Below are positions 1 to 64,000 of a stretch of DNA of 64,000 bases, piece by piece; position 1 is the stretch's first letter, and each line of letters begins with the position of its first letter. This DNA is from an uncultured delta proteobacterium (GTDB lineage Bacteria; Desulfobacterota; RBG-13-43-22). Made by a program: the position numbers and the translations under genes. Location: positions 320,001-384,000 of the forward strand of contig CAWJJC010000020.1 in the NCBI GenBank assembly GCA_963843145.1, written 5' to 3'. The notes beneath the pieces are model-generated. The model did no database searches, was not told the origin of the DNA, and saw nothing but the letters and a program-made list of their open reading frames with translations.

Positions 1-1154
<1,154 letters not shown>

Positions 1155-1319
1155 CGGACGTAGAAGCCCTTGAATTGGTTGATCAGGATGGAACAGGGAG
1201 GCGAGTCTGAGAAATTGAAAGTAAAATTTCCTCTGGCTGATTCAGGTTGGCCCATCGCGGCAACGGTCTGGAACCACTGATGGAAAAAATGGGCCTTGTC
1301 TGTTTTGGAGATGAGGTCG

Positions 1320-1359
1320 TGGATTGGGGAGGGTCCTCTCCCCCTCCCTCCCCAATCCA
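1320..1359. terminator. 14-bp perfect stem-loop, putative terminator of amtB1-glnK1
   Basis: TGGATTGGGGAGGG (1320-1333) pairs with CCCTCCCCAATCCA (1346-1359). There is no clear U-tract on the + strand. Confidence 0.55.
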
Positions 1360-1366
1360 GTACATA

Positions 1367-1406
1367 ACAAAATTGTCAAAAAATAAAAAAAATAATACAA
1401 TTTTGG
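1367..1406 (+). promoter_or_regulatory. Paired ACA-N4-TGT-like palindromes, putative enhancer-binding protein sites for the amtB2 promoter
   Basis: ACAAAATTGT at 1367-1376 and ACAATTTTGG at 1397-1406; same placement as the pair upstream of glnB. Confidence 0.55.
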
Positions 1407-1444
1407 ACTAACATAAAACGGCCCGCTATGGGGAAATATTTGTA

Positions 1445-1457
1445 TAACCTATTGAAA
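1445..1457 (-). promoter_or_regulatory. Putative IHF site
   Basis: Minus strand TTTCAATAGGTTA versus consensus WATCAANNNNTTR; lies between the enhancer pair and the sigma54 promoter. Confidence 0.5.
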
Positions 1458-1486
1458 TTTTATTCAAAAATACAAAAATACCCTTT

Positions 1487-1502
1487 TGGCACATTTCCTG
1501 CC
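1487..1502 (+). promoter_or_regulatory. sigma54 -24/-12 promoter of amtB2-glnK2
   Basis: TGGCACATTTCCTGCC, with GG(1488-89)-N10-GC(1500-01). Confidence 0.8.
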
Positions 1503-1557
1503 TCTGCAATCGGCAACGATTTGAAGAAATTTCTTTTCACAGGGGGAGGAAACAACC

Positions 1558-2787
1558 ATGGATGCAATCAACACGGGGGACACGGCCTTCATTTTGATCT
1601 CGGCCGCTTTAGTGATGTTCATGACCCCAGGACTGGCCTTGTTCTACGGCGGTATGGTCCGGAGCAAAAACGTCCTGGGAACCATCATGCACAGTTTTAT
1701 TATCTTAGGGCTGATTTCGGTCGAATGGGTCCTCTGGGGCTACAGCAATGCCTTCGGGCCCGACCTGGGAGGGATCATCGGCAGCCTGGATTGGTTTGGA
1801 CTGGCCGGGGTGGGAACGGCACCTTTCAAGGATTATTCGGCCACCATTCCGCACCAGGCCTTTATGGCTTTTCAACTGATGTTTGCGGTCATTACACCGG
1901 CCCTGATTACCGGGACCTTTGCGGAACGCATGAAATTCTCCACCTTTCTGGTTTTCACGCTCCTTTGGGCAACGTTGGTTTATAACCCGGTGGCCCATTG
2001 GGTTTGGGGTATCGGCGGGTGGGTCCGCGACCTGGGGGCCCTGGATTTTGCCGGCGGCACCGTAGTGCATATTAATTCCGGGATCGCCGCCCTGGCGGCC
2101 GCCATCGTCATCGGCAAACGCAAGGGATACGGTCATGAGCCGTTCCATCCCCACAATCTGCCCATGACCATCCTGGGCGCCTCCATCCTCTGGTTCGGCT
2201 GGTTCGGCTTCAATGCCGGCAGCGCCCTGGCGGCCAACGGCTTGGCCGTCTCGGCCTTTGTGGCCACCCATATCGCCGCCGCGGCCGCGACCCTCTCCTG
2301 GACCTTTACCGAATGGCTCTATCGGGGCAAGCCTACCACCCTGGGGGCCGCCAGCGGCTGCGTGGCCGGCCTGGTGGCTATTACCCCGGCCGCTGGTTTC
2401 GTGGGCCCCCTTTCGGCCATTATTATCGGCTTGGCGGCCGGCTGTCTCTGTTATTTTGCTATTTTCTTAAAACATAAACTCGGCTACGATGATGCCCTGG
2501 ATGTAGTCGGCGTCCATGGGGTCGGTGGGACCTTCGGCGCCCTGGCCACCGGTCTATTCGCCAGCAAGGCCATCAACGAGGCCGGCAACAATGGCCTATT
2601 TTTCGGGAATCCGTCGCTCCTCGGCACCCAGGCCCTCGCCGTGGGAGTCACCTTGATTTACTCCTTTGTGATGACCCTGATCATCCTCAAGGTCCTGGAC
2701 TGGACCATGGGCCTGCGGGTGGAAACGGAAGAGGAGAGGGCCGGGCTGGATATCAGTCAACACAGTGAAGTGGGCTATACCCTATAG
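1558..2787 (+). CDS. amtB: Ammonium transporter AmtB, 409 aa
   Basis: LVMFMTPGLALFYGG, FAERMKF, DFAGGTVVHINSG, WFGWFGFNAGS and DDALDVVGVHGVGG. Confidence 0.97.
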   Translation: MDAINTGDTAFILISAALVMFMTPGLALFYGGMVRSKNVLGTIMHSFIILGLISVEWVLWGYSNAFGPDLGGIIGSLDWFGLAGVGTAPFKDYSATIPHQAFMAFQLMFAVITPALITGTFAERMKFSTFLVFTLLWATLVYNPVAHWVWGIGGWVRDLGALDFAGGTVVHINSGIAALAAAIVIGKRKGYGHEPFHPHNLPMTILGASILWFGWFGFNAGSALAANGLAVSAFVATHIAAAAATLSWTFTEWLYRGKPTTLGAASGCVAGLVAITPAAGFVGPLSAIIIGLAAGCLCYFAIFLKHKLGYDDALDVVGVHGVGGTFGALATGLFASKAINEAGNNGLFFGNPSLLGTQALAVGVTLIYSFVMTLIILKVLDWTMGLRVETEEERAGLDISQHSEVGYTL

Positions 2788-3138
<351 letters not shown>

Positions 3139-3158
3139 AAGGCGCGACGAGGCGGGTA

Positions 3159-3893
3159 ATGAACAAAACGGCTCTCATTCTGCAGCATACTGCCGAAGAA
3201 CGGGGAGGCCTGTTTGAAGAAGTCCTTCTGGAACTGGGATGGGGCTTGGAGATCCTGCCTCTCTTTGCCGGAGCGGATCTCCCCGCCTCCCCTTACGGGT
3301 TTGACCTGACTCTGGTCATGGGCGGACCCATGAGCGCCAATCAGGAAAAGGCCTATCCCTTTCTCAAAAAAGAAATACCCTTTCTCCGGAAAGCCCTGAA
3401 AACGGAGGAACCGGTCTTGGGAATCTGCCTGGGGGCCCAACTTATGGCCAAAGCCTTAGGGGCCAAGGTCTATCCCGGACCTCATAAGGAAATTGGCTGG
3501 TACTGGCTGAACCAGACCCCTTCGGCGCGAAACGATCCCCTTTTTTCCCAGTTGGATCCTTATTTCATGGTCTTCCAGTGGCATGGAGAGACCTTCGACC
3601 TTCCCCCCGGGGCGGACTGCCTGGCCGGCAACCCCGCCTATCCTCACCAGGCCTTCCGCTGGGGGACGATGGCCTACGGGTTTCAATTCCACCTAGAAAT
3701 CACCCAACCCATGCTGGAGACCTGGCTGACCTCCTGGGGGGAAGACATCAGAAAGGCCCGCCCCCAACCGAACACGGCTCAGGATATTCTGCGGGACGCC
3801 GCTATTTATCTGGAACGTCTCCAGGCCCAGGCCCGTCGGGTTTTACTGGGCTACCTCCAGTTCTTGGAAACAAAAGGAAAATCCGTTCATTAA
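3159..3893 (+). CDS. Stand-alone class I glutamine amidotransferase (GMP-synthase-like)
   Basis: GGPMSAN, LGICLGAQL (nucleophile Cys), FQWHGETF and FQFHLE (His-Glu). Confidence 0.88.
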   Translation: MNKTALILQHTAEERGGLFEEVLLELGWGLEILPLFAGADLPASPYGFDLTLVMGGPMSANQEKAYPFLKKEIPFLRKALKTEEPVLGICLGAQLMAKALGAKVYPGPHKEIGWYWLNQTPSARNDPLFSQLDPYFMVFQWHGETFDLPPGADCLAGNPAYPHQAFRWGTMAYGFQFHLEITQPMLETWLTSWGEDIRKARPQPNTAQDILRDAAIYLERLQAQARRVLLGYLQFLETKGKSVH

Positions 3894-3896
3894 CAT

Positions 3897-3948
3897 TACA
3901 ATAATGTATAATTATTTGGCAAATTAAATACAATACTGTATAATTATT
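3897..3948 (+). promoter_or_regulatory. 20-bp direct repeat (19/20 identical), each copy containing TACA-N4-TGTA; putative enhancer sites
   Basis: TACAATAATGTATAATTATT at 3897-3916 and TACAATACTGTATAATTATT at 3929-3948. Confidence 0.65.
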
Positions 3949-4016
3949 CTCCGAGGATCCCCGAGTCTGTTTTTTTAGCCCATTGTTATTATTGTTTTTT
4001 TATATATTGGGGGGAA

Positions 4017-4032
4017 TGGCACAGGGATTGCT
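4017..4032 (+). promoter_or_regulatory. sigma54 promoter of glnB-glnD(-glnA)
   Basis: TGGCACAGGGATTGCT is a perfect TGGCAC-N5-TTGCW match; IHF-like TAACAATGGGCTA on the minus strand at 3976-3988. Confidence 0.9.
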
Positions 4033-4089
4033 TTTATAATAAATACCATTCCATAAATTCAATTAATCCAGACGCGTCCGGACAGGTAG

Positions 4090-4443
<354 letters not shown>

Positions 4444-4483
4444 TTTTGATCGACGGCCCTCAAAGAACTCCCTTATCAGGAAA

Positions 4484-7075
4484 ATGGAACCACTCCACAA
4501 AAAATATTTGACCGAGCAACGGCTAAAGTTGCAGGAAAGACAAGCCCGAGGGGAAACCGGACTGGCGGTGGCCGGTTGGCATGCCTCCTTTATCGATGTC
4601 TTCATTATCTCGGTGTTTAACAGCCTGGAAATCCGAGGCCAATTAAGTCAGGGACGTGAGGAGACCGAATGCGTGGTCCTGGGATTAGGAGGGTACGGCC
4701 GCAAGGAATTGTCCCCCTTCTCGGATATCGATCTGCTCTTTCTTTTCCCAGGACCCATCGAATCCCCGGCCGAAGAAATCATCCGTAAAATCCTCTACCC
4801 CTTCTGGGACGTAGGTTATGAAGTAGGGTATACCGTCCAGTCCCTGGGCGAATGCTTGGATATGGCCGGCTCGGACCTCTCTTTTCTGACCGCCCTGCTG
4901 GATCTACGCCGCATAACCGGCAATCCACCCTTGGCCCAAACACTGAAGACTCAAATTAAGGCCCTGCTCAAACAAGACCTGGGACGGAGGTGGCAGGAAT
5001 GGGTGATCGCCGAGAGTGAAAAGCGGCATTTGCGCTACGGCGATTCAGCCTTTTTTCTGGAACCGCACCTGAAAGAGGGGCTGGGGGGTCTCCGGGATCT
5101 TCACCTTCTGCTCTGGATCGGCAAGGCCCTTTTCGACGCTCCGGACTTTTACTCCCTGGAGAAGGTCGGTCTATTAACCTGGGATGACCGGCGTATTCTG
5201 GCGGCCGCCCAGAATTTCTTGTTGCGGCTCCGGCATCAGCTCCATTACCAGACCGGTCGCAAGAATGACCGCCTTTCCTTTGAAACCCAGGAAGCCCTGG
5301 CGGAATGGCAGGGGGTCGCCGGTCGGGGCAATACGCTTCCCGTGGAAATATTCATGCGTGAGGTTTACCAGCACCTCCAGGATGTCCACACCATCCATCA
5401 GAACTTTTTTGAACGCCTGGCCGAATTGCAAACGGGCGGCGCCCGGCCTCGTCGGGTCCTGGAACCCGGCCTTTACCTGGAAGGGGACCGTCTGTACGTC
5501 GAATCCGCTCGGGTGCTTATCGACCACCCGACCATGTTGATGAAACTTTTCCGGCAGGCGGTCAAGGAAAACGTTCCCTTAAGCCAGGAGACCATCCGTC
5601 TGATCAAACAATGCCTTTTCTTGGTCGACGAATCCTTCCGGCGTTCCCCGGAAGTTTCTCAGCTCTTTGTGGATTTGGTCAGCGACCTGAAGACTTCCCG
5701 TTCTCTGCTGGAAGTCCTGCTGCAAACCGGCCTATTAACCCGCTATATCCCCGAGCTGGAACCTATCCGCTGCCACACCCAATTTGACACCTATCACGTC
5801 TATACGGTCGATGTTCATCTCCTCCTGACCCTGACGGAATTGAAAAAAATCGGCGAGGGTGTCTATCTGAAAGAGGAACCGCTCCTTTATGGCCTCTGGG
5901 GGGAAGTTCCGGACTTCCCGGCCCTTTTCCTGGCGGCCTTACTCCACGATATCGGCAAGGGGGTCGGTAAAAATCACGCCCACCAGGGGGCGCTGCTGAT
6001 TCCTCAAATTGCCGAACGCTTGAATTTATCCGCCGTCACCGCTGAAACCATCCGATTTTTAGTCGATCACCACCTGCTGCTGGCCGATACGGCCCTGCGC
6101 CGCGATCTGAATGACGAAGAATTGATAATCCGCTGCGCTCAAATTATTCAGGACCCCGGCCGGCTGAAGATGCTTTACTTATTGACCTATGCCGACTCGC
6201 TGGCTACGGGTTTTCGAGCTTGGAACAACTGGAAATCCATGCTGATCCGGGAGTTGTTTTTCAAACTGCTGCGAGTCCTGGAGCAGGGAGAGATGGCAAC
6301 CGGCCAGGCCCGGGAAACTCTTAAATCGGCCCGTCTCGAGATCCTGCGTCTGATCGGGCCGGAGATGACGGCCCAGGAAGCCCGGGCACTATTGGAGGGC
6401 ATGCCGGCCACCTACCTCCTCTCAGTCCCCCCGGAAAAGGCGGTCCAACATCTTAAATTGCTCCGACAGTTGAATGAAAACCCCTTAGCCTGGTCCGTAA
6501 AAAAGCAGGATGGAATAGTCGACCTGTTTATCTGCTGTCCGGACCGCCCGGGGCTCTTCTCCCGACTCACCGGGGTTTTAAGCATCAACAACATTAATAT
6601 CTTGGGGGCTCAAATTTTCACCCGAACCGACCATATCGCCCTGGATATCTTTCAGGTCCAGCCACCCCTGGATCCCCTTTTTGAGGAAGAAACCTGGGAA
6701 AAGGTGCACACGCAGTTGCTCAAGGCCGTCCAGGGGAAACTGGCCCTGGATTATCGTCTGGCCCAGAAAAAACCCAGTCCCCTGCTGTCATCGGGGGCAG
6801 GCATTCACTCCGAAAGTAAGGTCGTGGTCGACAACCACGGCTCTGACTTTTTCACTATCCTGGAAATTTTTTCCCAGGACCGATTGGGGCTGCTCTACAA
6901 TATCTCTAAGGCCCTCTACGAGGCGGAACTTAATATTCACTTTGCCAAGATTTCCACCAAGGTGGACCAGGTAGTGGACGTTTTTTATGTGGCCGATCTG
7001 GATGGACAAAAGATACGGGATGAAGAGCAGATCGAGGAGATCAAGAAGGCCATATGTTTCGCCCTGGACCAATAA
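4484..7075 (+). CDS. glnD: [Protein-PII] uridylyltransferase/uridylyl-removing enzyme
   Basis: GLGGYGRKELSPFSDIDLL, KEGLGGLRDLH, HD domain (HVYTVDVH, LLHDIGKG) and two C-terminal ACT domains (DRPGLF, DRLGLLY). Start set at ATG 4484. Confidence 0.95.
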   Translation: MEPLHKKYLTEQRLKLQERQARGETGLAVAGWHASFIDVFIISVFNSLEIRGQLSQGREETECVVLGLGGYGRKELSPFSDIDLLFLFPGPIESPAEEIIRKILYPFWDVGYEVGYTVQSLGECLDMAGSDLSFLTALLDLRRITGNPPLAQTLKTQIKALLKQDLGRRWQEWVIAESEKRHLRYGDSAFFLEPHLKEGLGGLRDLHLLLWIGKALFDAPDFYSLEKVGLLTWDDRRILAAAQNFLLRLRHQLHYQTGRKNDRLSFETQEALAEWQGVAGRGNTLPVEIFMREVYQHLQDVHTIHQNFFERLAELQTGGARPRRVLEPGLYLEGDRLYVESARVLIDHPTMLMKLFRQAVKENVPLSQETIRLIKQCLFLVDESFRRSPEVSQLFVDLVSDLKTSRSLLEVLLQTGLLTRYIPELEPIRCHTQFDTYHVYTVDVHLLLTLTELKKIGEGVYLKEEPLLYGLWGEVPDFPALFLAALLHDIGKGVGKNHAHQGALLIPQIAERLNLSAVTAETIRFLVDHHLLLADTALRRDLNDEELIIRCAQIIQDPGRLKMLYLLTYADSLATGFRAWNNWKSMLIRELFFKLLRVLEQGEMATGQARETLKSARLEILRLIGPEMTAQEARALLEGMPATYLLSVPPEKAVQHLKLLRQLNENPLAWSVKKQDGIVDLFICCPDRPGLFSRLTGVLSINNINILGAQIFTRTDHIALDIFQVQPPLDPLFEEETWEKVHTQLLKAVQGKLALDYRLAQKKPSPLLSSGAGIHSESKVVVDNHGSDFFTILEIFSQDRLGLLYNISKALYEAELNIHFAKISTKVDQVVDVFYVADLDGQKIRDEEQIEEIKKAICFALDQ

Positions 7076-7147
7076 CCCGATAATAATTTACAGGTAAATA
7101 AAATCTGTTTTAACAACCATAACCCAAATCTAAGGAGGATTAAGAAA

Positions 7148-8560
7148 ATGACCCCGAAAGAAGTTTTAGCATTCGCCCAAAAGAACAAGACCAAGATGGT
7201 GGATTTAAAGTTCCTGGATTTCCCCGGCATCTGGCAGCACTTCAGCGTCCCACTCCATGAACTGGACGAAGCTTCCTTTGAGGGGGGCTTCGGTTTTGAC
7301 GGTTCGAGCATCCGGGGCTGGCAGCCCATTCACGCCAGCGACATGCTGGTTATCCCGGATCCGGATACGGCCGTCATGGACCCCTTTATGGCCGTCCCCA
7401 CCTTAAGCCTGATCTGCAACGTAGCCGACCCCATAACCAAGGAAGCCTATAGCCGGGATCCGCGCAATATTGCCCATAAGGCGGAAAACTACTTGAAGTT
7501 TACCGGGCTGGCCGATACGGCTTTCTTTGGTCCGGAAGCCGAATTTTTTATCTTCGATGACATCCGCTACGACGGAGGGTCCAATTTCGCCTTTTATCAG
7601 ATCGATTCGGTGGAGGGGGTCTGGAACAGCGGCCGGGAAGAAAATCCCAACCTGGGCTATAAACCCCGCCACAAAGAAGGCTATTTCCCGGTTTCCCCCA
7701 CCGACAGCCAGCAGGACCTGCGCACGGAAATGGTCCTGGTCATGGAACAGCTCGGCATGGAAATCGAATGTCAGCATCACGAGGTGGCTACGGCCGGGCA
7801 GGCGGAAATCGACATGAAGTTTCAGCCCTTGGTCAAGATGGGCGACCAGCTCATGTGGTTCAAATATGTCATCAAGAACGTGGCCAAAAGGAACAACAAG
7901 ACCGTTACCTTCATGCCCAAACCGCTTTTCGCCGACAACGGGTCGGGCATGCACACCCATGTCAGCCTGTGGAAGGGCGGCAACCCCCTCTTCGCCGGGG
8001 ACAAGTATGCCGGTCTCAGCCAGCAGGCCCTGTATGCCGCCGGCGGGATATTGAAACATGCTCGGGCCCTGTGCGCCTTCACCAACCCGACCACCAACTC
8101 CTACAAACGTCTGGTCCCCGGATTTGAAGCCCCGGTCAATCTGGCCTATTCCAGCCGAAACCGCAGCGCCGCCATCCGCATCCCCATGTATTCTCCTTCT
8201 CCTAAGGCCAAAAGGCTTGAATTCCGGACCCCCGATCCTTCCTGCAACGGCTATCTGGCCTTTTCGGCCATTCTGATGGCCGTGCTCGACGGCATTGAAA
8301 ACCGCCTGGATCCCGGAGAACCTTTAGACAAGGACATTTACGGCCTCAGCCCGGAGGAATTGGCCAATGTGCCTTCGGCTCCCGGATCTTTAGAAGAATC
8401 CCTGAACGCCCTGAAGGAAGATCATGAATTTTTGCTGCGGGGCGATGTCTTTACTCCGGACGTGATCGAGAAATGGATCGAGTACAAGACCGAGGGGGAA
8501 GTAAACCCGGTGCGGCTTCGTCCCCATCCTCATGAATTTATGCTTTATTTTGATATCTAA
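7148..8560 (+). CDS. glnA: Glutamine synthetase type I (adenylylatable)
   Basis: [55 protein letters not shown]; adenylylation-loop Tyr in DKDIYGL. Confidence 0.98.
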
Positions 8561-8599
8561 ACGACTCTGAGGCACGAGCGGAAAGGTCAACTTATCGGC

Positions 8600-8644
8600 G
8601 GTGGGCGGCGAATCTATCCTTTATTGGAGGGCTTCGCCCCCACC
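8600..8644 (+). terminator. GC-rich hairpin after glnA
   Basis: GGTGGG(C)GGCGAA pairs with TTCGCCCCCACC; no strong U-tract. Confidence 0.45.
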
Positions 8645-8815
8645 CCCAACATTAACCCCTAACCAGTAATCTTTTATCTTTTGGTTCATACCCGATATCC
8701 GAATTTCGAGTTTGAAGATCCCGGTGTTCAAATGGTAGAGATAGATTTTCAGATTAAATGGTGTAAGAATCAAGCCCTGTTTTTCGGACCTTTCAGAATC
8801 CGCTGATTAAGAACC

Positions 8816-11752
8816 ATGCCCCCCGATGGCCAATCCCTTTTAGATGAAATTCGGCTTTTTTCCCCGTACCTGAGCCAGGTCCTTCAGCAGCAGCCTTCAT
8901 TGGCCGAGGAGATCTTTCTCCGGGAAGGATACCATTCCCGGTTGTCTCGAAACCAGTTGGGCCAGATGCTGCGGAATCAATTGGACGGCCGGGAAGATTT
9001 TCAGGCCTTCGGCCTCTCCTTGCGGCGCTTCAAACAGGCGGAGATCCTGCGTATTGCCGCCCGCGACCTGGGAGGCCGGATTTCCTTAAGGGACTGTACC
9101 CAGGAGTTGACCAACCTGGCCCAGGTTTGCCTGGAGATGGCCACAGCCTATAGCTACCGGGAACTGGTCAAAGGAAAAAGCTGGGATCCTATTTTGCTGG
9201 AACAAAAAGGGCTGGTAGTTCTGGGGTTGGGGAAATTCGGGGGAGAGGAACTGAATTTCAGCTCCGACATCGATCTGATCTTCCTTTATCAACCCTTGGC
9301 GGACCTCCCCTTTTCTTTTGGCGAGCAAAGGGAATTTTACCAACTCCTGACCCGGCGTATCACCCAGTCCATGGCCGCCCTGATGGACGGCGATTTGGTT
9401 TTTCGGGTGGATTTAAACCTCCGTCCCGGCGGAAAAGATTCCGAGTTGGCCCTCAGCCTGGAAAACGCCTTGGAATATTACCAGTCAGAGGCCAAGACCT
9501 GGGAACGGATGGCCTTGATCAAATCCCGGGTGGTGGCCGGAAACCTGGAATTGGGACGACGCTTTCTGGAAGGAATCCAACCGGTCGTTTACCGCCGAGT
9601 GATGGACTACAGTGTTCTGGAGGATATCCGGGGACTTAAGGAACGAATACTCCAGGAAGCCCGTTCCCATCTGCTGGCCGACAACAACATTAAACTCGGA
9701 CCCGGGGGGATTCGGGAAATCGAATTTATCGTCCAGGCCCTGCAGTTGGTTTTTGGGGGCCGCCTCCCGGTGATTAGAGAAAGAAATACCTTAGCGGCCC
9801 TGCGCCGGCTGTATCAGACCCATCTGCTGCCCAAAGAAGAATATCGCCACCTGGTAAAGGCCTATACCTATTTGCGAACCTTGGAACATCGTCTCCAAAT
9901 GCGTCACCAACGACAAACCCATAGCCTGCCCAAGGAACCCGAACCCTTGAGCCAGGTGGCCCGGTCCATGCCTCGACGGAAATCAACGGAACCCTTAAGC
10001 CTGGAAAGCTGGCTTCGCGAATTGGCCCAGATCCGGGAAGGGGTTCAACAGACCTTTGCCCAATTGCTGCTGGCACCGTTCTCGGTTTCTCCCCAGGAAG
10101 TTTCGCGTCTCTTTGAGCCGCAAGAACCCGAAGATTGGAAAACCTCGCTCTCGACCTTGGGGTTTCAACAATGGGCCGCCGCCCGGGAAATTATCGTTTC
10201 TTGGAAAGCCCGCATGGCCTCTTCCCAACGGGCCCAGAGAGAAAAAGAATTGTTGGTCCGAATAGTTCCCGCGCTGCTCCACGGGGTTATTCAAACCCCT
10301 GATCCGGATCAGACCCTTTATTTTTTGGACCTTTTTTTGAAGAGCCTCGGCGGCCGGACCGGGATACTGTCCATGCTCCTGGAACGGACCACCCTGTTAA
10401 CGGAAATCCTCCATTTGTTTGCCCGAAGCACCTTGCTGTCCCGGTTCTTTATCCAGAATCCCGAGCTGGTTGATCGTCTGGCCCTGCGCCGGGAAAGCGG
10501 CTTTTCCTTTTATTCCGACTGGCCCAGTCCCTTGCCGGTTAAACGACCGGCGCACCCGGACCTGGAAGACAACCTCTCCCGGTTGCGCCGCTGGAAAAAC
10601 GAGCATTTTTTGGAAATCGCCCTGGAGGAAATGGCCGGGAGGCTGAATCCCTCCGAGGCCTCCGAACGATTGTCTCTATTGGCGGACCAAGTGATTGTGG
10701 AAACCGCCCGGGTCGCCGAAGATACCCTCAGCCGGGAAGTGATTCATCCCATTTATCCCCGATCTTCCAAGGCCCGCCCCCCGGCCCCTTTCTGCATTCT
10801 GGGGTTGGGGAAATTGGGTGGTCAGGACCTCGGCTATGCCTCCGACCTGGACCTGATGTTCGTTTATTCCTTAAAGACCGTCTTTCCCGATGAGGCCCAA
10901 TCCGCTTCGCGGGCCACTCGGTCAAAAGAGTCTCGGCCCTGGATAACCTGGAGTGAATATCTGGTCCGTTTGGCCCAACGCTTGATTTCATATATCTCTC
11001 TGCCCCTCAAGGAAGGTCCGGGTTATGGAGTGGATACCCGGTTAAGGCCTTCCGGGACCTTTGGGCCCCTGGTCGTTTCCCTGGAATCTTTTCGGGAGTA
11101 TTACCGTCACCAGGCCCAGAATTGGGAACTGCAAATGCTGCTCAAGGCCCGGGTGATCGCCGGGCCGGAACTCCTGGCCCGGCAAATCCGGGAAGAAATT
11201 CAGAGGCTTCTCTATCAAACGCCTGCCCCCGCGGGTATTCAAGAAGAAATGGCGTATTTTCGCAAACGTATGGAAGTGGAGCGGTCTGGGGAAGGGGGCG
11301 AACGGGTCAACCCCAAATTGGGCTATGGGGGCATGAGCGACGTTGAATTTATCGCCCAATATTTACAGCGGCTCCACGGCCTCCAGGTTCCCGAGGTCCG
11401 CCAAACCAACACCTTGAAAGTTTTACAGGCCCTGCGGGACACGGGGGGCCTGACGGAAGAGGCCTATCTAATTCTGCGGGACGGACATCAGTTTTTGTGC
11501 TCCCTGGATCACGGATTACAGCTCCTCCTGGACCGGCGGGAAGAGCCGCGGACCTACCTCCCGAAAGAGATCAAGCGCCTGGAAAAACTGAATTTAATGG
11601 GCTTGGGCCAGGCACCTCGGGCGCCGATCCTTTCCTGGGATCTTTACCGGCATTATCGCAAGGTGACCCAAAATATTCGCCTCCATTTTCAGAAGATTTT
11701 CAATCCGACCCATAAAAAAAGTAGATCCTCGGTATCCGGTGGGCTAATATGA
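8816..11752 (+). CDS. glnE: Bifunctional GS adenylyltransferase/adenylyl-removing enzyme
   Basis: Two nucleotidyltransferase repeats: GLGKFGGEELNFSSDIDLIF and GLGKLGGQDLGYASDLDLMF, with RVDLNLRP / VDTRLRP and KLGPGGIREIEF. Confidence 0.95.
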   Translation: MPPDGQSLLDEIRLFSPYLSQVLQQQPSLAEEIFLREGYHSRLSRNQLGQMLRNQLDGREDFQAFGLSLRRFKQAEILRIAARDLGGRISLRDCTQELTNLAQVCLEMATAYSYRELVKGKSWDPILLEQKGLVVLGLGKFGGEELNFSSDIDLIFLYQPLADLPFSFGEQREFYQLLTRRITQSMAALMDGDLVFRVDLNLRPGGKDSELALSLENALEYYQSEAKTWERMALIKSRVVAGNLELGRRFLEGIQPVVYRRVMDYSVLEDIRGLKERILQEARSHLLADNNIKLGPGGIREIEFIVQALQLVFGGRLPVIRERNTLAALRRLYQTHLLPKEEYRHLVKAYTYLRTLEHRLQMRHQRQTHSLPKEPEPLSQVARSMPRRKSTEPLSLESWLRELAQIREGVQQTFAQLLLAPFSVSPQEVSRLFEPQEPEDWKTSLSTLGFQQWAAAREIIVSWKARMASSQRAQREKELLVRIVPALLHGVIQTPDPDQTLYFLDLFLKSLGGRTGILSMLLERTTLLTEILHLFARSTLLSRFFIQNPELVDRLALRRESGFSFYSDWPSPLPVKRPAHPDLEDNLSRLRRWKNEHFLEIALEEMAGRLNPSEASERLSLLADQVIVETARVAEDTLSREVIHPIYPRSSKARPPAPFCILGLGKLGGQDLGYASDLDLMFVYSLKTVFPDEAQSASRATRSKESRPWITWSEYLVRLAQRLISYISLPLKEGPGYGVDTRLRPSGTFGPLVVSLESFREYYRHQAQNWELQMLLKARVIAGPELLARQIREEIQRLLYQTPAPAGIQEEMAYFRKRMEVERSGEGGERVNPKLGYGGMSDVEFIAQYLQRLHGLQVPEVRQTNTLKVLQALRDTGGLTEEAYLILRDGHQFLCSLDHGLQLLLDRREEPRTYLPKEIKRLEKLNLMGLGQAPRAPILSWDLYRHYRKVTQNIRLHFQKIFNPTHKKSRSSVSGGLI

Positions 11753-12009
11753 CCTCTTTATCGGGAAAAAATTTAGCGAGAATAAGGAAATTGAGTGGGA
11801 TCGTTACCGGACCCACGTCAGCCGCTATGGGCTGGAAAAATATCTTCCGATTTTATGGTTACTAGCTGCCTTGAGCCTTTGGCCTTCAGGATAAAGACAA
11901 TTTTTTATTGCTTTTTATTCAAAAATATGATTAATTATAAGTTTTGCTTTTTGTTCAAATTAAATAAAATGATTATTTAATTATAAATAATATTTGGTGG
12001 GTATTTTTT

Positions 12010-12429
12010 ATGGGTACTAATCCGTCCGACATGAAAATCGATATTTTTTTCTGTCAACAGATCGATCCGGCTCAAGACCTTAACCGCCGGGTGATAGAAA
12101 AAGAACTGGGCCCGCGAATCAAATTTTTCCCACTCCCCTGCAGCGGGCGCATTGAATCGCTTCATTTCCTGCGCGCCATGGAGTCGGGGGCGGATCTGGT
12201 CTTTCTGATCACCTGCCCTGAAAAAGCCTGCCGCTACCAGCAAGGCAACACCCGCGCCCGGAAGCGGATGCAATACGCTCAAAAGTTGATTCAGGAAATC
12301 GGAATGGATCCCGAGCGACTGGTTTTGGTAATGACCCGCCCGCCCCTGCCCCAAGCCATCGATCAACTCACCCGGGAGCTCCTGACCCGGATACCGGTAA
12401 AGGGGCATTCGCTCCTGCGCCGGTTGTAG
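12010..12429 (+). CDS. mvhD: MvhD/FlpD-like [2Fe-2S] subunit (divergent)
   Basis: FFC..., PCSGRI, GADLVFLITCPEKACRYQQGN and IGMDPERL. Alternative start at ATG 12031. Confidence 0.85.
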   Translation: MGTNPSDMKIDIFFCQQIDPAQDLNRRVIEKELGPRIKFFPLPCSGRIESLHFLRAMESGADLVFLITCPEKACRYQQGNTRARKRMQYAQKLIQEIGMDPERLVLVMTRPPLPQAIDQLTRELLTRIPVKGHSLLRRL

Positions 12430-12468
12430 TTTTTTTTACTATTTTATCTTTCTGATTGGAGCCCGAGC

Positions 12469-13137
12469 ATGATTACCGCCGAACGAAAACCCATGGAAGA
12501 GATCCTGGCCATGATTTCCCCCTACCAAAAAATCTTGGTGGTCGGCTGCGGCAGTTGCGTGGCCGAATGCGCCGCCGGCGGCGAGCGGGAAACCGGGTTG
12601 TTGGCCTCCGCCCTGCGCATGGAAGCCCGCATGACCAACCGGGATTTGGAAACCAGGGAACTGACCCTGGAACGCCAGTGCGTTTATGAGTTCATCGATC
12701 AACTGACCGGTCTGGTAGATCAGTACGAGGCCGTCCTGTCTCTGGCCTGCGGGGCCGGGGTACAAGCCGTAGCCGAAGTCTTTCCCAAAATCCCTATTCT
12801 GCCGGCCCTGAACACCACCTTTTTAGGACAGACCAAGGAGCCGGGACTCTGGCTGGAGAATTGCCGCGGCTGCGGCCACTGCCGGGTGCATCTTTTCGGG
12901 GATATCTGCCCCATTACCCGCTGTGCCAAGCAATTATTCAACGGACCGTGCGGGGGCTCTCAGAACGGCCACTGCGAAGTGGACCCTGAAGTCCCCTGCG
13001 CCTGGCAGCTCATTGTGGACCGCCTGGAAGAATCGGGTCGACTTTCGCAACTGGAAACGGTTTACCCCCCCGCGGACTGGTCGCGACAACAGGGAACCGG
13101 TCCCAGAAAAATCATCAGGGAGGACCAAAGGAATTGA
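12469..13137 (+). CDS. metV: Methylene-THF reductase small Fe-S/Zn subunit MetV
   Basis: GCGSCVAEC, ERQC, ACGAGVQ, CRGCGHC...ICPITRCAKQLFNGPCGGSQNGHCE, CAWQLI; overlaps metF. Confidence 0.9.
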   Translation: MITAERKPMEEILAMISPYQKILVVGCGSCVAECAAGGERETGLLASALRMEARMTNRDLETRELTLERQCVYEFIDQLTGLVDQYEAVLSLACGAGVQAVAEVFPKIPILPALNTTFLGQTKEPGLWLENCRGCGHCRVHLFGDICPITRCAKQLFNGPCGGSQNGHCEVDPEVPCAWQLIVDRLEESGRLSQLETVYPPADWSRQQGTGPRKIIREDQRN

Positions 13138-14057
13138 AAACGGAAAGCCAGTTAAAAAAAGTCTTAGCCGCCGATCATTTCGCCGTCACCGCCGAGTGCG
13201 GGCCTCCTAAAGGCGCCGACCCCGAGGCCATCCTTAAAAAAGGAAAACTGCTGGCCGGATACGCGGACAGCGTCAACGTCACCGATAACCAGACCGGGGT
13301 GGTGCGCCTCAGCAGCCTGGCGGCCTGCACCCTGCTTCGCCAGACCGGGCTGGACCCGGTGCTGCAGATGGTCACCCGGGACCGGAATCGAATCGCCCTG
13401 CAGTCGGACCTCCTGGGGGCCTCGGCCTTGGGAATTCGCAATGTCCTCTGCCTGAGCGGGGACCATCAATCCTTCGGCAATCAGCCCCAGGCCAGGGGAG
13501 TCTTCGATCTGGACTCCCTCCAGTTGATCAGCACCGCCCGGCAGATGCGGGACCAGGGCCAGGTCCTGGGAGGAGAGCCTCTGAGCGTGTCGCCGGACCT
13601 GTTTATCGGAGCGGCGGCCAATCCCTTTGCCGACCCCTTTTTGTACCGGGTCCTACGGTTGGCCAAAAAGGTTAAGGCCGGGGCGGAGTTCATCCAAACC
13701 CAATGCATCTATAACCTGGCCCGCTTTTCCGAGTGGATGGATAAAGTGCGGGAGCGCAATCTGGACCGGGAGGTCTATATTTTAGGCGGGATCACCCCCT
13801 TGAAATCGTCCAAGATGGCCGAATATATGAATAGTAAGGTAGCCGGAATGGATATCCCCGAGGAAGTCATTCGACGGATGAAGGCCGTTCCAGCCAAGGA
13901 ACAGCGCCGGGAGGGCGTGAAGATAAGTATCGAAACCATCCAGGCTTTGAAAGAAATGAAGGGCGTGCACGGGGTCCATATCATGGCCATTGAATGGGAG
14001 GAGGTCGTCCCCCCGATAGTGGAAGGGGCGGGCCTTTTCCCCCGACCGAACCTCTAG
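13134..14057 (+). CDS. metF: 5,10-methylenetetrahydrofolate reductase MetF
   Basis: VTAECGPPKG, NVTDNQ, QMVTRDRNRIALQSDLLGA, LSGDH and KVKAGAEFIQTQ. Confidence 0.95.
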   Translation: MKTESQLKKVLAADHFAVTAECGPPKGADPEAILKKGKLLAGYADSVNVTDNQTGVVRLSSLAACTLLRQTGLDPVLQMVTRDRNRIALQSDLLGASALGIRNVLCLSGDHQSFGNQPQARGVFDLDSLQLISTARQMRDQGQVLGGEPLSVSPDLFIGAAANPFADPFLYRVLRLAKKVKAGAEFIQTQCIYNLARFSEWMDKVRERNLDREVYILGGITPLKSSKMAEYMNSKVAGMDIPEEVIRRMKAVPAKEQRREGVKISIETIQALKEMKGVHGVHIMAIEWEEVVPPIVEGAGLFPRPNL

Positions 14058-14085
14058 CCAAAAATATTTGCAATATTTTTGGCTA
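14055..14085. repeat. 14-bp perfect inverted repeat starting at the metF stop codon
   Basis: TAGCCAAAAATATT-TGC-AATATTTTTGGCTA. Confidence 0.8.
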
Positions 14086-14130
14086 TAATAAAAAACGCTT
14101 TTAAAGGTTTAAAGATAACGTCTTTTTATA

Positions 14131-14201
14131 TAGGTGCTTATTGCATCCATTGTTGGAGACAAATCCTCAGTCCTCAGAACAATGGATGCAATAAGCACCT
14201 A
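14131..14201. repeat. 24-bp perfect inverted repeat with 23-nt loop (MITE-like element or leader hairpin)
   Basis: TAGGTGCTTATTGCATCCATTGTT (14131-14154) and AACAATGGATGCAATAAGCACCTA (14178-14201); TA at both ends; ends 4 nt before the AAGGA RBS. Confidence 0.9.
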
Positions 14202-14217
14202 AGGTAAGGATTAAGTT

Positions 14218-15606
14218 ATGCCAGCGAAGTACCATATTCAAACTGCTAACGTCCCCAACCGCTACCCGACCATCACCCGTTCCGGGGTGATCGCCTGGGA
14301 AGAGGGCTGCCTCAAATGCCCTCGCTGCGTGAAGCGGGATTGCGTCTACGGCGTTTATGACAAAAAAAATCTCGATGCCCGCCTGATGGTGGATTCTCTG
14401 GACAGCCTCTGTAAAGACTGTTTCCGCTGTGTCCAGAACTGCCCCAATCGGTTGATCCACAAGTCCCTGAACCCGGAATATAAAAAGTTAGGGGATACCT
14501 ATTGGACCCCCGAAATCATCTCCACCTTATGGTATCAGGCGGAAACCGGAAGGATCCCCGTTTCCGGGGCCGGGTATGGAGGGACTTTCTCCGGTCCGGG
14601 CTTTGATGCCATGTGGACGGATATGTCGGAGATTGTCCGGCCGACCCGGGACGGGATTCACGGCCGGGAGTATATCAGTACCCAAGTGGATCTGGGGCGC
14701 AAATGGATGTCGCTTGAGTTCGATGACCAGGGAAACCTGCTTTCGCCGACCCAATCCCTGGTGGAAATTCCCTTGCCGATTATTTTCGATCTCCTGCCCT
14801 GGTCGCCTCCCCGGGACCGCATCAATCATACCCTGCTTCGGGGGGCCCGGGGCATCGGCTCCTTTGCGGTGATCTCCCAGCAGGAATGGGAACCCAGCCT
14901 GAAACAATACCTGGACCATGTCCTGCTCTATATCAATCAGGCGGTGGAAACCGTGGACCCGGAATTGATCAAGAAATTGCGTTTGATCGAAATCCCCGAC
15001 GGCCCCCGGGTCCTGGAACGCCTGCGGAAATTGAAGGCTATCAACGCCCAAGCGGTCATCGCGGTCCGGTTGCCCCTCTCGGCCCGTTCCAGCGAACGGG
15101 CCTTGGAACTGACTCAGGACGGCATAGAAATCCTTCATTTCACGGCCAATGAACTGGGTCGGGAACAGGGAGAGGATCCCTGGTATATCAAAGACCGGAT
15201 CAAAGAAGTCCACCTCCACTTGGTTCGCTTCGGCGTCCGCGACCAGATTACCATAATTGCCGGGGGCGGAATCTCCATGGCGGAACACTTGGCTAAACTG
15301 ATCCTCTGCGGGGCCGATGCCGTGGCCGTGGACATCCCGTTGTTGATCGCCCTGGAATGCCGGGTTTGCCGCCGCTGCGCCGCCGGCATCCCCTGCCCGG
15401 TGACTATCGATCAGACCTATCCGCCTCGGGGGGAAGCCCGGATCAGAAATTTAATGGCCGGCTGGCATAACCAACTGCTGGAGATCATGGGAGCCATGGG
15501 AATTCGGGAAGCCCGTCGCCTGCGGGGGGAGATGGGCCGGGCCATGTTTTTTGAAGACCTGGAGGCGGATGTCTTTGCCTCCCTGGGAAAAGGAGTTGCC
15601 TCATGA
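14218..15606 (+). CDS. Glutamate synthase-related subunit: ferredoxin domain plus degenerate FMN barrel
   Basis: CLKCPRC and CKDCFRCVQNCP, GRIPVSGAGYGGTFSGPGFDAMWTDMSEIVRPTRDGIHGREYIST, AGGGI and ECRVCRRC..CP. Lacks MSFGS, TGEGG, QVA and QGAKPG. Confidence 0.8.
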   Translation: MPAKYHIQTANVPNRYPTITRSGVIAWEEGCLKCPRCVKRDCVYGVYDKKNLDARLMVDSLDSLCKDCFRCVQNCPNRLIHKSLNPEYKKLGDTYWTPEIISTLWYQAETGRIPVSGAGYGGTFSGPGFDAMWTDMSEIVRPTRDGIHGREYISTQVDLGRKWMSLEFDDQGNLLSPTQSLVEIPLPIIFDLLPWSPPRDRINHTLLRGARGIGSFAVISQQEWEPSLKQYLDHVLLYINQAVETVDPELIKKLRLIEIPDGPRVLERLRKLKAINAQAVIAVRLPLSARSSERALELTQDGIEILHFTANELGREQGEDPWYIKDRIKEVHLHLVRFGVRDQITIIAGGGISMAEHLAKLILCGADAVAVDIPLLIALECRVCRRCAAGIPCPVTIDQTYPPRGEARIRNLMAGWHNQLLEIMGAMGIREARRLRGEMGRAMFFEDLEADVFASLGKGVAS

Positions 15607-17117
15607 CCCCCCCCGTTCCTTTTATTCCCCCTGAAGTAAAACGGATGCCTTCCCGCTTCCGACAGGCCTTAAGCAAGTACCGGATCACCATCACCCCGGA
15701 CTGCGATAATTGCGGTCTCTGCGTTACCCTTTGTCCTTACGGCGTTTATCAGAAAGGCAGCCGGCGCCCCCGGGTGGCCCAGGAATATCGCTGTCTGGGT
15801 CCTTCCTGCCAAAAAAATGAATTCTATTGTTTGTCCCGCTGTCCGCGGGACGCCATTCGCCTGAATCTCAACCCTTCTTTTGAGGTTCTGGGGGATAAGC
15901 GCTGGACTTCGGATTTATTGGCCAGCACCTGGTATATGGCCGAAACCGGGGAGATCCCTTATCAGGATATCAACTATAAAACCGGAGATTCGGGCGGCGG
16001 CTTCGACAAAATCCGGTTTCGGCTCCCCGCCGTTCCCCCCCTGGAGATTCCGGAGGAAGATATCTCCCTGGGTATCGAGCTCAACCGGACCGGGGATGAG
16101 CGCCCCCAAGTCACTTTGCCCGTTCCCTTTTATTTGGGCGGCATGTCCTTCGGCTCCATCAGCATCCATTCCATGCTTTCCCGGGTTCGGGCCGCAACCG
16201 CCTGGGGAACCTTTTGCTGTACCGGTGAAGGGGGATTCCCGGACGACTTAATCCCTTATGACGATCACGTTATTACCCAGGTGGCCACCGGGCTCTTCGG
16301 GGTTCGGGAAGAAACCATTAAACGGGTCCGAATTGTGGAGTTTAAATACGCCCAGGGCGCTAAACCGGGGTTGGGTGGCCACCTGCTGGGTGATAAAGTC
16401 ACTCCGGAGGTGGCCCGGATGCGGGAGGCCGTGGTCGGAAGTTCCTTGTTTTCTCCTTTTCCCTTTCATAGCGTTTACTCGGTAGAGGACCATAAAAAAC
16501 ATATCGATTGGATCAAAGAGATCAACCCCCGAGCTTTGGTTTCCGTCAAAGTGTCTACCCCCAACGACGTGGACATGGTGGCCGTGGGCAGCTATTTTGC
16601 CGGGGCCCATATTCTGCAGTTGGACGGAAGTTATGGCGGAACCGGCGCCGCCCCGGACATTGCCAAGAAAAATATCGCCATGCCTCTGGAGTACGCCGTG
16701 CCTAAGGTTCACCGGTTCCTGAAGGACGAAGGGATCAGGGATAAAATCACCATCATTGCCAGCGGAGGAATCCGGACGGCTTACGATGCTGCCAAAATCA
16801 TCGCCCTGGGCGCCAACGGCATCTGTTTGGGCACGCTGGACATGGTCTCCTTGGAATGCCTGCGCTGCCACAACTGCGAATCCGGCCGCGGCTGCGCCCG
16901 GGGGATCGCCACCACCGATCCCGAATTGTCCAAGCTGATCACCCAAGATTGGGGTACTCAGCGGATTATAAATTCCTATACCGCCTGGATGAAACAATGG
17001 CGTTTTTTGCTCCGCCGGTTGGGATTGACCCGTATCCAGGACCTGGTGGGTCGCTGGGACTTATTGGTGCATTTGGATTATATTCGTCCGGAAGAGCTGA
17101 CCGGAGTTATCGACTAA
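15603..17117 (+). CDS. Glutamate synthase FMN-binding (synthase) subunit, GltB2 type, with N-terminal ferredoxin domain
   Basis: GGMSFGSIS, TGEGG, QVATGLFGV, KYAQGAKPGLGGHL, DGSYGGTGAAP, ASGGIRT and ECLRCHNCESGRGC. Confidence 0.9.
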   Translation: MTPPVPFIPPEVKRMPSRFRQALSKYRITITPDCDNCGLCVTLCPYGVYQKGSRRPRVAQEYRCLGPSCQKNEFYCLSRCPRDAIRLNLNPSFEVLGDKRWTSDLLASTWYMAETGEIPYQDINYKTGDSGGGFDKIRFRLPAVPPLEIPEEDISLGIELNRTGDERPQVTLPVPFYLGGMSFGSISIHSMLSRVRAATAWGTFCCTGEGGFPDDLIPYDDHVITQVATGLFGVREETIKRVRIVEFKYAQGAKPGLGGHLLGDKVTPEVARMREAVVGSSLFSPFPFHSVYSVEDHKKHIDWIKEINPRALVSVKVSTPNDVDMVAVGSYFAGAHILQLDGSYGGTGAAPDIAKKNIAMPLEYAVPKVHRFLKDEGIRDKITIIASGGIRTAYDAAKIIALGANGICLGTLDMVSLECLRCHNCESGRGCARGIATTDPELSKLITQDWGTQRIINSYTAWMKQWRFLLRRLGLTRIQDLVGRWDLLVHLDYIRPEELTGVID

Positions 17118-17141
17118 ACTTAAAAACTATCGGGAAGGACC

Positions 17142-19769
17142 ATGAACTATCAGTCAAACGCACAGGCCCTGATTCATTCGCGGGCTCATTTATTGGAAAA
17201 ACTGGATCCGGCACGGCGTTTACCCCGTCGGCCGGAGGCCGAAGAAGGCGGATGCGGGGTCACCGGTTTCGCCTGCAACATTCCGGTCAGTGGCCGTCAT
17301 ATATTCGAACCCTCAGTGCAGATGCACAACCGCGGCAATGGTAAAGGCGGAGGCATCGCCGCCGTGGGGCTGGAAGCCTCCAAGCTGGGGGTGGACCAGG
17401 GCACCCTGGATGGGGATTTCCTTTACCAGATTGCCCTGCTGGATAAAACCGTACTGCCCGAATTGGAGGCACAATTTATCCGCCCCTGCTTCCGGGTGGA
17501 TCACGAGGCTTTTCTGCCCACCGTGGACGACTACCGGGACGTGCCCGGTCTGGAATTGGAACCCCCGGCGGTCAAGCGCTATTTCGTTCGCGTCCGGCCC
17601 GAGGTGCTGGCCCGTTTTCAAAAAGAGCGCCGTCTCGACAAGCTTTCGGCCAGAAAAGTCGAGGAGGAATTCATCTACCAGAACTCCTTTCAACTTAATC
17701 AGCGTTACTACAGTTCCCTGGGGGACAAACGGGCTTTTGTCTTGTCCCATGGTCGGAACATGATGATTTTAAAAATCGTCGGTTACGCCGAACAGGTAAC
17801 CCAGTATTATCGTCTGGAAGATTTTAAGGCCCATGTCTGGATCGCCCACCAGCGTTATCCAACCAAAGGTAGGGTCTGGCACCCGGGCGGGGCCCATCCC
17901 TTTATCGGGATGGACGAAGCCTTGGTCCATAACGGCGATTTTGCCAATTACTATTCCGTCAGTGAATATCTTTTTCAGCGGAACGTGGTCCCCCTGTTTC
18001 TGACCGATACCGAAGTTTCGGTCCAGGTTTTCGATTTGTTAAACCGGGTCTATGGGTATCCTCTGGAATACATTATCGAGTCCCTGGCCCCCACTACGGA
18101 ATTGGACTTCGATCAGTTGTCGCCCGAAAAACAAAAGGTTTATCGTCAGATCCAGGCTACCCAGATCCATGGTTCCCCGGATGGTCCCTGGTTTTTTATT
18201 ATTGCCCGGAATATGCCCGGCCAACGGAAATATCAGTTAATCGGGATTACCGACACCGCTATGCTGCGGCCCCAAGTCTTTGCCCTACAAAAAGGGGAGG
18301 TGGAAATCGGGCTCATCTGTTCGGAAAAACAGGCCATTGACGCCACCCTCCAGAGCCTGGCCCGGGAGGACCCCCGGTTTGGAACCGTGGCTGACCGCTA
18401 TTGGAACGCCCGGGGAGGAAGCTACACCGATGGCGGGGCGTTTATCTTTTCGGTCCAGGAAAAAGCCCCAGGCGCCCTGGAGCTTACCTGCAACGACAAG
18501 TTCGGCCGGGAGATCACGGTCCCTCAAGACCGGCAACCCTACGATTTTCGGATCCCGATGGCCGATGACGGGCTGGAGGCCGGGATTCAGAAGAAGCTTA
18601 AAGAAGGGTTAACCTCGGGCTCCATTCCAGGACTGTTCAACGACTGGAAGTCTTTTTTGGCTGAGAGCGATTATCGCCGCCTGGGTTCCTGGATCCGTTA
18701 TCTGGTGGAATTGGCCCGCGCGGAAAAATTGAAACCCCAGGTCCTGGAACTGCTGACCCTGGTCCTGGATCGACGCTATCCCAGCGGTTCTAAACGGCGC
18801 CGCTCGATCCTGCAAATGGTCCTGGAAGGTCTGGACCGGATTTTTCTGGAGGTTCCCCTAATCCACGAGTCCAAGGGTAAAACCTATCTACGGATCGATT
18901 ATGACCACCGCCGCCATCTTCGGGCCCCCAGGGGCAAAGAAATGGTGCTGGTCATCGATGCTGGAAAATTCCCTCCCGAAGGGGAAGAATGCGATGCCCG
19001 GCTGCTGGTCAAGGCCTATGAACTGGGCTGGAAACGATTTATTGGTTTTGGGTTCCGCGGGCAGCGCTTCTTGGGCAACGGTCTGGGCCCGGATACCCAG
19101 GGGGTTCGGATTGATGCCTATGGGAGTTCCGGGGATTACCTGGGTTCCGGCATGGACGGAATGGAAATCTACGTCCACGGCAACGCCCAAGACCAGTTGG
19201 GGCAAATCCTCAAATCCGGAAAACTGGTGGTTTATGGCGATGTGGGCCAGACTTTTTTATACGGGGCCAAAGGCGGGGAGGTCTATGTGCTGGGCAACGC
19301 CGCCGGACGCCCGCTGATCAATGCCGTTGGGCGCCCTAAAGTGATCATCAACGGAACGGCCCTCGACTTCCTGGCCGAATCCTTCATGGCCGGAGATCCC
19401 CATCAGGGAGGGGGATTTGTTATCTTAAACGGCCTGACCGTGGAAACCCAGGGGCAAATCATCCCCCAGGATACCCCTTACCCGGGCTCCAACCTTTTTT
19501 CCCTGGCTTCCGGGGGAGCCATTTTCGTCCGCGATCCGGACCATAAGATTATTCCCGAACAGCTCAACGGAGGTGAACTGGCGCCTTTTACCGATAAAGA
19601 CTGGGAACTCATCCGGCCTTATCTGGAAGAGAACGAACGCCTCTTCGGGATAGCTATCCAGGAGCATCTTCTAACCGTGGCCGGGGAAGTCAAGGCCCCT
19701 GGACAGGTCTATCGCACGGTCCAACCGCTGAAACGGACGGTACTGACCGGCAGCGAGGAATGGGAATAA
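17142..19769 (+). CDS. Glutamate synthase amidotransferase plus GXGXG beta-helix fusion subunit (GltB1+GltB3)
   Basis: Propeptide then Ntn Cys (EEGG|CGV), HNRG, HQRYPT, HNGDFANY, TDTE; C-terminal GQRFLGNG, GSSGDYLGSGMDG and GDVGQTFLYGAKGG. Confidence 0.88.
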   Translation: MNYQSNAQALIHSRAHLLEKLDPARRLPRRPEAEEGGCGVTGFACNIPVSGRHIFEPSVQMHNRGNGKGGGIAAVGLEASKLGVDQGTLDGDFLYQIALLDKTVLPELEAQFIRPCFRVDHEAFLPTVDDYRDVPGLELEPPAVKRYFVRVRPEVLARFQKERRLDKLSARKVEEEFIYQNSFQLNQRYYSSLGDKRAFVLSHGRNMMILKIVGYAEQVTQYYRLEDFKAHVWIAHQRYPTKGRVWHPGGAHPFIGMDEALVHNGDFANYYSVSEYLFQRNVVPLFLTDTEVSVQVFDLLNRVYGYPLEYIIESLAPTTELDFDQLSPEKQKVYRQIQATQIHGSPDGPWFFIIARNMPGQRKYQLIGITDTAMLRPQVFALQKGEVEIGLICSEKQAIDATLQSLAREDPRFGTVADRYWNARGGSYTDGGAFIFSVQEKAPGALELTCNDKFGREITVPQDRQPYDFRIPMADDGLEAGIQKKLKEGLTSGSIPGLFNDWKSFLAESDYRRLGSWIRYLVELARAEKLKPQVLELLTLVLDRRYPSGSKRRRSILQMVLEGLDRIFLEVPLIHESKGKTYLRIDYDHRRHLRAPRGKEMVLVIDAGKFPPEGEECDARLLVKAYELGWKRFIGFGFRGQRFLGNGLGPDTQGVRIDAYGSSGDYLGSGMDGMEIYVHGNAQDQLGQILKSGKLVVYGDVGQTFLYGAKGGEVYVLGNAAGRPLINAVGRPKVIINGTALDFLAESFMAGDPHQGGGFVILNGLTVETQGQIIPQDTPYPGSNLFSLASGGAIFVRDPDHKIIPEQLNGGELAPFTDKDWELIRPYLEENERLFGIAIQEHLLTVAGEVKAPGQVYRTVQPLKRTVLTGSEEWE

Positions 19770-19788
19770 AGGTCTGAGGGATAAGGGT

Positions 19789-20367
19789 TTAGACCTCCAG
19801 ATATTCCGGCCAATTATAGAATTCGCGGAACAATTGATAGAGAAAAACACCGCCCAAAATTATAGCCGCTCCGATCATAACCGCGAACAAAACCGCCAGT
19901 ACCCAGACCCACCGGTTTACACCGCCAATCTCGGCCAGCGAACCAGCGGGCAAAGTCGCAGCCAATCGACTTCGGTATTCTCCAATTTTCCGTTTGGCCT
20001 GCCGAAAATACAAGTAATTGGCCACAGCCCCCCAAACGAACCAGGCAGGCAGGGCCAGGTGAGGGATCAACCACAGACCCAGGGCCACCAGGGCCCAAAC
20101 ATAGAGCTTACGGTACAATAACCACCAAAAGCCGTAAATAAAGGCCGACCAATTCCAGGTCAGCGCGAAGCCGTCTGTGGGACCGGTCTGAAACTTCTTA
20201 AATTTTACTAAATAGTATTCAGCCCGTGGGCCGATATAACCAATGAAATCTCCCTCTGTATCCATAACCGGCGTCCCGGATAATCCGGAATGGACTCTTT
20301 GCCCGCAGTTAGGGCAATAGTCGCCTCCCTCCGGGATTTCTTTTCCACACTGGCTACAAAAAATCAT
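19789..20367 (-). CDS. Zinc-ribbon plus DUF2628-like membrane protein
   Basis: CSQCG..YCPNCG at the N-terminus; TWNWSAF..WWLLYRKLY; hydrophobic helices. Confidence 0.75.
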   Translation of the reverse strand: MIFCSQCGKEIPEGGDYCPNCGQRVHSGLSGTPVMDTEGDFIGYIGPRAEYYLVKFKKFQTGPTDGFALTWNWSAFIYGFWWLLYRKLYVWALVALGLWLIPHLALPAWFVWGAVANYLYFRQAKRKIGEYRSRLAATLPAGSLAEIGGVNRWVWVLAVLFAVMIGAAIILGGVFLYQLFREFYNWPEYLEV

Positions 20368-20451
20368 TTATTAGTTGCCGCGGTTCATGCCTGGGTTTGG
20401 TTGGCTGACCCAAAAGCATCACAGGGTTATTGGATTTTTTTGATCAAACGG

Positions 20452-21892
20452 TCATAAAAAGACGCGGGAAACAGCCGCCGCTATCCTTCGCGCCCAATTC
20501 CGACCTAAGGTCCTCAATAAGGTACGGGGTAGGACGAATCGCCACCGTGGATGGCGTTGAAGATAACGGACCAGTAAAACCAAAAACATTTCATAATTCT
20601 TTTGGTAGCTAATCCGGCCGCGGGTGAAAAACCTAAAACCCTGCTCTGAATAGGGTTCGATAATCAATTCTTCCAGCGCCCGATCATAAATCGGTGTACC
20701 CGGGAAAAAAGCCAAATAGAAAAAATTGACCTTCACCTCGAAGGGTAGCTCCACCAAATAATCATAGGTTTGAATGATATCTTCTGAGTTTTCAAAAGGG
20801 TTATCGATGATAAAGTCAAGCAACAGGTCCAGTTGTTTGCTTTCTACGAGGGGTATAATCTGGCCGACCACTTCTTTGGTTTTGCTCACTTTTATCCTTC
20901 GATGATAGACCTCGTCTAAAACCCTTTGACTGCCTGATTGAACGCCCATTTGGATTATTTTAAGCCCGGCAGACAATAATAATTCCAGTTTCTCCTTACT
21001 ATAAGTGTTGGCGCTGATGGCTATTCCAAATGGAAGGCCGATCCTTTTTTTATATTGTTCGGCGAACTCCCGGAGCTCCTGCTTGGGCCTGAAAAAAAAA
21101 TCATCATCCCCAAATCCTATTAATCGGAAAAAATCATATTAGGGATAGAATCCGCTCCAACTCATCCAAGATGCGGCCTAGGCTATAAAATCGCAATCGG
21201 TTGCGTCCAAACATTGCCAGGTAACGGCAATTATTACAATAGGAACAATTATGCGGACACCCCCGGGAAGAAATCAAATAGAGAATCGGAACATAGTAGG
21301 GATACCCGGCACTTCGCTCTTGAAATATCTTTTTGCTTATGGGAAAAAGTCCCCGGTCCAACAGAAAATGATTTTCCAGACCATAGTCGTAATTCGGAAG
21401 GCTGTCCAAATCGGTGAAAGGCTGAAGCACGGGATTAATCACGGAATTCCCATTTATCTTGAAGGCCATGTTGGGTGTGGACAGGTAATTGTCCTGGTTC
21501 GCCATTCGGTTGACCAGTTCGACCACGGCTTGATCCCCTTCAGAAAAGCAGACCCCATCCGCGTATCGGAGACTCAACTCCGGGGCGGAGATGCAATGGG
21601 GTCCACCCCAAATGACCATCAACCCCGGATACTTTTGGTGAATATACCTTGTTATTTGAACGGCGCGGTAGGCATAGAAACTATAAACCGCCAATAAGAC
21701 CAGATCAGCCTCTAAAATCAGATCGTCTAACGCTTCCAGGTCTTTTAGGCTGTATTCCACGGGCTCCAACCTGGCTAAAAACACAGTCTGCACCCGATGG
21801 TTCGCCCTTTTTAGCAATGCCGAGATAAGGCGGGATCCATCCGAGGATAGCTGTCCAGCAACATTAATAAGCAGAATTCTCATTAGGTTCAT
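20452..21892 (-). pseudogene. B12-binding radical SAM protein, frameshifted near 21140 (possible sequence error)
   Basis: WGGPHC and SRGCPHNCSYCNN in the 21134-21892 ORF. An alternative frame continues GFGDDDFF..SAGLKIIQMGVQSGS..FFPGTPIY into the 20452-20976 ORF. Confidence 0.75.
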
Positions 21893-22196
21893 TCTTTAAT
21901 GCCGTGGCCTTTTTTTGTCAACTTCTAATGCGCCAAACTGTTTTCTCTCCCTCACTTCGGCGGTTTTAAATAACTACCCGAATGATCATCAGGGGGGACA
22001 GGTCAAAATTTATTCTTGACTTTTTACCGGCCTTGGATCGATTATTACGGCAACTCTCTAATTTCTGAATATATTTTCGATTTTGGAGGCCCGAGGAGCT
22101 GACAACCGCGTCCTTTTTACTTCTGTTAATAGATGATCGGCTTGGTTTATTCAAAAAGAGTAACTTTTTTCGAAAGATTTATCGGATTTTAATAAC

Positions 22197-25100
22197 TTGA
22201 CTGAAGATACCCCCCTTTATAACAGCCGCATCTTGAAAACCTACATTGATTATCTCCGCAAATATTATCCCGATATCTCCATCAGCGAGTTGCTTGATTA
22301 TGCCGGGATTACCGTTTTTGAAATGGAGGATGGGGGGCATTGGTTTACCCAAACCCAATTGGATCGATTTCACGAAACCCTTAAACAAAAAACCAACAAC
22401 CCTAATATCTCCCGAGAAGTAGGAAGGTATACCTACTCCTCTGAAGCCTTCGGCTTCATCCGGCAATATGCAATGGGGTTCCTTAACGCACCCCTGGCCT
22501 ATTCCCTGATAGAAAAATATGCCGAAAATGTTACCAAGGCCACCGAGTTTAAAAGCAGCCGGATCGGCCCCCAAACCGTTGAATTTTTGGCGATTTCCAA
22601 GCCGGGCATCAAAGAAAGTTCTTACACATGCGAAAATCGATTAGGGATGTTGGAGGCCATTTCCAAGTTTTACACCAGACAATTCGCTGCCATTGATCAC
22701 CCGAATGCATTCACCAGGGGGGCGAGTGCTGCCGGTACATTATATCCCTTAAAACCTCATCCGCCCAAAAGTGGAAAATCTTAAGTCGCTATCTGTTTCT
22801 TGGAAGCGCCTTGTTCGCCGTCGGTTCTTTTTTAATCTTTTCCTCCAACGCTTTGGGCTGAACTATTATTTTTCCCAACCCTTTTAAACCTGGGGGTATT
22901 TCTATACACTAAGGCACTTGGAAAATAAAGATCTTCTGGCGGCCATAACCTCCCAAAGTCAGGATGCTCAACAGGCTTTGGAGCAGGTTAATTTTCGATA
23001 CAACGGAGCACTCCTTATCCAGGAAATTGGCCAGGCCATCTCCATGATCCTGGATATCGACGGGCTGCTTAAATATATCATGGAGGCCCTGGAAAAACGA
23101 CTGGACTTTAACCGCGGCATGATCATGATGGCGGACAAGGGGAAAAAACGCCTGACCTTTTCGGTCGGCTACGGATATTCCCTTAAAGAAAATGATTACT
23201 TAAGCAAGTTGTCCTTCCGTCTTGATAATCCCCAATCCAAAGGGGTGGCCGTATTAACCTTTAAAGAGCAAAAACCTTTCTTAATCGATGACGTTTCCAA
23301 GATCCAACAGGATATCTCTCCAAAAAGTTTGGAATTTGTTTACCGCATGGAGACCCGCTCCTTCATCAGCGTGCCCATTGTCTACAAGGGGGAATCACTG
23401 GGGATCCTGCTGGTGGATAACCCCAAATCGGGACGCAAATTAAACCAAAGCGACTTGAATCTCCTTTTGGGCATTGCTCCCCAGATCGCCATCAGCATCA
23501 ATAACGCCATTTCTTATAAAAAAATACAGGAGAGCGAAGAACGGTTTCGTTCGCTTAGTTCCAACTCGCCGGATATCATTTATACGATTGGAATCGACGG
23601 GGCCTTCACCTATGTCAACCCGGCCTGGGAAAGGATCTTGGGCCACCGGACGGAGGAAGTGATCGGCCGTTTTTTTACTGATTTTGCCAAGCCGGAGGAG
23701 ATCCCGCAGTATAAAAAGATCTTTAAAGAAATCCGAGATCAGAAGAAAACGATCCGGGATTTGACCGGGACCATCCTCCATCAAAACGGCAGTGAGCGCT
23801 ATTTCAGCCTCAGCGGTGCGCCCAACCTGGATGACGAGGGAAAGGTAACCGGCGTGGTGGGGACTTTTAATGATATCACCGACCGGCAATTGGCCGAAGA
23901 GGCCCTTCAGTACCGCGTGGAACTGGAAAAACTGATTACCTCCATCTCCACCCATTTTATCAACTTGGCCTCCGAGGATATCAATCCGGAAATCAGCCTG
24001 GCCTTGAAACAGATCGGGAGCTTCGCCCGAACGGATCGCAGCTTTATTTTCCGATTTATCGATTCCGGCAGCCGGGTCGAGAAGACCCATCTTTGGTGTG
24101 CCGAAGGCCTCGCTGACGCCCAAGACATATTGACGGAGTTCTCTCTGCCGGACCTCCCCTGGTTCTATAATAAAATGAAGCGGCAAGAAGTGGTTTCGAT
24201 CCCCGATGTCGCTCAGTTACCCCCGGAAGCCGGGGCGGAAAGAAAGGCCTTTTCATCCCGGGGCCTTAAATCCCTCCTCTGCGTCCCCATGGTCTATGGC
24301 GGAAACCTGATCGGATTCCTGGGTTTTGATTCGGCCGGCGAGAAAAGAGACTGGTCCAAGGAAATCGTAACTCTATTAACCATCGTCGGAGAAATTTTCG
24401 CCCATGCCCTGGAACGGCTGTGGGTGGAAGAGGAAAAAAAGAAGTTAGAAGAACAGTTGCGGCAATCCCAAAAAATGGAGGCCATCGGCCGGTTGGCCGG
24501 GGGAGTGGCCCACGACTTTAATAACATGCTGACCGGGATCATTGGCTATGCCGACCTCATTCTATTAAGCTTAAACCGGGACCACCCGCTGATCGGCAAG
24601 GTGGAGGAAATCAAAAAAGCCGGAAAGAGGGCCGCCTCTTTGACCCAACAACTGCTGGCTTTCAGCCGGAAACAAATGCTGCAACCCAAGGTTTTGGATT
24701 TAAATCTGGTAGTGAATGATCTAAAAAAGATGCTCCAACGCCTGATCGGGGAAGATATTGAACTGGAAACCCATTTGGAATCCAGCCTTTTTCGGGTTAA
24801 GGTAGATCCGAATCAAATGGGCCAAGTCTTGATGAATCTGGTCGTAAATGCCCGGGATGCTATGGTCCGGGGCGGGAAAATAACGATTGAAACGGCTAAT
24901 GTCGTCTTAGATCAGGCCTATGCCCGCAAAAAAGGAGTCAGTCTGCAACCCGGTCCTTATGTTCTGCTGGAAGTCAGGGATACAGGCACCGGGATGGACC
25001 TGGAAACCAGATCCCACTTATTTGAACCTTTTTTTACCACCAAGGAGTTAGGGAAAGGAACCGGCTTGGGTTTATCCACGGTTTACGGGATCATTAAGCA

Positions 25101-25665
25101 AAGTGGGGGCTATATCTGGGTAGACAGCCAGCCGGATTGCGGAACGTCGTTTCAAATATTTTTGCCCCAGGCCGAGGGGAAATCGGACCTCAAGGAAAGC
25201 GATCCCCATTCACCGAATCTGCTTCAAGGTTCGGAAACCATTCTAATTGTGGAAGATAATGAATTGGTCCGCAACCTGACCAGCGAGGCCCTAAAGCAAT
25301 ATGGGTATACGGTCATCGAAGCTCCCGGTGGTGAACCCGCCTTAAAAATTACCCAGGAATACGGGGAGAAAATCGACCTTCTGCTGACCGATGTGGTCAT
25401 GCCGGGTCTAAACGGCCGTGAGTTGGCCGATAAAATCCTTTCTTTCAGACCGGGCATCAAGGTCCTTTATATGTCCGGCTACTCGAATAATGCTATCGTC
25501 CAACATGGAGTTCTTACTCCGGGCTTAGCTTTCATCGAGAAACCCTTTTCGCCGGAGACCTTAGCCGAAAAAGTTCGCCAAGTGTTAGTTGCTTCTCCTC
25601 CCCTTAAGAATCCTCCCCCAACAGCACTTGGGACGACGGCCTCCACGAGCCTGCTTATTGTCTGA
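22197..25665 (+). pseudogene. Hybrid sensor kinase (V4R-like N-terminus, TM, GAF, PAS, GAF, HisKA, HATPase, REC), frameshifted at about 22703-22920
   Basis: Restoring one G at about 22703 gives HPECIHQGGECCRYII. Downstream: QKMEAIGRLAGGVAHDFNNML, NLVVNARDAM, GKGTGLGLS and LLTDVVMPG. Confidence 0.8.
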
Positions 25666-25739
25666 AAAGGGAAATCCCCCGGCGGCCAGACCAAATGAGC
25701 GAGGATATCCACCCAAAGGGGGAGGCGACATTTTTAAAA

Positions 25740-25769
25740 TTGACAGGCTTTCTCAACTTTGGTTACATG
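25740..25769 (+). promoter_or_regulatory. Putative sigma70 promoter
   Basis: TTGACA at 25740-25745 with a weak -10 (TTACAT/TACATG) 17-18 bp downstream. Confidence 0.4.
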
Positions 25770-25825
25770 AATCGAAGAAGGTGTCTCCCCCTTCATCTGA
25801 AAGGTAAGAAACAAGGTTTGATTCA

Positions 25826-26746
25826 ATGAAGTATGTTTTTGGACCGGTCCCCTCTCGCCGACTGGGCTTTTCTCTGGGGGTTGACCTCCTGCCCTATAAA
25901 ACCTGTTCTTTTGACTGCATTTATTGCGAATTAGGTCCAACCACCTGCCGAACTCTGGCACCCGAGGACCTAATTCCACCGGAGGCCGTTTTAGCCGAAC
26001 TGGATGACTTTCTGGCCACCACGGATCAAAAGATCGACTATCTGACCATTTCCGGTTCCGGGGAACCCACGCTTCATCCCGAACTGGGGCACCTGATCCA
26101 GGCGATTAAAAAAAAATACGCCTACCCCCTGGCCCTGATTACCAACGGGTCCCTTTTTTTTAACCCCCTCGTTTTGGAACGGGTCAAAGCAGCCGATCTG
26201 ATCATCCCCTCTCTGGACACCGTTGATCCCGAGGCCTTTCAGGTGATCAATCGGCCTCATCCCGAACTACGGCTCGAGGCCATCATCGAAGGGCTAATCC
26301 TTTTAGGTCAACTCCCGGGCCCCCGAATCTGGCTGGAAGTTCTGTTTTTGCGTGGCTTGAATGATCAACCGGCTCAAATCGAAGCCCTGTCCCGGACCAT
26401 TGAAAAAATAAACCCGGAAAAAATCCAGATAAACACCGTAGTTCGACCGCCGGTGGAGGCCTTCGCCCAGGCATTGGATTACCGGGCACTGGAAGCCATC
26501 CGGGGGATAATGGGACCCCGGGCGGAAATCATCGCTCCAACCACGGTAAAGGCGGATTTTCAAAATGAAATGCTGGAATCCGAGATCTTGGGCCTGCTAG
26601 CCAGGAGGCCCTCCACGGCAGAGGACCTCTCCCGTCTGACCGGGATTTCCCGGCAACAGACCTTGGAGCTGTTGAATCGTTTATTGGACCAGCAAAAGAT
26701 CGCTCGCGAAGCTTTTAACCAGAATGATTTTTTTCTCAGGCGTTAG
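25826..26746 (+). CDS. Radical SAM Fe-S oxidoreductase with C-terminal winged helix
   Basis: FGPVPSRRLGFSLGVD, CSFDCIYCEL and SGSGEPTLHP. Confidence 0.88.
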   Translation: MKYVFGPVPSRRLGFSLGVDLLPYKTCSFDCIYCELGPTTCRTLAPEDLIPPEAVLAELDDFLATTDQKIDYLTISGSGEPTLHPELGHLIQAIKKKYAYPLALITNGSLFFNPLVLERVKAADLIIPSLDTVDPEAFQVINRPHPELRLEAIIEGLILLGQLPGPRIWLEVLFLRGLNDQPAQIEALSRTIEKINPEKIQINTVVRPPVEAFAQALDYRALEAIRGIMGPRAEIIAPTTVKADFQNEMLESEILGLLARRPSTAEDLSRLTGISRQQTLELLNRLLDQQKIAREAFNQNDFFLRR

Positions 26747-26772
26747 CCTGAGCCTTATTTTTGGAGGATTAG

Positions 26773-29700
26773 ATGGTGGAAGGGTATTATTTGGGAATGG
26801 ATATTGGTTCAGTCAGCGCCAACACCGTTATCCTTTCCGGGAGCAATCAGGTAGTCAAAGAAGATTACCAGCGGACCAAAGGCCAGCCTCTGGAAACGGC
26901 GCTGTCCGTCTTAAAGGAATTTTTTCAGGAATTCCCCGCTGAAAACTGTCGATCCCTAACGCTGACCGGTACCGCCGGTAAGCTGGTGGCCAAAATCCTG
27001 AAAGTTCCCCTGGTGAATGAAATCATTGCCCAGGCCCGGGCGGTCGATTTTTTTTATCCCCAGGTTCGCACCATTATTGAAATGGGCGGGGAGGATTCCA
27101 AACTGATCCTCCTGGCCGAAGAGGCCTCCGGAAACCTGGCGATTCAAGATTTTGCCATGAACACCCTGTGTGCGGCCGGCACCGGTTCCTTCCTGGATCA
27201 ACAGGCCCATCGTCTGGGCTTGACCATCGAAGAATTCAGCGCCCTGGCCTTAAAGTCCGCGGTTCCGCCTCGTATTGCCGGACGCTGCACGGTTTTTGCT
27301 AAAACCGATATGATCCACTTGCAACAGGAGGCCACACCCGATTATGACATCATCGCCGGGTTGTGCTTTGCCGTGGCCAGGAACCTGAAAAGCAATATCG
27401 CCAAAGGAAAAAAATTCATTAAACCGGTAGCCTTCATGGGCGGGGTGGCCGCCAATCTGGGGGTCCGCCGGGCCTTCACCGAAGTCTTAGGGCTGGAACA
27501 GGGGGAGCTGGTCATTCCGGAACACTTCTTTTCCATGGGGGCCATCGGGGCCTCTCTGGTCACTCGGGAGGATCCCCAATTTAGTTTCCAGTTCTCCGGC
27601 CTGGCCCCCCTGGAAGAATATATCCGAACCTATTCTCCGGAAGCCGGTCGCTTAAGTCCGCTGACCCTGAGGCCGGATTACCAGCAACCCTTTTCCACCC
27701 AGCCCTTCCCGGAACCCTCGGTCGGAGAAAAAATCGAAGCCTACCTGGGAATTGATGTCGGGTCCATCAGCACCAACGTGGTGGTCATCGACCGGGAGAT
27801 GCGGGTCCTGTCCAAACAATATTTAATGACCGCCGGCAGGCCGTTGGAGGCCATACGCCAGGGATTGGCCGCGGCCGGGGCCGAAGTGGGCGATCGGGTG
27901 GTCATCCGGGGGGCCGGGACTACAGGTTCCGGAAGATACTTGACCGGAGACTTTATCGGAGCCGACATCGTCCGCAATGAGATTACCGCCCAGGCCACCG
28001 CCGCCGCCGCCATAGATCCGGAGGTGGACACCATCTTTGAGATCGGAGGCCAGGACTCCAAATATATCAGCCTGGAAAACGGGGCCATCGTGGACTTTAT
28101 GATGAACAAGGTCTGTGCGGCCGGAACCGGTTCCTTTCTGGAAGAGCAGGCCGAAAAGTTGGGCATTTCGATTCGCGGGGAATTCGGCGATTTGGCCCTG
28201 TCTTCCCAGGAACCTATCCGCCTGGGCGAACGGTGTACGGTTTTTATGGAATCCGACCTGGTGCATCATCAACAACGGGGGATGGACCAGTCCGACCTGG
28301 TGGCCGGCTTGAGTTATTCCATCGTGCAAAATTATTTGAACAAGGTCGTGGAAGACCGGCGTATTGGCCGGCGCATTTTTTATCAGGGGGCTACCGCCTC
28401 CAATAAAGGCATCGTCGCCGCCTTTGAAAAAGTGGTGGGGAAACCGATCATCGTCCCGGAGCATAATGACGTTACCGGGGCCATCGGGGTGGCCATCCTG
28501 GCCCTGCGGGAACGGACCTGGACGGAAAGCGGCTTCAAGGGTTTCGACCTGGCCCAGAGCCGCTATGAGATTTCCTCCTTTGAATGCCGGAGTTGCCCCA
28601 ACCAGTGCGAAGTTAAAAAGGTGACCATTGAAGGCGAACGGCCGTTGTTTTACGGCAGCCGCTGCGACAAATATGATCTGGACAGCAAGAAACCAGCCAC
28701 CACCAAAGCCCTGCCCGACCTTTTTGCCGAGCGGGAAGAATGGCTGGTCGGTCGGCCTGAAGACTGCAACCCCGGCGGGAAAAGGGGAAAAATCGGGATA
28801 CCTCGGACCATGTTTTTCCGGGAACTATTGCCTTTCTTCCGGACCTTCCTGACCGAATTGGGCTTTGAAGTGGTGATCTCCGGTCCGACCAACAAATCCA
28901 TTATCCACCATGGCGTGGAAGTCATGGCCGCTGAGACCTGCCTGCCGATCAAGGTGGCCCACGGCCATATTCTGGAATTGATCCAGCAGGGGGTGAACCG
29001 TATTTTTCTGCCCAGCATCATCGACTTGAAAGCGAAGAACCAGGAAAATGACCAGGGAGTGGTTTGCCCCTATGCCCAAACCCTGCCTTACACGGTACCG
29101 GCCAGCATTAACCTCGCCGCTCTGGGCGTGCAGCTTTTCCAGCCGGTTCTGTATCTCGGCCGGGGGGATAAGGCCTTGCAAAAAGGCCTGGTCAAGCTGG
29201 CCCGGGACCTGAAAGTCAGTCCCTTTCTGGTGCCCATCGCCCTGGAGAAGGCCCTGGCGGCCCAGGAAGCCTTCTATGCCCAACTGTTGAATCGGGGACG
29301 GGAAGTTCTGCAAGACCTGGGACCCGAGGAAATCGCCATGGTCGTGGTCAGCCGCCCCTACAACGGTTTTGACCCCGGAATCAATTTGAATATCCCCAAA
29401 AAATTGCGGGACTTGGGAATCCTGGCCATTCCCATGGACTTCTTTCCCCTGGATTCCCCCGTCGATCCGGAAGAATCCCGCCATCATTACTGGCGTTTCG
29501 GACAGAAAATTTTGGGGGCCGCCGATGTTTTGCTCCACAACCCGAACCTTTACGGGATCTACATCACCAATTTCAGTTGCGGACCCGACTCCTTTATCCT
29601 CCATTTCTTTCGAAACATCTTAAAAGGAAAGCCTTATCTGGAAATTGAAATCGATGAGCACAGCGCCGATGCCGGCGTGGTAACCCGACTGGAGGCCTTC

Positions 29701-30984
29701 CTGGACAGTCTGAAAAACACCCGGGGCCGGAAACTCCCGGAAGCGGCGCCGACCAAGGTCTCCCGGATCCCCGGCGGCAACAGCCGAAAAATCTATATCC
29801 CGCCCATGACCGACCAATCCCTGGCCGTGGCCGCCGCCTTCCGGGCCTGCGGGGTGGAAGCCGAAGTCCTGCCCGACTCCGACCAGGAGACGCTGGTTCT
29901 CGGCCGAAAGCTCACTTCGGGCAAAGAGTGCTATCCTTGCATCTTAACCACCGGGGATATGGCCAAAATGGTCCAGCGGTCGGATTTCAATGCTAAAAAA
30001 GCCTCCTTTTTCATGCCTTCCGGGACCGGCCCCTGCCGCTTCGGCCAATATCACCGCTTCCACCGCCTGGTTCTGGATGAGCTGGGTTACCCCGAGGTAC
30101 CCATCTACGCGCCGGACCAGAGCGAGACCCTCTATCAGGAACTGGGTATGGTGGGCGGCAGCGACTTTACCCGGCTGGCCTGGCAGGGAATTGTGGCGGT
30201 CGACCTGCTGGAGAAAAAGCTACGGGAAACCCGCCCCTATGAAGCCCGCCCGGGTGAAGCCGGGGAGGTCTACCAGCACTTCTTGGGAAAAATGGCCAAA
30301 ACCATCACCGCCCGGGGCGACTTGACGGCCGTGCTGCGGTCGGCCCGACAGACCTTTGAAAACGTGCCGGTCAACGACCCCGGTTCGAGGCCGGTTATCG
30401 GCGTGGTGGGAGAAATTTACACCCGGGCCAACAAGTTCTCGAATGAAAACGTAGTGCTCGGCATAGAAGCCTTGGGGGGTGAGGCCTGGCTCCCCCCTAT
30501 TTCCGAGTGGATTCTCTATACCAACTACACCGCCATCTGGCGGGCCATCCGTTTAAGGAAATTTTCCAGCCTGATTGAAGTGCTGCTTACCCATCGGGTC
30601 CAGACCAAACTGGAGCATGAGCTGGAAAGCACTTTTCGGGGATCCCTGCGCAATTACGGGGAGCCGTCCATCAGTCTGACCCTCAAAAGGGCGAAACCCT
30701 ACCTGGATTCCTCCTTTGAGGGCGAGGCGGTCTTAAGTATCGGCAAGGCTACGGACTACGTCTTAAAAGGCGCCTCGGGGTTAGTCAACATCATGCCTTT
30801 TACCTGCATGCCCGGAACCATTGTCAACGCCCTGCTCAAGCGGTATCGGGAAGACCACCAAAACATCCCCTTCCTGAACCTGTCTTATGACGGGCAGGAG
30901 CAGACCAATACCCAAACCCGCCTGGAGGCCTTTATGTATCAGGTCCAACAGCACCGAAATCGCTCAGGTAACGGAGAAATTTAA
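26773..30984 (+). CDS. Acyl-CoA dehydratase activase-like multidomain protein (2x BadF/BadG/BcrA/BcrD ASKHA ATPase plus DUF2229-like/dehydratase-like domains), 1403 aa
   Basis: GMDIGSVS / GIDVGSIST; EMGGEDSK / EIGGQDSK; MNTLCAAGTGSFL / MNKVCAAGTGSFL; RCTVF twice; ETCLPIKVAHGH, NFSCGPD, ECYPC, GPCRFGQY and PFTCMP. Confidence 0.88.
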   Translation: MVEGYYLGMDIGSVSANTVILSGSNQVVKEDYQRTKGQPLETALSVLKEFFQEFPAENCRSLTLTGTAGKLVAKILKVPLVNEIIAQARAVDFFYPQVRTIIEMGGEDSKLILLAEEASGNLAIQDFAMNTLCAAGTGSFLDQQAHRLGLTIEEFSALALKSAVPPRIAGRCTVFAKTDMIHLQQEATPDYDIIAGLCFAVARNLKSNIAKGKKFIKPVAFMGGVAANLGVRRAFTEVLGLEQGELVIPEHFFSMGAIGASLVTREDPQFSFQFSGLAPLEEYIRTYSPEAGRLSPLTLRPDYQQPFSTQPFPEPSVGEKIEAYLGIDVGSISTNVVVIDREMRVLSKQYLMTAGRPLEAIRQGLAAAGAEVGDRVVIRGAGTTGSGRYLTGDFIGADIVRNEITAQATAAAAIDPEVDTIFEIGGQDSKYISLENGAIVDFMMNKVCAAGTGSFLEEQAEKLGISIRGEFGDLALSSQEPIRLGERCTVFMESDLVHHQQRGMDQSDLVAGLSYSIVQNYLNKVVEDRRIGRRIFYQGATASNKGIVAAFEKVVGKPIIVPEHNDVTGAIGVAILALRERTWTESGFKGFDLAQSRYEISSFECRSCPNQCEVKKVTIEGERPLFYGSRCDKYDLDSKKPATTKALPDLFAEREEWLVGRPEDCNPGGKRGKIGIPRTMFFRELLPFFRTFLTELGFEVVISGPTNKSIIHHGVEVMAAETCLPIKVAHGHILELIQQGVNRIFLPSIIDLKAKNQENDQGVVCPYAQTLPYTVPASINLAALGVQLFQPVLYLGRGDKALQKGLVKLARDLKVSPFLVPIALEKALAAQEAFYAQLLNRGREVLQDLGPEEIAMVVVSRPYNGFDPGINLNIPKKLRDLGILAIPMDFFPLDSPVDPEESRHHYWRFGQKILGAADVLLHNPNLYGIYITNFSCGPDSFILHFFRNILKGKPYLEIEIDEHSADAGVVTRLEAFLDSLKNTRGRKLPEAAPTKVSRIPGGNSRKIYIPPMTDQSLAVAAAFRACGVEAEVLPDSDQETLVLGRKLTSGKECYPCILTTGDMAKMVQRSDFNAKKASFFMPSGTGPCRFGQYHRFHRLVLDELGYPEVPIYAPDQSETLYQELGMVGGSDFTRLAWQGIVAVDLLEKKLRETRPYEARPGEAGEVYQHFLGKMAKTITARGDLTAVLRSARQTFENVPVNDPGSRPVIGVVGEIYTRANKFSNENVVLGIEALGGEAWLPPISEWILYTNYTAIWRAIRLRKFSSLIEVLLTHRVQTKLEHELESTFRGSLRNYGEPSISLTLKRAKPYLDSSFEGEAVLSIGKATDYVLKGASGLVNIMPFTCMPGTIVNALLKRYREDHQNIPFLNLSYDGQEQTNTQTRLEAFMYQVQQHRNRSGNGEI

Positions 30985-32645
30985 TGGCCCCGGTAAAAAA
31001 GTTACTGATCAACGCCATCGACCCGGAGGAATATCGGGTAGCCCTGATCGAAGACGGGCTCCTGGAGGAATTTTATATTGAAACCACCGCCAAGGAGCAG
31101 ATTCGAGGAAATATTTATAAAGGGGTAGTAGCTCATGTAGAACCGGCCTTTCAGGCGGCCTTTATCGATTACGGGGGCGAAAAAAACGGGTTCCTCCAGG
31201 CCGATGAGATCCATTCCGATTATTTCCAGCAGGCCGTAGAATCCGGCGGATCAGACAACAAGCACCATCTCTCGATTCAGAAAATGGTCAGCCGGGGCCA
31301 GGAGATATTGGTCCAGGTCACCAAGGAGGAGACGGGCAAAAAGGGCGTGGCCCTGACCACCTACCTCTCTCTGGCAGGCAATTTTCTGGTTTTAACCCCC
31401 GGAGAACCCATGGTCGGCATTTCCCGAAAAATCGAGGCCGAAGAGGAGCGGGCCCGTTTGAAGGAGATCATGACCCAATTGAAGATCCCCGAAGGGATCG
31501 GTTGCATTGTCCGGACCTCGGGAAACGGAAAGACCAAACGGGAATTGTCCAAAAACCTGGAAAACCTTTTGCGGCTCTGGGAAGAAATCCGAAACCGGGC
31601 CATTGAACAACCGGCGCCGTCCCTGATCTACAAGGAAATCGATCTGGCCATCCGCAGTGTTCGAGATCACTTTTCTCCGGACATCCAGGAAGTCCTGATC
31701 GATAACAAAGAAATTTACAAACAGGTCTGGGATTTTTTGAAAATCATCAACCCTAAATACGGCAGCCGGGTGAAACTGTATAAGGAAACCCGTCCGATTT
31801 TTTCCAAGCACCAGATTGAAAATCAAATCGAGACCATCTTTCAAAACAGGGTAAATCTAAAGTCCGGCGGCCAGATCGTCATCGACCCCACCGAGGCCCT
31901 GGTCGCGGTGGATGTCAACTCCGGCCGCTCGGTGAAGGAACGGCAGATTGAGGAAACCGCCTTCAAAACCAATATGGAAGCGGCCGAGGAGATCGCCCGC
32001 CAGTTGCGGCTGCGGGATTTGGGCGGATTAATTGTGATCGATTTTATCGATATGAAGGAGTCTAAGCACCGTAATGAAGTTCAGCGGATACTTAAGAACC
32101 ACCTAAAAAAGGACAAGGCCCGCACGACCCTCGGACGCATTTCCAAGTTTGGAATCCTGGAATTATCCCGGCAGCGTATCCGACCGCCCATTCAATTCGG
32201 GACCTATTATACCTGCCCCACCTGCCAAGGAAAGGGCCAGGTTCGCTCGGTGGAAACCCTCGCCCTTTCCTATCTACGAAAAATCTGGCTGGGGATCTCC
32301 AAGGGCACCGTATCCAGCGTCAAAGGGATTTTACCGGTGGAAGTGGCCCATTACCTGTTGAACCGCAAACGGGAGGACCTGCTTCGTCTGGAATCCCGCC
32401 ACGAGGTGACCATTCACCTGGAAGGTCAGGCCCATATTTTGCCCGAGGAGGGACGGCTGGAATTCAAAAAGAAAGAATCACCGGAAGCCGTTGACTCCCA
32501 GCCGGAGTCCCGGGAAAGCGATCTGGAAAAAATGGAATCCAGCCCGCCTCAGGTTGCCCCGAACTATTGGCAAACCGCCGAAAATTATCTGGTGTCGGAG
32601 GCCCAAAAAGTTCCCCATCCCCGGCAATCTAAACCCGAACGATGA
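30984..32645 (+). CDS. Rne/Rng family ribonuclease
   Basis: GNIYKGVV, AAFIDYG..KNGFL, TEALVAVDVNSG, RLRDLGGLIVIDFIDM and Zn-link CPTCQGKG; short C-terminal tail. Confidence 0.93.
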   Translation: MAPVKKLLINAIDPEEYRVALIEDGLLEEFYIETTAKEQIRGNIYKGVVAHVEPAFQAAFIDYGGEKNGFLQADEIHSDYFQQAVESGGSDNKHHLSIQKMVSRGQEILVQVTKEETGKKGVALTTYLSLAGNFLVLTPGEPMVGISRKIEAEEERARLKEIMTQLKIPEGIGCIVRTSGNGKTKRELSKNLENLLRLWEEIRNRAIEQPAPSLIYKEIDLAIRSVRDHFSPDIQEVLIDNKEIYKQVWDFLKIINPKYGSRVKLYKETRPIFSKHQIENQIETIFQNRVNLKSGGQIVIDPTEALVAVDVNSGRSVKERQIEETAFKTNMEAAEEIARQLRLRDLGGLIVIDFIDMKESKHRNEVQRILKNHLKKDKARTTLGRISKFGILELSRQRIRPPIQFGTYYTCPTCQGKGQVRSVETLALSYLRKIWLGISKGTVSSVKGILPVEVAHYLLNRKREDLLRLESRHEVTIHLEGQAHILPEEGRLEFKKKESPEAVDSQPESRESDLEKMESSPPQVAPNYWQTAENYLVSEAQKVPHPRQSKPER

Positions 32646-33493
32646 TCATAGATATTCACACGCACATCTTTCCCCCGGAAATCGTCGCTCGTCGGGAACT
32701 CTTCTTCCCCGGCGAATCGGCCTTTCAGCTCCTCTATGAAGACCAGAAAAAATCCCCTCTGGCCACGAGCGAAGGCCTCATCGCCGCCCTCGACACCCAT
32801 CAGGTCCAGGGGGCCGCAACTTTCGGCTTTCCCTGGAAACAGTCCGCTCTGATTCGCCGGTCCAACGAGTATGTTTTAGAAGCCGTACGCCGTTTTCCTC
32901 AACGGCTGGTCGGATTCGTCTGCTTAAACCCCGAACTCCCCGACACCTTGGAAGAAGCCCGGAGGTGCCTCCGAGCCGGGATGAAAGGAATCGGAGAACT
33001 CGCCCTCTATGGTTCTTCCAGCCCACACGCCTGGAAAGAGTTGTTCAGCCCCCTGGCCCGACTGGCGGCGGACTGGGGCGTTCCCTTGCTGCTCCATACC
33101 AACGAGCCGGTGGGCCACCCTTATCCGGGAAAGGAACGTCTGCCGCTCTGGGACCTCTATGAATTGATTCAGTCCTTTCCGGAAACCAAATTCATCCTGG
33201 CCCACTGGGGGGGTGGACTGTGGTGGTATCAACTCCTGAAGCGGGAAGTCCGGGAAGTACTCAAAAATACCTATGTGGATACAGCCGCTTCACCTTATCT
33301 CTACCGCCCGGAAATTTACCGCTTCGCCATCGACATCCTCGGCGTCGATAAAATCTTGTTCGGGAGCGATTATCCCCTTCTGGCGCCGGACCGTTATAAA
33401 AAGGAACTGCGGGAAGCTCAGGTCGAGGGAGAGGACTGCCGGGCCATTTTTGGAGGGAATGCCCAAAAGCTGCTGCAGTGGCCTTCTCCCTGA
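32642..33493 (+). CDS. Amidohydrolase_2 family metal-dependent hydrolase
   Basis: IIDIHTH, GIGEL, LLLHTNEPVGH, ILAHWGGG, VDTAA and LFGSDYP. Confidence 0.88.
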   Translation: MIIDIHTHIFPPEIVARRELFFPGESAFQLLYEDQKKSPLATSEGLIAALDTHQVQGAATFGFPWKQSALIRRSNEYVLEAVRRFPQRLVGFVCLNPELPDTLEEARRCLRAGMKGIGELALYGSSSPHAWKELFSPLARLAADWGVPLLLHTNEPVGHPYPGKERLPLWDLYELIQSFPETKFILAHWGGGLWWYQLLKREVREVLKNTYVDTAASPYLYRPEIYRFAIDILGVDKILFGSDYPLLAPDRYKKELREAQVEGEDCRAIFGGNAQKLLQWPSP

Positions 33494-33550
33494 CTTAGCT
33501 ACCCGCTCCTTCCGGTCTTTCTGATCAAAAAAAAGGAGTGCTCAAATTTC

Positions 33551-35839
33551 ATGCCGCGCCGCTCTGTGTTAAATAAATCCTCGACAGGTGCCCTTTGCAA
33601 TCAACCTGCCAGTAATTTGGAGTCTCTGGAGCAGGCAGCCGAAGCCCTGAAGGAATCGGATATCCGCTTCAAAACCATCGTCCAAACCTTGCCCAGCATC
33701 CTGCACCTCATGGACCGCCGGAAGCGAACGTATTACATCAGCCCCAACTGTGAAAAGATCGCCGGTTATCCGCCGGAAATCCTGAAAAAGATCGGCAACT
33801 GGATTCATCCCGAGGATATTGCCAAGGTCCAGCGCTTCTTCGATCAAGGTTACCGGGAGAAAAAGGGCGGAAGAAATTTTGAATACCGGGCCGTCAGGAA
33901 GAACGGAGAGATCTGGATCGCCTCGGCCTCCTGGGAGCCGATCATAACAGAGGACGGGTCTTTTCGAGGATTTGTAGTTCAAACCGCTGATGTGACCGGG
34001 CAAAAACAGACGGAAAAAGCACTGCTGGAATCGGAACTCAAATACCGGACCCTGGTTGAAACGCTCCCGGCCGTGACTTATTTGGCCTCCCCTTTCAATC
34101 CGGCGGAGTTGTTTTTTATAGCTCCCCAAATAAAGGATCTGCTCGGATATTCGGTTGAAGAATGGTTGTCCACCCCGAAAAACTGGTCCCGACAGCTCCA
34201 TCCGGAAGATCGCTCTCGCCTGACCAAGGCGGCCCGGCATTCCGGTAAGACCGGGGCCCCTTTTATCCAGGAATACCGGTTGCTGACCCGGGACGGACAC
34301 ACCCTCTGGGTCTTTGACCAGGCCTATTTGTTAAAGGATTTTTCAGGGAACCCTCTCTATTTTCAAGGGATTGTTCAGGATATCACTGTTAGGAAAAAAG
34401 CCGAAGAGCGCTACCGGCAGGTGGTGGAAAACGCCGATGAAGCCATCCTGGTGATTCAGGATAACCAGGTCAAATTCGCCAACCCCAAGTCGGAGGGAAT
34501 TTCAGGTTATTCCATCCAGGAACAGATGACCAGGTCTTTTCTGGATTTTATACATCCCGACGACCGAGCCCTAGTCCAAAACAACCATCTTCGGCGTTTG
34601 AAAGGTCAAAAATCACCCAGCCGCTATAACCTTCGTTTCCTGCATAAAAAAGGAGAGATACGGTTTTTGCGTCTGAACCTCAAATTGATAACCTGGGAGA
34701 ACCGGCCGGCTTCCCTGGTCTTTGCCACGGATATTACCAAGAGCAAAGAAGCCCAGGATCTCCTCCGGGAAAGCCAAGAAAGATACCGGTCTCTGATCGA
34801 AGCCACAGACACCGGCTTTGTTATTTTAAATGAAGAGGGCCAGGTCATGGACGCCAACCTCCAGTATGTCCGGATGACCGGACATCACCGTTTGAAGGAA
34901 ATTATAGGACGGGGAGTCGAGGAGTGGACGGAGGAAAATGAGCGGGATAAAAACCTGGCCGCCGTCAGGGAGTGTTCCCGTCGGGGATTTATTCGTGGCC
35001 TGGAGATTAGTTACCGGAATCCACGAGGTCAGAAGACCTCGGTGGAAATCAATGCCACCGTAGTGAAAGGTGCCGAGGGGCCCCGGATTTTTTCGCTGGT
35101 GCAGGATATTACCCAGCGCAAGGCTACCGAACTGGCCCTGAAAGCCTCCCGGCGGCAACTACGCAATCTTTCGGAACACCTGCAAACCATCTTGGAAAAA
35201 GAGAAAAAAGAAATCTCCCGCCGTATTCACGACGATCTGGGTCAGCAACTGACCGCCATGAAAATGGATCTGTTTTGGCTCAACCAGCGCCTATCTCCCG
35301 ATCAACCGGCTTTGTCCGAAAAAATCAAGTCCCTCACCCGTTTGATCGACGGCTCGATCCAAACCATTCAAACGATTTCCAGAGAACTGCGTCCGCCCCT
35401 GCTGGAACACCTCGGCTTGACCGCCACCCTGGAATGGCAACTTAAAGACTTCCAAAGCCGCACCGGCCTAAAGAGTTCTCTGACCATCTCCCCCCGGCAG
35501 TTGACCCTGGATCCGGAGAATTCCACACTGATTTTTCGTTTAGTTCAGGAGATGTTGACCAATATCATTCGCCATGCGGAGGCCCAAGCGGTAAAAATTA
35601 CTTTGAAAAAATACGAGAATCGGTTAAAATTAATCGTTAGTGATAATGGTCTGGGAATTGCGTCGGACCGGATCAATGACCCCCAATCCTTGGGTTTAAT
35701 CGGAATGCGAGAGCGGGTCTACGCCCGGGGGGGGACAATTCAAATTCGGGGAATCCATCAGGTCGGGACAAAAATTGCCGTCGAAATTCCATTAAACAGA
35801 AAGGAGAAAAGCCATGATAAAAATATTAGTCGCCGATGA
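33551..35839 (+). CDS. Cytoplasmic multi-PAS sensor kinase (HisKA_3/NarX-UhpB type)
   Basis: Four PAS/PAC repeats; ISRRIHDDLGQQLTA, ELRPPLL, QEMLTNIIRHA, DNGLG and GLIGMRER. Confidence 0.9.
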   Translation: MPRRSVLNKSSTGALCNQPASNLESLEQAAEALKESDIRFKTIVQTLPSILHLMDRRKRTYYISPNCEKIAGYPPEILKKIGNWIHPEDIAKVQRFFDQGYREKKGGRNFEYRAVRKNGEIWIASASWEPIITEDGSFRGFVVQTADVTGQKQTEKALLESELKYRTLVETLPAVTYLASPFNPAELFFIAPQIKDLLGYSVEEWLSTPKNWSRQLHPEDRSRLTKAARHSGKTGAPFIQEYRLLTRDGHTLWVFDQAYLLKDFSGNPLYFQGIVQDITVRKKAEERYRQVVENADEAILVIQDNQVKFANPKSEGISGYSIQEQMTRSFLDFIHPDDRALVQNNHLRRLKGQKSPSRYNLRFLHKKGEIRFLRLNLKLITWENRPASLVFATDITKSKEAQDLLRESQERYRSLIEATDTGFVILNEEGQVMDANLQYVRMTGHHRLKEIIGRGVEEWTEENERDKNLAAVRECSRRGFIRGLEISYRNPRGQKTSVEINATVVKGAEGPRIFSLVQDITQRKATELALKASRRQLRNLSEHLQTILEKEKKEISRRIHDDLGQQLTAMKMDLFWLNQRLSPDQPALSEKIKSLTRLIDGSIQTIQTISRELRPPLLEHLGLTATLEWQLKDFQSRTGLKSSLTISPRQLTLDPENSTLIFRLVQEMLTNIIRHAEAQAVKITLKKYENRLKLIVSDNGLGIASDRINDPQSLGLIGMRERVYARGGTIQIRGIHQVGTKIAVEIPLNRKEKSHDKNISRR

Positions 35840-36443
35840 CCACCCCATTGTCCGCCAGGGACTCAAACAAATCCTTTCCGAGTACCCCGACATGACAGTC
35901 GCCGATGAAGCCGGTACCGGCAAGGATGTCCTGGCCAAAGTCGGAAAGAAAGACTTTGATATCGTCCTGTTGGACATTTCCATGCCCGGCCGGAACGGGC
36001 TGGACATCCTTAAGGAATTAAAGACTAAGAAACCAAAGTTGCCGGTCTTAGTGCTGAGCATTTACCCCGAAGATCAATATGCCGTGCGTGTTTTGAAATT
36101 GGGGGCGGCCGGGTACCTGACCAAAGAGAGCGTTCCCGAGGAACTAGTGGCGGCGATTCGCAAGGTGGCCCGGGGCCGTAAATACGTAAGCAGCAGTTTA
36201 GCCGAAAAACTGGCCACCGACCTGGAAATCAATGCGGAGAAATCGCCTCACGAGAACCTTTCCGACCGGGAATATCAGGTCATGTCCATGATTGCCTCCG
36301 GAAAGCGGCTCAAGGAAGTGGCGGAGGAGCTCTCTCTGAGCATCAAGACGATCAGCACCTACCGCTCCCGCATCATGGAAAAGATGAATATGAAAAATAA
36401 TGCCGAGTTGATCCGGTACGCGCTGCAGAATGGCTTGGCTTGA
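35814..36443 (+). CDS. NarL/LuxR-family response regulator
   Basis: ADDHPIVRQG, LLDISMPG, and HTH LSDREYQV..LSLSIKTISTYRSRI. Confidence 0.95.
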   Translation: MIKILVADDHPIVRQGLKQILSEYPDMTVADEAGTGKDVLAKVGKKDFDIVLLDISMPGRNGLDILKELKTKKPKLPVLVLSIYPEDQYAVRVLKLGAAGYLTKESVPEELVAAIRKVARGRKYVSSSLAEKLATDLEINAEKSPHENLSDREYQVMSMIASGKRLKEVAEELSLSIKTISTYRSRIMEKMNMKNNAELIRYALQNGLA

Positions 36444-36452
36444 ACAAAAACC

Positions 36453-36500
36453 TCTACCTCCTCCCTAAGAAGCCCGCTTAGGGATGGAGGTAGATCATTT
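36453..36500 (+). terminator. Stem-loop, putative terminator
   Basis: TCTACCTCC-TCCCTAAG pairs with CTTAGGGA-T-GGAGGTAGA. Confidence 0.6.
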
Positions 36501-36765
36501 CCATTGAGGGGAAAAGCGCACCTGTCGTTTACCCTTTCATTCAATAAGCCGGCCGGGAATACGAATTCGCTTTCGAATCTTATTCCGGGACCTATCCCCA
36601 ACAGGTATTTACTTCCTCTCTGGCAGAAGGAGTGCGCCCCGGCCTTACCGGCCACACCGGTCGGAAGAATACATTTAAACTATCTTCGGTCCTATCACTC
36701 CCCAAAAAACATCTGGGCCTTCTTTTCATCAAAATATAACTATACCCCCGAGAAGGAAATTCAAA

Positions 36766-37575
36766 ATGACACGGCAGCCGTATGTAATGGAAAGCGAAGA
36801 CGAATCGATCCGTCTGGACATCAAAACAGATCCCCGAACGGTTCAAAAATTTGCCCGCTGGGCCGGAATCCAAGCGGGAATGAAGGTGGGGGATTTTGGC
36901 TGTGGTCCGGGCAAGACCAGTTATTATTTGAACCGTCTGGTTCAGCCGGGGGGATCCACCTTGGGGATCGACATCTCAGCCCAACGAATTGACTACGCCA
37001 GAATTCATTTTCCTTCCCCAGGGTTGGATTTTGTCACCGCGGATATCCGAGAATCGCTCGATGCGCACGGTCCTTTCGATTTCATTTGGGTCCGTTTTGT
37101 GTTGGAATACTATCGCTCTTCCGGGTTCGAAATCGTCAGAAATATTTCTTCCGCCCTCCAACCGGGAGGGGTTCTTTGTCTGATCGACCTGGACTATAAC
37201 TGTCTGTCTCATTTCGGGTTTTCATCTACCCTGGAAAAGGCGATGAACGGGGTGATTCAACACGTGGAACAGCGGGCCGACTTTGACCCTTACGCAGGAC
37301 GGAAGCTATATTCTTATTTGTTCGACCTGAATTTTTCCGAAATCCGGGTTAAGATGGACTCCCATCATCTGATCTACGGCAAGGTCAAGGAAAAAGACCT
37401 TTTCAACTGGACTCAAAAGGTGGAAATCGCCGCCCGGCAATCAGGATATGGGTTTAAGGAGTATGAAAACGGTTTTCAAGGTTTTCATTCCGAGTTTCAA
37501 GCTTTTTTCCATGATCCTCGGCGTTTCACCTATACGCCGGTTATCTGTTGTCGCGGGAGAAAATCCGGGTCTTAA
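36766..37575 (+). CDS. Class I SAM-dependent methyltransferase
   Basis: VGDFGCGPG, GIDIS, FDFIWVRFVLEY and LQPGGVL. Confidence 0.88.
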   Translation: MTRQPYVMESEDESIRLDIKTDPRTVQKFARWAGIQAGMKVGDFGCGPGKTSYYLNRLVQPGGSTLGIDISAQRIDYARIHFPSPGLDFVTADIRESLDAHGPFDFIWVRFVLEYYRSSGFEIVRNISSALQPGGVLCLIDLDYNCLSHFGFSSTLEKAMNGVIQHVEQRADFDPYAGRKLYSYLFDLNFSEIRVKMDSHHLIYGKVKEKDLFNWTQKVEIAARQSGYGFKEYENGFQGFHSEFQAFFHDPRRFTYTPVICCRGRKSGS

Positions 37576-37599
37576 AATATTTTCAGTTTTATCCCCTCC

Positions 37600-38039
37600 C
37601 ACTGATTCAACTCCTGGAAAAGGAGCCCCTTCCCCCGGGGGTGGAATTGGTGGACGGCGGAACCTCTACCCTGGACATCCTGCCCCTGTTAAAGGAGGCC
37701 GATAAAATCATTTTGGTCGATGCCCTGCAGGCCCGGGGAGAGCCGGGGAGCATTTACCGCTGCCGCCCCCAGGACCTGATTCCTGCCGAGGACGCGCCCA
37801 TGTCCCTTCACCACATCGATTTTGTCCAGGCCTTAAAAATGGCCAAGCTCCTGGGAGACGACCTGGAATCACGGACCATCATCTTTGGGGTGGAACCCCA
37901 GGAAATCGGCTGGGAAATCGGCCTGACTCCGCCGGTTCAGGAAAAAATGCCCCTCCTCCAAAAGCTGGTTGTCGAGGAGGCCTTAAAGGACGACCGGGTA
38001 TCGGCCCTTTCCGGCCCCCTGGATCGGGGCTTAACTTAA
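37600..38039 (+). pseudogene. Hydrogenase maturation protease (HyaD/HybD family), N-terminally truncated
   Basis: VELVDGGT, IILVDA..GEPGSIYR, SLHH, FGVEP and GLTPPV are present. The N-terminal GxGN..DEGxG motif and a credible start are missing. Confidence 0.7.
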
Positions 38040-38470
38040 CCTTTTAATTCCGATGTACACTGGGGACAACGGGTCGCCTTGATCGGGATGGCCGAAAAGC
38101 AGAACGAGCATTCCTTGGTATTGGGCGGCGCCGGTGGCGGCGCCTTTTTAAGCCGGTTGATCTGCTGGATCACCAGAAAAATCGCCAAGGCAATAATCAC
38201 AAAATCGATGATGGTATTGAAAAATAGCCCGTATTTGATGACCGGTACACCGGCGGCCTTGGCCTCCGCCAGGGTGGCCACCGATTTGCCGGAGAGGTTG
38301 ATAAAAAGCTCACTGAAATCCATTTTCCCCAGCAACAGTCCGATGGGGGGCATAATTACATCGGCCACGAAAGAACTGACGATCTTCCCGAAAGCGACCC
38401 CGATGATGATGCCCACGGCCATGTCCAGCACATTCCCCTTCATGGCAAATTCCTTGAACTCTTTCAACAT
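38036..38470 (-). CDS. mscL: Large-conductance mechanosensitive channel with C-terminal CxxC-CxxC ribbon
   Basis: [30 protein letters not shown] and [11 protein letters not shown]; tail ECSFCFS..RCPQCTS. Confidence 0.93.
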
Positions 38471-38760
38471 GACAAATATCTCCTTTCGGTGATGGGTTGA
38501 ACTGAGAAGGTTATAAAACGATAACCCGCTGAACGCTGATTTCGTCCTCCCCCCCTTTAATTTCGGTCAGGAAAGGCTTGCTTTTAACGCAAAAAATTGA
38601 CAAGATGATAAAGAGGACGCTTCGCCCTTTTGGGTAAGTACCTCTTCATAGCTGGTATGACCGCTGGGACCCGGCGGCCACAAAGGACTGATTTCAGACC
38701 AAGCTGCCAAATAAAATTAGGGCGAACAACCGGACAGAGATTTATTATAATTCCATTATC

Positions 38761-39635
38761 ATGAGCAGACCCTGAAAAAATAAGGCAGCGGATTGAGGAA
38801 GACAAGAAAAGACATCCTCAGTACGAGCCCTTTTTGGACTTTTGGGAACAGTTGCTGTCCATCCAGTCGGCGTTTATGGCCCAAGACCCCGGGGAAGCGC
38901 TTCCCAACACTGAACCGCTTAAACGCCTTAAATTCAATGAGGGATTTCCTTTTTTTTCTTTCAAGAATTTTCCGGTCGACGCCGTTCGTTTCCGAAACCT
39001 TTTTCAGGAAATCCTCAAAGGGACCCGCGCGGCCAATCCCAAAATGACCGAACAAATCCCTTTGATTGAAAAATGGTTAGCCGGTGAAGGCCGAAACCTG
39101 GAACCCTGGCTGACCCTTTTGTTTCAGGAGGACGGTCAACCCTTTATTCAGGCGGCGGCCTCCTGCGGTCTGGACCCCGAGATTTTATTGTTTCTTTTCT
39201 TAGCCTCCTGGAAGCCTTTCCTCAAATTTCAGGCTCAGGCCCTGGCCCGGGATCCCGAGTTGGACTGGGCCACCTGGTCCAAGGGTTATTGCCCGGTCTG
39301 CGGCGGCAGGCCTCTGTTGGCCTATCTGGAGGAAGGGGGAAAACGCTTCGGGACCTGTTCCGTCTGCGAATTTACCTGGGCTCTCCCCCGGTTTGTCTGC
39401 CCCTATTGCGACAACAAGGAGCAAAAGAATTTTCGCTATTTTTTCTCGGAAAAAGAGAAGGGCCTTCGCCTGGAGGTTTGCGAGGCCTGCAAGCATTATT
39501 TGAAAATCATCGACCTGAGGGAACGGAGGGTGGATCCTCTCCCCGCTGCTGGACGACTTGGTGACGACGCATCTGGATCTCTGGGCCAGAAATAAGGGCT
39601 ATCAAAGGATACCCCTTTCCGACCACTTGTTCTAA
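38761..39635 (+). pseudogene. fdhE: Formate dehydrogenase accessory protein FdhE, frameshifted near 38764 and 39542 (possible errors)
   Basis: CPVCG, CSVCEFTW, CPYC and CEACKHYLK. An alternative frame gives LDDLVTTHLDLWARNKGY..stop at 39635. Confidence 0.78.
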
Positions 39636-39648
39636 TCGCGGATAGCCT

Positions 39649-39978
39649 GTGAAAATTTCTTTTAAGATCTGGCTGGAAGAGGAAGATCATCGGGTCCGCT
39701 TCGGGGATGGACGCCGCCAACTCCTCCAGGCCATTGCCGATCACGGATCCCTAGCCCAGGCGGCCAAAAAAATGAATATGTCTTATCGGGCGGCCTGGGG
39801 CCGCCTTAAGGCCTCGGAGGATCGTTTGGGGTATTCTTTGGCGGAAAAAGATACCACCTTGGGAAAACGAGGCGGATTACGTTTAACGCGGGAAGGCAAA
39901 GCGTTGCTGGAAAAATTCACCGCCATCCACCAAACCCTGGCGCAACGGGTGACCGAACTGGAAAAAGAATATTTTTGA
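39649..39978 (+). CDS. ModE-type winged-HTH regulator (N-terminal domain only)
   Basis: FGDGRRQLLQAI..GSLAQAAKKMNMSYRAAWGRL..GGLRLT; no molybdate-binding TOBE domain. Confidence 0.85.
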   Translation: MKISFKIWLEEEDHRVRFGDGRRQLLQAIADHGSLAQAAKKMNMSYRAAWGRLKASEDRLGYSLAEKDTTLGKRGGLRLTREGKALLEKFTAIHQTLAQRVTELEKEYF

Positions 39979-40469
39979 AAACCACCACTCCTCACCCTTG
40001 GACGGAACTGGAAAAAACCCTCATCGGGGAATTGACCGGCGATCTGGAGATCATCCCTCAGCCTTTTTTGCCGTTGGCCGAACGCCTGGGTCTTTCCCAT
40101 CGCCGGCTGCTGCTGATGATTCGCCGCTTGCAGCGGGACGACGTTATCCGTCGTTTCGGGGCCACCCTGCGCCATCGCAATTCGGGTTTTAAAGCCAATG
40201 CCATGGCGGTCTGGCAGGTCCCCGAGGACCGGATCGAGCCCATCGGACGAGCTATAGCCGCTTTCCGGGAGGTCACCCACTGCTACCATAGAAAACCCCA
40301 TGCCGATTGGCCCTACAACCTGTATACCATGATCCACGCCGCCACCGAGGCCCGCTGCCGGGAGGTGGCCCAAACCATATCTCAATCTGTCGGCCTGGAG
40401 GCGTACCGGCTGCTGTTCAGTCACCGTGAATTAAAGAAAACCACCATGAGGTATTTTCATCATGAATAA
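39975..40469 (+). CDS. ahbB: Siroheme decarboxylase beta subunit (Lrp/AsnC-like)
   Basis: IRRFGATLRHR..GFKANAMAVW, VTHCYHR..WPYNLYTMIH, ELKKTTMRYF; coupled to hemL. Confidence 0.88.
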   Translation: MKTTTPHPWTELEKTLIGELTGDLEIIPQPFLPLAERLGLSHRRLLLMIRRLQRDDVIRRFGATLRHRNSGFKANAMAVWQVPEDRIEPIGRAIAAFREVTHCYHRKPHADWPYNLYTMIHAATEARCREVAQTISQSVGLEAYRLLFSHRELKKTTMRYFHHE

Positions 40470-41757
40470 GACCTATACCCGCTCCGAATCGCTTTTTGAA
40501 CGCAGTCAACGGGTGATTCCCGGGGGAGTTAACAGCCCAGTCAGGGCCGCCCGGTCGGTCGGGGCCTGCCCTTTATTCATTGCCCGGGCGGCGGGTTCCA
40601 GGATTGTCGATGTGGACAACCAGGTTTATATCGATTACGTCGGATCCTGGGGCCCTATGATTCTGGGGCACGCCCACCCCCAGGTCCTCGAGGCCCTCAA
40701 CCAGGCTGCCTCTCTGGGAACCAGTTATGGTGCCCCAACGGAGGCCGAAGTGCTGCTGGCTGAAAAAATCGTGGCCTCCGTGCCTTCGGTGGAGAAAGTC
40801 CGCTTGGTGAGCTCCGGAACGGAGGCTACCATGAGCGCCGTTCGTCTGGCCAGGGCCTACACCCAACGCCCGGTAATCGTCAAGTTTGACGGCTGCTACC
40901 ACGGGCATGGAGACAGTTTCCTGATCAAAGCCGGTTCCGGCGTGGCCACCCTGGGCATCCCCGGCAGCCCCGGGGTTCCTCAGGAAATTGCCGCCCTGAC
41001 CGTTTCGCTGCCCTACAATGACCTAAATTCCGTGCAGCAACTTTTTCATGAAAAAGGCGGGCAAATAGCGGCCTTGATCGTCGAACCGGTGGCGGGCAAC
41101 ATGGGGGTCGTGCCGCCCCGACCGGGATTTCTGGAAGGACTCCGCGAGGTAACTTCCCAATCCGGTTCTTTGTTGATTTTTGACGAGGTCATTACCGGCT
41201 TTCGGGTAGCCTTGGGGGGAGCGCAGGAACTTTTCAACATCCGGCCCGATCTGACTTGTCTGGGAAAAATCATTGGGGGCGGGTTGCCGGTGGGGGCTTA
41301 CGGTGGGCGGGAGGAAATCATGTCCTGGATCGCCCCGGTCGGCCCGGTGTACCAGGCGGGGACCCTCTCCGGAAACCCCCTGGCCACTGCCGCCGGCCTG
41401 GCTACCTTGAATCTTTTATCGGAAAAGGATGTCTACCCGCAACTGGAAGAAAAGTCGGCCTTTTTCTTCGGTAAGCTGGGGGCCATCGCCCAAAGCCAGG
41501 GGCTCCCCTTCCAGGTTGCCCGCGTCGGATCTCTGGGCAGCTTTTTTTTCTCCCGGGAACCGGTGACGGATTTCACTACCGTACAGCAGGCCTCGGCCGA
41601 GGCCTACGGTCAATTCTTCCGGGCCATGCGGGAACGCGGCGTTTACCTGGCTCCCTCGGCCTTTGAAGCCCTGTTCATCTCCCTGGCCCATTCCCGGGAA
41701 GATCTGGAAATAACCTTGGCCGCCGCGGAAGAATCCTTTCGGGAAATAGAATTTTAG
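40462..41757 (+). CDS. hemL: Glutamate-1-semialdehyde 2,1-aminomutase
   Basis: PGGVNSPVRA, SSGTEATM, GCYHGH, FDEVITGFR, LGKIIGGGLPVGAYGG and YQAGTLSGNP. Confidence 0.97.
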   Translation: MNKTYTRSESLFERSQRVIPGGVNSPVRAARSVGACPLFIARAAGSRIVDVDNQVYIDYVGSWGPMILGHAHPQVLEALNQAASLGTSYGAPTEAEVLLAEKIVASVPSVEKVRLVSSGTEATMSAVRLARAYTQRPVIVKFDGCYHGHGDSFLIKAGSGVATLGIPGSPGVPQEIAALTVSLPYNDLNSVQQLFHEKGGQIAALIVEPVAGNMGVVPPRPGFLEGLREVTSQSGSLLIFDEVITGFRVALGGAQELFNIRPDLTCLGKIIGGGLPVGAYGGREEIMSWIAPVGPVYQAGTLSGNPLATAAGLATLNLLSEKDVYPQLEEKSAFFFGKLGAIAQSQGLPFQVARVGSLGSFFFSREPVTDFTTVQQASAEAYGQFFRAMRERGVYLAPSAFEALFISLAHSREDLEITLAAAEESFREIEF

Positions 41758-41787
41758 CCAAAAATATTTTTACTGTTGGCTAAAATT
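41750..41787. terminator. 12-bp stem between convergent hemL and MBL-fold genes (likely bidirectional terminator)
   Basis: AATTTTAGCCAA pairs with TTGGCTAAAATT; both TAG stop codons lie within the arms. Confidence 0.65.
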
Positions 41788-42415
41788 TTATATAGGGGTT
41801 CTCCTTTTTCTCCTTCCCGATAGTGGAAGTCGGCCGATCGCCGTAATCATGGCCCGGACGGACCACGGTCTCATCCGGCAGCGTAAGGATTTTATCCTTA
41901 AGGGATTGAAGCAAAGTCTCCGGCGACCCGCCCGGAAGATCCGTCCGGCCCACGGCCCCAACAAAAAGCGTATCCCCGGTGAAGAGGTTATTTCGTCCGT
42001 ACAGGCAGATCCCGCCGGGGGTATGTCCCGGGGTATGAATCACTTTCAACGTCTCCTGCCCAAAGGCAATCACGTCCCCGTCCCGCACCCTCCAATCCAC
42101 CGGGGGCGAAGGCCGAAAGCCCATCTGCTGGGCCAGGATACGGCTGGAAGGGCTGTCGGACCACCGGGCATCCGCCTCATGCATGACGATCCGGGCACCG
42201 GTTTTATCTTTCAGCAACTGGTTGCCGCAAGTATGGTCCGGATGTCCGTGGGTATTGATGAGATACACGGCTTCCAGTTTTTTTTGTTGCAGGACCCGGT
42301 AAATATGTTCCTCACTACCGGCCGGGTCGATCAGCACGCATTTCAGGCTCTGTTCACAACCCACGATGTAGCAGAAGACCGCCATTTGCCCCACCATCAT
42401 TTGTTTAAGGATCAT
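41780..42415 (-). CDS. MBL-fold metallo-hydrolase (glyoxalase II-like)
   Basis: INTHGHPDH, HTPGHTPG, FTGDTLF and PGHDYG. Start set at ATG 42415. Confidence 0.9.
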   Translation of the reverse strand: MILKQMMVGQMAVFCYIVGCEQSLKCVLIDPAGSEEHIYRVLQQKKLEAVYLINTHGHPDHTCGNQLLKDKTGARIVMHEADARWSDSPSSRILAQQMGFRPSPPVDWRVRDGDVIAFGQETLKVIHTPGHTPGGICLYGRNNLFTGDTLFVGAVGRTDLPGGSPETLLQSLKDKILTLPDETVVRPGHDYGDRPTSTIGKEKKENPYIKF

Positions 42416-42512
42416 AACCTGGGTTCTCCCGAGGGATTCGCTTTTTCTTGCTTTCATTCTTCCATATTTATTATAGTAATTCAATTAATCCGTTCAGCAG
42501 AAGGAGGACCCC

Positions 42513-44189
42513 ATGCGTAGCGACGCCATGAAAAAAGGACTGGAGAAATCACCCCATCGCTCCCTTTTTAAAGCCATGGGCTACACCGATGAAGAAATCG
42601 CCCGGCCGCTGGTCGGTATAGCCAATTCGGCCAATGAAATCATTCCCGGACACATCCACCTGGACCGAATCTGCCAGGCCGTGAAAGACGGGGTGCGCAT
42701 GGCCGGTGGGACGCCTATATCCTTTTCCACCATCGGCGTCTGTGACGGGATTGCCATGAACCACGAAGGCATGAAATATTCCCTGGCCAGCCGGGAGCTG
42801 ATCGCCGACTCGGTGGAGGTTATGGCCCGGGCCCACCCTTTTGACGCCCTGGTTTTGATCCCCAATTGCGACAAGATCATCCCGGGAATGCTGATGGCCA
42901 TGCTGCGCCTGAATATCCCGGCCATTATGGTCAGCGGGGGCCCCATGCTCACCGGCCGCTGGCGCGGGAAAAACGTTCACCTGGTCAGCGTCTTCGAAGG
43001 GGTGGGGCAAGTCAAGGCCGGAAAATTAAAGGCCGCGGAGCTGCGGGAACTGGAGGACGCGGCCTGCCCCGGCTGCGGTTCCTGTGCCGGAATGTTCACC
43101 GCCAACTCGATGAATTGCCTGACCGAGGCCATCGGTTTAGGACTCCCCGGAAACGGCACCATCCCCGCCGTCTCGGCGGCCCGCCTTCGCCTGGCCAAGC
43201 AGGCCGGGAACAAGATTATGGAATTATTAAAAAAGAAAATTCTCCCCCGGGACATCGCCACCCTGCCGGCCTTTCGAAACGCCATCGCGGTCGATATGGC
43301 CCTGGGCTGCTCCACTAACACGGTGCTCCATGTCCCGGCCATAGCCTCCGAAGCGGGGATCAACCTGCCCCTGACTCTTTTTAACCAAATCAGCCAAAAG
43401 ACCCCCCATCTCTGCAATTTAATACCCGCCGGTCCCCATAGCCTGCAGGAACTGCATGAGGCCGGCGGCATCCCGGCGCTTATGGCGGAACTCACCAAAA
43501 GGAAGGGGCTGGATACCCGGGTCTTGACGGCGACCGCCTCGACCTTGGCGGTAAATTTAAAAGGCCAGACTGTCATGGACCCGGAGGTTATTCGCCCGAT
43601 TAGCCGCCCGTATCATGCTGAAGGGGGCATCGCCGTCCTTTTCGGCAACCTGGCCCCCGAGGGCGCGGTGGTCAAACAATCCGCGGTGGCGCCGGAAATG
43701 CTGAAACACCAGGGCCCGGCCCGGGTCTTTGATTCCGAGCCGGCCGCTCAACAGGCTATCCTGGGCAAGAAGATCCACAAAGGGGATGTGGTAATTATAC
43801 GCTATGAAGGCCCCAAGGGGGGACCGGGGATGCAGGAAATGCTTTCCCCCACCGCCGCCATCATCGGGATGGGGTTGGGCAAGGAGGTCGCCTTGATTAC
43901 CGATGGACGGTTCAGCGGGGGGACCCAAGGCGCGGCCATCGGCCATGTTTCACCCGAAGCGGCGTCGGGAGGACCTCTGGCCTTGGTCCGGGAGGGAGAT
44001 CGTATCGCCATCGATATCCCCAATAAAAAAATAAGCCTGCAGGTTTCCCCCGAGGAGTTGGAACGGCGAAGGAAAAAATGGAAACCCCAACCGCCGAAAA
44101 TTAAAAGCGGCTACCTCTATCGTTATTCCCAGTTGGTGACTTCCGGCAGTACCGGCGCCGTGTTTAAAGAGGATTGTTCTTCAACCTAA
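42513..44189 (+). CDS. ilvD: Dihydroxy-acid dehydratase
   Basis: [47 protein letters not shown] and ITDGRFSG. Confidence 0.97.
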
Positions 44190-44202
44190 GAGGGGGTGCA
44201 GT

Positions 44203-45219
44203 ATGATGGAGGCTCGGTTTTATGAAAAAAAGAAAGAACAACAAGCCCACTGCTTCTTGTGCAACCATCACTGTCTGATTAAGGAGGGGGAAAGAGGGCT
44301 CTGCGGGGTCCGGGAGAATCGGAAGGGGAGCCTCTATTCACTGGTTTACGCCCGGCCCATCGCTACCCACGTGGACCCCATTGAGAAAAAGCCGCTCTTT
44401 CATTTCTTGCCGGGATCCCGGTCCTTTTCCCTGGCCACCGCCGGCTGTAACTTTCGCTGCCTTTTCTGTCAGAACGCCGACATCTCCCAGTTGCCCCAGG
44501 ATCAGGGGAAAATACCCGGCGAGGAGGTCTCCCCGGAGGATATCGTGGCCGCCGCCCGGCAGGCCGGTTGTCAATCCATCGCTTACACTTATACGGAGCC
44601 GACCATTTTTTTTGAATACGCCCAGGACATCGCCATACTGGCCGCAGCGCAGGGGTTAAAGAACGTCTTCGTCACCAACGGGTATATGTCCGCGGAGGCC
44701 CTGCAATCTATTCATCCCCTGCTCCACGGGGCCAATGTGGATTTGAAGTCCTTTCGGGAAGCCTTTTATCAAAAGCAATGCGGGGCCAAACTGTCTCCGG
44801 TCCTGAAGACCTTGAAGTCCATGAAGGGAATGGGGGTGTGGCTGGAAATCACCACCTTAATCATTCCCACCCTGAACGATTCGAAGGAAGAATTGCGGGA
44901 ATTGGCCACCTTCATCCTCCAGGAACTGGGCCCGGAGACCCCCTGGCACATCAGCCGCTTTCACCCGACGTTTCGTCTAACCGACCTGCCGGTTACACCG
45001 GTCAAGACCCTGCAGCAGGCTTGGGAAATCGGCCGGGAAGTGGGACTCCATTATGTTTACACCGGGAATGTGCCCGGCGATCAAGGGGAGAAAACCTATT
45101 GCCATCACTGCGGCCGTCTACTTCTGGACCGATTTGGATTTACCATTTTGAAAAATGAATTGAATCAAGGCCGCTGCCCTCAATGCCTGGAAGCGCTGGC
45201 GGGGGTCGGCCTGTCCTGA
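44203..45219 (+). CDS. amrS: AmmeMemoRadiSam radical SAM enzyme (PFL-activase-like)
   Basis: CFLCNHHC..GLCGVR, DPIEKKPLFHF, GCNFRCLFCQN, YTYTEP and WHISRFHP. Confidence 0.9.
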   Translation: MMEARFYEKKKEQQAHCFLCNHHCLIKEGERGLCGVRENRKGSLYSLVYARPIATHVDPIEKKPLFHFLPGSRSFSLATAGCNFRCLFCQNADISQLPQDQGKIPGEEVSPEDIVAAARQAGCQSIAYTYTEPTIFFEYAQDIAILAAAQGLKNVFVTNGYMSAEALQSIHPLLHGANVDLKSFREAFYQKQCGAKLSPVLKTLKSMKGMGVWLEITTLIIPTLNDSKEELRELATFILQELGPETPWHISRFHPTFRLTDLPVTPVKTLQQAWEIGREVGLHYVYTGNVPGDQGEKTYCHHCGRLLLDRFGFTILKNELNQGRCPQCLEALAGVGLS

Positions 45220-45271
45220 TAAATTATTTTGAAAAAAAATAAATTATTCTTGTCAAAATTGTATTTTTTTC

Positions 45272-45300
45272 TTGACATACTATATATGGTATTCTAAAAT
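45272..45300 (+). promoter_or_regulatory. Near-consensus sigma70 promoter of the histone-like gene
   Basis: TTGACA-17 bp-TAAAAT, preceded by an A/T-rich UP-like tract. Confidence 0.75.
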
Positions 45301-45337
45301 CGCAACAAATACCATATATCCGAAAGGAGGAGACACC

Positions 45338-45535
45338 ATGGCAGCAACCAAAAAAGCAAAGGCTCCGGCGAAGAAAGCAACCGCAAAGGCCGCTCCCAAG
45401 AAAGCAGCCACGACCGCCAAGAGCCCAAGCAAGAAAGCGACGGCCAAAAAGGCGCCGGCCAAAAAGGCCGCTCCGGCCAAGAAAGCCGCCGCTTCCAAGG
45501 CCCCGGCCAAAAAGGCCCCGGCTAAAAAGAAATAG
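45338..45535 (+). CDS. Histone H1-like Lys/Ala-rich protein, 65 aa
   Basis: MAATKKAKAPAKKATAKAAPKK... with PAKK repeats; RBS AAGGAGG. Confidence 0.85.
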   Translation: MAATKKAKAPAKKATAKAAPKKAATTAKSPSKKATAKKAPAKKAAPAKKAAASKAPAKKAPAKKK

Positions 45536-45586
45536 CCGGGTGGTTGTTGTTCGCTAGGTAAGTTTTAATAATTTAGCCTCACCTTT

Positions 45587-45647
45587 AAAAGGGAAGGAGG
45601 GTCGATTCTTCAAAAGAGGAAAGGCCCGCAGTGCCTTCCTTTTTTTT
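45587..45647 (+). terminator. Intrinsic terminator
   Basis: AAAAGGGAAGG pairs with CCTTCCTTTT, followed by a T-run. Confidence 0.55.
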
Positions 45648-45809
45648 GTCCTTTTTTTGGCCCTTCCCGATGCAGCCGGTTCGCAGGTTTCCCCCTAAAA
45701 TCTTCAGTCCTCGATGGTTGTTTTTTATCAAGAGGATATGGTATACACTACCCGACACGCTGACAACGGGAGCAGACTCCCCTATTCCTTAAAAAGGAAA
45801 TGAACGCCC

Positions 45810-46466
45810 ATGGAATGGTTCAATCAACTGTTGGAATTGTTTCTTCATTTAGATAAACACCTCAATGCCGTCATCCAGGCTTACGGGCTTTGGACGTACC
45901 TCATTCTGTTTATTGTTATTTTTTGTGAAACCGGACTGGTGGTCACCCCGATCCTGCCCGGCGATTCCCTCCTGTTTGCATCCGGCGCCTTCGCCGCCCT
46001 CGGGTCGCTGGATCCTTGGTGGCTGCTGGTCCTGTTAGGTATCGCCGCCGTGGCCGGGGATACGGTCAACTACTGGATCGGGCATTATGTTGGACCCAAA
46101 GTCTTTCAGCGGGCAGACTCCCGGTTTTTTAAAAAGGAATACCTGCAACGAACCCATGCTTTTTACGAACGGCATGGGGGGAAGACAATTATCATCGCTC
46201 GATTTGTACCGATCATCCGGACCTTTGCCCCTTTTGTGGCCGGCATCGGACGGATGTCTTATTCCTGGTTCCTGGCTTATAATGTGGTCGGGGGAGTCGC
46301 CTGGATCGCCCTTTTTGTTCTGGGTGGATACTATTTTGGGAATATGGCGGTGGTGAAGAAAAATTTTACCCTGGTTATTTTGGTCATTATCCTCATCTCC
46401 GTAATGCCGGGCGTCATTGAGTACCTGAGACAACGCCGACTTACCTCCCGGTTAGCGGATAAATAG
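45810..46466 (+). CDS. dedA: DedA family membrane protein
   Basis: [19 protein letters not shown] and [16 protein letters not shown]. Confidence 0.93.
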
Positions 46467-46482
46467 TAAGGGGTTCATATTT

Positions 46483-46716
46483 ATGCAATGCCGTTTTCAT
46501 CCCGATCGGGAAGCCGCGGTTAAATGCAGTAAGCTGGAAATCGGCTACTGCCTGGAGTGCCTGGAGGATTGTATGGCCTGCACCGACCCCTGCGGCTATT
46601 GTAAGTTTAGGAAGGCCTGCATCATTTGGGAGAATTGCCGAAAAAGCCCCAGACGCTATCAACTCGAGGAGGAAGCCAAAGGCAGCCTTTCCTCCGAAAA
46701 TAAAAAATCCGATTAG
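46483..46716 (+). CDS. Small Cys-rich protein (B-box-like zinc finger)
   Basis: CRFHP..C..YCLEC..CMACTDPCGYCKFRKAC; short spacers to both neighbours. Confidence 0.7.
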   Translation: MQCRFHPDREAAVKCSKLEIGYCLECLEDCMACTDPCGYCKFRKACIIWENCRKSPRRYQLEEEAKGSLSSENKKSD

Positions 46717-46727
46717 GAATTTCACTC

Positions 46728-48038
46728 GTGGCGAAGAACGCAGCAGAGAAATTAAAGGTGGCCTCCGGGGTCGATCAACTGGACTTTATTCTGGAAGGAC
46801 TGTTCATCGGAGATAACGTGGTTTGGTATGATGATGCGGGCAGTCTGGCCTCGGTTTTCTGTTTGAATTTCATTCGGATTTCTCTATTCCAGAAAAAGCC
46901 GCTCATTTATGTGACCTTTGACCGTTCCCCTAAAAATTTGTTGGAAAAACTGGGACCCCTGGCTCAAAACCCCGCTCTGCTTATCCTGGATTGTTTCACC
47001 TTCGGCAAAGGGGCCGGTTCCTCGATCTTTTTGAAATTTTATGAACAAATAGAATCCCAAGGCCCTTTTAAACTGGTTCAGGTGGAGAATCCCCGGGACA
47101 TGCGTCAGGTAACCGAGGCCCTCTATACGCTACATGGCACGCAAAAGGGAGAGGTCCGTTTTGTCTTTGAAAGTTTAACCGGCATGCAGGAACTCTGGGG
47201 GGGTGAAGACCAGGTGCTTAATTTTTATTCCCATTCCTGCCCCCGCCTCTATGAGTTGAAGACCATCGCCTATTGGATCATGGAAAAAAAGGCCCACTCT
47301 CCCCGGTTTCGAGCCCAGATCAGCCAAATCGCCCAAGTGGCCATTGATCTGGCCATCAAAAGGGGGACCACGTCCCTGACCGTCTTGAAGGCCGAGAAAC
47401 GTAAGTTGGACAACCTCCATCAACCTCATAAATACTGGGCCAAAGATCTAAATATTACTTTTAGTGACGAACGCCGGCTATCCGGCCTCCTGGACCTGGG
47501 CCAGCGTATCAAAGCGCTTCGCCTCAAGCGAGGTCTCTCCCAAACGGAACTCGCCCAATCGGTCGGGGTCACCCCCAGCACCATTTCTCAGGTCGAGAGC
47601 AATCTGATTTATCCCTCCTTGCCGGCCCTGTTTAAAATGGCCGAGATCCTGGCGGTGGAAGGCAGTTCTTTTTTCCTCGAACCAGGGAAGGAAAAAAGCC
47701 GGATCATCTTTCCTTTGCGGGAGGCCACGGACCTGAGGATGACCGGCAGGCCCGAGTTCGGTATTCAAGCGAAGCGCTTGATCCCGGTGGACCTGGAGAC
47801 CAAGGCCGAACCCTTTCTGATCGAGATCCCTCCGCGGCAAAGCCTGTCCAGCCATTTTTTCCTCCACAAGGGCGAAGAAATGGGTTACCTCCTTTCCGGA
47901 AAATTATTGGTTAAGATGGGATCCGGAGAGCATGAACTCCTTCCCGGAGATCTCATCCGGTTGACCTCCGAGATCCCCAACGCCTGGTCCACCCTAGGAC
48001 CGGACCCCGCCAAGCTGCTCTGGTTGCTCATTAAATAA
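46728..48038 (+). CDS. Regulator: degenerate RecA/KaiC-like domain plus XRE HTH plus cupin
   Basis: SGVDQLDFILEGL, YVTFD, VFESLTG; HTH LSQTELAQSVGVTPSTISQVE; cupin HKGEEMGYLLSG. Confidence 0.8.
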   Translation: MAKNAAEKLKVASGVDQLDFILEGLFIGDNVVWYDDAGSLASVFCLNFIRISLFQKKPLIYVTFDRSPKNLLEKLGPLAQNPALLILDCFTFGKGAGSSIFLKFYEQIESQGPFKLVQVENPRDMRQVTEALYTLHGTQKGEVRFVFESLTGMQELWGGEDQVLNFYSHSCPRLYELKTIAYWIMEKKAHSPRFRAQISQIAQVAIDLAIKRGTTSLTVLKAEKRKLDNLHQPHKYWAKDLNITFSDERRLSGLLDLGQRIKALRLKRGLSQTELAQSVGVTPSTISQVESNLIYPSLPALFKMAEILAVEGSSFFLEPGKEKSRIIFPLREATDLRMTGRPEFGIQAKRLIPVDLETKAEPFLIEIPPRQSLSSHFFLHKGEEMGYLLSGKLLVKMGSGEHELLPGDLIRLTSEIPNAWSTLGPDPAKLLWLLIK

Positions 48039-48159
48039 AAACAAAGGAATTAACATTATAATTTTCCGACTTCCGGTTCAAAGGGGATGAACTGGGCACT
48101 GGCACAACTGACTGCCAAGATAGCCGGGAAAGGGACAGACTGGCAATAAGATTTAGGAG

Positions 48160-49836
48160 TTAGGGCGTTTCCCAATCGCGAAAAGCTGTTAACACCTCTT
48201 CTGGGGTTTGGGCTGATTTGAGACCTTGCAGAAGCTGTCTGTTTTGGGCCGCTCGGCTGGTCAGACCTAACACCTTGACCTGAATATCGGGGGTTTGGGC
48301 CGGAGATAGGATCAAAAAAACTATCTCAACGGGTTTTTCAGTAAGGACATCGGAAACCCCTTTTCTGGTTAACCCCAGGGCTACTACCGGGGTCGTCAGG
48401 CCGTTGATCCGGGTGTGGGGGAAGGCCACCCCCTCATTAAAAAAGGTCGATCCCTGTTCTTCCCGCTTAAGGACCTCCTTCAATAAAATCTCCGGATCAC
48501 CGAGGCCATTCTGCTTGGCCAGAGCTTCCGTCAATTCGTGGAGAATAACCTCTTTTCCCACCGGCATATCCCAAATGATGATCTGGTGCGCTGATAGAAG
48601 TTGGGACAACCTCAACTGCTCCGGGGACGGGGGTTTGGTTTCGGAAGGGATCGAAACGGTCGTAGTCACTTCCGGGATCACCCCAGGGGGCTGAGCCTTG
48701 GGAGGGCCTTCTTCACTGGTGTCCAGAATGATAACTGTGATCCCCAAGGCTTTTTTGATCAGTTCGCCGACAATATCTTTATTCTTTCCGAATTTTTTAA
48801 AGAAAGGTTTGGCCCCCGGCCTTCCGATAATGATATGACCCACCCGGTATTCCTTGGCAAAACGGAGGATGGTATCGACGATCTCCTCTCCCTTATAGGT
48901 AAACACCAAGGCACCTAATTGCTTGGCCAAGGTCAAGGTGTCTGAGAGGTGACGCTGGGTTCGGACGTCGATGACCGTGGCTTCTTCGGAAGGGGTCTGA
49001 ACATAAACGGCATACCAGTTTCGATTCAGTTTCCCGGCTAAGCGCGAGGCATACCGGAGTAGTTTATCGCTATTGGGTCCACGCGAGCTCAAGCAGACCA
49101 TGATCTGGTCCGGCGTGATATCGCTTTCTTTTTCCTCCGTCTCCCGCCTCCTTGAATCAATCTGGGAGGCGAGTTCCCGAAGGGTGAGTTCCCGAAGCTT
49201 TTCCAGATTGGAAGTCCTGAAAAAATTACTGAGCGCGGTCTGGATACGCTCCCGGGGATAGATCTTTCCTTCTTCCAATCGTTTTTGTAAGTCTTCGGTG
49301 GACAAATCCACGTCAACGATCTGGTCGGCTTCCGCCAGGACCGAATCGGGAAGGCGCTCCCGGACTTTGACCCCTACGGCCTTTTCGACCATATCATAGA
49401 GACTTTCCAAATGTTGGACATTCAAAGTGGTGATGACATGGATCCCGACGGCCAGGATGTCCTGAACGTCCTGATAGCGTTTTTGGTTCAGGCTGCCGGG
49501 AACATTGGTATGAGCCAGTTCGTCGATAAGGGCCACCTGGGGTTTGCGGGCCAGAATGGCCTCCACATCCATTTCTTCTACCGGAACGCCGCGGTATTCC
49601 TGCCGGCGCCGGGGGATGACCTCCAGCCCTTCAATCAGTTTGGCGATATCGGCCCGGCCGTGGGTTTCCACGAGCCCGACGATCACATCGATCCCATCGT
49701 TTTTAAGCCGATGACCTTCCTGGAGCATCTGATAGGTCTTGCCCACCCCCGGGCAATAGCCCAGATAGACCTTCAACCGGCCACGCTGGGAGTGGCGGAT
49801 CATTCTCAAGAAGGCGTTGGCTCTATCGTCGCTCAT
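48160..49836 (-). CDS. KdpD N-terminal domain plus Usp plus PTS EIIA fusion, no kinase domain
   Basis: GRLKVYLGYCPGVGKTYQML, IDELAHTN, TTLNVQHLESL, LRELTLR; Usp IMVCLSS..IIIGRP; EIIA REEQGSTFFNEGVAFPHTR. Confidence 0.88.
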   Translation of the reverse strand: MSDDRANAFLRMIRHSQRGRLKVYLGYCPGVGKTYQMLQEGHRLKNDGIDVIVGLVETHGRADIAKLIEGLEVIPRRRQEYRGVPVEEMDVEAILARKPQVALIDELAHTNVPGSLNQKRYQDVQDILAVGIHVITTLNVQHLESLYDMVEKAVGVKVRERLPDSVLAEADQIVDVDLSTEDLQKRLEEGKIYPRERIQTALSNFFRTSNLEKLRELTLRELASQIDSRRRETEEKESDITPDQIMVCLSSRGPNSDKLLRYASRLAGKLNRNWYAVYVQTPSEEATVIDVRTQRHLSDTLTLAKQLGALVFTYKGEEIVDTILRFAKEYRVGHIIIGRPGAKPFFKKFGKNKDIVGELIKKALGITVIILDTSEEGPPKAQPPGVIPEVTTTVSIPSETKPPSPEQLRLSQLLSAHQIIIWDMPVGKEVILHELTEALAKQNGLGDPEILLKEVLKREEQGSTFFNEGVAFPHTRINGLTTPVVALGLTRKGVSDVLTEKPVEIVFLILSPAQTPDIQVKVLGLTSRAAQNRQLLQGLKSAQTPEEVLTAFRDWETP

Positions 49837-49846
49837 AAAGGACTTT

Positions 49847-51113
49847 TTATTTCAGTTCAACTGTCTTGGTTTTTTCGCATCCGGCCAGGCGTTCAACCTC
49901 CAATGACAAGGCCACTTGCTTGATCAATGATTCCAAAAGATTCAATTGCTCCGGGTGCCGGAAACGGTCACGATCTGCGGGCCGCAGGACCAAAACGCCC
50001 AAGGTGGAATCGACCGCTCGAATCGGCACATAGAGGTTCTCGGATGTTGGCGAGTGTTGAGTCCCCAACCCCGTTATCTGACCGGTGGTCATAGGCCAAA
50101 TGGGCTATCTTGAATTTCTTTGACAATATCCTGATGGAGCACGGAAGAGGGATCACCGGCAATCACCTTAAGCCTACCCTTGGCCGTTCGACACCAGGGC
50201 CACGGCACGGGCACTCGAAAATCTCCGAGAGATAGTGCACGGTCACTTGGAAGATTTTTTCTATTCCTCTGGTGCCGGCGAGGTGGCGGCTGAGACCATG
50301 CATGGCGGTGGCCTGCCGCTCCTGGTAATTGGGCAACTTGGGCCTGTTGCCGCAATCGGTTAGTCAGGTGACTGATGACCAAGGCCACCAGGAACATGAC
50401 GATGAAGGTAACGATATACTGGGCCTCTTCCACGGTGAATGAAAACCGCGGAGGGACAAAAAAGAAATCAAAACCCAGAACGCTTAAGAGGGAACTAAGG
50501 ATACCCGGACCTCTGTCCGCAGGAAGCGGCCGTTATCATCACGCCCAGCAAATAGATCATTATTAAGATTACTGAGGTGAAAGTAGGGGAACATTAAAAA
50601 ACAGAGCAAGGAAGCCAAGATAAAAATAAGAGGGCTGCTCCATAGTCGGCCAAAGGGATCTTTGGGGTCGAATCGTGTAGGTTTTCTCTCTCTGTTTCCC
50701 GGATTCACCGCTAAGAAGGTAAACATCCGTCTCTTCGCTCAATCGAATCAGTCTATCCACCGGACTCTTCAGGAGAGATCTTTTCCAAAGGCGCCACTCG
50801 GTTTTCCAGCGACAATCCTGGTGATCTTCCGTTGTTTAGCAAAGGCGATAATTTCTTCGGCAATATGGCGACCGGTCACTGTAACGGTCTCGGCCCCCCA
50901 TTGCTCGGCCAAACGCAGATTATCGGAGATACGGTTGCGCGCTTTTTCCAGAAGGGGCAGCGTCTTGGCCTCCTCGACAACTATTACAAACCATTGGGCC
51001 TTTAGATCAGCGGCCATTTTTCGGGCGGCATTTAGGAGTCCGGCGGAAGAAGGGCCCGATCCCAGGCACACCAAAATCCTTTCGGTCTGGGGTGTTACAG
51101 TGTCGTTCGCCAT
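49847..51113 (-). pseudogene. KdpD middle part (Usp, DUF4118 4-TM, GAF) without HisKA/HATPase; several frameshifts
   Basis: ERILVCLGSGPSS..ITRIVAGKP; shifted frames give FDFFFVPPRFSFTV, YIVTFIVMFLVALVISHLT and LYVPIRAVDSTLGVLVL..QVALSLEVERL. Confidence 0.75.
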
Positions 51114-51166
51114 TTGCCTTGTCCTATCCTGGTTTGAGGATTTTGCAACAACTCGTCACAATTTCA

Positions 51167-51751
51167 TCATTGGGTCAGGCGATCCAGAGCCAGATTCAAC
51201 ATCAGAACATTGACCCGGGGTTCACCGAAGATTCCCAGGTCCCGGCCTTCGGTGGCGTGTTCAATCTGCTTCAAAACGGTTTGATCTCCCACCCCCCGGG
51301 CTGCGGCTACACGGGATGCCTGCAGGATGGCGTTTTTCAAACCGATGTGCGGGTCCAGGCCGCTGGCCGAGGCGGTTACGGCATCGGCCGGGACCAAAAC
51401 ATCCGCAGAAAGTTTATTTTCAGCCCGGTATTGGCCCAGGCGTTCTTTAAGGCTATCGTTCAGCTTCTTGGAAAGGGGGCCGAGATTGCTGCCGCCGGAA
51501 CTGAGTCCATCATAGCCTTGCCCGGCGGCTGATGGACGGGGATGAAAGTATTTCGGATCGCTAAACCCCTGGGCGATCAGGCGCGACCCCCTGATCGTCT
51601 GTTTTTCCATGACCAAAGAACCATTGGCCTTATCCGGGAATAATCCCTGGGACAGAGCCCAGACCGCCAGGGGATAAAGACCGCAAACAATCACCGCCAG
51701 GGATAAGGTGGCCAGCAAGGCGATGCGAAGTTCGGCAATAATGTTTTTCAT
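51167..51751 (-). CDS. kdpC: K+-transporting ATPase subunit C
   Basis: ANGSL, YFHPRPSAAG, SGGSNLGP, ASASGLDPHI and VNVLMLNLALD. Confidence 0.95.
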   Translation of the reverse strand: MKNIIAELRIALLATLSLAVIVCGLYPLAVWALSQGLFPDKANGSLVMEKQTIRGSRLIAQGFSDPKYFHPRPSAAGQGYDGLSSGGSNLGPLSKKLNDSLKERLGQYRAENKLSADVLVPADAVTASASGLDPHIGLKNAILQASRVAAARGVGDQTVLKQIEHATEGRDLGIFGEPRVNVLMLNLALDRLTQ

Positions 51752-51784
51752 GGTTTCAAGCCTCTTAGAGTTTCAAATTTCATG

Positions 51785-51878
51785 GCTCAAGGCGCAAGGC
51801 AAAGAGCATAGAGCGTAGAGCCATGAGCTTATGGGTTTAAAGGTTTTCCTTTGAGCTTTCAGCTTTAGAGCTTTGAGC
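51785..51878. repeat. Two opposed arrays of degenerate 7-bp repeats between kdpB and kdpC
   Basis: GCTCAAG GCGCAAG GCAAAGA GCATAGA GCGTAGA GCCATGA GCTTATG, then CTTTGAG CTTTCAG CTTTAGAG CTTTGAG. Confidence 0.75.
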
Positions 51879-53899
51879 TACACTATGTGCAAGGCATTGA
51901 CAATCATATCGATCAGTTTAATACCCGGGAACGGTGCGATCAGACCGCCAAGGCCATAGATCAAAAGGTTACGCTTGAGAAGCACGGCGGCTCCTAAGGG
52001 TCGAAAACGTACCCCCCGCAAAGCCAAAGGGATGAGAGCGACAATGATCAAGGCATTGAAAATGACCGCGCTCAGAATCGCGCTTTGGGGGGACTGAAGG
52101 CCCATAACGTTAAGGGGAGAGATAACCGGAAAGACACTCATCAGCATGGCCGGGATGATGGCAAAGTATTTGGCCACATCATTGGCGATACTGAAGGTGG
52201 TTAAGGCCCCCCGGGTGATCAGCATCTGTTTGCCTATTTCAACCACCTCGATCAATTTGGTCGGGTTGGAATCCAGGTCCACCATATTGCCGGCCTCCTT
52301 GGCCGCCTGGGTCCCGGTGTTCATGGCCACCCCGACATCGGCCTGGGCCAGGGCCGGGGCGTCATTGGTGCCGTCGCCGGTCATGGCTACCAAATGACCG
52401 GCGGCCTGTTCCTTACGAATCAGGGCCAGCTTATCCTCCGGCTTGGCCTCGGCAATGAAATCATCCACCCCGGCCTCCCGGGCAATGGCCTCGGCCGTCA
52501 GCCGGTTGTCTCCGGTGACCATTACGGTTTTGATGCCCATGGCCCTGAATCGTTCGAAACGATCCTTCAGCCCGCCTTTGACAATATCCTTCAAGTGGAT
52601 GGCCCCGAGCACCTTCTCCCTATCGACGACCAGCAGGGGGGTCCCGCCGGAAAGGGAAATAGATTCCACGGCCTTTTGGATCTCCAAAGGAAGATCCGTC
52701 CCGGTAAAGGACTTCACGGCGTCTATGGCCCCTTTGCGGATCTGCCGTTCGTCCACATCCACTCCGCTCATTCTGGTCTGCGCCGAAAAGGTGATAAATT
52801 GGGCATGGGACATTTCAGAGATGGAACGTCCCCTTAAGCCATATTGTTTAGCCAGGACGACGATGCTCCGGCCTTCGGGCGTTTCGTCGGCTAATGAGGC
52901 TAATTGGGCCGCATCGGCCAATTCCTCGACCGTAATCCCCGGGGCCGGGAGAAAGGCAGTGGCCTGGCGGTCTCCCAAGGTAATGGTCCCTGTTTTATCT
53001 AAGAGCAGCACGTCGATATCTCCGGCGGCCTCGACGGCCCGGCCGCTCATGGCCAGGACATTTTTTTGGACCATCCGATCGATCCCGGCGATCCCGATAG
53101 CGCTGAGCAAACCTCCGATCGTGGTGGGGATCAGACAAACCAGCAAGGCCACCAGGACGGTTATGGAGAAGGCCACGCCCGAATAAAGACCGAAGGGCTT
53201 CAAGGTGATGCAGACTATCAAGAAAATGATGGTCAGGGCCGAGAGAAGAATCGTCAGGGCGATCTCGTTGGGGGTTTTCTGACGCTGGGCCCCCTCAACG
53301 AGCTGGATCATACGATCCAAAAAACTTTCCCCCGGGTTGGCGGTTACCAGAACCTTGATCTGGTCCGATAGAACCCGGGTGCCGCCGGTGACGGCGCTTC
53401 GATCGCCGCCGGCTTCGCGGATGACCGGAGCCGACTCCCCGGTGATGGCCGATTCGTCCACCGTAGCCACCCCGGCTATGATTTCGCCGTCAGAGGGGAT
53501 GATTTCCCCAGCCGACACCAGAACGAGGTCGCCCTTTCGCAGGCGGTCGGCTTCAATCTTCTCCGTCGAGTCATCGGATTTCAATCGATTGGCTAAGGTC
53601 TGGGTTCGTGTCTTGCGGAGGGCATTGGCCTGGGCCTTGCCCCGGCCTTCGGCCATGGCCTCGGCAAAATTGGCGAAAAGAACGGTAAACCAGAGCCAAA
53701 GGGTGACTTGCAGGATAAACCCGAAGGGGTCCTTCCCGGATCGCCAAAAGAGACCGATCGTGGTCAGGGCCGCCCCGACTTCGGTCACAAATATAACCGG
53801 ATTTTTCAACATTGAAACCGGATTGAGTTTTTTAAATGAATCGATTATCGCTTGTCCGATAATGGCCCGTTCAAAAAGGGAATGGGTTTTAGCCGCCAT
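51878..53899 (-). CDS. kdpB: K+-transporting P-type ATPase subunit B
   Basis: [30 protein letters not shown] and DVAKYF. Confidence 0.98.
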
Positions 53900-53913
53900 G
53901 ATTCTATGACCCC

Positions 53914-55717
53914 TTAAAAGAGAATTTTTGATCCCGTCATCAAAAAGTGTTCGACGACAGGACCCAAGGCCAGGGCCGGAAGAAAGGTCAAGGCCCCGAC
54001 GATTACGACCGTACCCACTAAGACGAGGGTAAAGGTCAAACCCCAGACGGGGAAGCTCCCTCCGGATGAGGGAACGAGTTTTTTCCCGGCCAGACTCCCG
54101 GCCAGGGCCATGACCGGCACCAGCATGATAAACCGTCCGAAAAGCATGCCCAAGCCCAGGGTGGTGTTGTACCAGGGGGTATTACCGCTCAGTCCGGCAA
54201 AGGCACTGCCGTTATTGCCGGTGGCCGAAGAGTAGGCATAGAGTATCTCACTCAACCCATGGGGGCCGCCGTTATTCAAGCCGGCCAATCCCCATTTACT
54301 GACCAGGGCCCAGGCCGAGAAGCCGAGGATGCTGAAGATCAAGATCATCAGGGCCAGAACGCTCACCTTCACGTCGTAGGGCTCTATCTTTTTACCGAGA
54401 TACTCGGGGGTTCGGCCAACCATCAGGCCGGTCAAGAATACGGCGAGGATGACAAAAATCAGCATCCCATACAGTCCCGCACCCACTCCCCCGAAAACGA
54501 CCTCGCCCAACTGGATATTAAAAAGGGGAATCAGTCCTCCGAGGGGGGTAAAGGAATCATGCATGGCATTGACGGCACCACAGGAGGCGCCCGTGGTGAT
54601 AGTGGCAAAAAGGGCCGAGTTGAAGATCCCGAAACGGACCTCTTTCCCTTCCATATTCCCGCTCACCGGGTCCAGGCCAAGGGCCTGCAGGCGCGGATTA
54701 CCGGCCGATTCCGCCCACCAGCAGACCAGGACGGCACTGAGGAAGAGGATGGTCATGGCGCTCCAGACGGCCCAACCATGCTTTTGATTTTTGACCATGC
54801 GGCCCAGATAATAGGTCAGGCCGCTGGGGATGAGAAAGATGGCCAGCATCTGAAAAAAATTGGATAAAGGGGTCGGGTTCTCATAAGGATGGGCGGCGTT
54901 GGCGTTGAAAAAACCGCCGCCGTTGGTCCCCAGCATCTTGATGGCCACCTGGGAGGCAACCGGACCCTGGGGAAGGGTCTGTTGTGTCCACCTTCTGATC
55001 GATCAGCACCGGGTTGCCCCGGGCATCCTTGATCTCCTGACCGCGGGCGTCCTTTTTAGGTACCTGGATGGTCATGGGTTCGATGAGCCTGGCCGAATCA
55101 TAGGCCTTAAAGTTCTGGATCATGCCCTGTGAGACTAAGAAGACGGCCAGTACCAGGCTGATCGGCAGCAGCAGATAAAGGTTCCCCCGTATTAAATCAA
55201 CCCAGAAGTTGCCGATTGTTTTGGCCGAATGTCGGGCAATGCCGCGTACCAGGGCCGCGGCTGCGGCCAGGCCCACGGCGGCTGAGGCGAAGTTATGAAA
55301 AACAAGACCCACCATCTGGGAGAAATAGGAGAGGGTTGATTCACCACCGTAATTTTGCCAATTGGTATTGGTGGTGAAACTGACCGCGGTATTGAAGGCC
55401 AGGTCGGCGGGAACCGGCCCGAAGCCTTGGGGGTTGAGGGGCAGTAGATGCTGGAGTCGAAGGATTACATAGGTAAACAATAGCCCGATCAGACTGAACA
55501 GGAGCAAAGAGAAGGTATAGCCTTTCCAGTCCTGCTCCTTTTTTGGGTCCAAACCCAAGAACCGGTACAATACCCGTTCTAAGGGTCTTAGAACCGGGTC
55601 CAGAAAGGTCTTGCCTTCGGCATCCATGACCTGAACCAGATATAGTCCTATGGGTTTAGTCAGTGCCAAAAGAATCAGCATAAAAAGGGTCAGTTGAATC
55701 CATCCGTAAAGATCCAT
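53914..55717 (-). CDS. kdpA: K+-transporting ATPase subunit A, one +1 frameshift at about 54982 (probably a sequence error)
   Basis: [22 protein letters not shown] and NNGSAFAG. Removing one A restores [17 protein letters not shown]. Confidence 0.9.
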
Positions 55718-55733
55718 CGATGTTATCCCTTCA

Positions 55734-55817
55734 TCAAAACTTTTCAGGCCGAAGAACGGTTATAAAGAGATAAACGATCAGGATCAGCCCGATAATCAAT
55801 CCAATAATATCCGACAT
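55734..55817 (-). CDS. kdpF: KdpF, 27 aa (below the ORF-track cutoff)
   Basis: MSDIIGLIIGLILIVYLFITVLRPEKF* carries the YL..LRPEKF signature. Confidence 0.9.
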   Translation of the reverse strand: MSDIIGLIIGLILIVYLFITVLRPEKF

Positions 55818-55818
55818 G

Positions 55819-55902
55819 TTAAAGCCTTTCACAGGCCCGCAGGTACAGGACACACAAGCCGAAAAAACCGATTGAAATTAAAATATAGATCATATCACTC
55901 AT
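55819..55902 (-). CDS. Second 27-aa single-TM micropeptide upstream of kdpF
   Basis: MSDMIYILISIGFFGLCVLYLRACERL*; ATGA overlap with the kinase stop, AAGGAGGA RBS, 1 nt gap to kdpF. Confidence 0.75.
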   Translation of the reverse strand: MSDMIYILISIGFFGLCVLYLRACERL

Positions 55903-57743
55903 GAATGATCCTCCTCCTTCGATAGATGATCCACCCTTTTCAGGGTAAAGATAAAGGTGCTCCCTTTCCCTTCCTGACTTTCTACATCCACGGTCCCCCC
56001 GTGGGCTTCGATAATCTCTTTGACAATAGACAAACCCAGTCCGGCCCCCGACTCTTTTTCCTGATCAGGAACACGAAAGAATTGTTCGAAGATCCTGGGG
56101 AGATATTGACTGGGAATTCCCTTCCCCGTATCGGTAACGGAAAAACGGACCTCCTTTTCTTCCGCTCTGGCTGAGAAGGTAATCATGCCGCCGGGCGGGG
56201 TGTATCTAAGGGCATTGGAAAGAAGATTGCCAAAGACATAATAGATCCTGGTCGGATCGGCCCAGACGTCGGGTAAGTCCCCGGGAATATCGACTTGTAA
56301 GGTCACCCCCTGGTCGTGGGATGCCCTCCAAAAAGGTTCCAGGGCTTCCATTTGCAGAGAATTCGGGGAAACCGCCTTAAATTCCATCCTGGTCTTGCCC
56401 GATTCAATACGGCTGATATCCAGGAGGCTATGGAGGATATTATGCAGCCGGTCGCTGTCTTCCCGGGCGGCCAAAAGTAGTTCGACCTGTTTTTCGGTAA
56501 GGTGTCCAACTTTTTCTTCCAGCAGGAGGTGGATGGCCATACGTATGGAGGTCAGAGGTGTTTTCAGTTGATGGGATACGGTCGAAATCATCCCTCTTTT
56601 TATCTCATCCTGCTGCCGGAGTTGGGTGACGTCCTGAAGGACCATCACCACCCCGGTGGGCTGTCTCTCCCGGTCGAGGATAGGAACCGCCTCCGGATGA
56701 AAATATCGTTCTTCCCCCTGGATGAAATGCTGAAAGACCCCTTGGCTGTTTTTTAGATTAACCGTACGGCCCTGCTTGATGGCCTCCTGATACAATTCCG
56801 CCATCCATCCAAAGGGCAAGGAGCTAAGGGAGATGTTCGGATGGAGTCCAAAGGAATTCCTGGCTGTTTCGGTGGCCACCTCTACCTTGCCCTCCAGGTC
56901 GATAACCGCTATCGCCTCCGGAAGGCTGTTGAAGGCCTGTTGTGTGGCCTGCTGGACCCGAATGAGGTGGGCCTGATCCGAGCGGCGAAACTCCCTGAGG
57001 CTGGTGGCCATGTCATTAAAGGCCTGGGAAAGATGACCGATTTCGTCCCGGGAAGAGCTTTGGACAACCAGATCCAGGTTTCCTTTTCGGATTTCATCGG
57101 TAGATTGGATCAGGCGGTTAATAGGGCGCAAGACCCATTTCCCGAAAAAAAATAAAAATCCTACGGCGATGATCATTCCCGCCAATAAAAGAAAAACCAT
57201 CTCCCTTTTAGCCGTAGCGGCACTCCGGCGGGCCCGATCATTGGCTTCGTGCATATTTTGCTGGTTCATTTGAAGGATTTCGTTGGCGATCCCTTTAATA
57301 TGGTCGAACAAAGGAAGGAGTTCGTTAAAATAAGTCTGACGACGATGATCGATTGAAAGGGGACTACCCACTACATCCTTAAGGGAGCTTTTGTATTGAT
57401 TGTAATTCTTTTGCAGCAGCGCAGCCTTTTCACCTTCACCGGGAAGGGTGATATTGTTCAATTCCACCTGAAGGGCCTTTTCAAAGGCCTTTTCATTGAT
57501 ACGAATCTGTTCGTCGCCTTTTTGGGTGTATCCTTGAAGCGAAAAAAGGATTCCGCTGTCAATACGTTCCAGGGCTTCTTTGATCTCCTGACAGGCGATG
57601 ACACTCCGGTAATTCTCACGGAGGATGACATCGATGGAATCTCCCAATCGGCTAAGTTGAATGATACTCTGGATTCCGATTAATAAAATGATAATCAGCA
57701 ACCCGCCGAAGCCGAGAGATATTTTTTGGCGAAGACCTAACAC
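55899..57743 (-). CDS. Membrane sensor kinase (four-helix periplasmic, HAMP, PAS, HisKA, HATPase), KinB-like
   Basis: ILRENYRSV, SRDEIGHL, VSHQLKTPLTSI, NLLSNALRYT and GAGLGLSI. GTG start at 57743 after AAGGAAGGA. Confidence 0.9.
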   Translation of the reverse strand: MLGLRQKISLGFGGLLIIILLIGIQSIIQLSRLGDSIDVILRENYRSVIACQEIKEALERIDSGILFSLQGYTQKGDEQIRINEKAFEKALQVELNNITLPGEGEKAALLQKNYNQYKSSLKDVVGSPLSIDHRRQTYFNELLPLFDHIKGIANEILQMNQQNMHEANDRARRSAATAKREMVFLLLAGMIIAVGFLFFFGKWVLRPINRLIQSTDEIRKGNLDLVVQSSSRDEIGHLSQAFNDMATSLREFRRSDQAHLIRVQQATQQAFNSLPEAIAVIDLEGKVEVATETARNSFGLHPNISLSSLPFGWMAELYQEAIKQGRTVNLKNSQGVFQHFIQGEERYFHPEAVPILDRERQPTGVVMVLQDVTQLRQQDEIKRGMISTVSHQLKTPLTSIRMAIHLLLEEKVGHLTEKQVELLLAAREDSDRLHNILHSLLDISRIESGKTRMEFKAVSPNSLQMEALEPFWRASHDQGVTLQVDIPGDLPDVWADPTRIYYVFGNLLSNALRYTPPGGMITFSARAEEKEVRFSVTDTGKGIPSQYLPRIFEQFFRVPDQEKESGAGLGLSIVKEIIEAHGGTVDVESQEGKGSTFIFTLKRVDHLSKEEDHS

Positions 57744-57778
57744 GGCAATCCTTCCTTGGTTAATGTTCTTTTCAACAT

Positions 57779-57795
57779 AGCAAATGCCAGGCCAA
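57779..57795 (-). promoter_or_regulatory. sigma54 promoter for the kinase-kdp operon
   Basis: Minus strand TTGGCCTGGCATTTGCT (GG-N10-GC); IHF-like TTACAATAAGTTA at 57809-57821; repeated TTTGCAAGA at 57837 and 57897. Confidence 0.75.
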
Positions 57796-57983
57796 GTCAT
57801 TCTCGATCTAACTTATTGTAAGAAATAGATTTTTATTTGCAAGAACGAATTGCGACCTTGCATTTCCCAAGAAAACAGGTGAAAAGCTTATTGAAATTTG
57901 CAAGACGGATGCGGAGAAGGTCAGCGTGAACCGTCAGGCAGTCCGGTCGTTGTGCGGGTGGGCAAAAATCAGGGCGAGTGTTC

Positions 57984-59324
57984 TTAGATCCCGTACTTCT
58001 TGCGGCGGCGCCAGAGGGTGGCCTGATCGATGCCCAGAATGTCGGCCGCTTCTTGCAGTGATCGGGGGGTGGCCAGGATTCTGCGGATGTGCAGTTCTTC
58101 GATTTTTTCCAGGGTAAGGGAGTCACCTATTTTGGGCGGGGATTCATGGGGATTGAGATTTTGGGGGAAACACTCGACGCCGACGTGACCGGTTTGACAA
58201 AGGATGGCCGTCCGCTCGATGAGATTGCTTAACTCCCTGACGTTTCCCGGCCAGGAGTATTGTTTAAGTCCCTTCAAGGCTTCCTCGGTAAAGCCGGCAA
58301 AGACCCGGTGATTGTTCCGGCCATAAAAAGCCAATAATTTTTCGGCGAGTATGGTGATATCATCCGGTCGTTCCCGCAAGGGGGGGATTTCGATCGGAAT
58401 CACGTTAAGCCGGAAAAAGAGATCTTCCCGGAACCGCCCCTCTTGCACCGCCTTTTCCAAATCCACGTGGGTAGCCGTTATCAGACGCACATCGCCCTTT
58501 CGGGTGACGGTATCTCCGACCCGTTCATATTCCCTTCCCTGGACGAAGCGCAACAGCTTGGGTTGTACGGCCAGGGGCAAATCACCGATCTCGTCGAGAA
58601 AGAGGGTTCCGCCCTCGCAAGCGGCCACCCGGCCCGGGTTGTCCCGAACGGCCCCGGTAAAAGCCCCCTTGACATGCCCGAAGAGTTCGCTCTCCAGCAA
58701 TTCCGCAGAAAAAGTGGGACAGGAAATAATGCCCAGCGGTTTGGCCGCCCGCCTGCTCCAGGAGTGAATCATTCGGGCCAGAACGGTCTTGCCGGTTCCG
58801 CTTTCTCCGCGTATAAGGATGGTGGCTTCGGACGGGGCCGCCTGGCGGGCCAGATTGATGGCCCGTTGCATAACCGGGGAAGTGCTGGAAAATTCCGTCT
58901 CCGGATGGGATCTGCCCAGGTCTTCCTGCAAAGCGGCGACCCTTTGCTCCAAGGCCCGCAGCTCAATCATTTTTTGAACGGCCAGTTTTACTTGGGCCGG
59001 GGTGAACGGTTTAGGAAGGTAATCGGTGGCCCCCCGCCGCATGGCCTCGACGGCCGTATCGATGGAGGCGTAGGCCGTAATGACGACAATCTTGAGCCAG
59101 GGCGTTTGCGCCAGTAAGGCCGGAATCAGATCCAAACCGTTTTCCGTGCCGAGGCGCAGGTCTACCAGGGCCAGTTCAAAAGACCTCCGTGCGGTCTCCG
59201 TTAAGGCATCCTGAAAATTGCTGACGGCCAAAACCTTGTGCCCTTCGGTCTCGAGGCAGACCGCTAGGGTCTTGCGAATGGTGACTTCATCATCCACTAT
59301 CAGGATATTCAAGGCCGGCTTCAT
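57984..59324 (-). CDS. sigma54-dependent response regulator (NtrC family, AlgB-like)
   Basis: REC (LVDLRLG), GESGTGKT, ELFGHVKGAFTGA, FLDEIG, WPGNVREL and Fis HTH. Confidence 0.95.
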   Translation of the reverse strand: MKPALNILIVDDEVTIRKTLAVCLETEGHKVLAVSNFQDALTETARRSFELALVDLRLGTENGLDLIPALLAQTPWLKIVVITAYASIDTAVEAMRRGATDYLPKPFTPAQVKLAVQKMIELRALEQRVAALQEDLGRSHPETEFSSTSPVMQRAINLARQAAPSEATILIRGESGTGKTVLARMIHSWSRRAAKPLGIISCPTFSAELLESELFGHVKGAFTGAVRDNPGRVAACEGGTLFLDEIGDLPLAVQPKLLRFVQGREYERVGDTVTRKGDVRLITATHVDLEKAVQEGRFREDLFFRLNVIPIEIPPLRERPDDITILAEKLLAFYGRNNHRVFAGFTEEALKGLKQYSWPGNVRELSNLIERTAILCQTGHVGVECFPQNLNPHESPPKIGDSLTLEKIEELHIRRILATPRSLQEAADILGIDQATLWRRRKKYGI

Positions 59325-59390
59325 GGAGTCTTTTCCCTTTTACGAAAAATAATCTTTGCAATAAAAAGCAAATTATTATCAGGTAGTTAA

Positions 59391-60318
59391 TTAACGGGTG
59401 GCTTTGAATTCCCGGGCCTTTACGGCTTCCTCCAGGCTGACTAAGATCTCACCGCACTGGGCGCTTATTTTTCTTTTCCTTCCGAGGGATAGTTCGAAGG
59501 ATTTGATATTGGTATTCTGGCGGGATAGATCGATCACTTGGGTGGTTACTTTCTCCAACGCATTGAAGGCGGTCTTGGCTTCCTGGTAGGCCTCCTGCTT
59601 CCCCGGACCAACCAGGCCCTTCAAGGTTTTCAGAGACTCGTTAATCTCCTGCTCGTGCTGTTTGATGGACGCTTCGATTTTATCCATCCGCTGATCATCG
59701 GTTGCGGCGATATGCGGGGCCTGGAGATAATGAATTTTTAACCCGGCGGTCAAGGCCCGGCAAGCCAGGTTAGGGATACGGGCGTCCGCCTGGCTGTCCG
59801 GTTGGATCGAAATCAAGCTGTTTAGTGCTTTTTCAAAACGGTTCACCGCCTCCTCGGCCGGTCCGAAAGATAGACGAGCGGCCTTGAGATTTGTGTTTTT
59901 AACGGCAAAATCGAGAAGTTCCCGATCCGATTTTTCGAAACTCCGCCCAGCAGCCGTCGAACTCCTGCAACAGCTTCAATTCCTGATTGGAATGATCCTT
60001 ATCCATCAGCAGGCCGATTGCTCGACGGTCCCGCTCCACCAAATCCGCAGCCTTCAGGGATTGGTCGGCGAAGGTTTTCGATTCTTCGTCGGTATCCGCC
60101 ATAACGGCACTCTTTTCGGCCTCAACGGATCGGAGGAGGTTGATCTGCATCCGCGACAAGATGTCCAGTTTTTTGGACAGGATGCCGACCACGTCTTTCA
60201 AATCCAGATCAGATCCCTGACAGCTCAAAATCAGCAGCAAGACCGGCATTAAAAGGATCAACCGATGAAATCCAAACCTTTTAAAACGACTGGACAATAA
60301 AAAAGAAATTATTCTCAT
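59391..60318 (-). CDS. Putative lipoprotein with MCP-type four-helix bundles, frameshifted at about 59927
   Basis: LLLILSC lipobox-like and AEKSAVMADTDEES. Removing one G joins RKIDRELLDFAVKNTNLKAA to the 59391-59846 ORF. Confidence 0.65.
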
Positions 60319-62219
60319 ATTGGACCCCTCTTTACGGAATTTCCTCTGTTCTCTACGGCCTCGGGTTCCTGACGGGCCGCAACGGATTTCTGGCTATAGG
60401 TGATATCAAACGCAAATTGGGGAAAGAGCCGCGGCAGCCGCATCAGGTTAAAGACCATCACTCCGATCGAAAAACGGTCCAGCCAGGAGGAGAGTGGCCA
60501 GCCGAAGTGGACGTAAACTCGCCGGTGGGGAAATTCATATTCCACCACTTTTAAGATACTCACCATGCGGTGATAAAGGCTGATCCGGGTCAGCGGGAAA
60601 AGAAAGTGATTTTCCGCCTCCTTGGGAGGGGCCCCGGCCCGGGGGGAATAGAAGGTCAGGTAGGCCGCGTTTTTTCGGACCGGCCCCCCTTCTTTTTCCG
60701 TACGCCTGAAAAACAAATGGATCTCCGGGTCGTCCTCCTGGGAAAGGAAAAGAATCATGGCCATTTCATTGTCGGCCTTGGCGATTTCCTTCAGTTCCGG
60801 CGCCCGGCGCCGGGCCACCAGAAACCCGGCCAGGAGCACTCCGCCGGTGACCGAAGCCCAGAGGGTGGTGCCGTGGGGTTTGTCAATGGCCAGAAAGATG
60901 AAGCAACTGACCATGATCACCCAGATGATCAGGGTGCCCAGCCGGCTGGTATTATAAGAAATAACCTCTTTAGTCCCCTTCAGGTAACGGTAAATGATCA
61001 AGGCCCCCATGTTGATGCAGAAACTGGCCACCAGGCCGATGGCGTACATGTCGGCCAGGATCATCTGGCTGCCGGAAGTAATGAAGATGATCGTGGAAAA
61101 CAGGGAGGCGTTGATCAAGTGGATCCGATACAGGGAACTGCGACGGTTGGTCTTAATCAGCCAGAGAAAGCCGTACCGGTGGGCGATGCGCTCGATGAGT
61201 TCGCTCGAGGCCACAAAGGCGGTGTTGACGGCCATGATCAGGGTGAAGCTGGCCAGAGAGGCCACGGCAACCCCAAAGGGTACCCCGTTGATCAAAGTGG
61301 CGTAATGGGTAATTAAATCCCCCTCGTGGGCCTTAAAATCGATAGGGGCCGATAGGGCCAGGGCCGCTACCAGGGGGGTGACGATGCCCACGGTCAAGGC
61401 CAGAAAGATATAAGAACGGCGAATCTCCCGCCAATTCTTGACCAGCCCGGCGGTTTGCAGGACGGATTCCACACCCGAATAGGCCAGGATACAGAAGGCC
61501 ACGCTGGAGATGAAATGGTCATAGCTGGTAACGACGGAACCTCGGTACAAGGTAGAAAACCCGTCACCCAGGGAGGTCTGCATTCGATTAAATGAGGGGA
61601 GATCCAGCGATAGTATCCCCGAGGTTATTAAATTCAGGAAGACGAAGGCGGCCAACACGAAAATCATGAAGGTAAAACGGGCATTCTCCTTGATCCCCAG
61701 GATGTTCAACCCGGCCATGGCCCAGAGGATGGCCAGCACCAGCATGATCCGCAGGGGCTCGGACTGGGCCAGGGCCGGGAAGAAAGAAACACTGTTCAAA
61801 ACCGCACTGACCGAGGAGATGCAGGCGGTCAGGATATAATCGACCATGATGGAGGCCACGGCCACAAAGGAGATCGAGGGGCCAAGAACGAGGTAAGAAA
61901 ATGAATAGACGCCGCCGCCTATCAGGCCGTGATGTTCGAGGATTTCAGCGATTTCGACCAGACGGGTGGAGAGAAACCGGATCAACAGGGAGGTGACGGC
62001 AATGAAGAAAATGGCGCTCAAACCGATAAAGCGATAGGCCTCGGCAGGAGCATAAAAAACCGAGGTGAGTTCGTCCATCAGGGTGATGACCCCGACCGCC
62101 AGAAAGGTCAGCCAGACCCGGCCCCCTTGGTTGAAGGAAAGGAGGTTCCGCTGCCGAAATAGTTTGATAAATATGAGCAGCAGGCCGATATTCAAAAAAG
62201 CGAGAAAAAGAGTCTTCAA
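60315..62219 (-). CDS. APC-fold permease, KimA/KUP-like putative K+ symporter
   Basis: DELTSVFY, GGGVY, VDYILT, NILGIKE, SGVESV, NTAF and YAIG parallel the KimA motifs as I recall them. Confidence 0.75.
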   Translation of the reverse strand: MKTLFLAFLNIGLLLIFIKLFRQRNLLSFNQGGRVWLTFLAVGVITLMDELTSVFYAPAEAYRFIGLSAIFFIAVTSLLIRFLSTRLVEIAEILEHHGLIGGGVYSFSYLVLGPSISFVAVASIMVDYILTACISSVSAVLNSVSFFPALAQSEPLRIMLVLAILWAMAGLNILGIKENARFTFMIFVLAAFVFLNLITSGILSLDLPSFNRMQTSLGDGFSTLYRGSVVTSYDHFISSVAFCILAYSGVESVLQTAGLVKNWREIRRSYIFLALTVGIVTPLVAALALSAPIDFKAHEGDLITHYATLINGVPFGVAVASLASFTLIMAVNTAFVASSELIERIAHRYGFLWLIKTNRRSSLYRIHLINASLFSTIIFITSGSQMILADMYAIGLVASFCINMGALIIYRYLKGTKEVISYNTSRLGTLIIWVIMVSCFIFLAIDKPHGTTLWASVTGGVLLAGFLVARRRAPELKEIAKADNEMAMILFLSQEDDPEIHLFFRRTEKEGGPVRKNAAYLTFYSPRAGAPPKEAENHFLFPLTRISLYHRMVSILKVVEYEFPHRRVYVHFGWPLSSWLDRFSIGVMVFNLMRLPRLFPQFAFDITYSQKSVAARQEPEAVENRGNSVKRGPI

Positions 62220-62298
62220 AACAAACTTCCTTCGGATACCCTAAGGATTATTTTACCCAGGTATTGTTTCAAGGTTCGGATTTCAGGGTTCGAACTAG

Positions 62299-62982
62299 TT
62301 ACGGCTTTTCTCCGCCTTCCCCCAGGTCGATCGGGCCCAGTTGGCGGCGGGCGGTGATCCTTTCCAAATTGCCCCCGGCCGGCTGGTAGGTGGGATCGAT
62401 CTCCAGGGCCGCCCGGTAAAACCGCTGGGCCTCCAACCGGTCATGCCGAATCTCCAATAGCGCCCCGAACAGGTTATAGGCCTCGGGCCGGGCCGGATCG
62501 GCAGCGACGGCCCGGCGGGCGATTTCACCGGCGGTTTCAAAATCCCCCTCCCGGATATAGTGGCGGATTCGTTCGATCAAGGCCCAATAGTCGGCCGGCT
62601 TACTCCCTTCCATGTCCCGGCGTTCCAAGACCTTGGCCACCAGTCCCCGGATTTCGCCCGGACTGAAGGGTTTACGGATAAAATCCACGGCCCCTAGTTT
62701 CATGGCCTCGACGGCGTATTCAATGCTCCCATGGGCCGTGATCATAATCACCTGTATTTCAGGCCGGGATTCCCGGATGCGGCGCAGGACTTCCAGCCCA
62801 TCCATTCCCGGCAGCTTCAGATCAAGGAGTACCAGACTGAAATCGGACTCCTGAAGCTTTTGCAGGGCTTCTTCTCCATCGCCGGCAGTCTGGACCGGCA
62901 TCCCCAGGGTATCCAGGGTTTGAGACAAGGTCAGACGAATATTCTTTTCGTCATCCACCACCAGAATTTTTTTCATTTTCAT
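62299..62982 (-). CDS. Response regulator REC plus TPR-like domain, no DNA-binding domain
   Basis: ILVVDDEKN, LLDLKLPGMDG, KPF; TPR PEAYNLFGALLE..YRAALEIDPTY. Confidence 0.85.
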   Translation of the reverse strand: MKMKKILVVDDEKNIRLTLSQTLDTLGMPVQTAGDGEEALQKLQESDFSLVLLDLKLPGMDGLEVLRRIRESRPEIQVIMITAHGSIEYAVEAMKLGAVDFIRKPFSPGEIRGLVAKVLERRDMEGSKPADYWALIERIRHYIREGDFETAGEIARRAVAADPARPEAYNLFGALLEIRHDRLEAQRFYRAALEIDPTYQPAGGNLERITARRQLGPIDLGEGGEKP

Positions 62983-64000
62983 CCCCCTTTTCCTCCGTGG
63001 CCGCCGGCAGGGTAAAAGAAAAGGTGCTCCCCTGGCCGGGGGCGGATTCCACCCAGATGGATCCCCCATGGGCCCGAACGATTTCCTTGCAGATAGCCAG
63101 CCCCAAACCGGTGCCGCCGGCTTCCCGTCCCTTAAGCTGCACGAATTTCTTAAAAATCCGGGCTTGGTCTTCCCAGGGAATCCCCGGGCCATCATCTTGG
63201 ACGGACATTTGTACCTGGGCGCCAAGCCGTTTGGCCCTTAGGTGAATATGGCCGTTCTCGCCGACATAGCGCAGGGCATTGGAAACCAAGTTCGTCAGGA
63301 CCCAAGTGATTTTGTTGGCGTCGGCCCTGATTCGCGGCGCGTCTTCCAACAGGTCCATGGTTAGGGAGACCGGCTTCATTTCCAATTGCCCTTTGAAAAT
63401 GGTCTGAATTTGACTAAAAATATCCGCCAGCGCCACGTTTTCAAATTCCAGAGTAATCTTCCCGGCCTCGATCTTGGATAAATCCAGCAGGTCCTGCACC
63501 AGGGCTTTCAGGCGTTGGACCTCCTCGTGGGCCACCTGGAGCAGTTCCTGATCCCGGGGGGGGAGGTCTCCGGAGGTCTGTTCCAAGAGGAGGTCGATGC
63601 TCATGCTCAGGCTAGTGAGCGGGGTATACAGTTCATGGGAGGCCGCCATGACGAATTCGCTTTTGAGCCGTTCCACTTCCTTAAGACGGGTGACGTCCCG
63701 GAGCAGTAGGACGATCCCGGAGAGGCCTCGCTCCCGTCCCCCGATGGTTGTTACGGAGAAAAGCACATGACGCGGTCCCTGGTTTTGAGGAAGGGAAACG
63801 ATCCGTTCTTCCTCGGGCCCAGGCGGCGGAACTCCGGATTCGATCGTCTGGCGGACCAAGTCGCAGATCGGGGTCTGGGGGAAGACTTCAGAGCAATTCT
63901 TTCCCAAAACCTCGACAGCTTCCAGATCCAGCATCCGGCGGGCGGCCGGGTTGATGCCCGTCACCCGGAGTGCGGTATCAAAAACCACCAGGCCGTCCTC
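62951..64000 (-). CDS. PAS sensor histidine kinase, KinB-like, 5'-truncated by the window edge
   Basis: ASHELYTPLTS, NLVSNALRY, DDGPGI and GTGLGLAI. Confidence 0.9.
   Translation of the reverse strand, partial: EDGLVVFDTALRVTGINPAARRMLDLEAVEVLGKNCSEVFPQTPICDLVRQTIESGVPPPGPEEERIVSLPQNQGPRHVLFSVTTIGGRERGLSGIVLLLRDVTRLKEVERLKSEFVMAASHELYTPLTSLSMSIDLLLEQTSGDLPPRDQELLQVAHEEVQRLKALVQDLLDLSKIEAGKITLEFENVALADIFSQIQTIFKGQLEMKPVSLTMDLLEDAPRIRADANKITWVLTNLVSNALRYVGENGHIHLRAKRLGAQVQMSVQDDGPGIPWEDQARIFKKFVQLKGREAGGTGLGLAICKEIVRAHGGSIWVESAPGQGSTFSFTLPAATEEKGDENEKNSGGG

Follow-up and report, generated by a model that had tools for sequence, protein, structure and literature searches.

A kdpFABC operon with a sigma54-type promoter, its own histidine kinase and an EIIA-fused KdpD fragment in an uncultured deltaproteobacterium

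The closest described relative of the potassium island analysed here is that of Desulfovibrio vulgaris Hildenborough, where work of 2011 and 2015 showed that a sigma54 enhancer-binding protein controls kdp alongside a kinase-less KdpD/Usp protein and a separately encoded kinase (DVU3334-3339; PMC3333781, PMC4641369). In the passages of these papers on the locus, DVU3334-DVU3339.1 comprises a sigma54 response regulator, the sensory-box kinase DVU3335, the KdpD/Usp protein DVU3336 and kdpFABC. DVU3334 has a binding site upstream of the kdp operon to which it belongs, and DVU3336 and DVU3335 are presented as the two parts of a split kinase (PMC3333781); DVU3334 also appears as a GAFTGA activator assigned to potassium uptake (PMC4641369). 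As far as these passages go, both loci have an NtrC-type GAFTGA activator, a separate histidine kinase, a kinase-less KdpD/Usp protein encoded with kdpFABC, no KdpE, and a palindromic activator site upstream of the operon. The original prediction of an undescribed system must be abandoned, since this combination has already been mapped experimentally in D. vulgaris. There, however, kdpFABC, KdpD/Usp, kinase and activator follow one another in a single operon, whereas here the activator gene lies upstream and the kinase gene comes first. The protein described here has a C-terminal EIIA domain, which the D. vulgaris and S. fumaroxidans sequences in the supplement of PMC11018627 lack. The reported DVU3334 site, CGTTACATTTTGTAACG, is unlike the repeats found here, which counts against too close a parallel, and we treat the D. 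vulgaris kinase and activator as counterparts, with no orthology implied.

The N-terminal domain of KdpD was shown in 2024 to be an atypical serine kinase that switches KdpB off (PMC11018627). In that paper's account of the short KdpD/Usp forms, these predominate in species without KdpE and phosphorylate KdpB, and D. vulgaris and S. fumaroxidans are both entered as KdpD/Usp without KdpE. Such proteins (DgKdpD of D. geothermalis; the 'KdpD-like non-kinase potassium sensor' NF038185) share with ours a Walker A G-X5-GKT and a Walker B DE motif followed by Usp, the absence of TM, GAF and DHp/CA domains, and a genome or locus that lacks kdpE; DgKdpD is regulated by c-di-AMP. Ours has in addition a PTS_EIIA_2 domain, attached by a Pro-rich linker of ~40 aa. 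In E. coli (KdpD/KdpE with free PtsN, or EIIA-Ntr) and in rhizobia (ptsN2), as here, KdpD and K+ uptake have a functional link with a protein of the EIIA(Ntr) type. In the sections of PMC13104625 on this link, PtsN binds KdpD in four species and ptsN2 sits within the rhizobial kdpDE cluster. The phospho-acceptor His is common to E. coli PtsN and our EIIA domain, but here the domain is covalently fused to the N-terminal half of KdpD, and there is neither a histidine-kinase half nor KdpE. The transmitter domain of KdpD, to which PtsN binds in E. coli (going by the title cited as reference 59 of PMC13104625), is missing from the protein here.

The conserved core and its EIIA-fused KdpD fragment

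We scanned the window, that is, the whole stretch of 64,000 nt, with Pfam on its ORFs, 51 of which were scanned for regulators. Every gene in the original prediction was found, in the predicted order and on the minus strand (as are all features below), but kdpA, a four-helix lipoprotein gene and a Usp-TM-GAF gene are frame-broken in the sequence as given (1, 1 and 10 indels, respectively). The absence of kdpE from the window was borne out, no Trans_reg_C (OmpR-type) regulator being detected among the 51 ORFs. The place of kdpDE is taken, as had been suggested, by a non-KdpD kinase (HK2) and an NtrC-type activator, together with a conserved promoter of the sigma54 type that is preceded by inverted repeats. 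We compared 29 loci with an HK2 orthologue (55-99% identity), the closest relative of the window being L004 (93-95% DNA identity). The conserved core that emerged, narrower than the proposed cassette, consists of the NtrC-type activator, its upstream activating sequence (UAS) with the sigma54 -24/-12 promoter, HK2, a 27-aa peptide, kdpFABC and KdpD_N-Usp-EIIA. The region is thus one conserved device plus neighbouring genes. KdpD_N-Usp-EIIA is present in all 22 HK2 loci that extend far enough (the other 7 end at contig edges), and kdpFABC adjoins in 21 of these 22.

HK2 (55899..57743; 614 aa), the first operon gene, encodes a 4HB_MCP-HAMP-PAS-HisKA-HATPase protein (Pfam) with a periplasmic 4HB_MCP sensor and H391 as the HisKA histidine. 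JGI/KEGG name it KinB; NCBIfam has no equivalog for it above cut-off. The Pseudomonas KinB/AlgB pair likewise combines a membrane kinase with HAMP, PAS and HisKA domains and an NtrC-family sigma54 activator, but KinB is an automatic name only, and the target is kdp here and alginate there. The predicted micropeptide proved real and conserved: this hydrophobic 27-aa peptide (MSDMIYILISIGFFGLCVLYLRACERL; 55819..55902), whose ATG overlaps the HK2 stop, is kept in 19 of 27 loci and matches no Pfam or NCBIfam family. The pump genes follow, with kdpF (55734..55817; 27 aa; TIGR02115 of NCBIfam at 29.2 bits, above cut-off), kdpA (53914..55717), kdpB (51878..53899; intact, 673 aa, DKTGT at residue 301) and kdpC (51167..51751; intact, 194 aa; Pfam). 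KdpB has TGES at residues 153-156, the Ser of which is the target of KdpD phosphorylation in E. coli (PMC11018627).

KdpD_N-Usp-EIIA (48160..49836; intact, 558 aa) consists of KdpD_N, Usp, the Pro-rich linker and PTS_EIIA_2. Its KdpD_N part matches PF02702 (Pfam, E=3.1e-93) and PDB 2r8r (E=3.6e-66), with Walker A at G26-X5-G32K33T34 and Walker B at D105E106, and G-X5-GKT and DE are invariant in 17 of 17 orthologues (60-97% identity). It had been stated that neither KdpD piece of the island has a kinase domain. This is correct for HisKA and HATPase, but KdpD_N belongs to the atypical serine kinase family, so that the likeliest reading of this "dead" KdpD piece is an active serine kinase of KdpB, a role that we consider probable by extension from the E. 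coli and D. geothermalis experiments. Three features count against it: the residue after GKT is Tyr or Phe as against Trp39 in E. coli, the Usp score is 20.7 bits (Pfam cut-off 24), and NF038185 reaches 368.9 bits, below its cut-off of 550. The EIIA domain (PF00359, 69.3 bits) has PtsN structures as all of its four best PDB matches, and its invariant His474 corresponds in the alignment to His73 of E. coli PtsN (1a6j). Control through His474 is a tentative suggestion, held with somewhat less conviction than the kinase role. No gene for EI or NPr (PTS-Ntr), nor rpoN, lies in the window, and the phosphoryl donor for His474 is therefore hypothetical.

The same protein may alternatively serve chiefly as a co-sensor or scaffold in the cytoplasm, binding HK2 and adjusting the balance between its kinase and phosphatase activities, on the model of free PtsN with KdpD in E. 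coli, KdpB serine phosphorylation being minor or absent. All 22 informative loci contain both HK2 and KdpD_N-EIIA, and the two remain neighbours or overlap even when kdpFABC is placed behind them (L011, L021, L027, L029; overlapping or abutting in L011, L027 and L029). Rajeev et al., in their passage on the locus, take DVU3336 and DVU3335 as one split kinase (PMC3333781), and the reported PtsN-KdpD binding fits as well (PMC13104625, sections on this link). However, invariant serine-kinase motifs would be needless in a mere scaffold, and the HK2 transmitter is not KdpD-like beyond the general family. We therefore think it rather unlikely that this is the main role, although it is compatible with KdpB phosphorylation.

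Frame breaks in the pump and the KdpD middle fragment

A 1-nt insertion near 54989 (within 54997..54981) divides the kdpA gene into ORFs of 278 and 344 aa, which cover positions 2-211 and 219-548 of the Pfam profile; if this frameshift is real, the pump may be dead in this organism. The Usp-DUF4118(TM)-GAF gene (49847..51113), pieced together from Pfam matches, is not open as given. It corresponds to the middle third of KdpD, without KdpD_N and without DHp/CA, its L004 orthologue matching positions 251-652 of 895 of the E. coli KdpD model. Comparison with four intact orthologues puts the number of its single-base indels at 10, of which 3 are deletions and 7 insertions. It had been counted as a working part of the system; its Usp, DUF4118 and GAF domains were confirmed, but it is a KdpD middle fragment restricted to the closest relatives, and here broken or mis-assembled.

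One might then suppose that the kdp locus is being lost, the frameshifts being real and the pump and part of its control non-functional here. The 16 kb contain 12 single-base indels, with 10 concentrated in one 1.27-kb gene, no split gene was noticed among the 35 ORFs of the first 48 kb, and Usp-TM-GAF is shortened in L008 and missing from most relatives. But every indel is of 1 nt, and with the indels set aside the gene has no premature stop. Its dN/dS of 0.205-0.271 against four relatives is the same as that of the intact relatives among themselves (0.21-0.27), and the window-specific changes by codon position (24/12/22) are near the relatives' values. Other metagenome-assembled relatives (L003, L004, L012, L027, L029) have single-base breaks of their own in conserved genes, and the nearest relative changes at indel 50114, as a mixed-strain consensus would. 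With kdpB, kdpC, HK2, the activator and KdpD_N-EIIA all intact, real decay appears doubtful.

Activator, promoter and neighbouring genes

The activator (57984..59324) is a sigma54 enhancer-binding response regulator of REC-AAA+-HTH_8 architecture (Pfam). Its REC domain has VDLRL at residues 54-58, where D55 is assumed to be the phospho-acceptor Asp, and its AAA+ domain has GESGTGK at 173 and GAFTGA at 220; the best NCBIfam matches, AtoC and NtrC, are both below cut-offs. An orthologue lies upstream in 22 of the 29 loci. Downstream of the activator gene, a putative UAS conserved in an alignment of 10 upstream regions (57832..57904) contains the repeats CTTGCAAATTTC (57904..57893), the inverted GGGAAATGCAAG (57868..57857) and CTTGCAAATAAA (57843..57832), and the motif was not detected beside other genes, either in the island or in the rest of the window. 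The conserved TTACAATAAGTTA (57809..57821), between repeats and promoter, may be an IHF-like site; alternatively it may be the -10 part of a sigma70-like TTGCAA-16-TACAAT. The sigma54-type -24/-12 element TGGCCTGGCATTTGC (57780..57794) falls within the longest HK2 ORF, but lies 37 nt upstream of the start, since the database form of HK2 begins at GTG 57743. The pattern alone is no commoner in the window than chance predicts (45 matches at up to 2 mismatches, 50 expected), and support for the element comes from conservation across loci. At a score >=9 the pattern is found in 21 of 26 promoter segments, one per locus, where the frequency on both strands of all 29 loci predicts 1.08 (18 segments run from the activator gene end to the next gene and 8 cover ~300 nt upstream of HK2), and in the alignment GG...TTGC does not vary and is accompanied by the inverted repeats and a block rich in A/T. 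Homology, gene order and these conserved DNA elements make sigma54/activator control of the operon highly probable. Counting against it are a 2-nt gap in the -24 element of L001, the lack of an activator gene within 9-10 kb upstream of HK2 in L001, L006, L008, L011 and L013, and the sigma70-like hexamers in the same spacer (57842..57815).

These hexamers would also suit a kdpFABC operon driven mainly by a sigma70 promoter, or by a canonical kdpDE elsewhere, with the sigma54 element merely additive. Two further regulators bind the D. vulgaris kdp promoter as well (PMC3333781, in its passage on that promoter), a 708-aa KdpD-Usp-TM-GAF protein follows kdpC in L029, and second KdpD_N matches follow kdpC in L011, L012 and L027. 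But sigma70-like matches in the island are not above the shuffled level (14 versus 9.1, sd 3.0), and 4 of the 9 aligned relatives do not keep the -35 part. DHp/CA is missing from the L029 protein too, an OmpR-type regulator is absent from the window and from the translated ORFs scanned in eight related loci, and KdpE is mostly missing in species with a kinase-less KdpD (PMC11018627, in its account of these forms). We regard such a driver as very unlikely.

Beyond the activator lies a candidate KimA-like APC/KUP-type K+/H+ symporter (60315..62219; 634 aa; Pfam and PDB match). Its sole PDB match is KimA, the B. subtilis K+/H+ symporter (6s3k, E=3.6e-8, residues 29-414 only). Both have the APC fold, and the alignment keeps all seven named K+/H+ residues (D36, Y43, D117, T121, S125, E233, Y377; roles as given in the part of PMC6994465 on these residues), with T230 replaced by Ser; but the similarity is distant and the C-terminal domain of the permease is unmatched. 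A search for a c-di-AMP riboswitch found none. The 4HB_MCP_1 lipoprotein gene (59391..60318; ~300 aa; lipobox LILSC; 4HB_MCP-like by Pfam), whose start overlaps the permease stop by 4 nt, is broken by a 1-nt insertion within 59937..59922 (near 59930). The lipoprotein has an intact orthologue of 310 aa in L007 and belongs to an Atlas family of stand-alone 4HB proteins. The two genes adjoin the cassette in 3 of 29 loci (L004, L005, L007), in opposite orientation in two; they would form a loosely linked second K+ uptake unit nearby. Further upstream, HK1 (62951..>64000; PAS-HisKA-HATPase by Pfam, its 5' end beyond the window) is an HK2 paralogue (BLASTP, 37% identity over 336 aa), and the single-domain response regulator REC-TPR (62299..62982; Pfam; start MKMKKILVVDD) overlaps the HK1 stop by 32 nt. 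As L004 has remnants only and the other 28 loci no true relative, we take the two to be a neighbouring two-component pair that is unrelated to the cassette and is not conserved along with it. The original prediction had joined HK1, REC-TPR, the lipoprotein, the activator, HK2 and the two KdpD pieces into one K+ network of about six proteins; the common strand and short gaps, the paralogous kinases, the kept KimA residues with the K+ theme that they lend the island, and the linkage in three loci speak for it, but this distribution, the absence of both repeat motif and sigma54 element upstream of permease and lipoprotein (and of the motif upstream of HK1/REC-TPR), and the lack of similarity between the lipoprotein and the HK2 sensor make it improbable.

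A proposed two-arm model of pump control

The explanation that we favour, and hold to be probable, combines a sigma54 transcription arm with a KdpB serine-kinase arm in an HK2-peptide-kdpFABC-KdpD_N-Usp-EIIA operon. The four-helix-bundle domain of HK2 would sense a periplasmic or membrane signal and HK2 would phosphorylate the NtrC-type activator, which would bind the CTTGCAAAT-type inverted repeats at 57904..57832 and open the sigma54 promoter at 57794..57780. This promoter would drive HK2, the 27-aa peptide, kdpFABC, (Usp-TM-GAF) and KdpD_N-Usp-EIIA as one operon. Because HK2 is the first operon gene, induction would raise its own level; the prediction that one kinase sits within the operon it would control is upheld. 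Soluble KdpD_N-Usp-EIIA would in turn phosphorylate the TGES Ser of KdpB, stopping the pump under sufficient K+. K+ itself is probably not what this protein reads; a likelier input would be the EIIA state (with His474 phosphorylated by an NPr-like protein), a Usp-domain ligand, or both.

The design, in which a sigma54 activator and a kinase of its own turn on the kdpFABC operon, is thus already known from Desulfovibrio. The conserved peptide upstream of kdpF and the occurrence of Usp-TM-GAF as a KdpD middle fragment look new, and so does the fusion of an EIIA(Ntr)-like domain to a kinase-less KdpD, which occurs in at least 11 clusters at 50% identity and seems to be undescribed so far.

Gene content and conservation of the island

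All genes of the island lie on the minus strand, in the order originally predicted (ORF listing, Pfam). The kinase HK1 (PAS-HisKA-HATPase), truncated at the window end, is followed by REC-TPR, by an APC permease of 634 aa (60315..62219), by a 4HB_MCP-like lipoprotein (59391..60318) and by a sigma54 activator encoded beside kdp (57984..59324), with REC, AAA+ (GESGTGK at 173, GAFTGA at 220) and HTH_8 domains. Then come the kinase HK2 (4HB_MCP-HAMP-PAS-HisKA-HATPase), two small peptides, kdpA, kdpB and kdpC, the pieces of a Usp/DUF4118/GAF protein (Usp-TM-GAF, 49847..51113) and, last, a 558-aa protein composed of KdpD_N, Usp and PTS_EIIA_2 domains (KdpD_N-Usp-EIIA, 48160..49836). A non-coding spacer of 126 nt separates kdpB from kdpC (51752..51877); it measures about 200-230 nt in the related loci L001 and L006. 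The prediction that neither KdpD piece has a kinase domain, that the window has no kdpE and that KdpDE-type modules are absent was borne out, as Pfam found HisKA/HATPase in neither KdpD-like gene and the OmpR-type Trans_reg_C domain in none of the 51 window ORFs scanned. Within the window there is thus no KdpD with DHp/CA domains adjoined by an OmpR-type KdpE; a separate histidine kinase and a kinase-less KdpD/Usp protein share one cluster from which kdpE is absent.

We scanned genome contigs with HK2 and obtained 66 loci, 37 of which have only domain-level kinase matches. The other 29 (L001-L029), mostly from uncultured Thermodesulfobacteriota, including Smithellaceae and Deferrimicrobium, carry a near-full-length or contig-truncated HK2 orthologue (55-99% identity), and the window proteins were mapped on these. 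KdpD_N-Usp-EIIA is present in 22 of the 29, the remaining seven loci ending before its position, and kdpFABC adjoins in 21 of these 22; the protein databases are in line with this linkage of HK2 and KdpD_N-Usp-EIIA, as the contigs of many KdpD_N-Usp-EIIA relatives have the same lengths as those of HK2 relatives. An activator orthologue lies 5' in 22/29 loci; none was found within 9-10 kb upstream in L001, L006, L008, L011 and L013, and L024 and L025 have less than 1 kb of upstream sequence. The genes for HK2 and KdpD_N-EIIA are neighbours in L011 (where they overlap), L012, L013, L027 and L029, with a more divergent kdpFABC coming after them. Porin genes also occur in or beside the kdp cassette, of BBP2/OmpL-like type in L001 (8296..9645) and L011 (19987..21294), and in L004 a TorF family porin gene (9081..9914) separates HK2 from the sigma54 element.

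The original prediction joined about six proteins in one network, and for three of them the comparison speaks against membership. Among the 29 loci, HK1 and REC-TPR are found only as remnants in L004, where the upstream genes are unrelated: in this closest relative a deletion of about 420 nt (L004 4045..4444 against window 62577..63120) has fused what is left of REC-TPR, its C-terminal half, to the end of HK1. The pair is therefore dispensable in L004. The lipoprotein occurs together with the permease in just three loci (L004, and L005 and L007 with the opposite orientation). Its family, made up of stand-alone 4HB proteins, is commonest in Thermodesulfobacteriota; a paralogy with the HK2 sensor was considered and dropped, an intact lipoprotein orthologue having no similarity to HK2 (BLASTP E = 0.46). 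The permease keeps all seven KimA residues to which a role in K+ binding, H+ binding or regulation is assigned (roles as given in the accessible text of PMC6994465). In the HMMER alignment with 6s3k, D49, Y56, T131 and the Tyr of DMYAIG correspond to D36, Y43, T121 and Y377 of the KimA K+ site, E251 to the proton site E233 and D127 to the regulatory D117.

The promoter region and the predicted operon

The spacer between the activator and HK2 genes holds, on the minus strand, a repeat CTTGCAAATTTC (57904..57893), an inverted repeat GGGAAATGCAAG (57868..57857), a further repeat CTTGCAAATAAA (57843..57832), an A/T-rich block TTACAATAAGTTA (57821..57809) and a -24/-12 sigma54-type element TGGCCTGGCATTTGC (57794..57780). 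The element lies 5' of the HK2 gene and not within it, because the database form of HK2 (614 aa) starts at GTG 57743. Within the window alone, the count of sigma54-type patterns is not above chance. We took one segment from each of 26 loci, which in 18 of them ran from the end of the activator gene as far as the following gene and in the other eight covered about 300 nt 5' of HK2, and scored the element as GG-N10-GC, out of 11; the expectation was derived from all 29 loci, read on both strands. At a score of at least 9 there were 21 hits, in 21 of the 26 segments, against 1.08 expected; at a score of at least 8, 24 segments had the element. When 10 upstream regions are aligned, GG...TTGC is invariant and both the A/T-rich block and the inverted repeats are kept; in L001 the -24 part has a gap of 2 nt. 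Sigma70-like hexamers overlie CTTGCAAATAAA and TTACAATAAGTTA; their -35 part is not conserved. The conservation of the NtrC-type activator and of the -24/-12 element across loci suggests that the predicted sigma54 control was right.

The repeat motif attributed to the activator has only loose matches elsewhere in the window, at 14073 and 5431, and none near other island or window genes, including those of the permease, HK1 and the activator itself. Genes 3' of the promoter are separated by short gaps or overlap, which fits a single predicted operon from HK2 to KdpD_N-Usp-EIIA. A terminator scan was uninformative (17 found, 24.5 expected), and an Rfam scan of 47000..64000 with E up to 1 gave only a chance lncRNA match, with no c-di-AMP or other riboswitch.

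One of the two small peptides, hydrophobic and 27 aa long (55819..55902, minus strand), is encoded just 5' of kdpF and is translationally coupled to HK2, its ATG overlapping the HK2 stop. It has the pattern M.D.IY....FGLC.L....CERL, matches no Pfam or NCBIfam family, and is found in 19 of 27 loci, divergent kdp operons included (L002-L007, L008, L011-L017, L022, L024, L025, L027 and L029).

The first 48 kb of the window contain nitrogen-control and housekeeping genes in long intact ORFs, with a nitrogen-control cluster of amtB-glnK (twice), glnD, glnA, glnE and parts of glutamate synthase. Near-perfect sigma54 consensus sites stand there 57 nt 5' of an amtB gene (TGGCACATTTCCTGC, 1487..1501, plus strand) and 5' of a glnD-like gene (TGGCACAGGGATTGC, 4017..4031, plus strand), and to judge from these sites the organism would employ sigma54 in the usual way.

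Two kinase-less KdpD proteins

Silberberg et al. 2024 (PMC11018627, available text) showed the N-domain of KdpD to act as an atypical serine kinase, with KdpB phosphorylated at Ser162 and the pump inhibited. KdpD_N-Usp-EIIA matches PF02702 over profile positions 1-210 (E = 3.1e-93), and its 17 orthologues, sharing 60-97% identity, all keep the Walker A motif G-X5-GKT (G26..G32K33T34) and the Walker B pair D105E106. The residue after GKT is Tyr35 (Phe in one orthologue), where E. coli KdpD has Trp39 of the adenine-binding Trp39/Arg190 pair; several invariant Arg residues (R186 and R197, in the protein's own numbering) lie in the region where a counterpart of Arg190 might be expected. The window KdpB has TGES, the motif with the target Ser, at 153-156. 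The NCBI model for a "non-kinase KdpD", NF038185, matches residues 7-370 at 368.9 bits, under its cut-off of 550.

The C-terminal PF00359 domain scores 69.3 bits against a cut-off of 27, and His474, which aligns with His73 of E. coli PtsN (1a6j), is invariant in 17/17 orthologues. Unlike PtsN, a stand-alone protein of about 160 aa, this EIIA is a fused C-terminal domain, and it stays under the cut-off of the PtsN equivalog TIGR01419 (49.6 against 138.7 bits), the fructose EIIA model scoring slightly higher (55.3). All of the best 120 relatives have both PF02702 and PF00359 (72-95% identity); in a library at 50% identity, 12 of the best 150 representatives match nearly the whole query, 11 of them with both domains. 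Two proteins of about 750 aa (P0249 and P0258) carry the KdpD-Usp module twice in tandem, with two Pfam matches to KdpD and two to Usp. By its sequence KdpD_N-Usp-EIIA is strongly constrained, with G-X5-GKT, D105/E106 and His474 invariant, and is no remnant. The best reading is that of a stand-alone serine kinase for KdpB, of predicted activity, with a new input domain. When HK2 DHp-CA (378-614) was modelled in complex with the EIIA domain (405-558), the score was 0.00, which weighs neither way.

On the E. coli KdpD model Usp-TM-GAF spans positions 251-652, and it looks like a further-reduced, DHp/CA-less KdpD. We rejected the idea of one KdpD split in two, as each piece has its own Usp domain, their matches to the E. 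coli model (about 12-376 and 251-652) share a stretch, and the two genes stand in reverse order. L029 likewise has two kinase-less KdpD forms in a single locus, KdpD_N-Usp-EIIA and, after kdpC, a 708-aa KdpD-Usp-DUF4118(TM)-GAF protein (19570..21693) with no HisKA/HATPase or DHp/CA. Usp-TM-GAF is found in 5/29 loci; the gene is intact in four close relatives (L001, L003, L004 and L006), where its open frame runs to 421-444 codons, and the frame of L008 has 285 codons, without Usp.

In the window this gene is broken into at least four ORF pieces. Compared with the four intact relatives it has 10 single-base indels (3 deletions, 7 insertions), and a 1-nt insertion also breaks the frames of kdpA (within 54997..54981) and of the lipoprotein gene (within 59937..59922), making twelve in three island genes; no split genes were noticed in the first 48 kb of the window. 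Ten indels in 1.27 kb, against two in the rest of the island, are not explained by a uniform error rate. Once the indels are removed Usp-TM-GAF has no premature stop, and no relaxed selection was detected in codon positions or dN/dS: its codon-position counts are similar to those of the relatives, and dN/dS against them is 0.205-0.271, as among the intact relatives (0.21-0.27). Moreover, the nearest relative switches at the indel at 50114, and several related metagenome-assembled loci have single-base breaks of their own in conserved genes. We lean towards consensus error, as from mixed strains, or assembly error, real and very recent decay being less probable.

Relation to known systems and meaning

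The locus is not a new kind of system. The original prediction presented it as a candidate for an undescribed system, whereas a similar operon is known in D. vulgaris: the accessible text of Rajeev et al. 2011 (PMC3333781) maps DVU3334, a sigma54 response regulator, to its own operon DVU3334-3339, gives a site CGTTACATTTTGTAACG at -149 of kdpF and describes the kinase as split into DVU3336 (K+ sensor domain and UspA) and DVU3335. DVU3334 is also the GAFTGA activator for potassium uptake in the list of Kazakov et al. 2015 (PMC4641369, as accessible). Judged by domains, gene content and promoter elements, this operon would be the closest known system, and the D. vulgaris-type pairing of a -24/-12 element with a palindromic site 5' of the operon (here 57904..57832) appears in the window as well. 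The short KdpD/Usp serine kinase is the closest known class to KdpD_N-Usp-EIIA. According to the available text of PMC11018627, species without KdpE have mainly KdpD/Usp-only and DHp/CA-truncated forms, D. vulgaris and S. fumaroxidans being tabulated as "KdpD domain, Usp domain" with KdpE absent, and c-di-AMP stimulates the short form of D. geothermalis. PtsN-KdpD binding is reported in four species, and ptsN2 lies within a rhizobial kdpDE cluster (2026 review, PMC13104625, available text). No KdpD-EIIA fusion is described in the accessible parts of the open-access papers searched, including PMC11018627 with its supplement and PMC13104625.

Three features appear new, namely the EIIA domain that is hard-wired here, the peptide conserved 5' of kdpF and the middle fragment of KdpD. 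One might speculate, with a good deal of doubt, that a PTS(Ntr)-type phosphorelay acts directly via His474 on the serine kinase that silences KdpB, that the soluble protein may also tune HK2, and that the peptide is a further, undescribed partner in the membrane, either for the pump or for HK2. If so, one protein would couple carbon/nitrogen status to both transcriptional and post-translational control of K+ uptake, and the fusion could be read as a Rosetta stone, with the prediction that in proteobacteria free PtsN acts on the half of KdpD that holds the serine kinase, the N-terminal one.

The regulation of kdp is a textbook example of two-component control. The locus adds to the case that, in a large group of anaerobes, KdpDE has given way to a sigma54 activator with another kinase, only the serine-kinase half of KdpD being retained. 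The EIIA fusion hints that the link between PTS-Ntr and Kdp, known in proteobacteria just as a protein-protein contact, can be hard-wired, and KdpD_N-Usp-EIIA offers a concrete construct for studying the regulation of the KdpB serine kinase without the K+-sensing TM/GAF domains.
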